Below, one piece after another: positions 1-64,000 of a stretch of 64,000 nt of DNA. The translations under genes were made by a program, and so were the position numbers. The stretch's first letter is position 1. The number at the start of each line of letters is the position of its first letter. The notes under the pieces were generated by a model that did not search any database, had not been told where the DNA came from, and worked only from the letters and a program-made list of their open reading frames with translations. Source of the DNA: Octopus vulgaris (Eukaryota); the NCBI GenBank assembly GCA_951406725.2, contig OX597816.1:181412001-181476000 (forward strand), in the 5' to 3' direction.

Positions 1-12104: not shown

Positions 12105-14079
12105 AGAAATTTTTACGGAAATTAAGTATTAAAGGGTTTTTACAGAAAATAAAGTATTATACGATTTGAATCGCAATTAGTCAGTGAACCAAAGAGCCAG
12201 TATCGGAGGAACTAGAAAGAAGCCGTCAACAACATAAAAACACAAAACCGTTGTAAAAGTAAATGAGAAATTTTTACAGAATATAAAGTATTAACGTTTT
12301 GAAGCGCAATTTGTCAGTGAACCAAAGAGCCAGTATCGGAGGAACTAGAAAGAAGACGTAAACAACATAAAAACACAAAACCGTTGTAAAAGTAAATGAA
12401 AAATTTTTACAAAAAATAAAGTATTAAACTAAAGTATTAAAATAAAGTATCGAAGGAACTAGAAAAAAAATGCGCAAAAATACAAAACCGTTGTAAAATT
12501 TTTACGGAAAATAAAGTAGTAGAGGGTTTGAATTGCAATTTGTCAGTGAACCAAAGAGCTTGTATCGAAGGAACTAGAAAGAAGCCGTGAACAACACAAA
12601 AACACAAAACCGTTTGATGAGTAAAGAAGAAATGTTTACAGAAAATAAAGTATTAAAAGGTTTGAATCGCTATTTGTCAGTGAACCAAAGATCCAGTACC
12701 GAAGGAACTAGAAAAAAGCCGTAAACAACAGAAAAACACAAAACCGTTGTAAAGGAAACTAAGAAATTTTTACAGAAACTAAAGTTTATTATCGGTTTGA
12801 AGCGCAATTTGTCGGTGAACGAAAGATCAAGAATCGATGGAACTAAAAAAAGGCGGAAACAACAGAAAAACAGAAAACCGTTGTAAAAGTAAACGAGAAA
12901 TTTTTTCGGAAAAGTAAGTATTAAACGGTTTGAATTGCAATTTGTCAGTGAACGAAAGAGCCAGTATCGAAGGAACTTGAAAAAAGACGTAAATAGCAGA
13001 AAAACAAAACCGTTGTAAAAGTAAATGAGAAATTTTAACGGAAAATAAAATAGTAAACGTTTGAAGCGCAATTTGTCAGTGAACCAAAGATCCAGTATCG
13101 AATGATATAGAAAAAGCCGTTATAACACAAAACCGTTGTAAAACCGTTGTAAAAGTAAACAAGAAATTTTTACAAAAAAAAAGTATTAAACGGTTTGAAG
13201 TTCAATTTATCAGTGAACCAATGAGCCAGTATCGACGGAACTAGAAATATTTACTTTTACAACGGTTTTGTGTTTTTATGTTGTTTCCGACTTTTTTGTA
13301 GTTCCTTCGATACTGGCTTATTGGTTCACTGTCAAATATCGCTCCAGACCGTTTATATTACTTTATTTTCTGTAAAAATGTCTCATATACTTTTACAACG
13401 GTTTGGTGTTTTTCTGTTGTTTACGGCTTTTTTCTAGTTCCATCGATACTGGTTCAAGTTCAGTGAACCAAAGAGCCAGTATCGAAGGAACTACAAAGAA
13501 GCCATAAACAACAGATAAACAAAACCGTTGTAAAAGTAAATAAGAAATTTTTACAGGAATAAAGTATGAAACGGTTTGGAGCGCAATTTGTCTGAACTAA
13601 AGAGCCAGTATCGACGGAACTAGAGAAAAGCCGTAAAAAACCTTTTCATACTTTATTTTCCGTAAAAATTTCTTATCTACTTTTACAATGGTTTTGGGTT
13701 TTTCTTTTAATTCCGACTTTTTTGTAGTTCCTTCGATACTGGCTCTTTGGTTCACTGAACTAGAACCAGTATCGATGGAACTAGAAAAAAGCCGTAAACA
13801 ACAGAAAATCAAGACTGTTGTAAAAGTAAATAAGAAATTTTTACATACGATAACGTATTAAACGGTTTGAAGCGGAATTTGTCAGTGAACCAAAGAGCCA
13901 GTATCGAAGGAACTACAAAAAAGACGGAAACAAGAGAAATAAACCAAACCGTTGTAAAAGTAGATAAGAAATTTTTACGGAAAATAAAGTAGTAAAAGGT
14001 TTGAAGCGCTGGTCAGTGAACCAAAGAGCCAGTATCGAAGGAACTAGGAAAAAGCCGTAAACAACACAAAAACAAAACC

Positions 14080-14564
14080 TATTTCTTTATTACCCACTAG
14101 GGGCCATATAGAGGGGACATTACAAACATTGGGGGACATGGAACATCACAATTACATAGATATGAGTGAAATGAATTTTGAAAATGATATATGAAAGCGG
14201 TGCCACTTACCTGTCCTTTTGTTTTCACTGTCACCTGAATGTTCATTCCCAATACGAAGACCATCCATATCCATTCTAGGTATAACCAAGCTTTCGATCC
14301 ATCATTCTCACTGCCTGTTCCAGTTCCTCCTCAGACGTAGACAAGTCTGTTAGGGAATCAAAGTCCATTTCCTTCTGTCTGACAGACCGAAAACGGCCGC
14401 CCGGACAGAAAAAGTGTAACGCGTAGCACCAGCGAAACGCGAAACCGCATCAACGACGTTCAAAATTTCACAACAACAACAATTCACTTTTTGTTCTTTT
14501 TTCTTTTTTAACCGAATTTTACAGAGCGCAAAAAAACACAACCGTTCAACGCAAAAAAACACGA
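14080..14564 (-). mobile_element. Internally deleted copy 1 of the ORF1-only non-LTR element
   Basis: Near-identical to 17537-17734 joined to 18845-19133. Retains the 5' leader, the ORF1 start (MDFDSLTDLSTSEEE) and the 3' tail. Confidence 0.85.
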
Positions 14565-15292
14565 TCAGTGAACCAAAGAGCCAGTATCGAAGGAACTAGA
14601 AAAAAGCCGTAAACAACAGAAAAACAAAACCGTTGTAAAAGTAAATAAGAAATTTTTTCAGAAAATAAAGTATTAAACGGTTTGAAGTTCAATTTGTCAT
14701 TGAACCAAAGATCCAGTATCGAAGGAACTAGAAAAAAGCCGTAAACAACAGAAAAACAAAACCGTTGTAAAGGTAAATAAGAAATTTTTTCAGAAAATAA
14801 AGTATTAAACGGTTTGAAGTTCAATTTGTCAGTGAACTAAAGATCCAGTATCGAAGGAAATAGAAAAAAGCCGTAAACAACAGAAAAACACCGAATCGTT
14901 GTAAAAGTATATGAACATTTTTTACAGTAAATAAAGTAATAAACGGTTTGTAGCGATATTTGTCAATGAACAAAAGAGCCAGTATCGAAGGAACTATAAA
15001 AAAGCCGTAAACAACAGAAAATCAAGACTGTTGTAAAAGTAAATAAGAAATTTTTACAGAAGATAACGTATTAAACGGTTTGAAGCGGAATTTGTCAGTG
15101 AACCAAAGAGCCAGTATCGAAGGAACTACAAAAAAGACGGAAACAAGAGAAATAAACCAAACCGTTGTAAAAGTAGATAAGAAATTTTTACGGAAAATAA
15201 AGTAGTAAAAGGTTTGAAGCGCTGGTCAGTGAACCAAAGAGCCAGTATCGAAGGAACTAGGAAAAAGCCGTAAACAACACAAAAACAAAACC

Positions 15293-15777
15293 TATTTCTT
15301 TATTACCCACTAGGGGCCATATAGAGGGGACATTACAAACATTGGGGGACATGGAACATCACAATTACATAGATATGAGTAAAATGAATTTTGAAAATGA
15401 TATATGAAAGCGGTGCCACTTACCTGTCCTTTTGTTTTCACTGTCACCTGAATGTTCATTCCCAATACGAAGACCATCCATATCCATTCTAGGTATAACC
15501 AAGCTTTCGATCCATCATTCTCACTGCCTGTTCCAGTTCCTCCTCAGACGTAGACAAGTCTGTTAGGGAATCAAAGTCCATTTCCTTCTGTCTGACAGAC
15601 CGAAAACGGCCGCCCGGACAGAAAAAGTGTAACGCGTAGCACCAGCGAAACGCGAAACCGCATCAACGACGTTCAAAATTTCACAACAACAACAATTCAC
15701 TTTTTGTTCTTTTTTCTTTTTTAACCGAATTTTACAGAGCGCAAAAAAACACAACCGTTCAACGCAAAAAAACACGA
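15293..15777 (-). mobile_element. Internally deleted copy 2 of the ORF1-only element
   Basis: Near-identical to copy 1, offset by 1213 bp. Confidence 0.85.
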
Positions 15778-16505
15778 TCAGTGAACCAAAGAGCCAGTAT
15801 CGAAGGAACTAGAAAAAAGCCGTAAACAACAGAAAAACAAAACCGTTGTAAAAGTAAATAAGAAATTTTTTCAGAAAATAAAGTATTAAACGGTTTGAAG
15901 TTCAATTTGTCATTGAACCAAAGATCCAGTATCGAAGGAACTAGAAAAAAGCCGTAAACAACAGAAAAACAAAACCGTTGTAAAGGTAAATAAGAAATTT
16001 TTTCAGAAAATAAAGTATTAAACGGTTTGAAGTTCAATTTGTCATTGAACCAAAGATCCAGTATCGAAGGAACTAGAAAAAAGCCGTAAACAACAGAAAA
16101 ACACCGAATCGTTGTAAAAGTATATGAACATTTTTTACAGAAAATAAAGTAATAAACGGTTTGTAGCGATATTTGTCAATGAACCAAAGAGCCAGTATCG
16201 AAGGAACTATAAAAAAGCCGTAAACAACAGAAAATCAAGACTGTTGTAAAAGTAAATAAGAAATTTTTACAGAAGATAACGTATTAAACGGTTTGAAGCG
16301 GAATTTGTCAGTGAACCAAAGAGCCAGTATCGAAGGAACTACAAAAAAGACGGAAACAAGAGAAATAAACCAAACCGTTGTAAAAGTAGATAAGAAATTT
16401 TTACGGAAAATAAAGTAGTAAAAGGTTTGAAGCGCTGGTCAGTGAACCAAAGAGCCAGTATCGAAGGAACTAGGAAAAAGCCGTAAACAACACAAAAACA
16501 AAACC

Positions 16506-16965
16506 TATTTCTTTATTACCCACTAGGGGCCATATAGAGGGGACATTACAAACATTGGGGGACATGGAACATCACAATTACATAGATATGAGTAAAATGA
16601 ATTTTGAAAATGATATATGAAAGCGGTGCCACTTACCTGTCCTTTTGTTTTCACTGTCACCTGAATGTTCATTCCCAATACGAAGACCATCCATATCCAT
16701 TCTAGGTATAACCAAGCTTTCGATCCATCATTCAAACGTAGACAAGTCTGTTAGGGAATCAAAGTCCATTTCCTTCTGTCTGACAGACCGAAAACGGCCG
16801 CCCGAACAGAAAAAGTGTAACGCGTAGCACCAGCGAAACGCGAAACCGCATCAACGACGTTCAAAATTTCACAACAACAACCATTCACTTTTTGTTCTTT
16901 TTTCTTTTTTAACCGAATTTCACAGAGCGCAAAAAAACACAACCGTTCAACGCAAAAAAACACGA
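16506..16965 (-). mobile_element. Internally deleted copy 3 of the ORF1-only element, with an extra ~25-bp deletion
   Basis: Same junction CCATTC-TAGGTATAACC as copies 1 and 2. Lacks TCACTGCCTGTTCCAGTTCCTCCTC near 16733. Confidence 0.85.
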
Positions 16966-17536
16966 TCAGTGAACCAAAGAGCCAGTATCGAAGGAACTAG
17001 AAAAAAGCCGTAAACAACAAAAACAAAACCGTTGTAAAAGTAAATAAGAAATTTTTTCAGAAAATAAAGTATTAAACGGTTTGAAGTTCAATTTGTCATA
17101 GAACCAAAGAGCCAGTATCGAAGGAAATAGAAAAAAGCCGTAAACAACAGAAAAACACAAAACCGTTGTAAAAGTAAACAAAAATTTTTTACAAAAAATA
17201 ACGTATTAAACGGTTTGAAGCGCAATTTGTCAAGGAACTAGAAAAAAGCCGTAAACAACAGAAAAACAAAACCGTTGTAAAGGTAAATAAGAAATTTTTA
17301 CATACGATAACGTATTAAACGGTTTGAAGCGGAATTTGTCAGTGAACCAAAGAGCCAGTATCGAAGGAACTACAAAAAAGACGGAAACAAGAGAAATAAA
17401 CCAAACCGTTGTAAAAGTAGATAAGAAATTTTTACGGAAAATAAAGTAGTAAAAGGTTTGAAGCGCTGGTCAGTGAACCAAAGAGCCAGTATCGAAGGAA
17501 CTAGGAAAAAGCCGTAAACAACACAAAAACAAAACC

Positions 17537-19133
17537 TATTTCTTTATTACCCACTAGGGGCCATATAGAGGGGACATTACAAACATTGGGGGACATGGAA
17601 CATCACAATTACATAGATATGAGTAAATTGAATTTTGAAAATAATATATGAAAGCGGTGCCACTTACCTGTCCTTTTGTTTTCACTGTCATCTGAATGTT
17701 CATTCCCAATACGAAGACCATCCATATCCATTCTTACTCCGAAATACTCCTCCATATTTTCCACGAATTCATCGCTCATTCTTGTATCTTTCACCTCCCA
17801 ATTCTCCCTTTCACACCTCAACGCAAACTCATCTATATTCTTCTTTTCCAGCACTGCATATCTGGTCTCACCTATTTATACTCCTCCATTACCCTTTTCA
17901 CTTCTTTCTGTTCAGTCATAATATAAATGTTCGGCCTGGGTTCGATTTCAAACTCTTGTCTGTCTGTATTATTTTTTTCTTTTGTTTTCTTGTTGGAGGG
18001 GAGCGGGTGGGTTCACTGTCTGCAGGGATAGGGTGGGTCTGAGAGGGTGTGGGTGGTGTTGGGGTGGATTGGTGTTCTATGTTATTTTCTTTTCCTCGTA
18101 TTCTCCTCTTCCTCTTATTCCCAGCTTCCTTCCATTTCTGTGAATTCTCTTCTACTGTCTCCTTCTCCTCTGGTTTCTGCTTCTCTCTCTGTGGTTCGGA
18201 ATCCATTTCTTTCACTGAGGGAGGGCAGAAGGCTCTTATGTGACCCCTCAGGCCACACTTGTAACAACGTGGAGCTCTGCCCTCCACCCCACACTCTCAT
18301 GATCACGTCTCCCAATCTGATGCTTTCCGCCAGGTCCACCAGTACCTCGTTCTCTGCTTGCACGTTCAGCTCCACTGTTACGCCTCTCCAGCCCTCGGTC
18401 ATAACCGAGGCATGGAGAATATCCACTTCCTCCTCGTGGCCGCTGATCACAGCCGCCACAATCCACTCTGCCTCCACGTTTGGTGGCACTCCCTCGACCT
18501 TTACTCGTGTAATTTTTCTGTTTAAATACGTAGGCAAAAGTGTTACCTTTTCGGATTTCACCGCCTTCGCCGCCATCTTCCTTGCTGCATTCTCACTTTG
18601 AAAATGTACCACTACAGTACCATACTTTGATCCTCGAGTCAGAAAATTAATTTCCTCCATTCCATGTTTACAACTTCTATCTTCTTCCTTTCGTTTGCGA
18701 AAACCCTGTATATAATGGTCCTTTTATCATACCATTCTTTTCTCTTGGGTGTCGGTGCTAGTTCCACCTCACCGCTATCCTTTTTCATATATTTCTGGTA
18801 ACTTGGCACCCCTTTCTCTTCCGCCTTCTTGGTTACACCGGCATAGGTATAACCAAGCTTACGATCCATCATTCTCACTGCCTGTTCCAGTTCCTCCTCA
18901 GACGTAGACAAGTCTGTTAGGGAATCAAAGTCCATTTCCTTCTGTCTGACAGACCGAAAACGGCCGCCCGAACAGAAAAAGTGTAACGCGTAGCACCAGC
19001 GAAACGCGAAACCGCATCAACGACGTTCAAAATTTCACAACAACAACCATTCACTTTTTGTTCTTTTTTCTTTTTTAACCGAATTTCACAGAGCGCAAAA
19101 AAACACAACCGTTCAACGCAAAAAAAAACACGA
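17537..19133 (-). mobile_element. ORF1-only (HAL1-like) non-autonomous L1/Tx1-type retroelement, longest copy
   Basis: 5' leader, a frameshifted ORF1, then a short 3' UTR ending GCCCCTAGTGGGTAATAAAGAAATA. There is no ORF2 between ORF1 and the tail. Confidence 0.75.
17609..18935 (-). pseudogene. L1/Tx1-type ORF1 (gag-like RNA-binding protein with RRM-like region and zinc knuckle), frameshifted
   Basis: ORFs 18639-18935, 18115-18660, 17916-18287 and 17609-17854 chain together. Motifs GTVVVHFQSENAA and ITRVKVEGVPPNV; CCHC knuckle CYKCGLRGHIRAFC. Confidence 0.8.
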
Positions 19134-19533
19134 TCAGTGAACCAAAGAGCCAGTATCGGAAAAAACTTGAAAAAAGCCGTAAACAACAGAAAAACAAAAC
19201 CGTTGTAAAGGTAAATAAGAAATTTTTTCAGAAAATAAAGTATTAAACGGTTTGAAGCGCAATTTTTCACTGACCCAAAGAGCCAGTATCGAAGGAAATA
19301 GAAAAAAGCCGTAAACAACAGAAAATCAAGACTGTTGTAAAAGTAAATAAGAAATTTTTACAGAAGATAACGTATTAAACGGTTTGAAGCGGAATTTGTC
19401 AGTGAACCAAAGAGCCAGTATCGAAGGAACTACAAAAAAGACGGAAACAAGAGAAATAAACCAAACCGTTGTAAAAGTAGATAAGAAATTTTTACGGAAA
19501 ATAAAGTAGTAAAAGGTTTGAAGCGCTGGTCAG

Positions 19534-22259
19534 GGAAACTACTCTAGTTAAGGAATTAGAGGAAGCCATGAAAACTGGCTCTGCGGCTCAGGTGGCGTCC
19601 AAGAGACTGGTGTTAAACCAGCACCTCGAGGCCAAACACATGGGCTGCATTGTCAGGGCTAGAATCCGTCATATGGGATGTGAAGGAATCAACGCCGTGA
19701 GATGGGCCCGAGTGGTGGAAGCCCGGAATGGCAACGATGCCACGATTCGATCTTTGAAGAACCAACAAGGTGAGTTGATAGACGAACCCGAGGAGATGTG
19801 TGAGGCCTTTCAGGAGCACTTCGCTCAGCTTTTCGGTGAGTGCGGCGGGCTGGATAGGAGGAGGGCCTTTACGGACCTACTCGACGGGCTGCCGCGCTTA
19901 TCGGGGCGAGATGCGGAGGGCTGTGAAGGGCCAATCACGCCTGAGGAGGTGGTGGAGGCAATGGTTGACTGCGGCGCGGGCAAGGCGCCGGGTTTGGATG
20001 GTCTACCCTACGAGTTATATAAGAGTATGCCAGACTTGTTCGGGCACCTACTGGCGGAGGTCTATGCGAACTGGCAGCAGAACGGGCTTATACCCAGATC
20101 TGTGCGCCGGGGAGTGGTGACTCTCGTCAGAAAGGACCCGAGCAAGGGGGAGTGCATTGATAATTTCAGGCCCATCACTCTGCTAAACACAGAGTTGAAG
20201 ATTTTGGCCAAAGTGTTATCGAAAAGATTGGCGCGTGTCGCGGATGGTCTGATCGGAGAGGCACAGACATGTGCCGTTCCGGGCAGATCCATTCAGGATA
20301 ATCTCCATCTAATGCGGTACACTATAGAGGGGTTTAATAATGATTCTGGCAAGGGTGGGGTACTGGTCCATTTAGACCAATCTAAAGCCTTTGATAGGGT
20401 CGACCATCGTTACCTGGTATCTGCCCTGGCACAGTTCGGGCTGAGCCTTGGCTTCCTCAGGTGGATTATCCAAATTTACGACAACATCGACTCGGTAGTT
20501 CGGGTGAACGGCTTCTTGTCGAAGCCGTTCAAAATCAAACGCTCGGTTCGTCAAGGGTGTCCGCTCTCCCCGCTTTTGTATGTGATGGCTCTTGAGCCAT
20601 TACTGCGAAAACTGAGCGGCATCCCGAGACGGCCAGGTAATGGAAAATCAGTGTCAGCGTACGCGGACGACATCACCATCATCGTGACCGAAATGGACCA
20701 CCTATGTAAAGTAGGCAAGGCCATAGAGGTTTACGAGACGGTGACAGGAGCAAAAGTTAATCGCGAAAAGTCAGTCGGCTTGCAACTCGGCACCTGGAGA
20801 GGCAAGTCGATGCCTCCTGACAGCGTCGTGGGACGTTGGACGGAGGGTCCGATTAAACTGCTAGGGGTCTGGTTCGGTCCAGACCTCCAAATAGAGAAGA
20901 ATTGGGGCGAGGTAACGAGCAAGGTGGCTGCAGTAGCCAAGACCTGGTCTTGGCGGTGGCTATCCTTGAAAGGGAGGGCGGAGGTGGCCAATGTGTTTAT
21001 CGCATCGGTTATCACCTACCGCCTTTCCGTCGTTCCTTGCCCCGATTCGTGGTTGACCAAGTTGGAAAGACAGCTCTTCTACTTCTTGTGGAAGGGTAGG
21101 AAACCACTTGTGAAACGCTCTACTTGCTGTCAACAACCGTTAAAGGGTGGGCTAGGGATGCCTTGGCTGATGATGCGCAGACATGCGCTGAGGTTAAGAC
21201 ATCTGTGGCTCTACCTGGATGGTGAACGGGTGTGGTCTCCGTTAGCAAAACTGATGTTTCCCAAGTTCACTAGTTTCGGTGGACGGGAAACCTGGCCGAA
21301 TCGTAGATCGAAACTTGGTACATGGCATACGGAGTGTCGCAAGGCTCTCCTGCTATTCCGTCGCTCGGGCAACGCCTGCGGTGGGGGTTCCACCACATTC
21401 TTCTATAGAGGGTTGGTAGAGGCGAAATGTGAAGACACCTTGGGGGAAACCCTGGGTCTCGATGATAATCAGCTGGCCAGTCTGTTCCGACGTACGTTCG
21501 AGCCGAAGACACTGGACAACTTCCAGAAGTCTCTGGCATGGCAATGCTACAGAGGAGCTCTACCTGTTCGGGATAAACTCGCAAGGCACGGTGGCCAAGA
21601 CAGTCCGATGTGTCCAAGATGCGGGCGGGATAGGGAAACCGTCCCGCACGCTATTGTTCATTGTTCGGTCGTGTCTGAGGTGTGGGTTTATGCCGAACAG
21701 CTGTTGTCAAGCACACGAAGAGTACAGCTGTCGACTGAGTGTATTAAAAAAATTGACCCACCAGATTTCCTCGCGAAAGAAGGTAAGAATTGTTTTCTCG
21801 TTGTGGTTGCAATTGCGAAAGAGGTGATATGGAAGACGAGAATGAAAGGTATACGGTCAGGTAAGTTCATATCCGGCCCTGGGTTGATGAATTACTTCAT
21901 CTACCACCTGAAAAGGAAGATAGGGCTGGAGAGAAAATGCCTGACTAAAAGAGTGTATGAAGAACGATGGAAGGATGTAGCACGGAAGTTGAGAATGGAT
22001 GACACCACATAAATGTAAATCAGAACGAAACCAAAAGTATCAGTGGTGAGGCGGGGCTCGTGGGGTCCGAGCTGAACCCGCCCCCACTCCACCTGTAATG
22101 TATTCCGGTCTGTTTTTTTCATTCGATTTTATAATTTTTGCATTTTTGTGAATTTTTGAATTTTTAATCTCATCCTTTTTGTAACCCCATCCGAGAATCT
22201 GACCCCATATCAGGTTGTATTGTCCCCTCTTTGTTGGCCCCTTGTGGGTAATAAAACAG
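19534..22259 (+). mobile_element. 5'-truncated Tx1/L1 LINE including its 3' UTR
   Basis: Starts abruptly after satellite GAAGCGCTGGTCAG. The 3' UTR ends TGTCCCCTCTTTGTTGGCCCCTTGTGGGTAATAAAACAG. Confidence 0.88.
19568..22012 (+). CDS. Non-LTR retrotransposon ORF2 (L1/Tx1 clade): RT plus C-terminal CCHC, with the APE endonuclease lost by 5' truncation
   Basis: 814-aa open frame with KAPGLDG, NFRPITLLNTELKILAK, LDQSKAFDRVDH, VRQGCPLSPLLY, AYADD, LSLKGR, KGGLG and CPRCGRDRETVPHAIVHC. Confidence 0.95.
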   Translation: MKTGSAAQVASKRLVLNQHLEAKHMGCIVRARIRHMGCEGINAVRWARVVEARNGNDATIRSLKNQQGELIDEPEEMCEAFQEHFAQLFGECGGLDRRRAFTDLLDGLPRLSGRDAEGCEGPITPEEVVEAMVDCGAGKAPGLDGLPYELYKSMPDLFGHLLAEVYANWQQNGLIPRSVRRGVVTLVRKDPSKGECIDNFRPITLLNTELKILAKVLSKRLARVADGLIGEAQTCAVPGRSIQDNLHLMRYTIEGFNNDSGKGGVLVHLDQSKAFDRVDHRYLVSALAQFGLSLGFLRWIIQIYDNIDSVVRVNGFLSKPFKIKRSVRQGCPLSPLLYVMALEPLLRKLSGIPRRPGNGKSVSAYADDITIIVTEMDHLCKVGKAIEVYETVTGAKVNREKSVGLQLGTWRGKSMPPDSVVGRWTEGPIKLLGVWFGPDLQIEKNWGEVTSKVAAVAKTWSWRWLSLKGRAEVANVFIASVITYRLSVVPCPDSWLTKLERQLFYFLWKGRKPLVKRSTCCQQPLKGGLGMPWLMMRRHALRLRHLWLYLDGERVWSPLAKLMFPKFTSFGGRETWPNRRSKLGTWHTECRKALLLFRRSGNACGGGSTTFFYRGLVEAKCEDTLGETLGLDDNQLASLFRRTFEPKTLDNFQKSLAWQCYRGALPVRDKLARHGGQDSPMCPRCGRDRETVPHAIVHCSVVSEVWVYAEQLLSSTRRVQLSTECIKKIDPPDFLAKEGKNCFLVVVAIAKEVIWKTRMKGIRSGKFISGPGLMNYFIYHLKRKIGLERKCLTKRVYEERWKDVARKLRMDDTT

Positions 22260-22780
22260 CTACGTAAGGTTGGTAGTTTATTTATGATGTGTTCAGAATC
22301 AGTTCTGCTGACGATCATTAGACGTAAGTTGAATGTGAAATCACGGTGATACAGAACTAAATTCATTTTTTAAATGTCTTGCTTTGAAAAACTGCATTTG
22401 GGTATGATTAGTATAATTTTGGTAGTAATGACTTTGTCCCTCCTAGTGTGAGGCATTTATGTGTAATAATGCCCTCTATACAATATAGATATAATTAATT
22501 TGTTCAAAAGAAAAAAATTATTTTCGGATTCTTTTCTTTTATGAGGTTTTCACGCTAGCTACCCGATAATTTCTTGTTAAGATCCCTTATTAAGAGATTA
22601 TCCTTAATTGTTAAACTTATTCCGAAATACTTTTCATTACCCGATATGCAGTTCGTAAAAAGCCCGCCATTTACCGGATATATGATTTATAAACATTACA
22701 TGTGCTTGGCCGGAGTGAGCAGTTGTCTATTCGTCATCGCTACGTAAGGTTGGTAGTTTATTTATGATGTGTTCAGAATC

Positions 22781-22880
22781 NNNNNNNNNNNNNNNNNNNN
22801 NNNNNNNNNNNNNNNNNNNNNNNNNNNNNNNNNNNNNNNNNNNNNNNNNNNNNNNNNNNNNNNNNNNNNNNNNNNNNNNN
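22781..22880. other. Assembly gap (100 N)
   Basis: Run of N. Confidence 1.
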
Positions 22881-25800
22881 ACATCAACAGGGTATTTTTG
22901 TATGTATGTATGTATGTATGTTTGTATGTATTTCATTATTCAGCTTTATTTCAAGATTTTTTGCCAATAGAGAAAAAGCCGGTTTCTAACCTAGATCCAA
23001 GACTCCTTCAATGGAATTTAAACAACATCAACAGGGTATTTTTGTATGTATGTATGTATGTATGTTTGTATGTATTTCATTATTCAGCTTTATTTCAAGA
23101 TTTTTTGCCAATAGAGAAAAAGCCGGTTTCTAACCTAGATCCAAGACTCCTTCAATGGAATTTAAACAACATCAACAGGGTATTTTTGTATGTATGTATG
23201 TATGTATGTTTGTATGTATTTCATTATTCAGCTTTATTTCAAGATTTTTTGCCAATAGAGAAAGAGCCGGTTTCTAACCTAGATCCAAGACTCCTTCAAT
23301 GGAATTTAAACAACATCAACAGGGTATTTTTGTATGTATGTATGTCTGTATGTTTGTATGTATTTCATTATTCAGCTTTATTTCAAGATTTTTTGCCAAT
23401 AGAGAAAAAGCCGGTTTCTAACCTAGATCCAAGACTCCTTCAATGGAATTTAGACAACATCAACAGGGTATTTTTGTATGTATGTATGTATGTATGTTTG
23501 TATGTATTTCATTATTCAGCTTTATTTCAAGATTTTTTGCCAATAGAGAAAGAGCCGGTTTCTAACCTAGATCCAAGACTCCTTCAATGGAATTTAAACA
23601 ACATCAACAGGGTATTTTTGTATGTATGTATGTATGTATGTTTGTATGTATTTCATTATTCAGCTTTATTTCAAGATTTTTTGCCAATAGAGAAAAAGCC
23701 GGTTTCTAACCTAGATCCAAGACTCCTTCAATGGAATTTAAACAACATCAACAGGGTATTTTTGTATGTATGTATGTATGTATGTTTGTATGTATTTCAT
23801 TATTCAGCTTTATTTCAAGATTTTTTGCCAATAGAGAAAAGCCGGTTTCTAACCTAGATCCAAGACTCCTTCAATGGAATTTAAACAACATCAACAGGGT
23901 ATTTTTGTATGTATGTATGTATGTATGTTTGTATGTATTTCATTATTCAGCTTTATTTCAAGATTTTTTGCCAATAGAGAAAAAGCCGGTTTCTAACCTA
24001 GATCCAAGACTCCTTCAATGGAATTTAAACAACATCAACAGGGTATTTTTGTATGTATGTATGTATGTATGTTTGTATGTATTTCATTATTCAGCTTTAT
24101 TTCAAGATTTTTTGCCAATAGAGAAAGAGCCGGTTTCTAACCTAGATCCAAGACTCCTTCAATGGAATTTAAACAACATCAACAGGGTATTTTTGTATGT
24201 ATGTATGTATGTATGTTTGTATGTATTTCATTATTCAGCTTTATTTCAAGATTTTTTGCCAATAGAGAAAAAGCCGGTTTCTAACCTAGATCCAAGACTC
24301 CTTCAATGGAATTTAAACAACATCAACAGGGTATTTTTGTATGTATGTATGTATGTATGTTTGTATGTATTTCATTATTCAGCTTTATTTCAAGATTTTT
24401 TGCCAATAGAGAAAAAGCCGGTTTCTAACCTAGATCCAAGACTCCTTCAATGGAATTTAAACAACATCAACAGGGTATTTTTGTATGTATGTATGTATGT
24501 ATGTTTGTATGTATTTCATTATTCAGCTTTATTTCAAGATTTTTTGCCAATAGAGAAAAAGCCGGTTTCTAACCTAGATCCAAGACTCCTTCAATGGAAT
24601 TTAAACAACATCAACAGGGTATTTTTGTATGTATGTATGTATGTATGTTTGTATGTATTTCATTATTCAGCTTTATTTCAAGATTTTTTGCCAATAGAGA
24701 AAAAGCCGGTTTCTAACCTAGATCCAAGACTCCTTCAATGGAATTTAAACAACATCAACAGGGTATTTTTGTATGTATGTATGTATGTATGTTTGTATGT
24801 ATTTCATTATTCAGCTTTATTTCAAGATTTTTTGCCAATAGAGAAAAAGCCGGTTTCTAACCTAGATCCAAGACTCCTTCAATGGAATTTAAACAACATC
24901 AACAGGGTATTTTTGTATGTATGTATGTATGTATGTTTGTATGTATTTCATTATTCAGCTTTATTTCAAGATTTTTTGCCAATAGAGAAAAAGCCGGTTT
25001 CTAACCTAGATCCAAGACTCCTTCAATGGAATTTAAACAACATCAACAGGGTATTTTTGTATGTATGTATGTATGTATGTTTGTATGTATTTCATTATTC
25101 AGCTTTATTTCAAGATTTTTTGCCAATAGAGAAAAAGCCGGTTTCTAACCTAGATCCAAGACTCCTTCAATGGAATTTAAACAACATCAACAGGGTATTT
25201 TTGTATGTATGTATGTATGTATGTTTGTATGTATTTCATTATTCAGCTTTATTTCAAGATTTTTTGCCAATAGAGAAAGAGCCGGTTTCTAACCTAGATC
25301 CAAGACTCCTTCAATGGAATTTAAACAACATCAACAGGGTATTTTTGTATGTATGTATGTATGTATGTTTGTATGTATTTCATTATTCAGCTTTATTTCA
25401 AGATTTTTTGCCAATAGAGAAAGAGCCGGTTTCTAACCTAGATCCAAGACTCCTTCAATGGAATTTAAACAACATCAACAGGGTATTTTTGTATGTATGT
25501 ATGTATGTATGTTTGTATGTATTTCATTATTCAGCTTTATTTCAAGATTTTTTGCCAATAGAGAAAAAGCCGGTTTCTAACCTAGATCCAAGACTCCTTC
25601 AATGGAATTTAAACAACATCAACAGGGTATTTTTGTATGTATGTATGTATGTATGTTTGTATGTATTTCATTATTCAGCTTTATTTCAAGATTTTTTGCC
25701 AATAGAGAAAAAGCCGGTTTCTAACCTAGATCCAAGACTCCTTCAATGGAATTTAAACAACATCAACAGGGTATTTTTGTATGTATGTATGTATGTATGT

Positions 25801-26630
25801 TTGTATGTATTTCATTATTCAGCTTTATTTCAAGATTTTTTGCCAATAGAGAAAAAGCCGGTTTCTAACCTAGATCCAAGACTCCTTCAATGGAATTTAA
25901 ACAACATCAACAGGGTATTTTTGTATGTATGTATGTATGTATGTTTGTATGTATTTCATTATTCAGCTTTATTTCAAGATTTTTTGCCAATAGAGAAAAA
26001 GCCGGTTTCTAACCTAGATCCAAGACTCCTTCAATGGAATTTAAACAACATCAACAGGGTATTTTTGTATGTATGTATGTATGTATGTTTGTATGTATTT
26101 CATTATTCAGCTTTATTTCAAGATTTTTTGCCAATAGAGAAAAAGCCGGTTTCTAACCTAGATCCAAGACTCCTTCAATGGAATTTAAACAACATCAACA
26201 GGGTATTTTTGTATGTATGTATGTATGTATGTTTGTATGTATTTCATTATTCAGCTTTATTTCAAGATTTTTTGCCAATAGAGAAAGAGCCGGTTTCTAA
26301 CCTAGATCCAAGACTCCTTCAATGGAATTTAAACAACATCAACAGGGTATTTTTGTATGTATGTATGTATGTATGTTTGTATGTATTTCATTATTCAGCT
26401 TTATTTCAAGATTTTTTGCCAATAGAGAAAGAGCCGGTTTCTAACTAGATCCAAGACTCCTTCAATGGAATTTAAACAACATCAACAGGGTATTTTTGTA
26501 TGTATGTATGTATGTATGTTTGTATGTATTTCATTATTCAGCTTTATTTCAAGATTTTTTGCATCAACAGATCCAAAGCTCCTTCAATGGAATTTAAACA
26601 ACATCAACAGGGTATTTTTGTATGTATGTA
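22881..26630. repeat. Homogeneous 144-bp tandem array, about 26 copies
   Basis: Unit ACATCAACAGGGTATTTTT(GTAT)n...GCCGGTTTCTAACCTAGATCCAAGACTCCTTCAATGGAATTTAAACA starts at 22881, 23025 and so on, with very few variants. Confidence 0.97.
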
Positions 26631-26840
26631 ATACGTACAGATTTGTATTTTTTGTTTTATGAATGTCTTCTCATAGACTTGCATCTCTATACATGCTCAT
26701 ATATATTTAAATGATAAACTTCTGGAAAGTCTTACAGATTTTTATAGTTCCAGTGTTAGATTGGATCTGTAGTCTTCAAATCAGCTTTCTCCTCTCTGGT
26801 TTTGGGAAGCCTAATTTCCCAAGATAGGTATTCGGGCAGT

Positions 26841-26906
<66 letters not shown>

Positions 26907-26994
26907 ATGTATGTATGAATATTAAAATGCAGCAATAAAAATATACTCACATGGGTGTATATATATGTATATTTGCTATCACCACCAAGAGCTG

Positions 26995-27335
26995 CAACCA
27001 TGATCGGTACCACTCGGGCTCGCGCCAGCATTCACATGTCTAGAAAGTTCCCCTCCGAGGTACAAGTCCAGGCAAAGTTGTTTGTAGAAGACGAACAGTC
27101 ACCCATGCATACAGTCACCCCTCTCCTCGCCCACTGATGTTATCCAAGGGGAAGGCAAAGGTGGATACAACTTGGCACCAATGACGTTGCAACTCATTTC
27201 TACAGCTGAGTGAACTGGGTTAACGTGAAATAAACTGTCTTGCTCAAGAACTCAACTCACAACTCGGTCCGGGAATCGAATTCACTATCTCACGAGTGTA
27301 AGCCTGACTCTATAACCACTGAGCCATCCGTCTTC
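26995..27335 (-). mobile_element. SINE family copy (related copies at 51215-51400 and 63320-63650)
   Basis: CTAGAAAGTTCCCCTCCGAGGTACAAGTCC...GGCAAAGG...GATACA.CTTGGCACCA is shared among the copies. The tRNA-like head is on the minus strand. Confidence 0.6.
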
Positions 27336-27339
27336 ACAC

Positions 27340-27497
27340 ACACGCGCTTCATTCGGTTTCCATCTATCAAATTCACTCACAAGGCTTTGCTCGGCCCGAG
27401 GCGATAGTAGAAGACACTTACTTAAGTGCCACGTAGTGGCACTGAACCCTGAAGCCGTGTGATTGGTAAACAAGCTTCTTGCCACAGAGTCACGCCT
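27340..27497 (-). mobile_element. tRNA/CORE-type SINE (same family as 45000 and 48523)
   Basis: Reverse complement of GGCGTG.CTGTGTGG.AAGAAGCTTG.TTACCAA...GCACTT..G.AAGTGTCTTCTACTAT...GCCTTGTGAGTG. Confidence 0.75.
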
Positions 27498-27580
27498 ATA
27501 TATATATATATATATATATATAGCTGGGGAACACACATATATATATATGTATATGTATGTGTGTGTGTGTGTGTGTGTAG

Positions 27581-27835
27581 AGGTGCGTGGCTTAATGGTT
27601 AGGGTGTCAGCACCATGATCATAAGATTGTGGTTTCGATTCCTGGACCGGACGACGTGTTGTGTTCTTGAGCAAAACACTTCAGTTCACGTTGCTCCAGT
27701 CCACTCAGCTGGCAAAAGTGAGTAACGTTGCGATGGACTGGCGTCCCGTCCAGCTGGGGAACACATACGCCATAGAAACCAGGAAACCGGGCCCATGAGC
27801 CTGGCTAGGCTTTAAAAAGGGCGTATTTATTTATT
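27581..27835 (+). mobile_element. tRNA-derived SINE (second copy at 60030-60270)
   Basis: A-box GTGGCTTAATGGTTAGG, B-box GGTTTCGATTCC, body GTTCTTGAGCAAAACACTTCA, and an (ATTT)n tail. Confidence 0.8.
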
Positions 27836-27944
27836 TATATATATATATGCACACACACGTACACATACATATATGTGGGGTGGGGAGAGTGTACGCTTAC
27901 CTATTACAAATGTATGTGTACACTACCATATGTATATGTATGTG

Positions 27945-28152
27945 TGGCTGGCAGCATCGTTAGCACGCCGAGGTGAAATGCTTAGCGGCATTTCGTCCGT
28001 CTTTACGTTCTGAGTTCAAATTTCGCTGGAGTCGACTTTGTCTTTCCTCCTTTTGGGGGTTGATAAAATTAGTACCAGCTGAGTACTAGGGTCCATTTGA
28101 TAGATTTACTCTTTCCCTAAAACTACTGGCCTTGTGTCAAAATTTGAAACCA
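27945..28152 (+). mobile_element. tRNA-derived SINE with a Meta-like central domain
   Basis: GGCAG.ATCGTTAGCACGCCG...GTTCAAATT..GC...GTCGACTTTG.CTTTC.TCCTTT.GGGG..GATAAAAT.AGTACCAG. Confidence 0.75.
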
Positions 28153-28255
28153 GTAAGTATATATTGTTTTTATACACCTACATTTCCTTATAGGTACCTA
28201 TGCATCATCGTTATGCGTTCATCTGGATGTACAGAGAACGCAACGCAGTTACAAG

Positions 28256-28781
28256 TATCGTAAATCCTCAAGTATAGTCCGCCCTTGAGTATAATACGCA
28301 AGGGATTTATAGGGGGATGTACCTCTGAAAAACCTAAACCTCGTGTATATAATACGCACCCCTTCTCTAACTTGAGTCGTGCGTAATTAAGCCAGCAGCA
28401 CCAAGTCGAACAAACACTTCTTCGCATGCATAATACAATAATGGTGATGTTCTTAACTGTTATATGGGAATGTAAATATGTTTGCAAATTGTTTTTGTTA
28501 CATGTTATTCTGTGTTCTGAATACTTTTATTTTAATAAATGTTGCTTACTGCAAGTTATGGAAGATTCTTTTATGACTTCATTGCTTTCAGGCTTAGCTG
28601 AAGGTATTTTCACGCCCGACATCACAAAATGCGTCTGAATAAACATTGCCGGACAGCAAATAGAGACTTGGACATTGCTTACAAAATATTTTTCATTTTT
28701 AACCCCGTATATAGTACGCACTAGGGATTTTGACCTTTAAATTTTGGAAAAAATGCGGATTATACTCGAGGATTTACGGTA
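28256..28781. mobile_element. pogo/Tigger-type MITE
   Basis: Terminal inverted repeats TA-TCGTAAATCCTCAAGTATAGTCCGC and GCGGATTATACTCGAGGATTTACGG-TA. Confidence 0.8.
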
Positions 28782-29476
28782 TGTATTTGCCAACACACGC
28801 ATAATGTAAATGCCAAGCTAAACTGAATTTTGAGGTATACTTGCCATCTCAATATGGCTAACCACTAAGGGTGGGTGTTACTGTAGCTTGTAGCCTCAGG
28901 AGAACATCGTCTCCAGCTGGCTATTGGCACACTTTCTGTGCCGTATGGGTATTTGCAAAGGGAGGTCATCCTTCTCTCGTCAACCTAAGTGATACGCACG
29001 GACTGCAGTTTCTGGGTCTTGGCCCGTCATCAGCATACGACAATCACCGGTTTTTGATGAAAGGAGTTCCCAATGCAAATATTAATATCTTTTTTCCAGT
29101 AACTTTTCGTCACTGATCTCGAAAAAGTGTCTGCAAGCAATAATAAATCTCTGAACGAGGTATAAACAGTAACTGCAGGACAACGTGAGGTATATTTGCC
29201 ATCTCAATATGGCTAACCACTAAGGGTGGGAGTTACTGTAGCTTTTGCTTGTATACACTTTTTCAAGGTCATTGTCGTGCAGTTACTGTTTATACCTCGT
29301 TCAGAGATTTATTAAACTGAGTTGTTTTACTTGAAAATCTCCCGACTGAAACAAGTGTATACTAGTTGGAGTCAGTAATTTACTAAAATATATCAATTAC
29401 TTTATGAAATTTCGTCGCGTTCTGTCTCTAGTCTGTGCTCTAATATCAACAAGTAATGCTAAAACTATGTTCGCTG

Positions 29477-29532
<56 letters not shown>

Positions 29533-29583
29533 GTGTGTGTTTGAACACACGCATTGTCAACAAAGGCTGCATTTTCATAAGCA

Positions 29584-29967
29584 TTCGTTCCTTTATTGCC
29601 CACAGGGGGGCTAAACATAGAGGGGACAAGCAAGGACAGACAAAGCGATTAAGTCGATTATATCGACCCCAGTGCGTAGGCAAAGTCGACCTCGGTGGAA
29701 TTTGAACTCAGAACATAACGGCAGCCGAAATACCTATTTCTTTACTACCCACAAGGGGCTAAACACAGAGAGGACAAACAAGGACAGACAAACGGAGTAA
29801 GTCGATTACATCGACCCCAGTGCGTAACTGGTACTTAATTTATCGACCCCGAAAGGATGAAAGGCAAAGTCGACCTCGGCGGAATTTGAACTCAGAACGA
29901 AACGGCAGAGGAAATACGGCTACGCATTTCGCCCGGCGTGCTAACGTTTCTGCCAACTCGCCGCCTT
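29584..29967 (-). mobile_element. Dimeric tRNA-derived SINE with a Tx1-like 3' tail and a 16-bp target-site duplication
   Basis: TSD TGCATTTTCATAAGCA at 29568-29583 and 29968-29983. The two units each end GCCCC.TGTGGGYARTAAAG. Confidence 0.9.
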
Positions 29968-30120
29968 TGCATTTTCATAAGCACGTTGACTGAAGACTGT
30001 CACCGTTATATATCGGGTTATGAAACCATTGGTAGCAACTTCATAATATGTGCGTTTGTACGAGCGTGTGTATGTGTGTGTATATATGTATGTGCATGTA
30101 TATGTGTGTAAATGTATATA

Positions 30121-30177
<57 letters not shown>

Positions 30178-30699
30178 ACGTATTTGCATGTTTATGTGTG
30201 TGTACGTTTGAATACACTGTTTAATACATTCCTACTGGAATGATAAGTATTTTATTAGATACATTTTTATTAGTAGAATTAAAAGCTTTATCGTTTTATT
30301 GTCTGTGTAGCGTTTTATTTCCTAGATTCACTGGTTCAGCAAAGATATTTAATTGACGTACGCTGCGAATACAAAAGAATACAAAAACCTTAATGGTTAT
30401 TTTTATGTATTTATCAGACAGATAATGCTGTACAGCAGTGAAACATCGCAATATATCTTACAGAGGAAATTACTATGTATTTTAAATCTGAAAAACGGCG
30501 AGGTGCGTAGACCAGAGACCAGCGAGTCTTCAAGTTGAGCCTTTACTTTTGTGCATTGAGAGGCCACAGCTGTGGTACTACGGATACATAATTTTTTAAA
30601 TACTTTTTTCAGTTATTAGACAGCGGCCATGCTGGGGCACCGCCTTGAGGAATTTTAGTCGAATGAATTGAGCTCAGCACTACTCCTGTTTTTATACAA

Positions 30700-31090
30700 A
30701 CATCATCACTAGGAATATTGGTGGAACATTCTATCGAAACATCTGTCAAGTGTAAACATAACAGGTCAGATACTGTTGTTTGAGACGGACAAGACCGTCC
30801 GAGAGATCAGCTGACCTGCTGATGTGAATAGAGGCTTTGAAAATCAAAATGAAAGAGGATAATTATGGACAACTGGTTGGAAACCTCTAGCCTCTATATC
30901 CATATTATAACAGTCACATCTGAACCAATAATAATTGGTGCTCTTGGTTTTGGGAGTAAATACCGAAGGGAGATCTGAATAAGCTAGGGTTTTCAGAAAA
31001 AGAAATCAACCAGTTAACTCGCACATTACAAAGAGAATCTTTAATTGGAATAGTAAAAATATGTAAGGCTTTTCTCAAGTTTAAGACGTG
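30700..31090 (+). pseudogene. Degenerate REL-endonuclease C-terminus of an R4/Dong-like non-LTR element
   Basis: Broken translation EYWWN..IETSVKCKHNRSDTVV..IS*PADVN..KEDNYGQL..PIIIGALG parallels the 52367 ORF. Confidence 0.6.
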
Positions 31091-31192
31091 ACACTGTTTT
31101 TGTTATTCAATGATGGAGCTTTGAATTTTTTGTTAGAAACCAACTCCTTCCTAAGAGGAAGAATTCAAATAATTAAAAACAGAAGAGAACAC

Positions 31193-31264
<72 letters not shown>

Positions 31265-31469
31265 ACATGCTATTGGTTTCTTTCTTCCATCCCTCACCCC
31301 TCTCTCTTTCACCTAATATTTCCATTAGCCGGATAATATTCTGCTGGCATTCTCTTCGTATTTAGTTGTTTCTCATTCCTTTCAGCCCCTTCTTTTCCTT
31401 GCCCCACGTCCTTCGCTTTTCGTGGTGCGAAAAAGATTCTGGAGTCTGCGTCAGGATCCCCCAAAACAA

Positions 31470-31700
31470 CAGCCAAAGATGAATATCCATGCCAAAAGCT
31501 ATGCTCTGTGTTTGGTGGGATCATAAAAGCATTATTTATTATGAGCTTCTCCCACAAAACCAGACTATTCATTCTGATGTGTACTGTCATCAGCTGGCTA
31601 ATTTGAGCCAAAAAATCAAAGAATTGAGGCCGGAGATAGCCAACAGGAAACGGGTGGTGTTCCAACAAGACAATGCCCAACCACATGTGAAAAAAAAAGA
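31470..31700 (+). pseudogene. Mariner transposase fragment
   Basis: KAMLCVWWDHKSIIYYELL...VVFQQDNAQPH. Confidence 0.85.
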
Positions 31701-32249
31701 AGATCAGTTTCTCCCTAATTATTCCTCCCGTGTCCTATGACATGGCAGATATGTTGGTATATGGAGTCGAAATATAAAGGTACACTTTTTTTTGCTTCTT
31801 TGCATTTTCTTTCTAGATAGGACCTATTGTACTCCACTTCAGGCTTTCAAAGTTCCATCTTTGAACTTTTCTTCTTAAACATCTCAAATGTAAGATCACT
31901 TCCCTGAAGACGGACGCTCGTCTCATCCTATGATTTTTACGGATCACAGAGCCCCCAGAAACAGCTGTTGGATTTGTAATACTTTTCCTCCAACCCTTTC
32001 GGTTTAAATATCATTTGCACTCTGTGTATTTCGCGTATTTAATATGTTGACAGAGGGGAAACTGTGTGGAAGCCTAACATACACACACACACACTCACGC
32101 ACACACACACCCATCCACACACTGGGTCATCCCATAAATAATGCAGTTTTTCGATTACAAGAACTAAAAGTCGGAGGGGGACGAGATAAACTACCTGCAT
32201 CAACTTGCTATAAAAGCAGGTAGTAATTTTACCTTGTCTTATTCTTATT

Positions 32250-32392
32250 TCTTTAATGCCCACAAGGGGCTAAACATAGAGGGGAAAAGATGAAAGGCAA
32301 AGTCGACCTCGGCGGAATTTGAACTCAGAACGTAACGGCAGATGAAATACCGCTCAGCATTTCACCCAGGGTGCTAACGTTTCTGCCAGCCT
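32250..32392 (-). mobile_element. Internally deleted copy of the Tx1-tailed SINE
   Basis: GCCCACAAGGGGCTAAACATAGAGGGG joined to ATGAAAGGCAAAGTCGACC. Flanked by the imperfect repeat CCTTG(T/C)CTTATTCTTA. Confidence 0.75.
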
Positions 32393-32469
32393 TATAATGC
32401 CTTGCCTTATTCTTAGTGAAAGTTTTCAAGAGTGCATTTCGATTTCAACAGTTATTTTTTCAAAGCTAT

Positions 32470-33382
32470 AATGGAAGTGACAAAGGAGCACATTCGGCAT
32501 ATTTTGCTTTATGAGTTCAATAACGGCAACAACGCAATGGAAAGTGTGAGGAATATTAATGCAGTCTTTGGGGATCGGACGATAAGCATAAATTAGTGTC
32601 AATGGGGGTTCCAGAAATTTCGAGCTAGAAACTACAGCCAAGAAGGCAAGCCTCGTCCTGGAAGATATTTGTAGAGCAAACCCTGGTGGAACTGCCGAGG
32701 AACTAGCAGAGAAGCTTGGATTTGGTCAATCAACCATTTATCGACACCTGCGTGCCATCAGTAAAGTTAGCAAATTGGGTCAATGGGTTCCTCACAAACT
32801 TTCCGAGTCTAATCCCATGCACAGAGTGAATGTGTGCTCTTCTTTGCTGTCACATCTCATGAATGAACCGTTTTTGGACCAAATAGTGACTGGTGATGAG
32901 AAATGGGTTCTCTACAAAAGTGTCAAGTCCGAAGACAGTGGGTAGGGAAAAGAGAAACACTGGTACCCCAGGCTAAAGAAAGTCTTCACCCATGTAAGGT
33001 GTTGTTATCTGTTTGGTGGGATATGAAAGGCTTAGTCCCCTTTGAAGCTTTAAACTGAAACCAAATGATAACAAAGGAGATCTGCTGGGAGCAGCTTGGG
33101 TGGCTTAAGGTAGCAGTAGAAAAAAAATGACCACTTTTGGTTTCAAGAGGAAAGGTGTTCTTCCATCAGGATAATGCTTGGCCCTGTCTGATTATCATTT
33201 ATTCTGCAGCCTTCAAAATCATTTGGACAGAAAAAATATGAATTCTGTAGACGAGGTCAGAACAGTACCGGAGGAGTATTTTCCATCACGGACAAGTGAA
33301 TTTTAGAAGAGGGGCCTTGCAAGTCTACCAGATAAATGGGAGAGCATTGTAGAAAGTGAAGGAGGGTATATTTTAGATTAAA
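32470..33382 (+). pseudogene. Degenerate mariner transposase
   Basis: MEVTKEHIRHILLYEFNNG..., WVPHKL, VTGDEKWVLY, LSVWWDMKG and FHQDNA, with many stops and frameshifts. Confidence 0.85.
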
Positions 33383-34313
33383 AAAGAACTTTATATATGT
33401 ATATATATATATATATGTATATATATGTGTGTGTGTGTGTACATATGGGGGATATAGTGGATGGGAGGAACAATGTTTGGTATTATATAGTAAGATGTTT
33501 TCTCCAAGGAACATGATCTGTTTCTCCCTAATTATTCCTCTCATGTCCTATTATCGTCAGATAATAGGACAGATAATAGACAGATAATGTCGGTATATGC
33601 ATTCTCTTTATGGATAGGACCTATTATGCTCCATTTCAGGTTTGCAGATGTTTTACTATTTTCCAAAAATTCTTGGAAAAGTAACTAGTATGGCTCGGGT
33701 AGAGCTTCCTGTACGTAGTTTTAGAGAATGGTCGGTCGACCAATAGAGCCTACTACTGAATACATACTCATTTTATCTGTAGTTACTATAACGGTTCCTT
33801 CTGTCTATGAAATTGATGTGCTTCCATCTGTGGTCATCTTGACATTTTGCATAATTTATCTTTTAACTTTTATTTGCTTCAGTGAACTGCAGCCATGCCG
33901 GAGCACCACCTCAAAAGATTTTAGTCGAACAAGTCGACTCCATTATTCTTGCTTCTTGTTTTAGTCTGGTACTTATACCATTGGTACTCTTTTTGCCGAA
34001 CCGCTAAGTCAGGGGGACATTTACAAACCAACATTGATTGTCAAACGGTGGAGAGGGGGATGACAAGCACAAAGACATACAAAGATAGACACACACACAT
34101 ATGTATACACACGACGGGCTTCCGCACAATTTCTGTCTACCAAATTCACTCATAGGGAATTAGACGGTCCGGACCTATAATAAAAGACACTTGCCCAAGA
34201 TACTGCGCAGTGGAACTGAACCCGAAGCCACCCAGGCTGCAAAGTGAGCTTCTTAATCACATAGCCATTTCTCGCCTATATCTAAGATTACAATATATAT
34301 ATATATATATATA

Positions 34314-34518
34314 GTGCATATGATATTTTTGTTGTCTTCTAGTCAAGTAGGCAGTGCCTATGAGACATACGGGGTTTCCGAGGCTAGTGGGAGAGAGGAG
34401 GAAGGTAGCTCCAAACCGGAGACCTGGCTTGAAAGCTTACTGTAGAGTAAACTCTGCAAAAAGGTTTGCTAAAGACACTCAATTACTCGGTGTTTCTGTT
34501 AAACAACTCAAATAAAAC
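34314..34518 (+). repeat. 205-bp element with a near-identical copy at 35927-36131
   Basis: GTGCATATGATATTTTTGTTGTC...CAACTCAAATAAAAC occurs twice, with one visible mismatch. Confidence 0.9.
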
Positions 34519-35545
34519 ATGGCGGAAAAAACCGCCGACTTTTCGTCGCAAGTGTTGTTATCAGAACGCAAAGAGTCGGAACAAACACCGCAAGGCATTT
34601 TTTCGGACATTTTTAAAGTCCACCAATCCATCACCTTAGATACCTTTTTATCGATCCACCGAAAGGATGAAAGGCAAAGGTGGCCTTAGCATGATTTGAA
34701 TTCGGAGCACAGGGACTCGGAAAACCACCACACAGCATTTCAACCGATGTCCCAACAACCACCCAGCCATTTCACCGCCGTTAAGGCAGTAGTGTGCGAC
34801 TTGAGAAAGATTTGGTTTCTATTTCTAGCAGGGTCAAGCGATCATGTAGAAGTTCTTTCTGCTTGGCTGGAGTGGGGGTGGTACGTATATCGTTCTGAGA
34901 AAATGTGAATTAGAGACTCACTAGAATATAAAACACGAAAGGTCAAAGAAGTTGATATATGATCAGTTGATATATGAATAATCACATTTGCTTTGGCAAA
35001 AAGCAGCATTATCTAACATCCGTCTCGTTGCAAATAAAGGAAAAACACAACTAAAACAAAAGCACAATGAAAACAAACAATGAGAAATTAACATACTTTG
35101 ATAAATATAAGCGAACACAGTAGCGTAGACGCATTGTTAAACGTATGCAGAAAAGAATCGAGACGAATCGAAGAATGTGCTTCTATACTAAGGGAGGGTG
35201 AAGAACGCTGGTTTAAAGTTTTTAGATAGAAAACAGTAACGTAAGAGATGTTACATGCCTATGAGTCACTAAAAATACAAATTCGATATTTTCTCTCAGC
35301 ACAAACGCATTTCGGCACGTCCCTGTGCATTTTATTCTCACCCCTCTTGTATAATGTCGACTAAAACAAACGGCTGTGAAATTTCTCTCAAATTACACTC
35401 TGTAGATTAGATTATGTAGTTCGAGATAATCAAGCTTGAATATGAGACGGGATGGTCACGGATGGTATACCTCTTATCATAGGTTCACTCAATCAAGGCT
35501 TATCTAGGTGTAAACTAAGGGCAACAGCCGAGTAAGATTGGAATA

Positions 35546-36690
35546 TACAGAGTGGGCCGTAATGTTGGGACACATTTTAATTGCTAGTATCTTGGGTTAT
35601 AAAAATGACATAGAGTACCAAATACAGTTATGTAATAAATAACTGATATACAGCAATTCAACATATCTAAGATTTTACAATTTTTACAGGTAGATGGTGC
35701 TGGTGACCCTCATAATGTTGTGGACTCCAAACGAAATTGCATACGTTGGTGAAGCATATTTCACCAGCCAAAGATCCATCGTTGCTGCCCAAAGAAAATC
35801 TCGACAGTGTTTTGGAAAGCGATAGGTATCATCCTGAAAGATGGTCCTGTGTGCGGTCACAAACTTTCGTGAGACAAACGATACGGAGAAGAATAAAAAC
35901 CCCAGGTCGATCTCGAACGTCTCGTGGTGCATATGATATTTTTGTTGTCTTCTAGTCAAGTAGGCAGTGCCTATGAGACATACGGGGTTTCCGAGGCTAG
36001 TGGAAGAGAGGAGGAAGGTAGCTCCAAACCGGAGACCTGGCTTGAAAGCTTACTGTAGAGTAAACTCTGCAAAAAGGTTTGCTAAAGACACTCAATTACT
36101 CGGTGTTTCTGTTAAACAACTCAAATAAAACGCTTTTGAAGAAAGTCCCTCGAATTCCACGCATCGATTCGCTTAACAGTTGAATATTTCGCGAACCAGT
36201 GTCTGAAAGATTTGAAAACATGACATACACTTGTATCCATGTAAGGTACAGCTAGTGCAGCAATTGCCTCCGCCAGATAAGATGCAAAGAAAGACTTTTA
36301 GTGATTGGTTCGCCAATATGTGCTGGGAGGAAGAGGATTTCATCAGATGAAGTTCCTTTTAACCTTTTTGATTATGTTAATAAATGAAATTGTAGGTTTT
36401 GGGGGTTGTGAAAGTCCTCAAATCGTGCATGAAAGGACTTTGCACAGTGAGGGGGTTACAGTGTGGTGTGCGGTGACTTATGCATGTGTGGCTGGTGCTT
36501 ACCTTTTTAAGGACGAACACGGTGCAGCTGTAAAGGTAACTGCTGAGCGCTACAACCATATGCTGAAGACCTTTCCCGAGTTACAGAAGCTTGCCCTGAC
36601 ACAGATGTGGATGCAACAAGATGGTGATTGTCAAGGACAACTCTTCGAGAATAATTCCCCAGACATCTCATTTCGCCGATAGTTGTTGTT
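35546..36690 (+). mobile_element. Degenerate Tc1-superfamily transposon, interrupted by a 205-bp insertion
   Basis: TA-CAGAGTGGGCC terminus. Translation includes SDE..F and LHSEGVTVWCAVTYACVAGAYLFKDEHG...MWMQQDG. Confidence 0.65.
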
Positions 36691-37877
36691 GACATACAAC
36701 AGCAGTAATTTTATTCAGCTGAATACACGTCATTGAGTGGTTGAAATTGCCGAAATACGAGAAATTTAACGTCAAATAACTTCGTAAATATAAATTTTTC
36801 TCAAAAACGCTAAGAGTAAAAGATGTTTTATATGACACATTCTACCAGTATCCGAAGTTTGAAAGTGTTTCATTACAAAAAATTATTTTTAAAATCTGTA
36901 GGTCAAAAGGTAAAGATCCCAGTTCTAACCATACCGCAAAGGATTCTGTTTATCAACAACTAAGAATATCACTTTTTGATTTGTTTGCAATGGTTATGAT
37001 GTAATATGTGCAAGTCAGAGGATAAGGTTGCATGTAGCAAGTTGAAAAAAGGGCTTGTGTTTGAAGAAAGGCCGCGTGCTGCATAAATATTTCTGGATGC
37101 ATTGAAAGAAATTGACGCAAGAAATAGTTCATAGCTATCCTTGATTTTATTCAACCGTTACGAAGTTTTTCACAAAATACAAATGTTAGTTTTAATAGAG
37201 AGAATATCTTGTAGAAGTCTATCATCAAGTTGTATGAAAGGAGAAAAGCAATGATATAAAGCTCGTGCGAGATTTGCAACTAATAGTAAGTTAGCTGTCT
37301 GTAAATAGCAGAGGAAAGAAGTCAGGCGCTGGGGAGAAAGGAAGGAAATTTGACTATAAAAGTTGCCAAAGAAAGAATATTTTGCTGTTTGTGTCTCAAA
37401 TTCATACTTGTGCCAAAGTCGAACTAATCAATAACAATGGAATTGTATGAGCTGTCTCAATCGAATTCTTTCTCACTTAAGATGGTGACGATTTCGAATG
37501 ATGACACTAACAAATTCTGAGTGCAAATTCAGAGAACAATGGACAGACGCATGAAGACCGAGGTTTCGATTCTTGGTTATGCGTTCAGCGTGTATCTGCT
37601 GCATGCTTTTTTTTTTTTTTTCTGTTTTGTCCTCAATTAAGATCTTTTGTTCTCAATTGACCGGGTGAAGTACTTTATTAATTTAAAGGACAGTGGATTG
37701 GCATAATTGTGAGGGCGTCTCCCCTACCGTATTCACTTATACCTACATACGTTCTATGATCAAATCACGCCACGTTCAGTTTTGTTTTTCATTCTTCAAG
37801 AACCTATAAAATAAGCAACCGTCAATTAATAAATATGATTGATATAATCGATGTTATGTACCTATATTAGATATCAA

Positions 37878-38325
37878 GGCTGAATCGTTAGCACGCCGGA
37901 CAAAATGCTTAGCAGTATTTCGTCTGCCGCTACGTTCTGAGTTCAAATTCCGCCGAGGTCGACTTTCATCCTTTCGGGGTCGATTAAATAAGTACCAGTT
38001 ACGCATTGGGGTCGATATAATCGACTTAATCCGTTCGTCTGTCCTTGTTTGTCCTCTCTGTGTTTAGCACCTTGTGGGTAGTAAAGAAATAGGTATTTCG
38101 TCTGCCGCTACGTTGTGAGTTCAAATTCCGCCGAAGTCGACTTTGCCTTTCATCCTTTCGGGGTCGATTAAATAAGTACCAGTTACGCACTGGGGTCAAT
38201 ATAATCGACTTAATCCGTTTGTCTGCCTTTCATTCTTTCTGAGCCGATAAAATATGTACCACTTGAACCCTGGGGTCGATCTCTTACCAGAAATTGCTGG
38301 CCTAGTACTAAAATTTGAAACTAAT
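37878..38325 (+). mobile_element. Multimeric Tx1-tailed tRNA SINE
   Basis: The first unit ends GCACCTTGTGGGTAGTAAAGAAATA and restarts at GGTATTTCGTCTGCCGC. Confidence 0.85.
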
Positions 38326-39216
38326 ATCATTGTTTCTTCAAGCTTTAGCTCAAGTCTCTATATTTTTTATTACTGGTCCTTTATAACCAACGAGGGACCT
38401 TTATACAGTCTCTTGAATGGCTAGAAATATCAGCCAAGCTTCTTTATATCACACTCTACGTTTTTCCATTAAAATGAATAAGAAATATTAGATAATATAG
38501 TATTATGTACTTCCAAGTCGTGATAGTCATGGATGGACAGCCTTCTTGATGTGAGTGGACCTGGAGATAAACAACAATACTGTTATGCCTTCTACGCATA
38601 ACAATCAAGTCCCGCTCAAATCTCATTGTTTCATTTTGAAAAAAATAGCCAAGAAATAGATGTAGGATAATGTGCGTCTGGATAATCTATGCTTCAGAAA
38701 AAGAAGATAGAATAATCACGGATATCGTCTCTTTTTGATCAGAGCTCTGTCCTATTAGATCTGACCTGTTTGGGCTGCAATAACAAGAACGCTAACACAG
38801 TCCTGTGTTTGAGCCTGGCATCAGATAACTATGATCAATTAATGTGCAGTTATAATATGGACTAGAGTTTAAATTACAATATATTAAGGAAGGAAACATT
38901 AACAAAACGTCCCCAGCATAGAGGGGAAAGGCTTGACAAATACGGCAGAAGGTGCTTGAAACGCTGTCATTTACATGACAGATACAACAATGAAAAGAAT
39001 TTTATATATACATACGGACACAGAAATACCTATAAATCTCTGTGTTAATTTCACAGAAAAAAATTCTTCATGGGAGGTAAATTGCCCGGAAATCCGGTAA
39101 TTGTTTACTTCGACATTTGCAAGTTTATTTCTCTGTCGTCTGTATCTAATAAATAAATTCAAATCAAATCAAAGTTAGTGCTGGCATCTCACTGATGAAT
39201 TGTTGTTGTTATTGTT

Positions 39217-39482
<266 letters not shown>

Positions 39483-40119
39483 TGAATTTGTTAATTTGTA
39501 TAGATCCCATGATTTATGATACGTACCTCCTGTGTAGAAGATACAAGCCATTGTTTTCTCTGTGCTTATTTTCTTTTTAATAAAATTGTTGCTCTCTCAA
39601 ACTCCTCAGCTTGTTAGCTCTTGAAATGCTACGCTAAATTATTGGTACTTAGGTCAGAATACATCGTAACATTTTATTTTATTATTTCAACTTGGTTGTA
39701 TTTTGAGAGATTGTCTAAGTATCTACCCCACAAGGCATTTATTCCAGGTGGTATAATAATAACCTTGGCCTACTCATTAAAACTTTTAAGTCATTGACTA
39801 AGTTTCATTTGAAACATTTTGGCGGCACTTTAGCGTGGAAGGTTTATATTGACCAATCGAGATATTCGGACATTCAGTCCGAGCTTTACTTATTGTTCCT
39901 TACATAGTGTTCCGCTTTACTTGCGCACACGAAATTTATTTAATTTAAATCTCTCCACATGCACGTGCAAGTATATTTGCTAATGCGTTTACACTCATAG
40001 TTTCAGTTCACGAAAAAAGAGGCTTTCACGCATAATTATACATTTATATACACGCAGATAAATACAATGACAAACAAATCCGTACAAATATGATGACCAA
40101 GACAAGTACATAGCTATAT

Positions 40120-40499
<380 letters not shown>

Positions 40500-40661
40500 G
40501 CTTGTCTGTCTGTCTGCCTGTATATGTATATGTATGCATGTATGTTTATGAAAGGAGACACCAGTATACAAGTAGACATACAAACAAAATATACATGCCT
40601 GCACATGTAAAAACACCTAAATCTATCTATCAATCAATCTATCTATCAATCAATCTATCTA

Positions 40662-40694
<33 letters not shown>

Positions 40695-41116
40695 ATGACA
40701 GAGAAGCAATGTAGATAGCTGTATATGATTATATAAACAAATACACGTATATATCATACAGGGGAATCCATAACCTTTGAGTATTCTTTTGCGAAAATGC
40801 GAAGCTTTATCGAATAGAATCGACTGAACATTTTAAACGCCTCTATTTCAATCATATCTACTAAGAATTGCACAATTCGTAAAAAAATTGTGAAACTACT
40901 GAAAAGAAGGAACCAAGATTTTAAATGAAGTCCTTATGGTAAATATATATATTCCTTTGATATATATTTTTCTGTCTTTATTTTGTTTGTTTCTTTAATG
41001 CTACACTTCGATTAACAATATTGTTTAGTTAAAGACCTCAGGATTTTGAAGTAAGATGCTTTAAAAAACAAAACGGTTATTAGTAATTTTGATGTTGGTT
41101 TCTGATCTATCTGTTT

Positions 41117-41227
<111 letters not shown>

Positions 41228-42609
41228 CATGTATGTATGTCTCTTCTATTTTAATTATTATAAATCTTCCATTGTGGAAGGATCCGGTTTCCAACAAAGA
41301 TACAAAGTTCCAAATTGGGATGTAATTAACACAGACAAATTCACATTTGGAACTTGAGAAAAGCCATGTACGCATGCATGTATGTATGTATGTATGTATG
41401 TATGTATGTATGCATGCATGTATGTATGTATGTATGTATGTATGTATGTATGTATGTATGTATGTATGTATGTATGTATGTATGTATTTATATTCTCTTC
41501 TGTTTTTAATTATCTAAATTCTTCCTCTGAAGAAGGAGCTTGTTTCTAACAAAGATAAAAAAAACTACACCGTCAGAATGCAGATAACAAAAACGATGTC
41601 ACATTTTAAACGTGCTCCATTTTGAACAGATTGTATTTGTGATGTACGAGTTAGTTGATTGATTTCTTTTCCTGAAAATCCATGCTTATCTAGAATGTTA
41701 GGCATTCACTCACAAAACCAAATGCACCAATTATTATTGGTATGAATGTAAATTTATAATCTGGATACAGAAGCTGCCGGTTTTGAAGCAACTATCCATA
41801 GTTATCCTCTTTTTCTTTGATTGTCAAAGAGATATTCACATCAGCCGGACAGCTGACCTCTATAACGGTACATACCTCTCATTGTCTGTCCCAAACAACA
41901 ATATCCGTCCACTTGACATGTTTTTATGGGAATGTTCAACCAGCATCCCTTGTGTTGATGTTTCCGTACCTATTCAATAACAGGGGTATTCTCTGCATTT
42001 ATCCAAGGACAGTTTTTTTTCAGAATAGCATTGCATATCGTTTATGCGTCAACATCATGCTGCATAAGGAGATAGTACCGTGATGACATTTAGGGGCAGC
42101 CCCTAATCACATGCGGGATGCCCTCCACAGATACATGGCATAATCCACATTTTGGAGTTTCAGGTGTCTCACTGTCTCTTTAGTGTATGCATGCATGCAT
42201 GTATGTATGTATGTATGTATGTATGTATGTATGTATGTATGTATGTATGTATGTATGTATGTATGTATGTATGCATGTATGTATGAATGTATGCATGTAT
42301 GTATGTATGTATGTATGTACATACATTTTTTCGTTTTCTTTTCTTGCCAAATAAACACACGCATTATGTATTCGTTCTTCACTCGTTTGTTTTTGTTCTT
42401 ATTTTATCCTACGTCCATTGTCTAGAAATCTTTAGTCACACACCTGTGACCTCTTCGGCGACACGTGGGATAGAAGAGTCGTTGAAAATATCACAGACGT
42501 GTGACGAAATATTTTCAGACAATGGACGCAGGATAAAATAAGAAAAATAATAACACACACACACACACACGTATATATATATATGTGTGTGTGTGTGTAT
42601 ATTTATATA

Positions 42610-43472
42610 TGATGGCTGCCCCCTCGTTATCGAGTATGGCCATTGCACGAAGCCTAACTGTTATTGGTGATCGAATGTGACTTTTTAGCCCAGCTAAAGA
42701 TCTACAATGTCTTGTACAGATTTGGCAATTAAAACCTTTACCGGCCAACAGCCGGCTGTAGTTGTAACTGTGTTTCATGTACCTTTGCATGTCGTTTAAG
42801 TCCTCCTGCCGAATTACACTCTCTTCTACATGCCCGACAGATATGATTAGTATGGTGTGTTACACCACCACCAGTGGTCAGGTTGTCACTCATCTGTCTC
42901 GCTTTATGACTACGAAGATGACTCTTGAGTCCAGCTTTACTGCGGCAGGGTCTTGCACAGGCACTGCATGTCAGCATCATAGGAAGACCCTGACCATCTG
43001 GAAGTGTAACAGCGATGCCCTTCCTGACATCCCTCCTTACTTTCTCATGTGCAACTCGAGATTTCTCAAAAGTAGCTATCCCCTCGTGCACAATCCTTCT
43101 CCACCTGCTACGATCAATAACTATGCCTTCCCATGTGTCAGGAGAGATGCAAGCATCTCATAAGGAAGCCTTCAGCAAGTCCTTATACCTCTTTTTTGGT
43201 TTATGTGGAGGTCGTTCTCCTTTAGCTAACTCTCCATAAAAGAGTCACTTTGGCATCCTTGAATCCTTCATCCTGACCAGATGACCACTCCATCTGAGCC
43301 TTTGCTTTAACACAAGAGCTTCTATACTTTCACACCGAGAGCCTTCCAATATTTCAAGATAACTGATGCGGTCCTTCCACTTAATGTCATAGATCCGTCT
43401 GAGACACATCTGATGGAAACGTTCCAGTTGTTTAAGGTGGTATCGATATGTGATCCATGTCTCGCAAACCGG
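42610..43472 (-). pseudogene. RTE-clade LINE 3' fragment with C-terminal C2H2 zinc fingers
   Basis: CETWITYRYHLKQLERFHQMCLRRI..W.DRIS, RLRWSGHLVRMKDSRMPK, then three CxxC...H fingers. Confidence 0.85.
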
Positions 43473-44999
43473 CAACCCCACCAAGTTTGCTTGGTGAGGA
43501 GGGTGTTTATTGGACACCCTGCGGGATGAAAAACAAAACCCGTCAAAGGGCGGAGGAACTCTTGAGAGTCAACGGCCATCCAATAAATGTCTTAAGGCTG
43601 TATCATGCGCGGGGACATAGAAATAATTGGACTGAATACCCGATCGCGCGGTTAAACCATTGGGAGTCAAGGACTCCCAGCCTTTGTTAGGGCATCCTTC
43701 TAGGAGAAGGTAACTCAGGTAACTGGGATAACTCCGACATAAAACCTGCGGCTCAGTGGTTACCGATGATGTTGACTTGTTCTTCTTTTCGGATTATGGC
43801 TGCTGTTGCTTAGTGAGTGGGATTGACTCAGTGCACAGCCTTTCCTCACTTTAAAAAATATCTTCTTGCACAGGCATTGCACGATTACAACATTGATTGA
43901 TTAAATTGATTAACTAATTCATGATTGTTGATGGCGTTGTGAGTCTCAACTGAATGGCTGGCTGTAGCCTTAAAAAGCAAAAAATCAATATATATATATA
44001 TATATATATGTACGTGGACTCATTTTATATGGGGGGAGAGACTTAGCGGTGTGATGCTTAAGCTGTTCTCAGCCTGAATCGAGCAAACCCATGGTCAAAG
44101 ACATTCCCTCCACGACCACTACATTTTATTTTCAAACATTATGTTATCGAAAGTGTAACTTTCCACAACTGTAGCATGATATTAGTGAGAGTTGGTCGCT
44201 ATTTCTAGTAGTTGAGTGGTTGCATAGGAACTTCTTCGATGTTCCTGCTTCTCTCAAAGTCATTAATGATGCAAGTGAAGTGAAATGAAGATTTCGGAAT
44301 CGAATTTAATCCATTGGTACCACTAAGAGTGTTCTATTGACTTGTTCTGTTGATATTGGAATATAACCAACAACGAAAAACGACAGATAATGTTATATAC
44401 TCTGTGGGATTCGAACTCAGATGGATGAATGGATGGATGGATGGATTAGCTCATCATCATCATCACCACCAACAACAACAGCCTTTAGGTACCATGTTAC
44501 TGCAGTGCCGAAATGTGTACAGAAATATTTCTGAGTGATGATGTCCACCAGAAATTATAAGACAATTTTGTGAAAAGAAATGAGCTGCCAGGCATGCAGA
44601 CCATCGAATTGGCCACTTGATGCCACTTGATGCTACTGTCCAACGGTAAACAAGTGAAGAAACATGCCAAGAATTTCAGTCTATAACAACATTCACTACT
44701 ATGAATGGGGTGGGGTTTACAGACCTAGTTTAAAATTTACTTCAAAACAATATGACGCCCCATAAGAAAAACAAGACATTTAATAAAATTATCATTTTCC
44801 ACACTATTAACTTCATCTTTAGAATGCATATTTACATTATTTATATCTACATTTCGTAGCAATAAACTTGTTTACCAAGTCACTGGGATTGGATAAAATA
44901 TCTTAGTTTAGAAAGGAAATTCCCAGTTCGAATCTCATCAGTGATAAGATACAATATTTTCCGGCATACAAGTCGAATTTTCAGACCAAAATTTACATA

Positions 45000-45390
45000 G
45001 GCGTAGGAGTGACTGTGTGGTAAGTAGCTTGCTTACCAACCACATAGTTCCGGGTCCAGTCCCACTGAGTGGCACCTTGGGCAAGTGTCTTCTACTATAG
45101 CCTCGGGCCGACCAAAGTCTTGTGAGTGGATTTGGTAGACGGAAACTGAAAGAAGCCCGTCGTATATATGTATGTATATATATATGTGTGTGTATATGTT
45201 TGTGTGTCTGTATTTGTCCCTCCAATATCGCTTGACAACCGATACTAGCGTCTTTACGTCCCTGTAACTTAGCTGTTCGGCAAAAGAGACTGATAGAATA
45301 TGTACTAGGCTTACAAATATAAGTCCTGGGGTCGATTTGTTCCAGCATGGCCACAGTTAAATGACTCAAACAAGTAAAAGAGTAAAAGAG
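45000..45390 (+). mobile_element. tRNA/CORE-type SINE with an internal microsatellite
   Basis: GGCGTAGGAGTGACTGTGTGGTAAG...GGCACCTTGGGCAAGTGTC...GGAAACTGAAAGAAGCCCGTCG, with a tail ending AAGTAAAAGAG. Confidence 0.8.
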
Positions 45391-45893
45391 CCCCCAAAAA
45401 GGGACGACTTTGGCGGGCCAAAAATTTCATGTGAAAAACAGCAGGATTTGGAAACATAATAACGATGCTTGAAAGTTTACACAACATATTTACCCTGTAT
45501 AAACTACGTTGACTTTTGTGCCGGAAAATACGGTACACGCACACATCATCCTGGAATATGACGACTGATGTTGACCGGAGATTAAAATAACTGAAATGTA
45601 ATGTAGATATATTTACAATATTTCAATTTTAAATTATTTTGTTAGGGTTATTTCTACAGATATTCTATAGAAATTATAGCCAACACTGATTTTTGCAACA
45701 GCATTTCATATCAAGACATCAAATGTAAACAAACAATAAGATCAAAAACAATAATGGGGAATAAGTGTATACGCCATATTTCGGAGTTTTTTGCCTCTTC
45801 ATCAGTACCCGTCTAACCTATTGTCGCCTCCGAACACATTGCTTATATAGCTACCGCATACAGCAGTGTTAAATTATTGCATATACCAATTTA

Positions 45894-47189
45894 CATTGGG
45901 TTAGCAACTAAGTTCCCACCGTTTTTTTAAATTAAAATTTTTTTAAAGGTTTAATAAAAAAATAACAACTAATTAATCAATAATGTGTTCACCTTTGTTG
46001 TTTACAACTTCTCAACGTTCAACAAAATTTTCAATACCTTTTTGGTAGAAATCACCCGATTTCGACTCGAAAAATTGATCCAACCAAGCTATCAATTCTG
46101 CATCAGTATTGAACGAAACTCTGTGCATAGCATTTGAAAGAGATTGAAAGAGGTGGAAATCCGTTGGTGCTAAATCAGGAGAGTACAGTGAGTGTGGCAG
46201 CACTTCCCAGCCATACGTTTGAATGGCTTCCTTGGTCATATTGGCGATATGAGGGCGGGCTTTGTCGTGAAGCAGAAGAACTCCATGCTGCCGATTAGGT
46301 CTTTTCTCTTGAATAGCCGTGTTGGGTCGTTCCATCTGATGAACAAAGAGTTCCGCGTTGACCGTTTGGTTCCCTTCAAGCAATTCGTAATGGATAATCC
46401 CTTCCCAGTCCCACCATACGCACAACATCGTTTTACGCGGATGAAGATCTTGTTTCACGCACAGTGTCGCTTGTTTACCGGGGCTAAGCCATTCCTCATG
46501 CTGCTTCATATTGATGTACAGGCACCATTTTTCGTCGCCAGTAACGATTCGGCAAAGAAATTGTTGCTTGTGTCCATGAGTTGAGCGCTGACGAGCAAGC
46601 AAACCAGTGGAGATTGTGGCTCGTTGATTTTTGTTGTTGTCACTTAAAGCATGCGGAACCCATGCTCCATACTTCTGAACCTTACCCATCGAGTGAAGAT
46701 GCTTCTCCAAAGCAGTGTGGGAGCATTCCATTTTCTCTGCCAGTTTCCATGTCATTTGACAAGAATTTTCGTGCAAGAGTTGGTTTAATCGCTCTTCATC
46801 GAACTCAACTGGACGGCCAGAACGAGGTGCGTCTTTGAGGTCAAAACTTCCATTTTTGAACTTAACATACCAATCGTGAGCCGTTCTTTCAGCTATCGCA
46901 CCCTCTCCATACACAGCACAAATGTCGCGAGCAGCTTTTGCGGCCTTAGAACCTTGATTAAAAACAAAAAGAAGGTGTCGAAAATGCTCGTTTTTCTTAA
47001 CTGGACATTCCATTTAATGATCTGAAAATGAACAAAAATTAACAAAAGTTAATTAGAAAAAAAAAAGTTAAAATCGATTCTAAAATGATTCAAAAATAGA
47101 ATTCTCAAAAAAAATAGATTCCAAAATTTAAAAACACAATAAATCCCAAAATTAAAAAAAACGGCGGGTAATTAGTTGCCAATCCAATA
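45894..47189 (-). mobile_element. Full-length mariner (DD34D) element with TIRs
   Basis: Imperfect TIRs CATTGGGTTAGCAACTAAGTTCCCACCGTTTT and AAAACGGCGGGTAATTAGTTGCCAATCCAATA, flanked by TA. Confidence 0.92.
46012..47013 (-). CDS. Mariner transposase, near full length, with a probable premature stop about 12 codons before the normal end
   Basis: WVPHAL, VTGDEKW, LLHDKARPH and YSPDLAPTDFHLF. The frame continues EVVNNKGEHIID after the stop. Confidence 0.9.
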   Translation of the reverse strand: MECPVKKNEHFRHLLFVFNQGSKAAKAARDICAVYGEGAIAERTAHDWYVKFKNGSFDLKDAPRSGRPVEFDEERLNQLLHENSCQMTWKLAEKMECSHTALEKHLHSMGKVQKYGAWVPHALSDNNKNQRATISTGLLARQRSTHGHKQQFLCRIVTGDEKWCLYINMKQHEEWLSPGKQATLCVKQDLHPRKTMLCVWWDWEGIIHYELLEGNQTVNAELFVHQMERPNTAIQEKRPNRQHGVLLLHDKARPHIANMTKEAIQTYGWEVLPHSLYSPDLAPTDFHLFQSLSNAMHRVSFNTDAELIAWLDQFFESKSGDFYQKGIENFVER

Positions 47190-47221
47190 TATTAAATGCA
47201 TTCCTGGAGCTGGCACGTAAA

Positions 47222-47322
47222 GTGATCGAAAGAGGTGGAAATCCGTTGGAGCCAAATCAGAAGAGTACGGCGGGTGTGGCAGCACTTCCCAGCCATGTGT
47301 TTGAATGGTTTCCTTGGTCATA
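47222..47322 (-). pseudogene. Short fragment of the same mariner family
   Basis: Resembles 46141-46240 (the YSPDLAP region). Confidence 0.75.
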
Positions 47323-47395
47323 AATGTTTTTATAAGTCAATAACCTTAACAAAAATAATGAAAAATATGCACTGCTAGTGCAATAGAACATGGCA

Positions 47396-47764
47396 TCTCT
47401 CTCTATATAAACGGCAAAATGTCTGTCTGTGTGTGTGTGTCCTTTATACAAATCCACAATTTTTCAGTTAGAGGGTTCGCACTTTCCATGGTCATTCAAA
47501 ACCGTCCAAGGGTGGTCGTGCACATCTTTACATTTCCCCAGTCACCCTGCAAAGCCATTAAAAATCAATAGTAGTGACTTTTTTGTGAATTTTCTATCCA
47601 AAACCCTATCAAAATTCCCGAAACTTGATACGCCAATTGAATGCCAGCTAGCTGTATGTGATTGGTCGGAGATTTGGACAGTACTCGCGTGTATGTGCGC
47701 ATGCACAGAGCTGTATATGCATGCACTAGCACTATAACCCGGCGTTGCCGGGTCATAATGCTAG
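47396..47764 (+). mobile_element. Non-autonomous Helitron-type element
   Basis: A|TC 5' end, subterminal hairpin ACCCGGC-GTT-GCCGGGT, and CTAG|T 3' end. Confidence 0.75.
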
Positions 47765-48234
47765 TTGACTTATAAAACATTTAATATCCTTTGTAGTATA
47801 TTATGATTGCATAACGAAATATCACATACATACAAATCTTTAATCCCCTTAAAAATTAATCCTTAGGTACCAGCTTCAGCAATGCGTTTAATATGTATAT
47901 TGGTACATCCAATAACTTAACACCGCTGTAACATGCGGTGGCTATGTAAGCAAAGTGTTCGGAGGCAAGAATGAGTTAGATGGGTGCTGATGAGGGGATA
48001 AAACCCCGCGAAATATGGCAAATACACACATTAGCCATTTTTTGGGTTTGTTTGTTTACATCTGACGTCTCGATACGAAACGTTGTAGCAAAAATGAGAA
48101 AGTTTAAAAAAAGAAAAAGAAAAATGGATGGTCATCAATTGAATACAACTGATTCGAAGACTAATCGATTAGATATGACCGGGGACGAAGCAACAACAAC
48201 ACCAACAACAACAGCAACACTAATTTACTCAGTT

Positions 48235-48391
48235 ACCGTATTTGCTCGTATATAAGTCGTACTATTTACTTTATATTAGATTTTAACTGAAAAAAAAAAA
48301 ACTGAGATGCGACTTATACGGAAGGCTAAAGTATTTGTAACGAGATTTGACACTAAATTAAGGGTGCGACTTATACACGAATAAATACGGT
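48235..48391. mobile_element. Small pogo-type MITE
   Basis: TIRs CCGTATTTGCTCGTATATAAGTCG and CGACTTATACACGAATAAATACGG. Confidence 0.7.
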
Positions 48392-48522
48392 GGTTAACGA
48401 CACCCGTCAGATGCTGAGTTACCTACAAAACATAGAATGGTTTTGGTATTTAACTCTCTCAGACCTGGGCCCTTGTGGCTAACTTTAGCTTCCACCTGGA
48501 CCCCTGAAAAAAAAAGTCGCGC

Positions 48523-48679
48523 AGGCGTGGCAGTGTGGTAAGAAGCTCGCTTCCTAACCACATGGTTTTGGGTTCAGTCCCACATCATGGCACCTTGAGC
48601 AAGTGTCTCCTACTATGGCCTTGGGCAGACCAAAGCCTTGTGAGTGGATTTGGTAGACGGAAACTGAAAGAAGCTCGTC

Positions 48680-48720
<41 letters not shown>

Positions 48721-48738
48721 CACACACGCACACATATA

Positions 48739-48772
<34 letters not shown>

Positions 48773-48792
48773 CAGACACACATACACACACA

Positions 48793-48884
<92 letters not shown>

Positions 48885-49142
48885 CATATGTACGTACGTA
48901 TGTATATACATATGTACGTATATATCTATGCGTGTGTGTTTGCATCTGTGCTCGTCCCCCCACAACACCTTGACAACTGGTGTTGGTGTGTTTACGTTCC
49001 CGTAACTTAGCGGTTCGGCCAAAGAGACCGATTGAACATGTACTAGGCTTAAAACAAGTCCTGGGGGCGATTTATTCGACTAGAAAACCGTTGCAGGCGG
49101 CACCCAAGCACGGACGCAGTCAAATGACTGAAACAAGTAATA
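48523..49142 (+). mobile_element. tRNA/CORE-type SINE with an expanded (TA)/(CA) microsatellite
   Basis: Head and tail match 45000-45390. Confidence 0.78.
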
Positions 49143-51619
49143 GACACCGGTCAAGAGTGACGATTGCCGGCAAACTAACGGACAGAATCGATTGCATCTT
49201 CTTTTTCTGCATGTGTTGTTCATTATGGCTTTACCGGAAACCCGCTACAGATGACGTTTAACCTATTCCTGCTCCAGCGGGAACACGGCGCGACAGAGTT
49301 AAAAGTTTAACGTATATAAGGAACCCTTTTTAGTCAAAAATTAGGTTTAAAAATATGGGAGTTTCTTATACATTGATAGTATTATAATCCCTTACAAAAC
49401 CCTTTTTCCAAATTTTAAGCCCCCAAAATTAGGGATTCCTTATACGAGTTAAAATACGGTATATTTATCTGTAAGAAAGCCCACATTATGCTGTTTGTTA
49501 TTTGTTTCCGAAGTCCAACGCAACTGCCTAGATTTTGTCTCAAAGTAGTCTTCGAATATTGGTCTTTTTGTGGAGCTGGGAACAAAAGACGGATGTTTAA
49601 TGGTTTAAGGTGTAAAAAAAAAGAGCAGCAACAAAAAACAGCTGGCATATCACGACGTTTATCTCGAGGGTAACAGTGATTGAAGCGAAACGGACTTCTG
49701 TCAATCAAGAATCGAAATCCTGTTGCGATTTTGACTCAACAGAACCCCCTAGGATGCCATACCATATTTTGCAAATAAATGTTCCAGTGCGTTAAGGCTA
49801 GTTGGATGGGAAAATCGTTCGAGCGGACAAAGGCTAGTTGGATGGAAAAGTGTATGTTGTTGTGAAAACTTCAGAAAATATTTCCCAAGCTTCATAATTT
49901 TACTTAAGCGTGATGTCTCTCTTTCTGTCCGTTTGTTTGCCTGTTTGTCCTTCCTTCTATCTGTCTTCTAGTGAATGAACTTTTATCTTTTCCTATTATC
50001 TTACATGATTCTTTGTTAATTTGCGATCATAATCCTGTATTTTTAGTTCTGTATTTTTAGTTCCCTAATTTTAGTTCTGTAATGGTTCCGCGCTCTGTTT
50101 TTTACTACTTAAACTCCAGTTGTGTTACTGTCCTATGACTTCAGACATGCTTGCCTTTCTTCTCGTGTTTATATTTATGTTATGACATAAATTATTTTAA
50201 TACTTATCTACACGCTACACACTTTATCATATTAAGTTTCTGTCATGTTATCACTACTTATGCTGTTGTTCTTCAATAACAAACACCTAACATTTATTAT
50301 ACGTGTGTGCATCGTGCGCCTATGTTCTCGCGGTTGTTTCAATAGATCTGTTACGTTAGTTCTGTATTATTTATTACACTCTGATGGATTAAACACGTAT
50401 CGAAAGAATGGTCTAATAATTTCGATATATTAAAATTACTCTCGTCTCCGTCTATTGCAGCCCCCCCCCCTTTTTTTGCAGTGAAATTTCTGACTTGGCG
50501 ATGCACAACGAATCTCGTTAAACTCTTGATGTTTGACCGTTTAATTGAGTCTGCTATCTGAATTTAAGTCTTGTGTGAAATTTCCATTTCTATATCAACT
50601 CAAGTGTAAAGCATTTGCATTGTATTTGCTAAAAATAAATCATCTTGTTACACATTATATTGCAAAATTAATTTACTATAGTCTCATAAAAAAATCACTA
50701 TTAAGTCAATTTCTGCGTGGAAATAGTCTGATAATGTTTAAAGGAATATGAGCCAAAAATGTACGTGTATAAATTAGATTGCTTTTATTTTAATAGTCTG
50801 GAAGAAGGTTAGTGTTGATGACCTGTTTGCAGAGCTTCAGATACTATGAAGAGAGAAGGAAAGAAGAAATCATGACTTGGGATATTCTAAAATAACAAAT
50901 TTGATCCAGGTGCTGGTAACACAGTGGGTGTTCCATTAAATGTACCCGGGGTTAGGTAGTAGAAATGGTGTTAAGCCTCGTGACGAATGAAGTCTAACAT
51001 CCCAAAACAGCCCATCATACGTTTTACTGCACGGTTTAAGTCTCTCCGATTCACATCAAGGAGAAGAGTTCGTTCGACTAGAAGCCATAACAGGAGGCAT
51101 TTACCCAAGTTACTATTTGGCATACAGATAAGTAGCGGTTTTTGTTAGGTTTATAATCAACGCTACAGCTTTTCAAATTCAAGAAGTCATGTATTAATAT
51201 TTTATATCAACTATGATACGAAGACGCCCTTTTGTAATGAATGACCATGGGATTGCATCGGGAAAAGTTACCCTCCGAGGCCAAAGACTGGGCAAAGTTG
51301 TTTATGGAAGACCAGCAGAAGCTCATGCATACCAGTCTTCCCTCTTATCTGATGTTATCCAAGAGAAAGACAAAGGCCGATACAGCTTGGCACCAGTGAC
51401 AAATGAATGGCTGCTGGAAAACGTTTTAAAAACACTAAAATAAAGGTTAAAATTCAACAAGCCATTTGTTAATAACTTTATATCAGAGTTGATTCGTAAA
51501 TTCCGTTCGTTTTACAAATTGTATTTTAGTTTTACTTCCCACTTATGCTATTATCTCTTTTTTAAAAATTGTTTTTTGTACACTGAATCCTAAATTCTGT
51601 TATCAAGAAAAAAATTATT

Positions 51620-52052
51620 AAGGTGGTGAACTGGTGGAATCGTTATCACGCCGCCGGATAAAATGCTTAGCGGCATTTCTTTCGGCTTTGCGCTATGAGT
51701 TCAAATTTCACCGCGGTCGACTTTGCTGTTTATCCTTTTGGAGCTGATGAAATAAGTACTAGGATCAATGTAATCTACTAGCCCTTTCCCCTAGAATTTC
51801 CTCCTTCCCCTGTAATAGAAAGGATTATTATTATTGAGAATGCGGCGAGTTGGCAGAATCGTTAGGACGCTGGGCAAAATGCTTAGCGGCATTTCGTCTG
51901 CCGTTACGTTCTGAGTTCAAATCCCGCCAAGGCCGACTTTACCTTTCATTCTTTCGGGGTCGATAAAATAAGTACTATTTGAACCCTGGGGCCAATGTAA
52001 TCGAATAATCCCCTCCCTCAAAACTGCTACCCTTGTGGCAAAATTTGAAACC
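51620..52052 (+). mobile_element. Two tandem tRNA-derived Meta-like SINE copies
   Basis: GGCGAGTTGGCAGAATCGTTAG...GTTCAAAT...TTTCATTCTTTCGGGGTCGATAAAATAAGTAC. Confidence 0.75.
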
Positions 52053-52094
52053 ATTATTATTATTATTATTATTATAATTATTATTATTATTATA

Positions 52095-52147
<53 letters not shown>

Positions 52148-52191
52148 CATTATTATTATATCATTATTATTATTATTATTATTATTATTAC

Positions 52192-53142
<951 letters not shown>

Positions 53143-53515
53143 GAGTGAGCGAGCAGAGCATGCCATCAAAGTGACACTGGGGTAAATATACGAAGCCCAG
53201 TATACCCATCATGACTACCCGTCTGATAAGAGTACACCAGGCACATGCATCACAACCATATGTGCGCGACATGGTGATCTCATATCAAGATAAACAGCAC
53301 ATGACCTTGCAGGTGGAGCCCAGTTAGAATTTTCTTCAGATCGAGTAACCCATCCCGCTCAAAAGGTCCCTGAATAAGGGTTGTTTAAGGACGTTGAACG
53401 AAACACCCTGTAGCCCATCTTTTATACCAAGACAAAACAATGTACATGATAACACTTCCAATCAGTTAAGATCAGAAGCCACTAGAGCCACTGCCTGGTA
53501 CTGCATCGGGGCATT
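53143..53515 (-). mobile_element. (TAA)n-embedded short non-coding element, internally deleted copy
   Basis: Homologous to 54260-54781, 54803-54960 and 56610-57075; every copy adjoins (TAA)n or (TAC)n. Confidence 0.75.
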
Positions 53516-53521
53516 TATTAT

Positions 53522-53688
<167 letters not shown>

Positions 53689-54185
53689 ATTTAAGAAATA
53701 GGCCAAAAATGATCTTTCTTACATATAAAAAGAAGTTGGTAAATCTTAGAAAACATGCATAAAAATGATCAAGGTTAACAAACGATGTGAAAGGCTACAC
53801 TAACAATATTTACAGTTCCTAGTGTCGCTATTTTCTGGATCGTGCGTATGGCGATCCTTATAGGTATTATGTGAGTGAGTTTCCAGAAGTTGGTGTGAAT
53901 CATTCTAGTTTGACAGAAACGCTCTTCAACGTATGACAGACGTATGATAGGCGCGTTCTTCAACTGCTTAGATGCATTCCTTTATTTTTCAGCTAATGTA
54001 GGACACACTGCTATCATGTAGTATATTATTTCAGAAACTACACCAGGCAGGCGACAATTGTTGTCTATATTCCAGAAATTGCAGATATTCATGATACACT
54101 TTATGACCGGCCATAGCTGTTCCAGTTAAGGTGAATTTTCTTCAGTAACAACAACAGCAACAACAACGACGACGACGACGACGAC

Positions 54186-54259
<74 letters not shown>

Positions 54260-54260
<1 letters not shown>

Positions 54261-54960
54261 TTCTGATCTTAACTGATTGGAAGTGTTATCATGTACATTG
54301 TTTTGTCTTGGTGTAAAAGATGGGCTACAGCAAATATTCTGCTCAATACCACAGATTTGCTTGTCAGTTGTTTGACCTTAACCAGTTGAGCATGTCCCTT
54401 AGTGGCTGACGATATGTGCATCTCTGATCACGAGCAGAAGTAGTGGGGGAGCATCATAGCCATGTGTTGAGAGGGATTCTTTGGGGTTTGAATAATTCAC
54501 CTCTGGAAACATGGGTGTTTCGTTCAACGTCCTTAAACAACCCTTATTCAGGGACCTTTTGAGCGGGATGGGTTACTCGATCTGAAGAAAATTCTAACTG
54601 GGCTCCACCTGCAAGGTCATGTGCTGTTTATCTTGATATGAGATCACCATGTCGCGCACATATGGTTGTGATGCATGTGCCTGGTGTACTCTTATCAGAC
54701 GGGTAGTCATGATGGGTATACTGGGCTTCGTATATTTTACCCCAGTGTCACTTTGATGGCATGCTCTGCTCGCTCACTCAATAATAATAATAATAATAAT
54801 AACACATGCCCCGATGCAGTACCAGGCAGTGGCTCTCGTAGCTTCTGATCTTAACTGATTGGAAGTGTTATCATGTGCATTGTTGGTATAAAAGATGGGC
54901 TACGGCAAATATTCTGCTCAATACCACAGATTTGCTTGTCAGTTGTTTGACCGTAACCAA
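54260..54960 (+). mobile_element. Two copies of the (TAA)n-embedded element
   Basis: TTCTGATCTTAACTGATTGGAAGTG...CTCGCTCACTCAATAATAAT, followed by a second partial copy. Confidence 0.75.
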
Positions 54961-56493
54961 TTCTCAGATATTTCTCCTTCTTTTGTTGAACAGTTATTGA
55001 TCTCTACACCACTACGAGTCTTAATACAACTGCTTTTTTTTGAAAGTTATTTTTTTTCAAATTAAATAATTTATTTTTACTATTATTGCAGTTAAGGCAT
55101 TCCATATTGTAAGCAGGCAGATTTGAGTTTAGTTTTGGGGGGTTGTTATTTATTTAATATTGGGGAGTAAGATGGTTTTCGCTTTAGTGGTAACAACAAT
55201 ATAACATTACAGTTACCCATGACAACCTGAAAGCATTTTGGTGGTCATTACCACCGCCACCACCACTACAAGAATCTCTGGCACGGATACTTTGGAAGCA
55301 GACATCAACTCTTAACACACCTAACTGACACAATTACAATTAACACCAGTACCACTAGCGCCACCATCACATCCACTTTGACAACAAGCATTACAACCAG
55401 CAGCAACTGCAGCCGTCCAAGAATTTGGACTTGGAGATCTCCATTTCCAGTGACTTCGAGGGCCACCTCCCAGTGGTGTCGGGCGTCAACGAAGAGCCCT
55501 CGACTACAACGAGACGACCAAAGTTTTTTTTCCAGGGTCTAGGGTCTCCCGCCCCTAAGCCCTAGACCATCACCTAATCACCCTTACCCATCTTGTTGCT
55601 TAACAACAACAACAAGAACAACAGCAACATGAACAACAGTTGCAGTAAAAGCTCTGCATAGTTTATTATGGTGTCGAGGGCAACCTGCACCCAGTTTCGT
55701 GCGGATCTTTTGCAGCAGTCACAAATACTGGTTTCACATGACAGAGCTTCATAAGACAAGAAGAAACAAAAATTAAGTTAAAAGTTAAAAGACTAGTCCA
55801 AAGGGCAGTATCAACCATTGCCCAGACTGAGAAGAGAAGCATCATCGCCATTTACAGGACCCCCCTCCACTTTGAGGATAAAAAAACAAAAACAAAACAA
55901 GTACAATGATAGACGAGTACATCCCTACACGCATGAAAGTGCTTCGATCCACCTCCTTTCTGACGTCGTCCACGAGGCCAAGTAAACCGACCGCTTACAC
56001 ATCTCTCATCAAACTATTATAACAACTATTTCTCACAAATAACCTTCTTACTACATGAAATTAGTGGTCACAACCACTCGGCAAAAATTAGCACAACTAT
56101 AAGTTTGCGCCAAAAACATACTCAAATCCACGAAGTAAACAAAAAAGAAATTTACAAATTTCTAAAAAAAAGTCGAAGAAATGGAACCAGTGTTTCCAAA
56201 ATTCAACAATTTCACCGTCACCAAGTCATCCCCTGTAGCACTCACATTCAATAAAATAATTATCGATCAAATGAAATTTCAGCTGTTCTGCCCTTGTGTC
56301 AAAATTTGAAACCATTAAGACGGTGACCTGGCCAAATTGCTAACCGGACAAAATGCTTAGCGGCATTTCGAGTTTACTTTCGGCTGAATTGCCTTTCATC
56401 CTTTCGGGGTCCATAAATAGGGAACTGTTGAGTCGATGTAATAGACTAGCTTCTTCCCCACAAATTTCAGGTCTATTGTTTATGGTACAAAGG

Positions 56494-56598
<105 letters not shown>

Positions 56599-56609
56599 GT
56601 TATTATTAT

Positions 56610-57075
56610 TGAGTGAGAGAGCAGTGCATGCCATCAAAGTGACAGTGGGGTATAATATACGAAGCCCAGTATACCCATCATGACTACCCGTCTGATTAGG
56701 GTACACTAGGTACATGCACCACAGCCATATGTGCGCGATATGGTGATCTCATATCAAGATAAACAGGTCCCTGAATAAGAACTGTTTAAGGATGTTGAAC
56801 GAACCAACCATGTTTCCAAAGGTGAATTATTCAAACCCCAAAGAATTCCTCTCAACACATGGTTATGATGCTCCCCCACTGCTTCTGCTCGTGGTCAGAG
56901 ATGCACATATTGTCAGCCACCAAGGGACATGCTCAAGTAGCTGAGGTCAAGCAACTAACAAGCAAATCTGTGGTATTGAGCAGAACATTTGCTGTAGCCT
57001 ATCTTTTATACCAAGACAAAACAATGTGTATGATAACGCTTCCAATCAGTTAAGATCAGGAGCCATGAGAACCAC
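56610..57075 (-). mobile_element. (TAA)n-embedded element, more diverged copy
   Basis: GAGTGAGAGAGCAGTGCATGCCATCAAAGTGACA..., lying between long (ATT)n tracts. Confidence 0.75.
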
Positions 57076-57079
57076 TATC

Positions 57080-57357
<278 letters not shown>

Positions 57358-58239
57358 TATTGTTCATGTCATTGATGATAATTTTTTAAAGCATATTTTG
57401 AAGTAGATATTCTCGAATGGTTGGGCTGTATGTGGTGTAATGATGCCGTTAGTAGTTGATTCATTGTGAGACAGGGAGGCGGTCGGATGGGGCGTTAGCA
57501 AAAAAACTGCGATGAGAACGAAATTCTCTTTTTCCTTGCCCCTACTCAACACCATCATCACCACCAACAACAATCATAAGAGAAAATGAAAGAAAGAAAG
57601 AAAGAAAGAAGAAGAAGAAGAAGAAGGAGAAAAATAAGAAGAAAAATGGGGGCGTCTCCTACACAAAGCCAACAACCAATAGAATAATCATGATGAATAT
57701 TCAAATGCCTACGAAATTGGTGTGTCTCATTTGTGGTGATATTGCGTGTGCTTCTCATGCGATTTCCTCCTGATCTTCTTTACATTTTTAAGTTAATGGG
57801 CAGCAATGGAGTTGGTCACGGTGTGTAAGTCGATCATGAGAAAGTGGAGCGAATAATAACACGCTGTCCTGCCAATTGGTCGTTTAAGATTGGTCGACTG
57901 GAAAGCTTTTATTGTTGTTATTGTCGTCGGTCCATAACTTCACGTACTCCGCGCACACACACACACACACACACAGAGGCACACATACACATATATAGAC
58001 TTACATACATTCATTTCAACAAACCATGCTATATACTCTCAGCTATTCGGATGACACGTAAAGAAAAATGTAAACATTCTTTATTTCAATTATATTAAAA
58101 AAGAAAAGAAAAAAGAGAAGTAAAAGAACAGAGAGCAGCTTTTTATTTCTTCTTTCTCTCCTCTCTTCTCATGATTCTTTCGATATAAGTTTTATTAAAC
58201 GAATATTCTTTTTAGAAAGAAGCTTTGTTGTGATACACA

Positions 58240-58512
58240 ATGGAGATGGAGACTAGCTTTGTAACAGCAGACAACGAATCCTCAGAATGTGTGAAACGGA
58301 GAGACGGTTTCTACCCGAAGTTAGAGAAGAGGGACTCTGGAATTACTGCCGATTCGTCTTATTCTTCGACCTCATGGCGAAACAGTTATGAAGAAACTCC
58401 AGAATATGAGAACAATGTATTCGAACTGAGTATCGAGCGTTCTTCAAGCGGCTCAACTTTGGATTTGAGTCAACCAATAGACAACCACCAGCCTATGAAA
58501 ACATCAGATAAA
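58240..58512 (+). CDS. Probable first coding exon of an unidentified host gene (Ser/Glu-rich, likely disordered N-terminus)
   Basis: 91 codons of non-repetitive sequence from ACAATGG to a canonical AA|GTGAGT donor. A TTCTTTTTAG acceptor lies at 58215. Contains a DSGxxxD motif. Confidence 0.55.
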
Positions 58513-60029
58513 GTGAGTATCTTGGCAAACTTATACCGATTTACAAATTTGCGTGATTGTGAGATGGCAAAGCTGTGTCCGTATTGCTTTTCATTTAGTA
58601 TTGGTTTTCTATTCTTAAATTTTCATGTACTTTCTGTCAGTCTTTCTCTGTCTGTCTGTCTGTCTGTCTCTGTCTGTCTGCCTGCCTGCCCGTCTCTCTG
58701 TCTCTGTCTGTCTGTCTCTCTCCTCCTTCTCTCTCTTTCTCTCTGCAGTCATCGTTGTGGTTTGCTGTTTTTTTTTTATCCATCTTTTACATGAACATTG
58801 CTGTGTAGCTTTGATGGTAAAGTTCTGAATTAGGTATTTTCCAAGCTCTGGTTTGGAACGCTTTTGATATCACCCCACCCCTGAGACCACCCCTGATTCT
58901 ATGATTCAGATTATCTAAATTAAAGCCTTTCATAAAAATTCTATGTTTATTTATATTCCAAGCACTAGCTTAATAATAACAAAGTTATTTTACTAAATTC
59001 TTTATTATTTTCAAAATGAATTGAAACGAAAGCAGTGTGTTTATGCAGAAATAGGGCTACAAAACAACGAGCGTTTGGGCCCCTATGAGGTCGCACTACT
59101 TGATCTGCGCAGCACTGCAGTCAAATATTTCTCAAATGACTTCTTCCCGTGTTAAAAGAATGTATTGAATAATGTAATCCAAGATGTATTTACAAGAAAA
59201 TTAATAAATGAAAAAAAAAAGGCAGGATGTTACGGCTGGAACGCCTTTGATTAAAGGGCTGTTCTATCAGGGCTGACCTCGGGTTAAACAGCAACCATCG
59301 AGTAAACCGCAATACAGTCGCTCGATATTTTAGAAATAGCAACCAACCGATAAAAAATGGGAAGGACGCATTAAAATGATGTGCTTGAGACCTCTTGAAA
59401 AGACGGGATGGCCACAACTCGATCAGGATTAAACTGGGACTAAACAACAACGACAACAACAACAGCAACAACAACAAAAGCAGTTTTTCGCTTTTGATTC
59501 TTCTGCGCTGCTCAGCGCATTGAGCGGCAAGCTTCATCCATCAGGTTTCATTGGTTGCTACTCCTGTACAACCATTCCATATAATGTCGGTTTCAAATTT
59601 TGGTACAAGGCCAGCAATTGGGGAGGAGGGTGCTGAGAGAATGGCGGCATTTGAACCCAGAGCGGAAAGTCTGAAGAAATGCTGCTAAACTTTTTTTCTG
59701 GTTTGGCAGCGATACTGCAGGCTCAATTCCCTGTCCTTTCCACGTAATATTGACTGTTTTCCGGTCATCTTGAGATGTTCGGCCTGCTCCTTATACGCCT
59801 ACCGACCGGTGGCACACAAGTCATGAATTCTTTTGTTCAGTTACACTGAATATGTAGCAAGCCAGAAGAAATCGCCGCTCAGTTGGTGAAATCTCTTGTA
59901 GTGGTCGCGACCTCGCTCTTCTCATGATCTCATTTGTGACACTGTCCCACCAGCTGAGCCTCAGTATCTTTCTAAGGCACCTTTGATGGAATACATTTAG
60001 TTTTCTGTCTGTCCTGTGTGTGCGTGTGG

Positions 60030-60275
60030 AGGCGCGTGGCTTAGTGGTTAGGGTATCAGCGTCATGATAGTAAGATTGTGATTTCGATTCCTGGACCGGG
60101 TGACGCGTTGTGTTCTTGAGAAAAACAATTCATTTCACGTTGCCTCAGTCCACTCAGCTAGCAAAAATGAGTAACGCTGCGATGGACTGGCGTCCCGTCC
60201 AGCTGGGGAACACATACACCATAGAAACCGGGCTCATGAGCCTGGCTAGGCTTTAAAAGAGCGCATTTATTTCTA
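60030..60275 (+). mobile_element. tRNA-derived SINE (family of 27581)
   Basis: GGCGCGTGGCTTAGTGGTTAGGG...TTCGATTCCTGGACCGG. Confidence 0.8.
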
Positions 60276-60304
60276 TTATATATATATAAAAGTATTGGCC
60301 TCTT

Positions 60305-60500
60305 TTGGAACTTGACCATAACGTACGCAGTCTTATGGATGACCCTTGAATCTCTGTCTTAGAAGATGAATTAGACAGCATGAATTGGAATATCATTCGA
60401 CTAAGTGTAGTGAAAAGAAAGAGAGAGAGAGAGAGAGTGCAAGCTCATTCTAAAACGTGGTGACATTTTTTTCTGGATAGGCAAAGATTATAAAAGCGAA
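60305..60500 (+). pseudogene. LINE APE-endonuclease N-terminal relic (RTE-like)
   Basis: NVRSLMDDP*ISVLEDELDSMNWNIIRLSVVKR resembles the APE start motif NVRTL..L..EL....DIIGLSEVR. Confidence 0.5.
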
Positions 60501-60542
60501 ACAGGCGGTGATAAATAAGGTTAATATATATGTATATATATA

Positions 60543-60640
<98 letters not shown>

Positions 60641-60656
60641 TGTGTGTGTGTCTGTG

Positions 60657-60704
<48 letters not shown>

Positions 60705-60853
60705 ATTTCGTATATTTTCATTTGTCTTGCTTATTTTTAATGCTTTGGTTCGTGCTGAGTTTTTTATTTGAGAACACATTCTTTGTGGAAAATAGCGATT
60801 TTGACGTCTATATCTAGCATGTTGACCGTCCACTTTTAGTGGTCAGTCCTTTA

Positions 60854-60917
<64 letters not shown>

Positions 60918-60999
60918 CAAAAAATGTCCGACGAACGGCAACGGGAAACTCAGAGTAACAGGTTTTGTTGAATTTTCTGCTGCTTTAAATAAAGTATAT

Positions 61000-61072
<73 letters not shown>

Positions 61073-61275
61073 CATATACACATATACACACACATATACA
61101 CATAGAAAACTAGAATGGAGCAATAACGCACACCATAACATATGACGATAGTGGATCCTGCAAACATAATAAATACACAGATAATTAAAGAAATAGAAAT
61201 GAATAACTATATATATGTATATGTGTATGTATATGTGTATATGTGTGTATATATGTGTATATGTATGTGTATGTG

Positions 61276-61319
<44 letters not shown>

Positions 61320-61719
61320 TCCGGCCTTCACCATGATAGATCGCTAACCACTTTATTTTCTCTCCTTGTTTCTTTCTGTGTTCCTTTCTCGAAACGTTAA
61401 AGACTTTTTCACTTCCCGAGCGTTATACTAATACATCTGTTTGTTGTCTACACCACCTGTCTTCGTCTTTTGTTGGGTTTTTGTGAATTCTCCCTATATA
61501 TATGCATATATACATATATACATATATGTATGTGTGTGTGTGTGCATTTGTAATACATGTATGCACACATGCACTCACATATAGAGGTTAACTTTATCTT
61601 TCATCCTTCCTGGGTTGAAGAAATAAGTAGGAGTTGAGGACCGGGATCGATGTAATTGATTTTTTCTCAGCCCCGAAATTGCTGTGTCAGAATTTGAAAT
61701 CAGTATAACTTGTAGGGCT

Positions 61720-61925
61720 AAGGCAGCGAGCTGGCAGAATCGTTATTGCGCCGGGCAAAATGCTTAGCGACATTTCATCTGTTTTTACGTTTTGAGTTCA
61801 AATTCCACTGGGGTCAACTTTGCCGGTCATTCTTTCGGGGTCAATGGAATAAGTACTATTTAATTACTGGGATCGATGTAATCGACTTTCCCCCATCCCG
61901 AAATTGCTAGCCTTGTGCCAAAACC
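61720..61925 (+). mobile_element. tRNA-derived Meta-like SINE
   Basis: AGGCAGCGAGCTGGCAGAATCGTTATTGCGCCGGGCAAAATGCTTAGC...GTTCAAATTCC. Confidence 0.75.
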
Positions 61926-64000
61926 GATAGCTTACGACAACCGCATGTTATGGAGGATTCATTTATTAGAAATAAAAAGACTCGACTTTTACTGGTTCTG
62001 TGATTAGAAAGGAAGTATAGCTGTGTGTTTAAGATGTTCACTTCACATCTGCACGACTTTGGGCTCGATCTCTGTGCAAAACTCCTCGGTGGACAGAAAC
62101 TATATGATAATCTGTCGAAACGATCATTGAAGAATTTAACGTGTCGCTTGATTAAATATCACTACTTGATCGTTGAATGCCTTTAGCAGAGTCTACTGTC
62201 AAAAGCATTTGGACCAGGAATCTGGTTTGAGTACAACTTCCCACCAGTATCGCAGCTTTTGAAAAAGATTCATAGATGCTCCCCTTCTTCCCTTGCTTAC
62301 GCAGTAAATAAACAATTGCAAATTGAATATGACTTACTTCTATCATAGATCACATAACTTTATTGTGTTAAACGTCATATTATTATTTGATTTCTGAACA
62401 CATAAAGTCTAGGTCTTGCAGTAATATTTGAATAATATTTTTCATCTTTGTCTGAAGTGATTATTTTATGTCAAACTCTTTTGCGTACTACGGACTCTAG
62501 TGGGTCGCCTCCAGGCACATATGAGAACTAAGTAATGAGCAAGAAATGTCCAAGAACAATACACAGTGCATTAACTACATGAGATTTCGGAAATTGCGTA
62601 CACTCACCTATTGACTGCAAACATTTGTTACCTGTTTTCAAGATATGCAAAGTCAAACACCTAGTTGCTTGTAGATTCCAAAGTTTCTTATTCAATAAAA
62701 TATAATGTAATGATCAGCTTTGTTGAAAGTCTTGGCAAAGTCTAAGTAGATCCGTCAACGCTGCACTTACCAAAGGAGATATCAAGATTATATCAGAGCT
62801 GAAGGTGACGTCTAGTGTAAAAATCATGTTCAGTAATAATGTGATAGTTACAGTTCTTCAGACAATTAATAGATAAGTAATAGCCTGTTATATTCTTTAT
62901 GGTATTAGTTATGTGGGTGATAGATCTGTTGATTTGTTTCCTCTCAATTTATTTTTAGAAAGCTGCATTACGGTATGCGATCGATTCTTTCATTTTAGTG
63001 GTTCCGCCTATGTCACTTATTTTCTTTCTTTACATTAACAAACCACTCGATTTCACTTCTAATCTCACAAAGTATTAAACTGATTATGATGTCCTTTATT
63101 CGTCCATATCGTTCTGCAAGCGTGTCAACCCAATGCGACCAAAGCATTCACACCGTACTAGTACTGACAACCTCCATAAACAGATACCTGGAAAACATTC
63201 TTCAATGGGGACATTGACTACTTAGTCAACTTCTGTCGTAACAAGAAGACACATTTGCTTTACCTATCAAAGAAACAATATTGTACTTAACTCTCTGAAT
63301 AGGAATACTATGCCACTTAGAGACCCCCTTCGGCAATGAATGACCATGGGATTGCAGCTAGAAAGTTCCCCTCAGAGGTACAGGGCTGGACAAGGTTGTT
63401 TGTGGAAGACCAGCAGTCGCCCATGCAAACAAGCCTTCCCGCCAAGGAAAAGGCAAAGGCCGATACTGCTTCGTACCAGTGTTGTGACTCCTTTTTACAG
63501 CTAAGTGAACTGAAATAATTTGAAATAAAGCCTTCTGCTCAAGAACGCAACGCATAGCCTGGTCCGGTAGTTAAACTCATTACCTCATGATTGTGAGCCC
63601 GGTTCGGAATCGAACTTATTATTGTGAGCCGACTCTTACCACTGAGCCATGCAACCTACAAAGTTACTACGAAAAATAAGCATCACAGTCTCTCAAGGTT
63701 ATCTTACATATACAACATTGCCAAAACCTCTTCTTTAGAGCCAGAATAATACTTTATGATCAGGTCAGTTGCCTACCTTCTGCAAAGTACAAATGCAACC
63801 CTACTGGAGTTCTGCTTCCATGTATAGAACAATAATGTCTACAACAACACCCGACAAAACCCCCACTTAACAACATAAGGATTAAAAAAAACAATACTAG
63901 GCAACAACAGCATCCCAAATATGACCATCCAGCTGAAAGGCAAAACTTCATTCCCTGACATGCTTTGAACACTGCTTCATAGCCGTATTGCTTCTTCTCT

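Follow-up and report, generated by a model that had tools for sequence, protein, structure and literature searches.

The 64-kb window analysed here (the whole stretch of Octopus vulgaris DNA, 64,000 nucleotides) contains a block in which four minus-strand copies of a 1.6-kb ORF1-only element alternate with 134-bp satellite monomers. This block probably arose by one insertion into an older satellite array, after which the element and a few monomers were multiplied as DNA by unequal exchange, and the monomers are best read as the host array and not as the promoter of the element. Tandem amplification after a single insertion was one of two explanations put forward in an initial annotation. It is supported by the rare variant monomers that recur unchanged 3' of each tail, the minority alleles shared by all four copies, the mosaic structure of copy 3 and the element-free higher-order repeats of the satellite.

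Structure of the block

The tail junctions lie at 14078, 15291, 16504 and 17535 (spacing 1213, 1213 and 1031), just where the initial annotation had placed them, and its fixed head junction also held, all four heads meeting the monomer at one base (14564/5, 15777/8, 16965/6 and 19133/4). The junction phases are the same at every copy, with the tail at monomer phase 66 and the head at phase 132. Copy 4 (17535..19133, minus strand, 1599 bp) is the long one, with a leader, a frame-broken ORF1-like gene and a short 3' tail. Copies 1 (14078..14564, minus strand) and 2 (15291..15777, minus strand) are 487 bp long and differ by 1 substitution. The internal deletion that the first three copies had been said to share is indeed common to them and measures 1110 bp (17734-18843 of the long copy); copy 3 (16504..16965, minus strand, 462 bp) has a 25-bp deletion besides. 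Copy 3 is a mosaic, carrying the deletion and the tail-side alleles of copies 1 and 2 together with three head-side alleles of copy 4.

Between the copies, spacer 1 (14565..15290, 726 bp) holds 5.5 monomers, and spacer 2 (15778..16503, 726 bp) differs from it by 5 substitutions. Spacer 3 (16966..17534, 569 bp) matches the other two at its ends and is rearranged in its middle, so that both ends of the spacers are kept and the variation lies inside. The 3' flank of copy 1 (13752..14077) consists of 2.5 monomers and is bounded by an inversion, without further element; the 5' flank of copy 4 (19134..19533) consists of three monomers and is cut off by a fragment of a reverse transcriptase (RT) element. 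Each flank includes both variant monomers. The presence of identical variant monomers round each copy was borne out, as GAAGCGCTGGTCAG and GATAACGTATTAAAC occur five times each in the 64-kb window, always within 13849-19533. The contig of the window meets a gap 3 kb beyond the block.

The plain satellite array (3476..12104) is made of 132-134-bp monomers, T-rich on the plus strand, with no element inside and with a higher-order period of its own of about 1.78-1.80 kb. Its monomers differ by 13.4% on average, and the period, 1778-1799 bp, is kept without any element. A stretch of satellite in alternating orientation, with five orientation switches, follows at 12105..13758. Within the units, by comparison, monomers at matching positions are 0-5% apart. 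Every tail is followed on its 3' side by a single rare variant, identical in all five cases (5/5) and 9.3% away from the nearest of 59 plain-array monomers. Satellite monomer pieces gave 110 matches in the window, and because more than 100 such pieces were open to separate insertions, the finding of the same rare variant at all tails disfavours them. Two inversion breakpoints lie at or near the element junction phases, which raised the idea of a cleavage hot spot in the monomer; it was rejected, the independent events being too few. Among the tandem repeats of the 64-kb window there is no telomeric repeat array, and its Rfam matches are rRNA pieces only.

The element and its neighbour

The ORF1-like coding region (17916..18935, minus strand) is broken into at least three frames, begins with an ATG at 18935, and is predicted to encode an RRM/ferredoxin-like domain with a single CCHC knuckle after it; the coding sequence may possibly extend to about 17600. 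RRM plus CCHC is an ORF1 build. The element encodes an ORF1-like protein, and its long copy has neither endonuclease nor RT between ORF1 and the tail. Searched with HMMER, the ORF1 piece has 175 relatives at E<=0.001, of which those with a name are from Octopus only. The knuckle is weak in the query and above cut-off in 4 of the 22 relatives scanned. The structural model (pLDDT 82) matches RRM/ferredoxin-like folds at Z 6.7-8.6, a common fold that says nothing on function, and there is no L1 ORF1p structure among the fold-search matches listed. Word-indexed protein searches gave no match to the ORF1 piece, and neither the piece nor its profile gave anything better than E>0.1 against PDB sequences. 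Its atlas matches, at 0.88-0.91, are leads only.

The 3' tail (17535..17582, minus strand) is identical at 36 of 41 positions to the tail of the neighbouring RT fragment and is also found in three SINE-like repeats at 29757, 32268 and 38069. The fragment itself (19534..22260, plus strand) is a 5'-truncated L1/Tx1-type autonomous element with the same tail type, whose open RT and zf-RVT frame of 825 aa is without the endonuclease part. Its best match among solved structures is human L1 ORF2p (E 1e-51), with R2 at 1e-26. Its relatives carry an L1-like EN-RT-zf ORF2, and none of those listed bears a Tx1 name. We infer that the family of this fragment is the actual partner of the element. No description of the element family was found in the open-access literature; the family may already be catalogued in Repbase or Dfam, or in supplementary data to the O. 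vulgaris repeat paper (PMC13282606).

The element in public sequencing runs

We further examined contigs of four public runs (X1, X2, X6 and X7, of 24 listed). The depths given below add up all contigs and should not be read as copy numbers; contigs below 88% identity are uncounted. The element is abundant in all four runs. Each gave 948-2677 matching contigs, and loose ends occur near the head. All 30 of its 30 bins are covered in the four runs, no single contig spans it, and none of the joints listed leads to an ORF2. Summed depth of the variant monomer is 17.1 (X2), 9.47 (X6), 0 (X1) and 0 (X7), against 11,083, 3,624, 440,138 and 1,122 for the element body at 18218. At seven sites all four window copies share one allele; this is the minority form in 26 of the 28 depth counts by site and run, the site 18921 having it in the majority in X1 and X7. 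One X6 contig passes from the variant monomer into the tail. At site 17505, private to the tail-side monomer, non-consensus letters reach a depth of 4,319 in X1, a point against a single insertion, as is the result at 18921. The runs also show other 5' neighbours of the element.

Most element depth in the four runs stops near 19104, about 29 nt short of the monomer: the implied depth in X1, X2, X6 and X7 is 40,176, 1,305, 859 and 233 at 19078-19104, against 2,222, 272, 0 and 0 at 19117-19120. A 29-nt 5' extension (19105..19133, minus strand), partly monomer-like, lies between this common 5' end of the family (about 19104-19107) and the monomer. The initial annotation had described the whole leader as monomer-like, and this stands only for these first 29 nt, which are in phase with the monomer. 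They match the continuation of the monomer at 15 positions with one 2-base gap, a score reached by 5 of 1000 mononucleotide shuffles in a test picked after the match had been seen. The 199-nt leader as such does no better than chance. It was aligned with monomers in 12 tests, whole or by its first 130 nt, and its score was reached by 8-103 of 500 or 7-33 of 150 dinucleotide shuffles. Likewise, CTGTAAAATT, reported in the leader, is present in copies 1 and 2 only, copies 3 and 4 having a substitution there. The leader motif had 0 matches in metagenome contigs.

In X1, and there only among the joints listed, 19104 is joined to 17537 with three letters between and no monomer (depths 1453 and 56). 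The tail in this join could belong to a SINE or to the RT element, and a circle would give the same join.

A probable single insertion followed by unequal exchange

The mechanism that we propose starts from a non-autonomous L1/Tx1-type family, presumably moved in trans by an RT recognising the shared tail. Integration would have placed the tail at monomer phase 66 and the head at phase 132, with a mixed piece of 29 nt left at the junction. The flanking monomers would then have exchanged out of register, giving at least four (probably five) units, one of which would have lost 1110 bp and then been multiplied further, with monomers gained and lost inside the spacers. The ends of the block would have been cut by the inversion on the left and by the RT fragment on the right.

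An unlikely alternative is that the block, and others like it elsewhere, go back to several independent insertions by a subfamily of the element that targets the satellite or is transcribed from within it with a short monomer-derived 5' piece. The constant junction phases of the four copies are consistent with it, as is the in-phase match between the extension and the monomer (5 of 1000 shuffles). In X1 (summed depth 2,222) and X2 (272, or 16 times the variant-monomer depth) the extension is multi-copy, apparently with a common upstream flank, and an X2 contig appears to continue for at least 42 letters from 19117; more monomer-to-head junctions may thus exist than the block explains. The tail joins at GG, followed by a T-rich run, both in the satellite and in SINE dimers, and Tx1 elements, according to PMC4494074, often favour a repeat target and form tandems. 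Independent insertions, however, would not share one rare variant monomer, minority alleles and one deletion, and the 8.6-kb plain array is without the element. The repeat of about 67 bp across the insertion sides (97%) was rejected as a target-site duplication, since the two sides differ at two sites that are fixed in every copy.

It is less likely still that part of the block, unit 2 for example, is an assembly duplication near the contig end, which the 99.5% identity of units 1 and 2 and the gap 3 kb further on might suggest. Of 17 joints from contigs of X1, X2, X6 and X7, the 15 listed do not include that of the deletion, which is not the same as absence because contigs drop rare variants. 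Units 1 and 2 nevertheless differ at 6 of 1213 positions, all by substitution, and three of the six substitutions match the neighbouring monomer, while units 3 and 4 show monomer-sized indels and a mosaic pattern not readily made by misassembly. An assembly artefact would lower the copy number and leave the mechanism unchanged.

The second explanation of the initial annotation likens the monomers to the 5' promoter monomers of mouse L1, belonging to the element itself and spread into a satellite by head-to-tail insertion. The evidence does not support it, and we regard it as very improbable; the monomer-free 5' ends in the runs already largely refute it. A monomer does stand 5' of all four window heads at the same base, the nearest one being identical in three of the four. 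Against this, the satellite is far more diverged (13.4%) than units 1 and 2 are from each other (0.5%), the element depth mostly ends near 19104, and the tail-to-head join in X1 is free of monomers. The leader resembles the monomer no more than chance, the spacers vary in the middle and not at the far end as 5' truncation predicts, and both variant monomers recur on the 3' side of the last tail, where no further element follows. Judging from the depths in the four runs, full-length copies do not appear to start with monomers. Nor do the four window copies show the monomer losses at the far 5' end, or the monomer-free 3' side, expected of such an element; monomers follow all four tails. A minor subfamily may carry a short monomer-derived 5' piece.

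Finally, it is hardly conceivable that one long transcript, inverted at its 5' end by twin priming, gave both the block and the RT fragment in a single insertion: the minus-strand ORF1 does face a plus-strand 5'-truncated RT part with the same tail type, but the inverted part stops at a 3' tail of its own, not in endonuclease sequence, and is present four times, its tail is just 88% like the RT tail, and run depths already suggest an ORF1-only element at loci without the RT fragment.

Relation to known systems

Transposon tandems widened by unequal exchange are described for the R1 and Bari1 arrays of Drosophila (10.1101/158386). As there, identical junctions are repeated and later deletions were multiplied too; unlike there, each repeat unit combines one element with several satellite monomers and thus needs no double insertion, and only four units are seen. 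The 5' monomer promoters of mouse L1Md (PMC6454616, PMC9022269) likewise stand in tandem directly 5' of the ORF1 leader, as the monomers do in the four window copies, but here monomers also occur 3' of every tail and in a long element-free array, and are missing from the commoner 5' ends.

ORF1-only non-autonomous LINEs are represented by HAL1 (L1 clade), HeT-A (Jockey clade) and Ag-Sponge (CR1 clade) (PMC5786205, PMC5753468). Like these, the octopus element has a 5' end, an ORF1 and a 3' tail without ORF2, the tail being common to an RT-coding element. It differs from them in its cephalopod host, in an ORF1 of predicted RRM and CCHC build and in the broken frame of the window copy. The HeT-A analogy is apt in so far as an ORF1-like protein is all that the element codes for and head-to-tail placement can occur, if the X1 join is not due to a SINE tail or a circle. 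With the target-preferring retrotransposons and SINEs of the Tx1 clade (Tx1, Keno, Kibi, Koshi, Tx1-Mar and SINEU; PMC4494074) it shares an L1-like EN-RT-zf ORF2 in the relatives of its partner, short shared tails, insertion into repeats and tandem copies, its assignment to the L1 or Tx1 clade being provisional. In contrast to that group, the monomer-free tandem join holds three letters with no evident target duplication. The four window junctions, which might recall a Tx1-type target preference, most likely trace to one event.

On this reading, the block offers a clean small case of a known process, in which DNA-level duplication takes a retroelement into the higher-order repeat of a satellite. 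More useful is the ORF1-only L1/Tx1-type family itself, with a tail common to SINE-like repeats. One might speculate, with little confidence, that octopods harbour an abundant ORF1-only L1/Tx1-type element whose copies follow one another head to tail in HeT-A-like arrays without an intervening target site, and also a subfamily residing on a 134-bp rDNA-adjacent satellite by way of a monomer-derived 5' piece, which makes mixed higher-order repeats at several loci. If the direct head-to-tail joins were indeed genomic arrays at chromosome ends or centromeres, they would provide a parallel to HeT-A outside flies.

Structure and probable growth of the element block

In the block at about 13752-19533, four copies of a minus-strand, ORF1-only, probably L1/Tx1-type element alternate with 134-bp satellite monomers. 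The initial annotation was largely right about this layout: tails lie at 14078, 15291, 16504 and 17535, copies 1-3 share a 1110-bp deletion, and both variant monomer motifs flanking the copies occur five times in the window, always inside the block. Across 1213 bp, units 1 and 2 (each a copy with its adjoining monomers) show 6 substitutions, and monomers at matching positions across units differ by 0-5.3%; outside the block the mean difference is 13.4% (59 of 77 near-full monomers compared). The variant monomer 3' of the tails is identical in all five instances and at least 9.3% from every monomer of the element-free array. Variant monomers also extend beyond the last tail, stopping at an inversion, and precede the first head (5' end), stopping at a reverse transcriptase (RT) fragment. 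The spacers between copies (726, 726 and 569 bp, plus a cut one of 400 bp) have constant ends and a variable interior. Copy 3 matches copies 1-2 in its deletion and its tail-side alleles and copy 4 in three head-side alleles, a mosaic that marks exchange between neighbouring copies.

The first 20 kb of the window comprise, in order, degraded rDNA, GC-rich repeats, satellite, the element block and the RT fragment, followed by a gap at 22781. Within 1-3480, Rfam places 28S (1-847) and 5.8S (903-1061) on the minus strand, the 18S 3' end was recognised by eye near 1850-1915 (minus), and GC-rich repeats of about 215 bp each separate the rDNA from the satellite. The latter begins at 3476; it is possibly a subrepeat of the rDNA spacer, or simply lies next to rDNA. 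In its element-free part (3476-12104) many monomers have their nearest neighbours 1778-1799 bp off; this 1.78-1.80 kb period is an older higher-order repeat without the element. Between 12105 and 13790 the satellite flips orientation five times, the junction at 13435-13475 reappears reverse-complemented at 13745-13790, and two of the breakpoints lie at, or close to, the phases of the monomer where element head and tail join.

The older element-free satellite, near-identical units, identical variant monomers and mosaic copy 3 bear out tandem amplification after a single insertion, one of two readings first proposed. Most likely, with fairly high confidence, a decayed copy of a non-autonomous family inserted once into the older satellite; unequal exchange between flanking monomers would then have multiplied element and monomers together, and a deletion arising in one unit would have spread. 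In Drosophila, arrays of transposons have been described that grew by unequal exchange and in which later deletions were multiplied too (10.1101/158386).

The element family and neighbouring repeats

Copy 4 (17535-19133, minus strand) has a 199-nt leader followed by a coding region split among three or more frames, and contains neither endonuclease nor RT; ORF1-only LINE derivatives are a known class (PMC5786205, PMC5753468). The middle coding piece has 175 relatives. Of 10 relatives of the protein that were checked, 7 had names, 6 of these Octopus names; the closest named ones belong to Octopus sinensis, O. vulgaris and O. bimaculoides. A predicted 139-residue model (pLDDT 82) matches RRM and ACT/ferredoxin-like folds with middling scores, and a CCHC knuckle lies 3' of the modelled piece. 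The tail is identical at 36 of 41 positions to that of the RT fragment, and three SINE-like repeats have the same tail type. In SINE-like dimers at 29590-29950 and 37880-38230, whose heads are presumably tRNA-derived, the shared tail abuts the same internal site of the second copy.

The L1-like RT fragment (19534-22260, plus strand) shares 58% identity with an Argonauta protein, and its full-length relatives (about 1150 aa) combine endonuclease, RT and zf-RVT. The Argonauta match and the Octopus relatives of the element's protein give the window a cephalopod appearance. Its frame (19505-22012) is open throughout its 835 codons despite 5' truncation, which suggests a young insertion. For O. vulgaris, PMC13282606 gives a table of recent L1-Tx1 activity. 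The 41 bp 3' of its tail recur 480 bp on, right before the gap (22260-22780), and are perhaps the start of a further tandem repeat. A 144-bp array (22881-26562, 25.6 copies, 99% identical) begins at the gap. Open frames at 46012-47013, 32592-32945 and 36305-36682 are presumably mariner/Tc1 transposase pieces.

The element in public sequencing runs

Part of the element is present in 20 of the 24 runs listed (10 studies, four organism labels). We compared 17440-19300 with all contigs of four runs, one per label, at 88% likeness; the depths given are summed over contigs and should not be read as copy numbers. The element was covered in 30 of 30 bins in each run, and at the seven sites where all four copies agree, the window allele is the less frequent one in 26 of the 28 site-by-run counts. 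Relative to the shared-tail bin, its depth in run X1 is 36- to 110-fold above the other three. Implied depths, by arithmetic taking the drop to be at 19104, are 40,176, 1,305, 859 and 233 over 19078-19104, and 2,222 (X1), 272 (X2), 0 and 0 at 19117-19120. The 1110-bp deletion joint was absent among the joints listed for these contigs, and no single record spanned the whole element. The variant monomer has depths of 17.1 in X2 and 9.47 in X6; one X6 contig reads from it into a tail, so that this junction is present, at low depth, outside the assembly.

More element-monomer junctions than the four of the block may exist, in a larger array elsewhere or through a satellite-preferring subfamily. 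The 29-nt extension beyond the common family 5' end (19105-19133) is multi-copy in X1 and X2, at least 28 letters on its upstream side seem to be shared by an X2 contig and could be monomer, and in X1 non-consensus letters reach depth 4,319 at a position unique to the tail-side monomer. Target preference and tandem insertion are familiar traits of Tx1 elements (PMC4494074). The other first proposal, that the monomers are the element's own 5' promoter array and seeded the satellite, is not supported: the element lacks two tested features of the mouse L1 model, and the supposedly monomer-like leader does not resemble monomers as a whole (12 tests; 8-103 of 500, or 7-33 of 150, shuffles scored as high), the likeness holding for its first 29 nt only, which align in phase with how the monomer continues (a post hoc test; 5 of 1000 shuffles).

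In X1 contigs, three letters (GCG at depth 1453, GCT at depth 56) link 19104 to 17537, apparently a family tail set directly on the head. This head-to-tail join without monomer, found in one run for an ORF1-only element, is the lead to retain.

Follow-up and report, generated by a model that had tools for sequence, protein, structure and literature searches.

Non-autonomous LINEs in which ORF1 is present are an established kind of element, e.g., HeT-A (Jockey), HAL1 (L1), and Ag-Sponge (CR1), which the accessible part of PMC5786205 lists as bipartite, their protein likely multimerising with that of an autonomous partner. HAL1 is described, in the portion available of PMC5753468, as a non-autonomous L1 derivative that encodes ORF1p alone and has several origins. 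Such half-LINEs are therefore already known from mammals and insects. The excerpts at hand further place Tx1 as a subgroup within the L1 clade and define the Type I LINE ORF1, among the ORF1 types, by an RRM plus a CCHC knuckle (both PMC5203782), describe Tx1 elements as often target-specific (PMC4494074), report an expansion of L1-Tx1 in coleoids (PMC8967140), and characterise stringent SINE-LINE pairs by a common 3' tail with a small hairpin (PMC3747384). The available excerpts of PMC9115989 and PMC3531059 mention no Tx1 element, and the full-text literature, as far as its accessible parts go, yielded no ORF1-only Tx1 or cephalopod LINE, which may already be catalogued in Repbase/Dfam.

This study concerns a window of 64,000 nucleotides from Octopus vulgaris, i.e., the whole stretch of DNA analysed. 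A first-pass annotation had claimed that it holds a LINE-like unit made of a leader, an ORF1, and a tail, with no ORF2, lying inside a satellite. This layout was confirmed on the minus strand at 17537-19133, as was the location, a 134-bp satellite being present on both sides of the unit. The unit is real and was overstated in that annotation; it is a dead, deletion-derived ORF1-only LINE copy that probably stems from a HAL1-like family. Its features are as follows.

17537..19133, minus strand: whole unit, an ORF1-only LINE derivative of 1597 bp
18936..19133, minus strand: 5' leader of 198 nt, rich in T, its 5' end containing a short internal duplication
17661..18935, minus strand: ORF1 remnant, ATG at 18935, frame broken
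18292..18723, minus strand: predicted tandem RRM-like (ferredoxin-fold) region of ORF1, from relatives, model, and fold searches
18225..18266, minus strand: CCHC zinc knuckle (CYKC...H...C) of ORF1
17660..17661, minus strand: join between ORF1 end and 3' segment, at which relatives show an ATG overlapping the stop codon of ORF1
17537..17660, minus strand: 3' segment, likely ~10 final codons of the parent ORF2 and a short 3' UTR
17537..17586, minus strand: 3' tail with a predicted 4-bp hairpin, common to LINE and SINEs

No ORF2 sequence was found inside the unit, three ORF2 relatives matching the window only at 19481-22009, and no tRNA gene or Rfam family was found within it. The arrangement of 5' part, ORF1, and 3' end is that of HAL1, whereas the mammalian ORF1 comprises a coiled coil, RRM, and CTD and that of the octopus unit an RRM, by prediction, and a CCHC knuckle; moreover, HAL1 ends in poly(A) and the octopus unit in a conserved sequence tail, and the latter is known from one insertion. 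Tx1-group LINEs resemble the unit in having an ORF1 of Type I; the ORF2 next to the unit, whose tail is related and which carries RVT_1 and zf-RVT, is of the L1 group, but the unit itself is without ORF2. As in stringent SINE-LINE pairs, a tail of ~45 nt with a small predicted hairpin is common to the half-LINE unit and to LINE and SINE copies; unlike a SINE, however, the unit is protein-coding in origin and has a LINE leader in place of a tRNA head. Joints of tail to head in contigs of two sequencing runs recall HeT-A arrays, whereas HeT-A and Ag-Sponge belong to another clade, and the octopus unit lies in an rDNA-linked satellite, with nothing to suggest a role at telomeres. No head-to-tail array is present at the locus itself.

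ORF1 is dead in this copy. It consists of five pieces spread over three frames, a stop codon ends the reading frame that begins at the ATG after 98 codons, and four breaks (near 18655, at 18287, at about 17960, and at 17877) preclude any full ORF1p. Homologues match piecewise, changing frame at 18287 and near 18660. Contigs of related elements differ in length from the unit by +28 at 18655, -1 at 18287, +10 at 17877, and +15 at 18805-18807, and a piece over 17874-18029 has 5 fewer letters. Since the related contigs, which may stem from ORF1-only or from ORF2-bearing copies, are without the four frame breaks, these are private to the present copy; when the four frame-changing indels of the contigs are counted as lengths, an ORF1 of about 435-436 codons results, ending at 17660. 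The first-pass annotation had the element supply its own RNA chaperone, which is false for this copy, and of its gag-like ORF1 with RRM-like region and knuckle, the predicted folds and the CCHC motif stand, while the single open frame does not.

A search of 1.84 billion representatives with the 202-aa middle frame of ORF1 gave 175 relatives at E<=0.001, of which the best is 39% identical over the matched stretch. For the middle region, a model built on a 112-sequence alignment reached a mean pLDDT of 85 and predicts two ferredoxin-like/RRM-like domains. The top Foldseek rows for this model were tandem-RRM proteins, none at E<=0.001, and a wide fold search returned ferredoxin-like ACT and RRM domains mixed (best Z 7.7), which may simply reflect a common arrangement. 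Leads from the atlas for the RRM-like region were RRM_1 (18%), DUF4780, and PRE_C2HC. The knuckle matched Pfam zf-CCHC at E 0.026, below the curated cut-off, and 9 of 18 aligned sequences matched this family. Given an RRM-like fold together with a CCHC knuckle, the ORF1 is assigned to Type I, the RRM part of this assignment being a predicted fold with weak scores. Regarding selection, 13 of the 38 single-base ORF1 differences from the family are synonymous, against 21-26% expected (p 0.04-0.18); the count draws on 40 listed differences, the 2 outside ORF1 being dropped, with 216 further differences outside the listing. This gives a weak indication of purifying selection on ORF1, in a count that is blind to whether ORF2 was present at the time. 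Word-index protein searches found no longer relatives of two ORF1 pieces, which is weak evidence. In viral contigs, the tail pattern had 0 matches and 0 of 16 knuckle-pattern matches were confirmed; in metagenome contigs, none of 134 matches to the C-terminal piece of ORF1 and 2 of 446 to the knuckle pattern were confirmed. One of these (L001) is a 25-residue match, and the other (L002) was rejected as unrelated, being an AT-rich contig that carries a small knuckle gene.

Three shorter copies of the unit lie beside it in the satellite, which in turn adjoins a partial rDNA unit.

14080..14565, minus strand: short copy 1, 486 bp, lacking 1.1 kb of ORF1 through a deletion
15293..15778, minus strand: short copy 2, 486 bp
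16506..16966, minus strand: short copy 3, 461 bp, with an additional 25-bp deletion
3485..19530, no strand assigned: 134-bp satellite array
1..847 and 903..1061, minus strand: LSU and 5.8S of the partial rDNA unit

The short copies consist of the first 290 and the last 198 nt of the 1.6-kb unit, to which they are ~98% identical, and are 98-100% identical among themselves. All four copies have an identical 75-bp left flank and occupy the same satellite position, and the short ones are spaced 1213 bp apart, within a higher-order repeat of ~1213 bp that surrounds them. The four copies are therefore one insertion duplicated with the satellite and not independent jumps, and the identical flanks rule out, at this locus, that the short copies form a separate mobile family. 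The two 67-bp flanks of a copy differ from each other at 2 places for short copies 1 and 2 and at 6 for the long copy, compared with a median of 7 differences and a 5th percentile of 2 among 91 satellite monomers; because the monomers are so alike, no target-site duplication can be called, and the 67-bp monomer overlap of the flanks would fit either a long target duplication or a deletion of target sequence. Deletions of 1.1 kb and of 28, 25, 15, and 10 bp are seen at the locus.

The tail is found well beyond the unit. Nine tail copies are present in the window, four in the half-LINE array, one in an ORF2 element, and four in short repeats that we take to be octopus SINEs. The elements outside the array are listed here.

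19535..22255, plus strand: 5'-truncated LINE of the L1/Tx1 group, RVT_1 and zf-RVT, 835 open codons, related tail
29586..29965, minus strand: SINE-like repeat, tandem, with two tails in common with the half-LINE
32246..32388, minus strand: further tail-bearing SINE-like copy
37878..38229, plus strand: further tail-bearing SINE-like copy, within a repeat of the family at 37878-38280

The 3' end had been described as the unit's own LINE-type end; this did not hold up, as the tail is common to the ORF2 fragment of the L1/Tx1 group 400 bp away and to the SINE copies. The 4-pair hairpin is predicted in 6 tail sequences, among which no compensatory change was found. The half-LINE unit keeps both element ends, and its tail ends where the SINE tails end. 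The SINE-like family also occurs at 27949-28111, 51620-52004, and 61584-61888, and in some of its copies the 3' part is repeated in tandem directly after the tail. The LINE at 19535-22255 is without an endonuclease; among solved structures its ORF2 is closest to L1 ORF2p (E 7.5e-52 vs 1.6e-26 for R2), and the best named relative of a LINE protein in the window, with 58% identity, is from Argonauta hians. Its 3' UTR is too different for a direct parent of the half-LINE, and it is a related family. Twin-priming inversion, with ORF1 on the minus and ORF2 on the plus strand, was rejected as well, as 400 bp of satellite lie between the two parts and each has its own, differing tail. The 5' junction of this LINE falls within 4-5 bp of the satellite position of the half-LINE 5' end, in opposite orientation, and the position common to both 5' ends is a possible preferred nick site.

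To follow the unit beyond the window, 24 sequencing runs were listed and the contigs of four (X1, X2, X9, and X7) were compared with it. Between 0.2 and 0.49 of the sampled unit words were found in 17 of the 24 runs, under four organism labels, and half of the words was reached in none. Contigs of all four compared runs cover all 30 bins of the unit, the leader included. At 17661, three contigs each in X2, X9, and X7 depart from the reference and show, on the minus strand, a stop codon overlapping an ATG that is followed by ten codons; in X1, one contig piece was listed, with 13 loose letters at this position. The peptide after the ATG fits the residues that precede the endonuclease S-L-N motif in 27 full-length ORF2 relatives (scores 4.7 and 5.7), in a test chosen after looking for which 2.1% of background 5-mers reach 4 and 0.7% reach 6; the loose ends show 30 letters, and the S-L-N motif itself lies beyond them. 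By sequence, it looks like the contigs of X2, X9, and X7 run from ORF1 into the start of an ORF2, and autonomous relatives with both ORF1 and ORF2 are therefore likely to exist. On the other side of the join, the translated letters of the unit resemble the C-terminal residues of the four closest ORF2s, scoring 15 in the short copies and 11 in the long copy, where 0.05% of 76,456 window 11-mers reach 14 and 0.2% reach 10 (this test, too, was chosen after looking). Together, the ORF2-start-like loose ends and the ORF2-C-terminus-like letters after the join suggest a near-exact deletion of ORF2 that began at the stop codon of ORF1 and left about ten codons at the end of ORF2. No contig spanning the join at 17661 was among the 32 pieces listed of 5437.

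Summed contig depth at 17628 (3' segment) relative to 17691 (ORF1 end) was 0.96 in X1, 0.11 in X2, 0.05 in X9, and 0.43 in X7. Such depths do not measure copy number; in addition, X9 is possibly an RNA data set, and 3' UTRs can be exchanged between subfamilies. Within X1, the bin at the 5' end amounts to 0.92 of the 3'-segment bin, and the depth ratios among 5' end, ORF1 end, and 3' segment are 0.84-0.96. For a long autonomous LINE, 3' ends normally outnumber ORF1 ends, through 5' truncation. The observed ratios are the reverse of those that a 5'-truncating full LINE with this 3' end would give, and thus agree with a unit of short length in X1 and, in the other runs, with relatives that carry ORF2 and have a different 3' end. 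Contigs in which the tail (17537) is joined directly to the element 5' end (19104) occur in X1 (depth 1453 and 56) and X2 (depth 39); these joints point to head-to-tail copies or end-to-end template jumps, and the tail in them could be that of a full LINE or of a SINE. Just before the join, ORF1 ends in a word at 17662-17670 (minus strand) that resembles the splice donor consensus and that the relatives keep before the probable ORF2 start. Splicing of ORF2 out of the RNA from this word was considered and rejected, as the join sits 7 nt inside the would-be intron.

The reading we favour, with somewhat better than even confidence, is that the unit is a dead copy of a HAL1-like non-autonomous family in which ORF2 was lost almost exactly. 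In the parent, which would have carried both ORF1 and ORF2, the stop codon of the first would have overlapped the start codon of the second, and a deletion, perhaps via a short shared word, would have joined the last codon of ORF1 to the last ~10 codons of ORF2. The resulting short RNA would retain the promoter, ORF1, and the tail; the leader would drive transcription, ORF1p would coat the RNA, and the ORF2p RT would be borrowed from autonomous relatives, priming at the common 3' tail as in stringent SINE-LINE pairs. One copy would then have landed in the rDNA-linked satellite, where it decayed, as its broken frame attests, and where the insertion was duplicated three more times with the satellite and underwent the further 1.1-kb deletion. 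As for the proposal of a Tx1-derived non-autonomous family, the origin from an L1/Tx1-group LINE and the loss of ORF2 are supported, and a family is favoured, the window copies themselves being one insertion.

The strongest competitor, to which we give appreciable but less than even weight, is a one-off event in which a full autonomous LINE in the satellite lost ORF2 in place, decayed, and was multiplied by satellite turnover, so that no family exists. Four copies alike at 98-100% at a single insertion site, an ORF1 that is broken here, and relatives that continue into an ORF2-like start all agree with it; other copies that carry ORF2 were what the first-pass annotation had named as speaking against its proposal, and this holds in part, as the contigs of X2, X9, and X7 run into such a start. 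A second large deletion demonstrably occurred at the locus, which is deletion-prone, so that ORF2 could be lost in place, and this, like the single site of the four copies, weakens the family reading. On the other hand, a random deletion would rarely have one end at the ORF1 stop and the other just a few codons short of the ORF2 stop (~10 of 4800 places for the first break alone, a figure that ignores short shared words and that the locus was picked for its layout), and in 3 of the 4 runs the ORF1 end is more abundant than the 3' segment. It is this precision of the ORF2 loss, together with the contig depths, that leads us to prefer the HAL1-like family, which gains further from the contig indel lengths bringing the ORF1 frame exactly onto the stop at the join and loses from the chance that the 3' segment is the 3' end of one autonomous subfamily.

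The same scarcity of the 3' segment in 3 of 4 runs also speaks for a chimera, in which a template jump during reverse transcription, made once or a few times, fused the 5' half of a LINE with a 3' end from a different LINE family, and the tail-to-5'-end joints in X1 and X2 suggest that the machinery makes end-to-end joins. A template jump need not land on the ORF1 stop, however, and the first codons of the 3' segment are ORF2-like, as expected from a plain internal deletion, which makes a chimera improbable. Least credible of all is an assembly artefact in a repeat array beside a gap: the satellite context, the N gap at 22781-22880, and the failure of any listed run to reach half of the unit words would allow for it, but the join is present in four copies that differ by few bases, and X9, possibly related to the source, contains the satellite-tail junction at 17496-17627 without a difference. 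A broader version of the preferred family reading, viz. a still-coding Tx1-group ORF1-only family in several octopods with exact ORF2 loss, the tail of an abundant SINE, and HeT-A-like arrays, appears unlikely.

If the HAL1-like family is real, a mollusc half-LINE that combines a Type I ORF1 with a sequence-specific tail in common with SINEs would be another independent origin of ORF1-only LINEs. It would also offer a natural test of whether a passenger RNA competes better for RT when it keeps ORF1. Were it a coding family with arrays, one RT would serve a LINE, a half-LINE, and a SINE, plus a 486-bp offshoot without an ORF. Taken alone, the locus is a modest result, namely a dead insertion carried by satellite turnover.

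The surroundings of the unit are rich in repeats. The rDNA segment at 1-3480 (minus strand) comprises the LSU start, 5.8S, and a duplicated spacer segment, with a GC-rich 215-bp repeat replacing the remainder of 18S; ~70 nt near 1840-1910 presumably represent the 18S end, and nothing more of 18S. The segment looks like an rDNA orphon or rearrangement. The adjoining 134-bp satellite flips orientation near 12105 and several times at 13230-13760. On the far side of the ORF2 element, a 42-bp word occurs twice, 480 bp apart, after the tail of that element (22259-22300) and before the gap (22739-22780). Other coding remnants in the window are listed below.

46012..47013, minus strand: Mariner (Mos1-type) transposase frame, 333 aa, HTH_48 and Transposase_1
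42738..43157, minus strand: C-terminal fragment of another LINE, C2H2 fingers
52367..52966, minus strand: C-terminal fragment of another LINE, zf-RVT

Directly after the 100-N gap lies a 144-bp tandem array (22881-26562; 25.6 copies, 99% matches) with a (TGTA)8 core, in which one frame is open for 912 codons, probably by chance.

Follow-up and report, generated by a model that had tools for sequence, protein, structure and literature searches.

A 3' tail common to an L1/Tx1-type LINE, ORF1-only elements and a SINE in the genome of Octopus vulgaris

Results

Features of the locus

The window, a stretch of 64,000 nucleotides from Octopus vulgaris (contig OX597816.1), contains a LINE, units that resemble its ORF1 half and a SINE, together with tandem repeats:

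3482..19526, no strand: 134-base satellite (TRF) that hosts the ORF1-only copies and adjoins the LINE 5' end
14078..14567, minus: third deleted ORF1-only derivative with tail, in the same 1213-base higher-order repeat as the second
15291..15780, minus: second deleted derivative with tail, within the 1213-base higher-order repeat
16504..16968, minus: internally deleted ORF1-only derivative (5' end plus 3' end) with tail
17535..19136, minus: ORF1-only element of family A1, about 1.6 kb, with 5' UTR, ORF1 (18935-17660), short 3' UTR and tail (17582-17535)
19532..22258, plus: 5'-truncated L1/Tx1-type LINE with an ORF2 remainder (RT and zinc finger) to 22012, 3' UTR and tail
22215-22258, plus: LINE tail, with a TGTCC motif, the hairpin GCCC-CTTGT-GGGT, AATAAA and an end without poly(A)
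22259..22780, plus: tandem unit of 480 bases that contains a TATA-like motif and forms the LINE 3' flank
29588..29965, minus: SINE dimer, with a head bearing A/B-box-like motifs, a body and tail (ending at 29735), and a second body and tail
32244..32387, minus: shortened (5'-truncated) SINE with the shared tail at 32287-32244
37878..38230, plus: 5'-truncated SINE with a tail at 38050-38091 (stem mutated), then a partial second unit

The window LINE carries the Pfam domains RVT_1 (E 3e-32) and zf-RVT (E 2.5e-9) and, over 2803 bases that take in the 3' flank, matches a full-length copy in locus L043 at 99.4% identity. The 1133-aa ORF2 of that copy comprises an AP endonuclease, an RT and a C-terminal zinc finger (PF03372, PF00078 and PF13966), and the best solved relative of ORF2 is human L1 ORF2p (E 5e-69, versus 6e-26 for R2). 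A 451-aa ORF1 lies upstream of ORF2; the predicted model of the shared ORF1 core (pLDDT 77) resembles tandem-RRM proteins (best E 1e-5), and zf-CCHC was detected in 12 of 12 ORF1 members (best E 4e-5). By its ORF2 domains and its separate RRM/CCHC ORF1, the LINE belongs to the L1/Tx1 superclade, the RT tree being built from unnamed homologs only. Protein searches returned mostly unnamed homologs for ORF2, and for ORF1 only Octopus proteins, none from a named family.

The lineage also displays a trait of the Tx1 clade, the preference for repeats or microsatellites as targets. It recurs at fixed sites in repeats and inside the 5' ends of its kin. Sister lineages have (ATT)n, (ATCT)n or (CT)n at their ends; we infer these microsatellites to be targets rather than tails. 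Window-lineage targets fit ..TAY at 6 of 21 distinct sites. Target duplications flank all three dispersed truncated LINE copies with both ends in view; in three of seven LINE copies with both ends in view none was found. The 480-base unit also flanks the LINE copies in loci L043 and L050 and had no match in Rfam, which on the window returned only LSU and 5.8S rRNA and nothing useful.

The SINE dimer is flanked by a target duplication of about 17 bases. Its A and B boxes were read by eye; ARAGORN called no tRNA gene in the SINE, and Rfam gave no tRNA match and nothing useful. Duplications were found for 25 of 60 SINE copies (median 16 bases), compared with 3 of 1167 in a mismatched control, with T at base 3 in 23 of the 25 and A at base 4 in 24.

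One tail on three tiers

The letters of the LINE tail (22221-22255, plus) and the ORF1-only tail (17576-17537, minus) are as quoted in the preliminary description. BLAST within the window aligned the LINE tail to the ORF1-only tail with 36/41 identity (E 3e-7) and to the SINE at 29781-29741 with 36/42 (E 2e-5). Four window tails can be added to those first listed, namely those of the SINE at 32287-32244 and of the ORF1-only derivatives at 16545, 15332 and 14119. The SINE copies had been said to carry a GCCC/GGGY hairpin and AATAAA; their positions were right, but the stem at 38050-38091 is broken, since GCAC replaces GCCC, and two of the three cited copies read AGTAAA. The copy at 29590 ends AAAGGAAC.

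A match spanning only about 40 bases might be put down to chance, or to a 5'-truncated SINE separately inserted at this locus, the outcome named beforehand as contradicting one tail for all three elements. This reading is already refuted and we give it virtually no weight: in 30 of 30 LINE loci the tail comes after the 3' UTR of the family, and it is present in 30 of 30 ORF1-only loci (in each case the best 30 of 40 scored matches, chosen by similarity to tail-containing queries), it has family-specific variants, and a diverged form stands at the ends of four other Tx1-like lineages besides the window lineage. Exact matches in the genome number 68,487 for a 35-base pattern of the SINE tail and zero for its reversed control, versus only 47 for the tail of the window LINE subfamily. 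The claim of a common tail therefore holds for the families: it is a property of all three tiers, not a peculiarity of the window locus, and the evidence supports hallmarks of retroposition on each of them.

A hairpin ahead of the hexamer

A hairpin before an AATAAA-like motif ends five Tx1-like lineages of the genome. It lies immediately 5' of the hexamer in 23 of 23 representative tails, with shuffles attaining the score in 1-97 of 500 cases per tail. Because a 23-row MAFFT alignment misaligned loops of unequal length, pairs were counted without it, on the 13 of 23 tails with 5-base loops and leaving out the 10 with other loops. In these 13, 98% of cells pair (21-52% in slid controls), two of the four stem pairs change on both sides, and RNAalifold recovers the same four pairs. 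This two-sided variation between Tx1-like lineages, which had been proposed as the check on the hairpin, supports a predicted structure that paired base changes have preserved among related LINE families. The compensatory changes amount to few independent events: three related rows share the C-G to G-C change, which is likely a single event, so that the 0/500 shuffle result overstates the two-sided change.

Single-sequence folding alone gives no support for the hairpin, since six single window tails did not fold above their shuffles (z -0.62 to +0.70). The window-lineage hairpin has an ensemble probability of about 0.4-0.6 or is outcompeted by upstream C-run pairing, and only older lineages reach 0.8-1.0. 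Pairing of GGGY with upstream TGTCC or C-runs, predicted in several window-lineage tails, was set aside in favor of the terminal hairpin because it does not recur from lineage to lineage.

Copies end without poly(A)

A poly(A) of eight or more within 35 bases of the end was found in 0 of 35 LINE, 1 of 52 ORF1-A, 0 of 10 ORF1-B and 3 of 124 SINE tails, in total 4 of 221, so these are not the poly(A)-ending copies of a relaxed L1. A working role of the polyA signal in insertion is accordingly unsupported, as inserted copies lack poly(A). Copies stop 3-6 bases past the hexamer, and SINE copies stop at one fixed base without read-through sequence. Pol II cleavage is expected 10-30 bases downstream of the hexamer, which does not agree with this endpoint. 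Both observations argue against a tail maintained for the processing or stability of the RNA (3' end formation by Pol II), with a relaxed ORF2p and a SINE that inherited its tail at birth by template switch. So do the AGTAAA in 62 of 124 SINE tails and the SINE bodies with other tails, which still end in a CTTGT-loop hairpin whose stems differ yet pair. LINE and ORF1-only tails do carry AATAAA, and L1-clade elements are, in the portion of PMC3747384 used here, mostly relaxed and seldom tail-sharing with SINEs; we regard the processing explanation as unlikely.

ORF1-only lineages

The ORF1-only units are at least two old coexisting lineages. Their ORF1 has 32-37% identity with the LINE's ORF1, each lineage being about as distant from it as other Tx1 families are. 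The window A1 copy has its ORF1 split into four frame segments, and relatives retain a single open 454-aa frame. Across lineages dS is saturated, and dN/dS is 0.09-0.16 in nine pairs, computed on copies with an open core only; ORF1 in these lineages is shown to be under purifying selection. ORF2 precedes the tail in 0 of 30 loci, and in 29 of 30 the tail lies about 700 bases past the ORF1 core. Multicopy, with an intact ORF1, no ORF2 and a LINE-type 3' end, they are ORF1-only non-autonomous LINEs of the HAL1/HeT-A kind. LINE and ORF1-only units adjoin head-to-tail in 9 of 25 stretches examined, with an ACATGG site common to both, and these mixed trains vary between loci in order, family content and junctions. 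They lie mid-contig on many large contigs and are not confined to chromosome ends as HeT-A/TART are.

Several arrangements suggest spread mainly at the DNA level, as Helitron-like repeat cargo and by tandem duplication, rather than as active parasites of the LINE. Among A2 loci, 28 of 29 end at one AACAT site and 8 of 30 have one common 5' junction inside one host repeat, which ends in a hairpin and CTAG and may be Helitron-like; long, near-uniform arrays with a 1.7-kb period stand on C5, C8 and C10; and the window derivatives multiplied inside the 1213-base satellite unit. Such spread raises copy number yet cannot build mixed trains that differ between loci, and it does not account for purifying selection on ORF1 across saturated lineages or for 5'-truncated copies and a tail-only ORF1-B insert with a 16-base target duplication (locus L047). 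We consider it quite improbable as the main route. The target motif of the SINE is not a feature of the ORF1-only elements (4 of 22 in A, two of them misclassified SINEs, and 0 of 4 in B).

Which LINE moves the SINE

As a mosaic, the SINE tail joins a hairpin like that of the window LINE to 29 upstream bases like those of a sister lineage, and for this reason the window LINE is its likely, short of proven, exact partner. We place the carrier most likely in the window lineage, or in an ancestor close to it. SINE hairpin and SINE target motif both fit that lineage; ..TAY junctions are also present in the (ATCT)n-targeting lineage.

There is a lesser but appreciable chance that tail recognition is real while the donor and main mover belonged to one or more other Tx1-like lineages (F191/F196-like, unsampled or extinct), the window LINE being a relative. 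F191 matches the SINE without a difference over the 29 bases 5' of the hairpin, and SINE tail scores are highest for F196 (72.5-80.5) and F191 (63.5-69.5), with window-lineage LINEs at 56-66.5. A first look over the genome gave about 15,000 candidates for the C-terminus of a Tx1-like ORF2, with tails seen at 60 + 30 of these loci, and median divergence from the column majority is 5.7% in chance-met SINEs (n=24) versus 2.4% in top-hit window LINEs (n=30, biased young). Against such a donor, the hairpins of F191, F195 and F196 differ (ACCT/AGGT, TCCT/GGGA), their junctions are not ..TAY, the GCCC-CTTGT-GGGY of the SINE was found only in the window lineage, and the 30 loci with the shared 31-base motif are 29 SINEs and one F191 with its own hairpin. 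No LINE with both the SINE upstream motif and the SINE hairpin was found among 30 of 237 matches. A Dong/R4-like element of the window, also considered for pairing with the SINE tail of TGGC/GCCA type, was rejected on inspection by eye.

Discussion

Judging from these tails, the LINE would be of the stringent type, with a 3' end common to a SINE. An L1/Tx1-type LINE, at least two ORF1-only lineages and a very abundant SINE have a common 3' tail that finishes with a predicted 4-base-pair hairpin and an A-rich end, and we think it probable that LINE ORF2p, by recognising this tail, initiates target-primed reverse transcription for each of them. ORF2p would bind the hairpin and prime within the RNA, a few bases past the hexamer; ORF1-only RNAs would carry a coat of their own ORF1p and borrow ORF2p, and such tail-directed priming by a Tx1-type enzyme would mobilise both parasites. 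The SINE would be transcribed by Pol III and have no terminator of its own, its fixed 3' end thus being set by the priming site, and its multimers may form when one SINE inserts at the GGTAT site inside another and the read-through RNA is then copied. Recognition of a hairpin by ORF2 has precedent in the ZfL2 assays described in the part of PMC4176376 cited here.

Each ingredient has a precedent. Stringent pairs (UnaL2/UnaSINE, ZfL2; CR1, L2, RTE) likewise have a common 3' stem-loop tail with a variable stem, a more conserved loop and no reliance on poly(A) (PMC4176376 and PMC3747384, relevant sections), while the octopus LINE is of L1/Tx1 type, with a stem of only four base pairs and no terminal microsatellite of its own. 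Table 1 of PMC3747384, with 58 pairs, lists no Tx1 partner and L1 pairs only from maize and Chlamydomonas. In these, ZmSINE2/3 with LINE1-1_ZM and SINEX-3_CR with L1-1_CR, an L1-clade 3' hairpin with compensatory changes is common to a tRNA SINE, as the same source describes them; they are plant and algal, whereas the octopus case comes from an animal and includes ORF1-only tiers as well as sister families with a target preference. The crocodilian SINEU is inferred to be moved by Tx1-Mar and, as in octopus, prefers a site within another transposon and inserts in tandem; in the portion of PMC4494074 considered, the link is based on common target, age and 5' heads with no common 3' tail given, and the heads are snRNA-derived, both unlike octopus.

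HAL1, HeT-A and Ag-Sponge combine a LINE 5' UTR, ORF1 and 3' end without RT, like the octopus units, and come from the L1, Jockey and CR1 clades, with no Tx1 example named in the sections of PMC5786205 and PMC5753468 cited; the octopus ones are Tx1-related. HeT-A and TART/TAHRE together make up mixed arrays in head-to-tail order (PMC5537684, in the part cited), which the octopus trains resemble; the latter are interstitial rather than telomeric, and at least two ORF1-only lineages coexist. No published case that unites all these ingredients in an animal Tx1 clade was found. OR1, OR2 and OK (Ohshima and Okada 1994) are tRNA-type octopus SINEs, OR1 and OR2 being filed as CORE-SINEs in the portions of PMC4824008 and PMC4758252 cited; the window SINE is likened to them by description.

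More speculatively, and with rather little confidence, the octopus Tx1 radiation may use a short 3' hairpin code. One SINE body would have switched between three or more hairpins with a CTTGT loop (GCCC/GGGY, TGGC/GCCA, RGGC/GCCT) and so exploited different Tx1 enzymes; a large part of the octopus-specific SINE expansion would then be Tx1-driven, and ancient ORF1-only lineages would be partners in the manner of HeT-A, packaged together with the LINE and giving rise to the interstitial mixed trains.

In textbooks, the L1-clade elements of animals stand as the exception for which poly(A) is enough. If the proposed tail recognition is true, an animal Tx1-type family with a covarying hairpin, no poly(A) and two dependants becomes a test case for stringent recognition being ancestral in the L1 clade. 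One of the most abundant SINEs of octopus would gain a candidate engine, Tx1-derived ORF1-only lineages would join HAL1, HeT-A and Ag-Sponge, and the five lineages supply natural hairpin variants.

A common tail in three element classes

Searches of the 2.8-Gb genome indicate that the sharing of one 3′ tail by a LINE, an ORF1-only element and a SINE, proposed in the preliminary description of the window, is real and well supported as a three-tier system at family level. Among LINE loci, 30/30 (the best 30 of 40 scored) carry the tail after the 3′ UTR; it lies ~700 bases past the core in 29 of the 30 ORF1-only loci fetched, none of which has an ORF2 between core and tail, and a 35-place SINE tail pattern gives 68,487 exact matches (reversed control, 0). 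The tails originally quoted are found in the window, which holds four more, although the stem is broken in the SINE copy at 38050 and two of the three cited SINE copies carry AGTAAA instead of AATAAA.

The hexamer, read as a polyadenylation signal, is not the mark for copy start, although AATAAA may end Pol II transcripts. Runs of at least eight A no more than 35 bases from the hairpin occur in 0/35 LINEs, 1/52 and 0/10 ORF1-only elements of lineages A and B, and 3/124 SINEs (73 matches without a class, other lineages and chance matches among them, are not counted), 62/124 SINEs have AGTAAA, and copies end 3-6 bases past the hexamer.

Conservation of the proposed hairpin

The stem is nearly invariant across the three tiers. 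A genome search with a decayed relative and two distant ORF2 C-termini yielded four more lineages (ORF2 C-terminus 45-65% identical), each ending in a TGTCC-like motif followed by a hairpin and then by an AATAAA-like terminus.

Hairpin stems and the sequence that follows
GGCC/GGCC and GCC/GGC, then (ATT)n
AGCC/GGCT, then (ATCT)n
ACC/GGT, then (CT)n
ACCT/AGGT and TCCT/GGGA, group of F191 (a member of a sister Tx1-like lineage)

The hairpin stands immediately 5′ of the hexamer in 23/23 representative tails, its score being reached by 1-97 of 500 shuffles. When only the 13 tails with a five-base loop are compared, 98% of cells are paired, and two of the four pairs differ on both sides; independent stem-change events are few. 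The proposed hairpin thus gains from stem changes between lineages but not from single-sequence folding, which is unremarkable, and its predicted pairing probability in the window lineage is only moderate.

The LINE

Of a 5.25-kb element, the window copy retains the 2.7 kb at the 3′ end. The element encodes a 451-aa ORF1 and a 1133-aa ORF2 that combines AP endonuclease, RT and zinc-finger domains; among solved structures, this ORF2 is closest to human L1 ORF2p. The window copy is 99.4% identical to the full-length copy L043, including the 3′ flank, and is therefore not clearly an independent insertion. We tentatively place the element in Tx1 and not L1 by ORF1 type and target preference. Its subfamily has few members, a 35-base tail motif matching exactly at 47 places, mainly in tandem; a sister subfamily, 88-97% identical in ORF2, has a different 5′ UTR and an identical hairpin. 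The accessible text of PMC13282606 annotates 80 L1-Tx1 families (56 Mb) in O. vulgaris, their tails undescribed.

Several Tx1-like families at loci L161-L220 are young and have long ORF2 frames that are still open (1138, 1152, 1159 aa); they lie beside microsatellites, namely (CT)n, (ATCT)n and (ATT)n. At L044:7172-7780 and L013, two different LINE 3′ ends are fused inside one target duplication, as expected of a template jump at insertion.

The ORF1-only elements

The ORF1 of the window copy is split into four frame segments; its relatives are ~1.65-kb units with a single open 454-aa frame, and a protein search gave 150 scored matches at 63-100% identity. The shared ORF1 core is modelled as two RRM folds and a CCHC knuckle; the ORF1 relatives closest in sequence bear Octopus vulgaris and O. 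sinensis labels. Lineage B has a different 5′ UTR, and in a 44-row tree A, B and LINE ORF1 form three distinct clades at 32-37% identity, similar to the distance between ORF1s of other Tx1-like families; the ORF1-only elements are therefore old lineages and not fresh deletions of the window LINE. Their dN/dS is 0.09-0.16 (nine pairs, open-core copies only).

LINE and ORF1-only units are joined head-to-tail in 9/25 stretches, picked non-randomly around matches. Many such trains occupy one site in a single host repeat, whose ends we take to be Helitron-like, and some long arrays appear tandem-duplicated, so copy numbers exceed independent insertions. At L047, a lineage B fragment consisting of the tail alone is flanked by a 16-base duplication; this and the 5′-truncated lineage A copies argue for true retroposition.

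Within the host repeat (L064, L081-L085, L036 flanks), many trains, located on different contigs, have inserted at an AACATGG site that belongs to a degenerate ORF1 fragment. ORF1-only units recur every ~1.7 kb, 14-19 to an array, at 100.95-100.98 Mb of contig C5, 9.60-9.63 Mb of C8 and 47.67-47.70 Mb of C10 (genome G000). The annotated Octopus protein P0111 has at its N-terminus the C-terminal portion of an ORF1-only protein; its gene model has probably absorbed such an element.

The SINE and its candidate carrier

Full SINE copies span ~235 bases, and multimers (one head, then repeated body and tail) are frequent. Target duplications of 11-30 bases (median 16), starting with a G/T/A-R-T-A-Y motif, flank 25/60 head-to-tail units (control 3/1167). 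A GGTAT site inside the SINE fits this motif and, at L105, bears another SINE, which would explain the multimers.

The window lineage as carrier is favoured by an identical hairpin, by targets fitting ..TAY at 6/21 distinct sites (~5% expected from base composition, by our own estimate) and by SINE-like duplication lengths in 3/3 dispersed truncated copies (4/7 overall). However, the 29 bases 5′ of the SINE hairpin match F191 exactly, the full-length tail has its highest score against F196 of the same sister lineage, the (ATCT)n lineage has ..TAY junctions as well, and the window LINE is rare and looks younger than the SINE (2.4% vs 5.7%, from differing samplings). The most likely donor of the SINE tail is an ancestor, or an unsampled member, of this group.

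Other tails on SINE bodies terminate in CTTGT-loop hairpins with different, still-pairing stems (AGGC/GCCT 10, TGGC/GCCA 6, GGGC/GCCT 4, of 178 matches), for which LINE partners were not found. SINE bodies with TGGC-CTTGT-GCCA or RGGC-CTTGT-GCCT tails lie at ~28140, ~38290 and ~52040 in the window and at L084, L111, L126 and L146.

Proposed mechanism and known systems

From these sequence hallmarks we infer a mechanism that we consider probable: ORF2p would bind the tail hairpin, nick the target and prime directly past the hexamer, while ORF1-only RNAs, supplying their own ORF1p, would borrow ORF2p in trans, and the SINE would use the same borrowed machinery.

According to the available portions of the sources, L2, CR1 and RTE are established cases of shared tails and of recognition through a hairpin (PMC4176376, PMC3747384), ORF1-only LINEs are known in L1, Jockey and CR1 (PMC5786205, PMC5753468), and mixed head-to-tail arrays occur at Drosophila telomeres (PMC5537684). 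Table 1 of PMC3747384, in the portion available, has 58 pairs, none with a Tx1 partner and three with L1 (maize, Chlamydomonas); SINEU is linked to Tx1-Mar through target and heads (PMC4494074, available text). The accessible parts of the mollusc SINE studies PMC4758252, PMC4824008, PMC11481361 (where the term "Tx1" is absent) and PMC8967140 name no Tx1 tail partner. Our literature search returned no account of this octopus system, whose families may already be listed in Repbase, Dfam, Ohshima and Okada 1994 or Bao and Jurka 2010.

Other features of the window

Alongside the ORF1-only element, the LINE, rDNA fragments, an assembly gap and dispersed SINEs, the window, which spans 181412001-181476000 of contig C3, holds:
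1-1900 (-) and 1950-3480, an rDNA unit in rearranged form, with 5.8S, an incomplete 28S, ITS pieces in duplicate and no more than the final ~60 bases of 18S
3482-19526, 134-base satellite
22259-22780, 480-base tandem unit, also at L043 and L050
22881-26562, 144-base satellite, 25.6 copies, 99% identity, directly after the 100-N gap
52367-52966 (-), 42738-43568 (-), 46012-47013 (-) and 32430-33400, fragments resembling a Dong/R4-type LINE, an RTE-type LINE and mariner transposases (translations judged by eye)

The rDNA unit is bordered by GC-rich repeats and by the 134-base satellite, which may derive from rDNA spacer, and the 144-base satellite and gap mark a possible assembly junction. By eye, the Dong/R4-like fragment sits between (TAA)n runs. 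The 480-base unit, without a match in Rfam, has TATAAA, an initiator-like CAGTT ~27 bases on and GTAAG motifs, and may be a multicopy transcribed unit; window-lineage LINEs and one ORF1-only element are inserted just past its putative start site.
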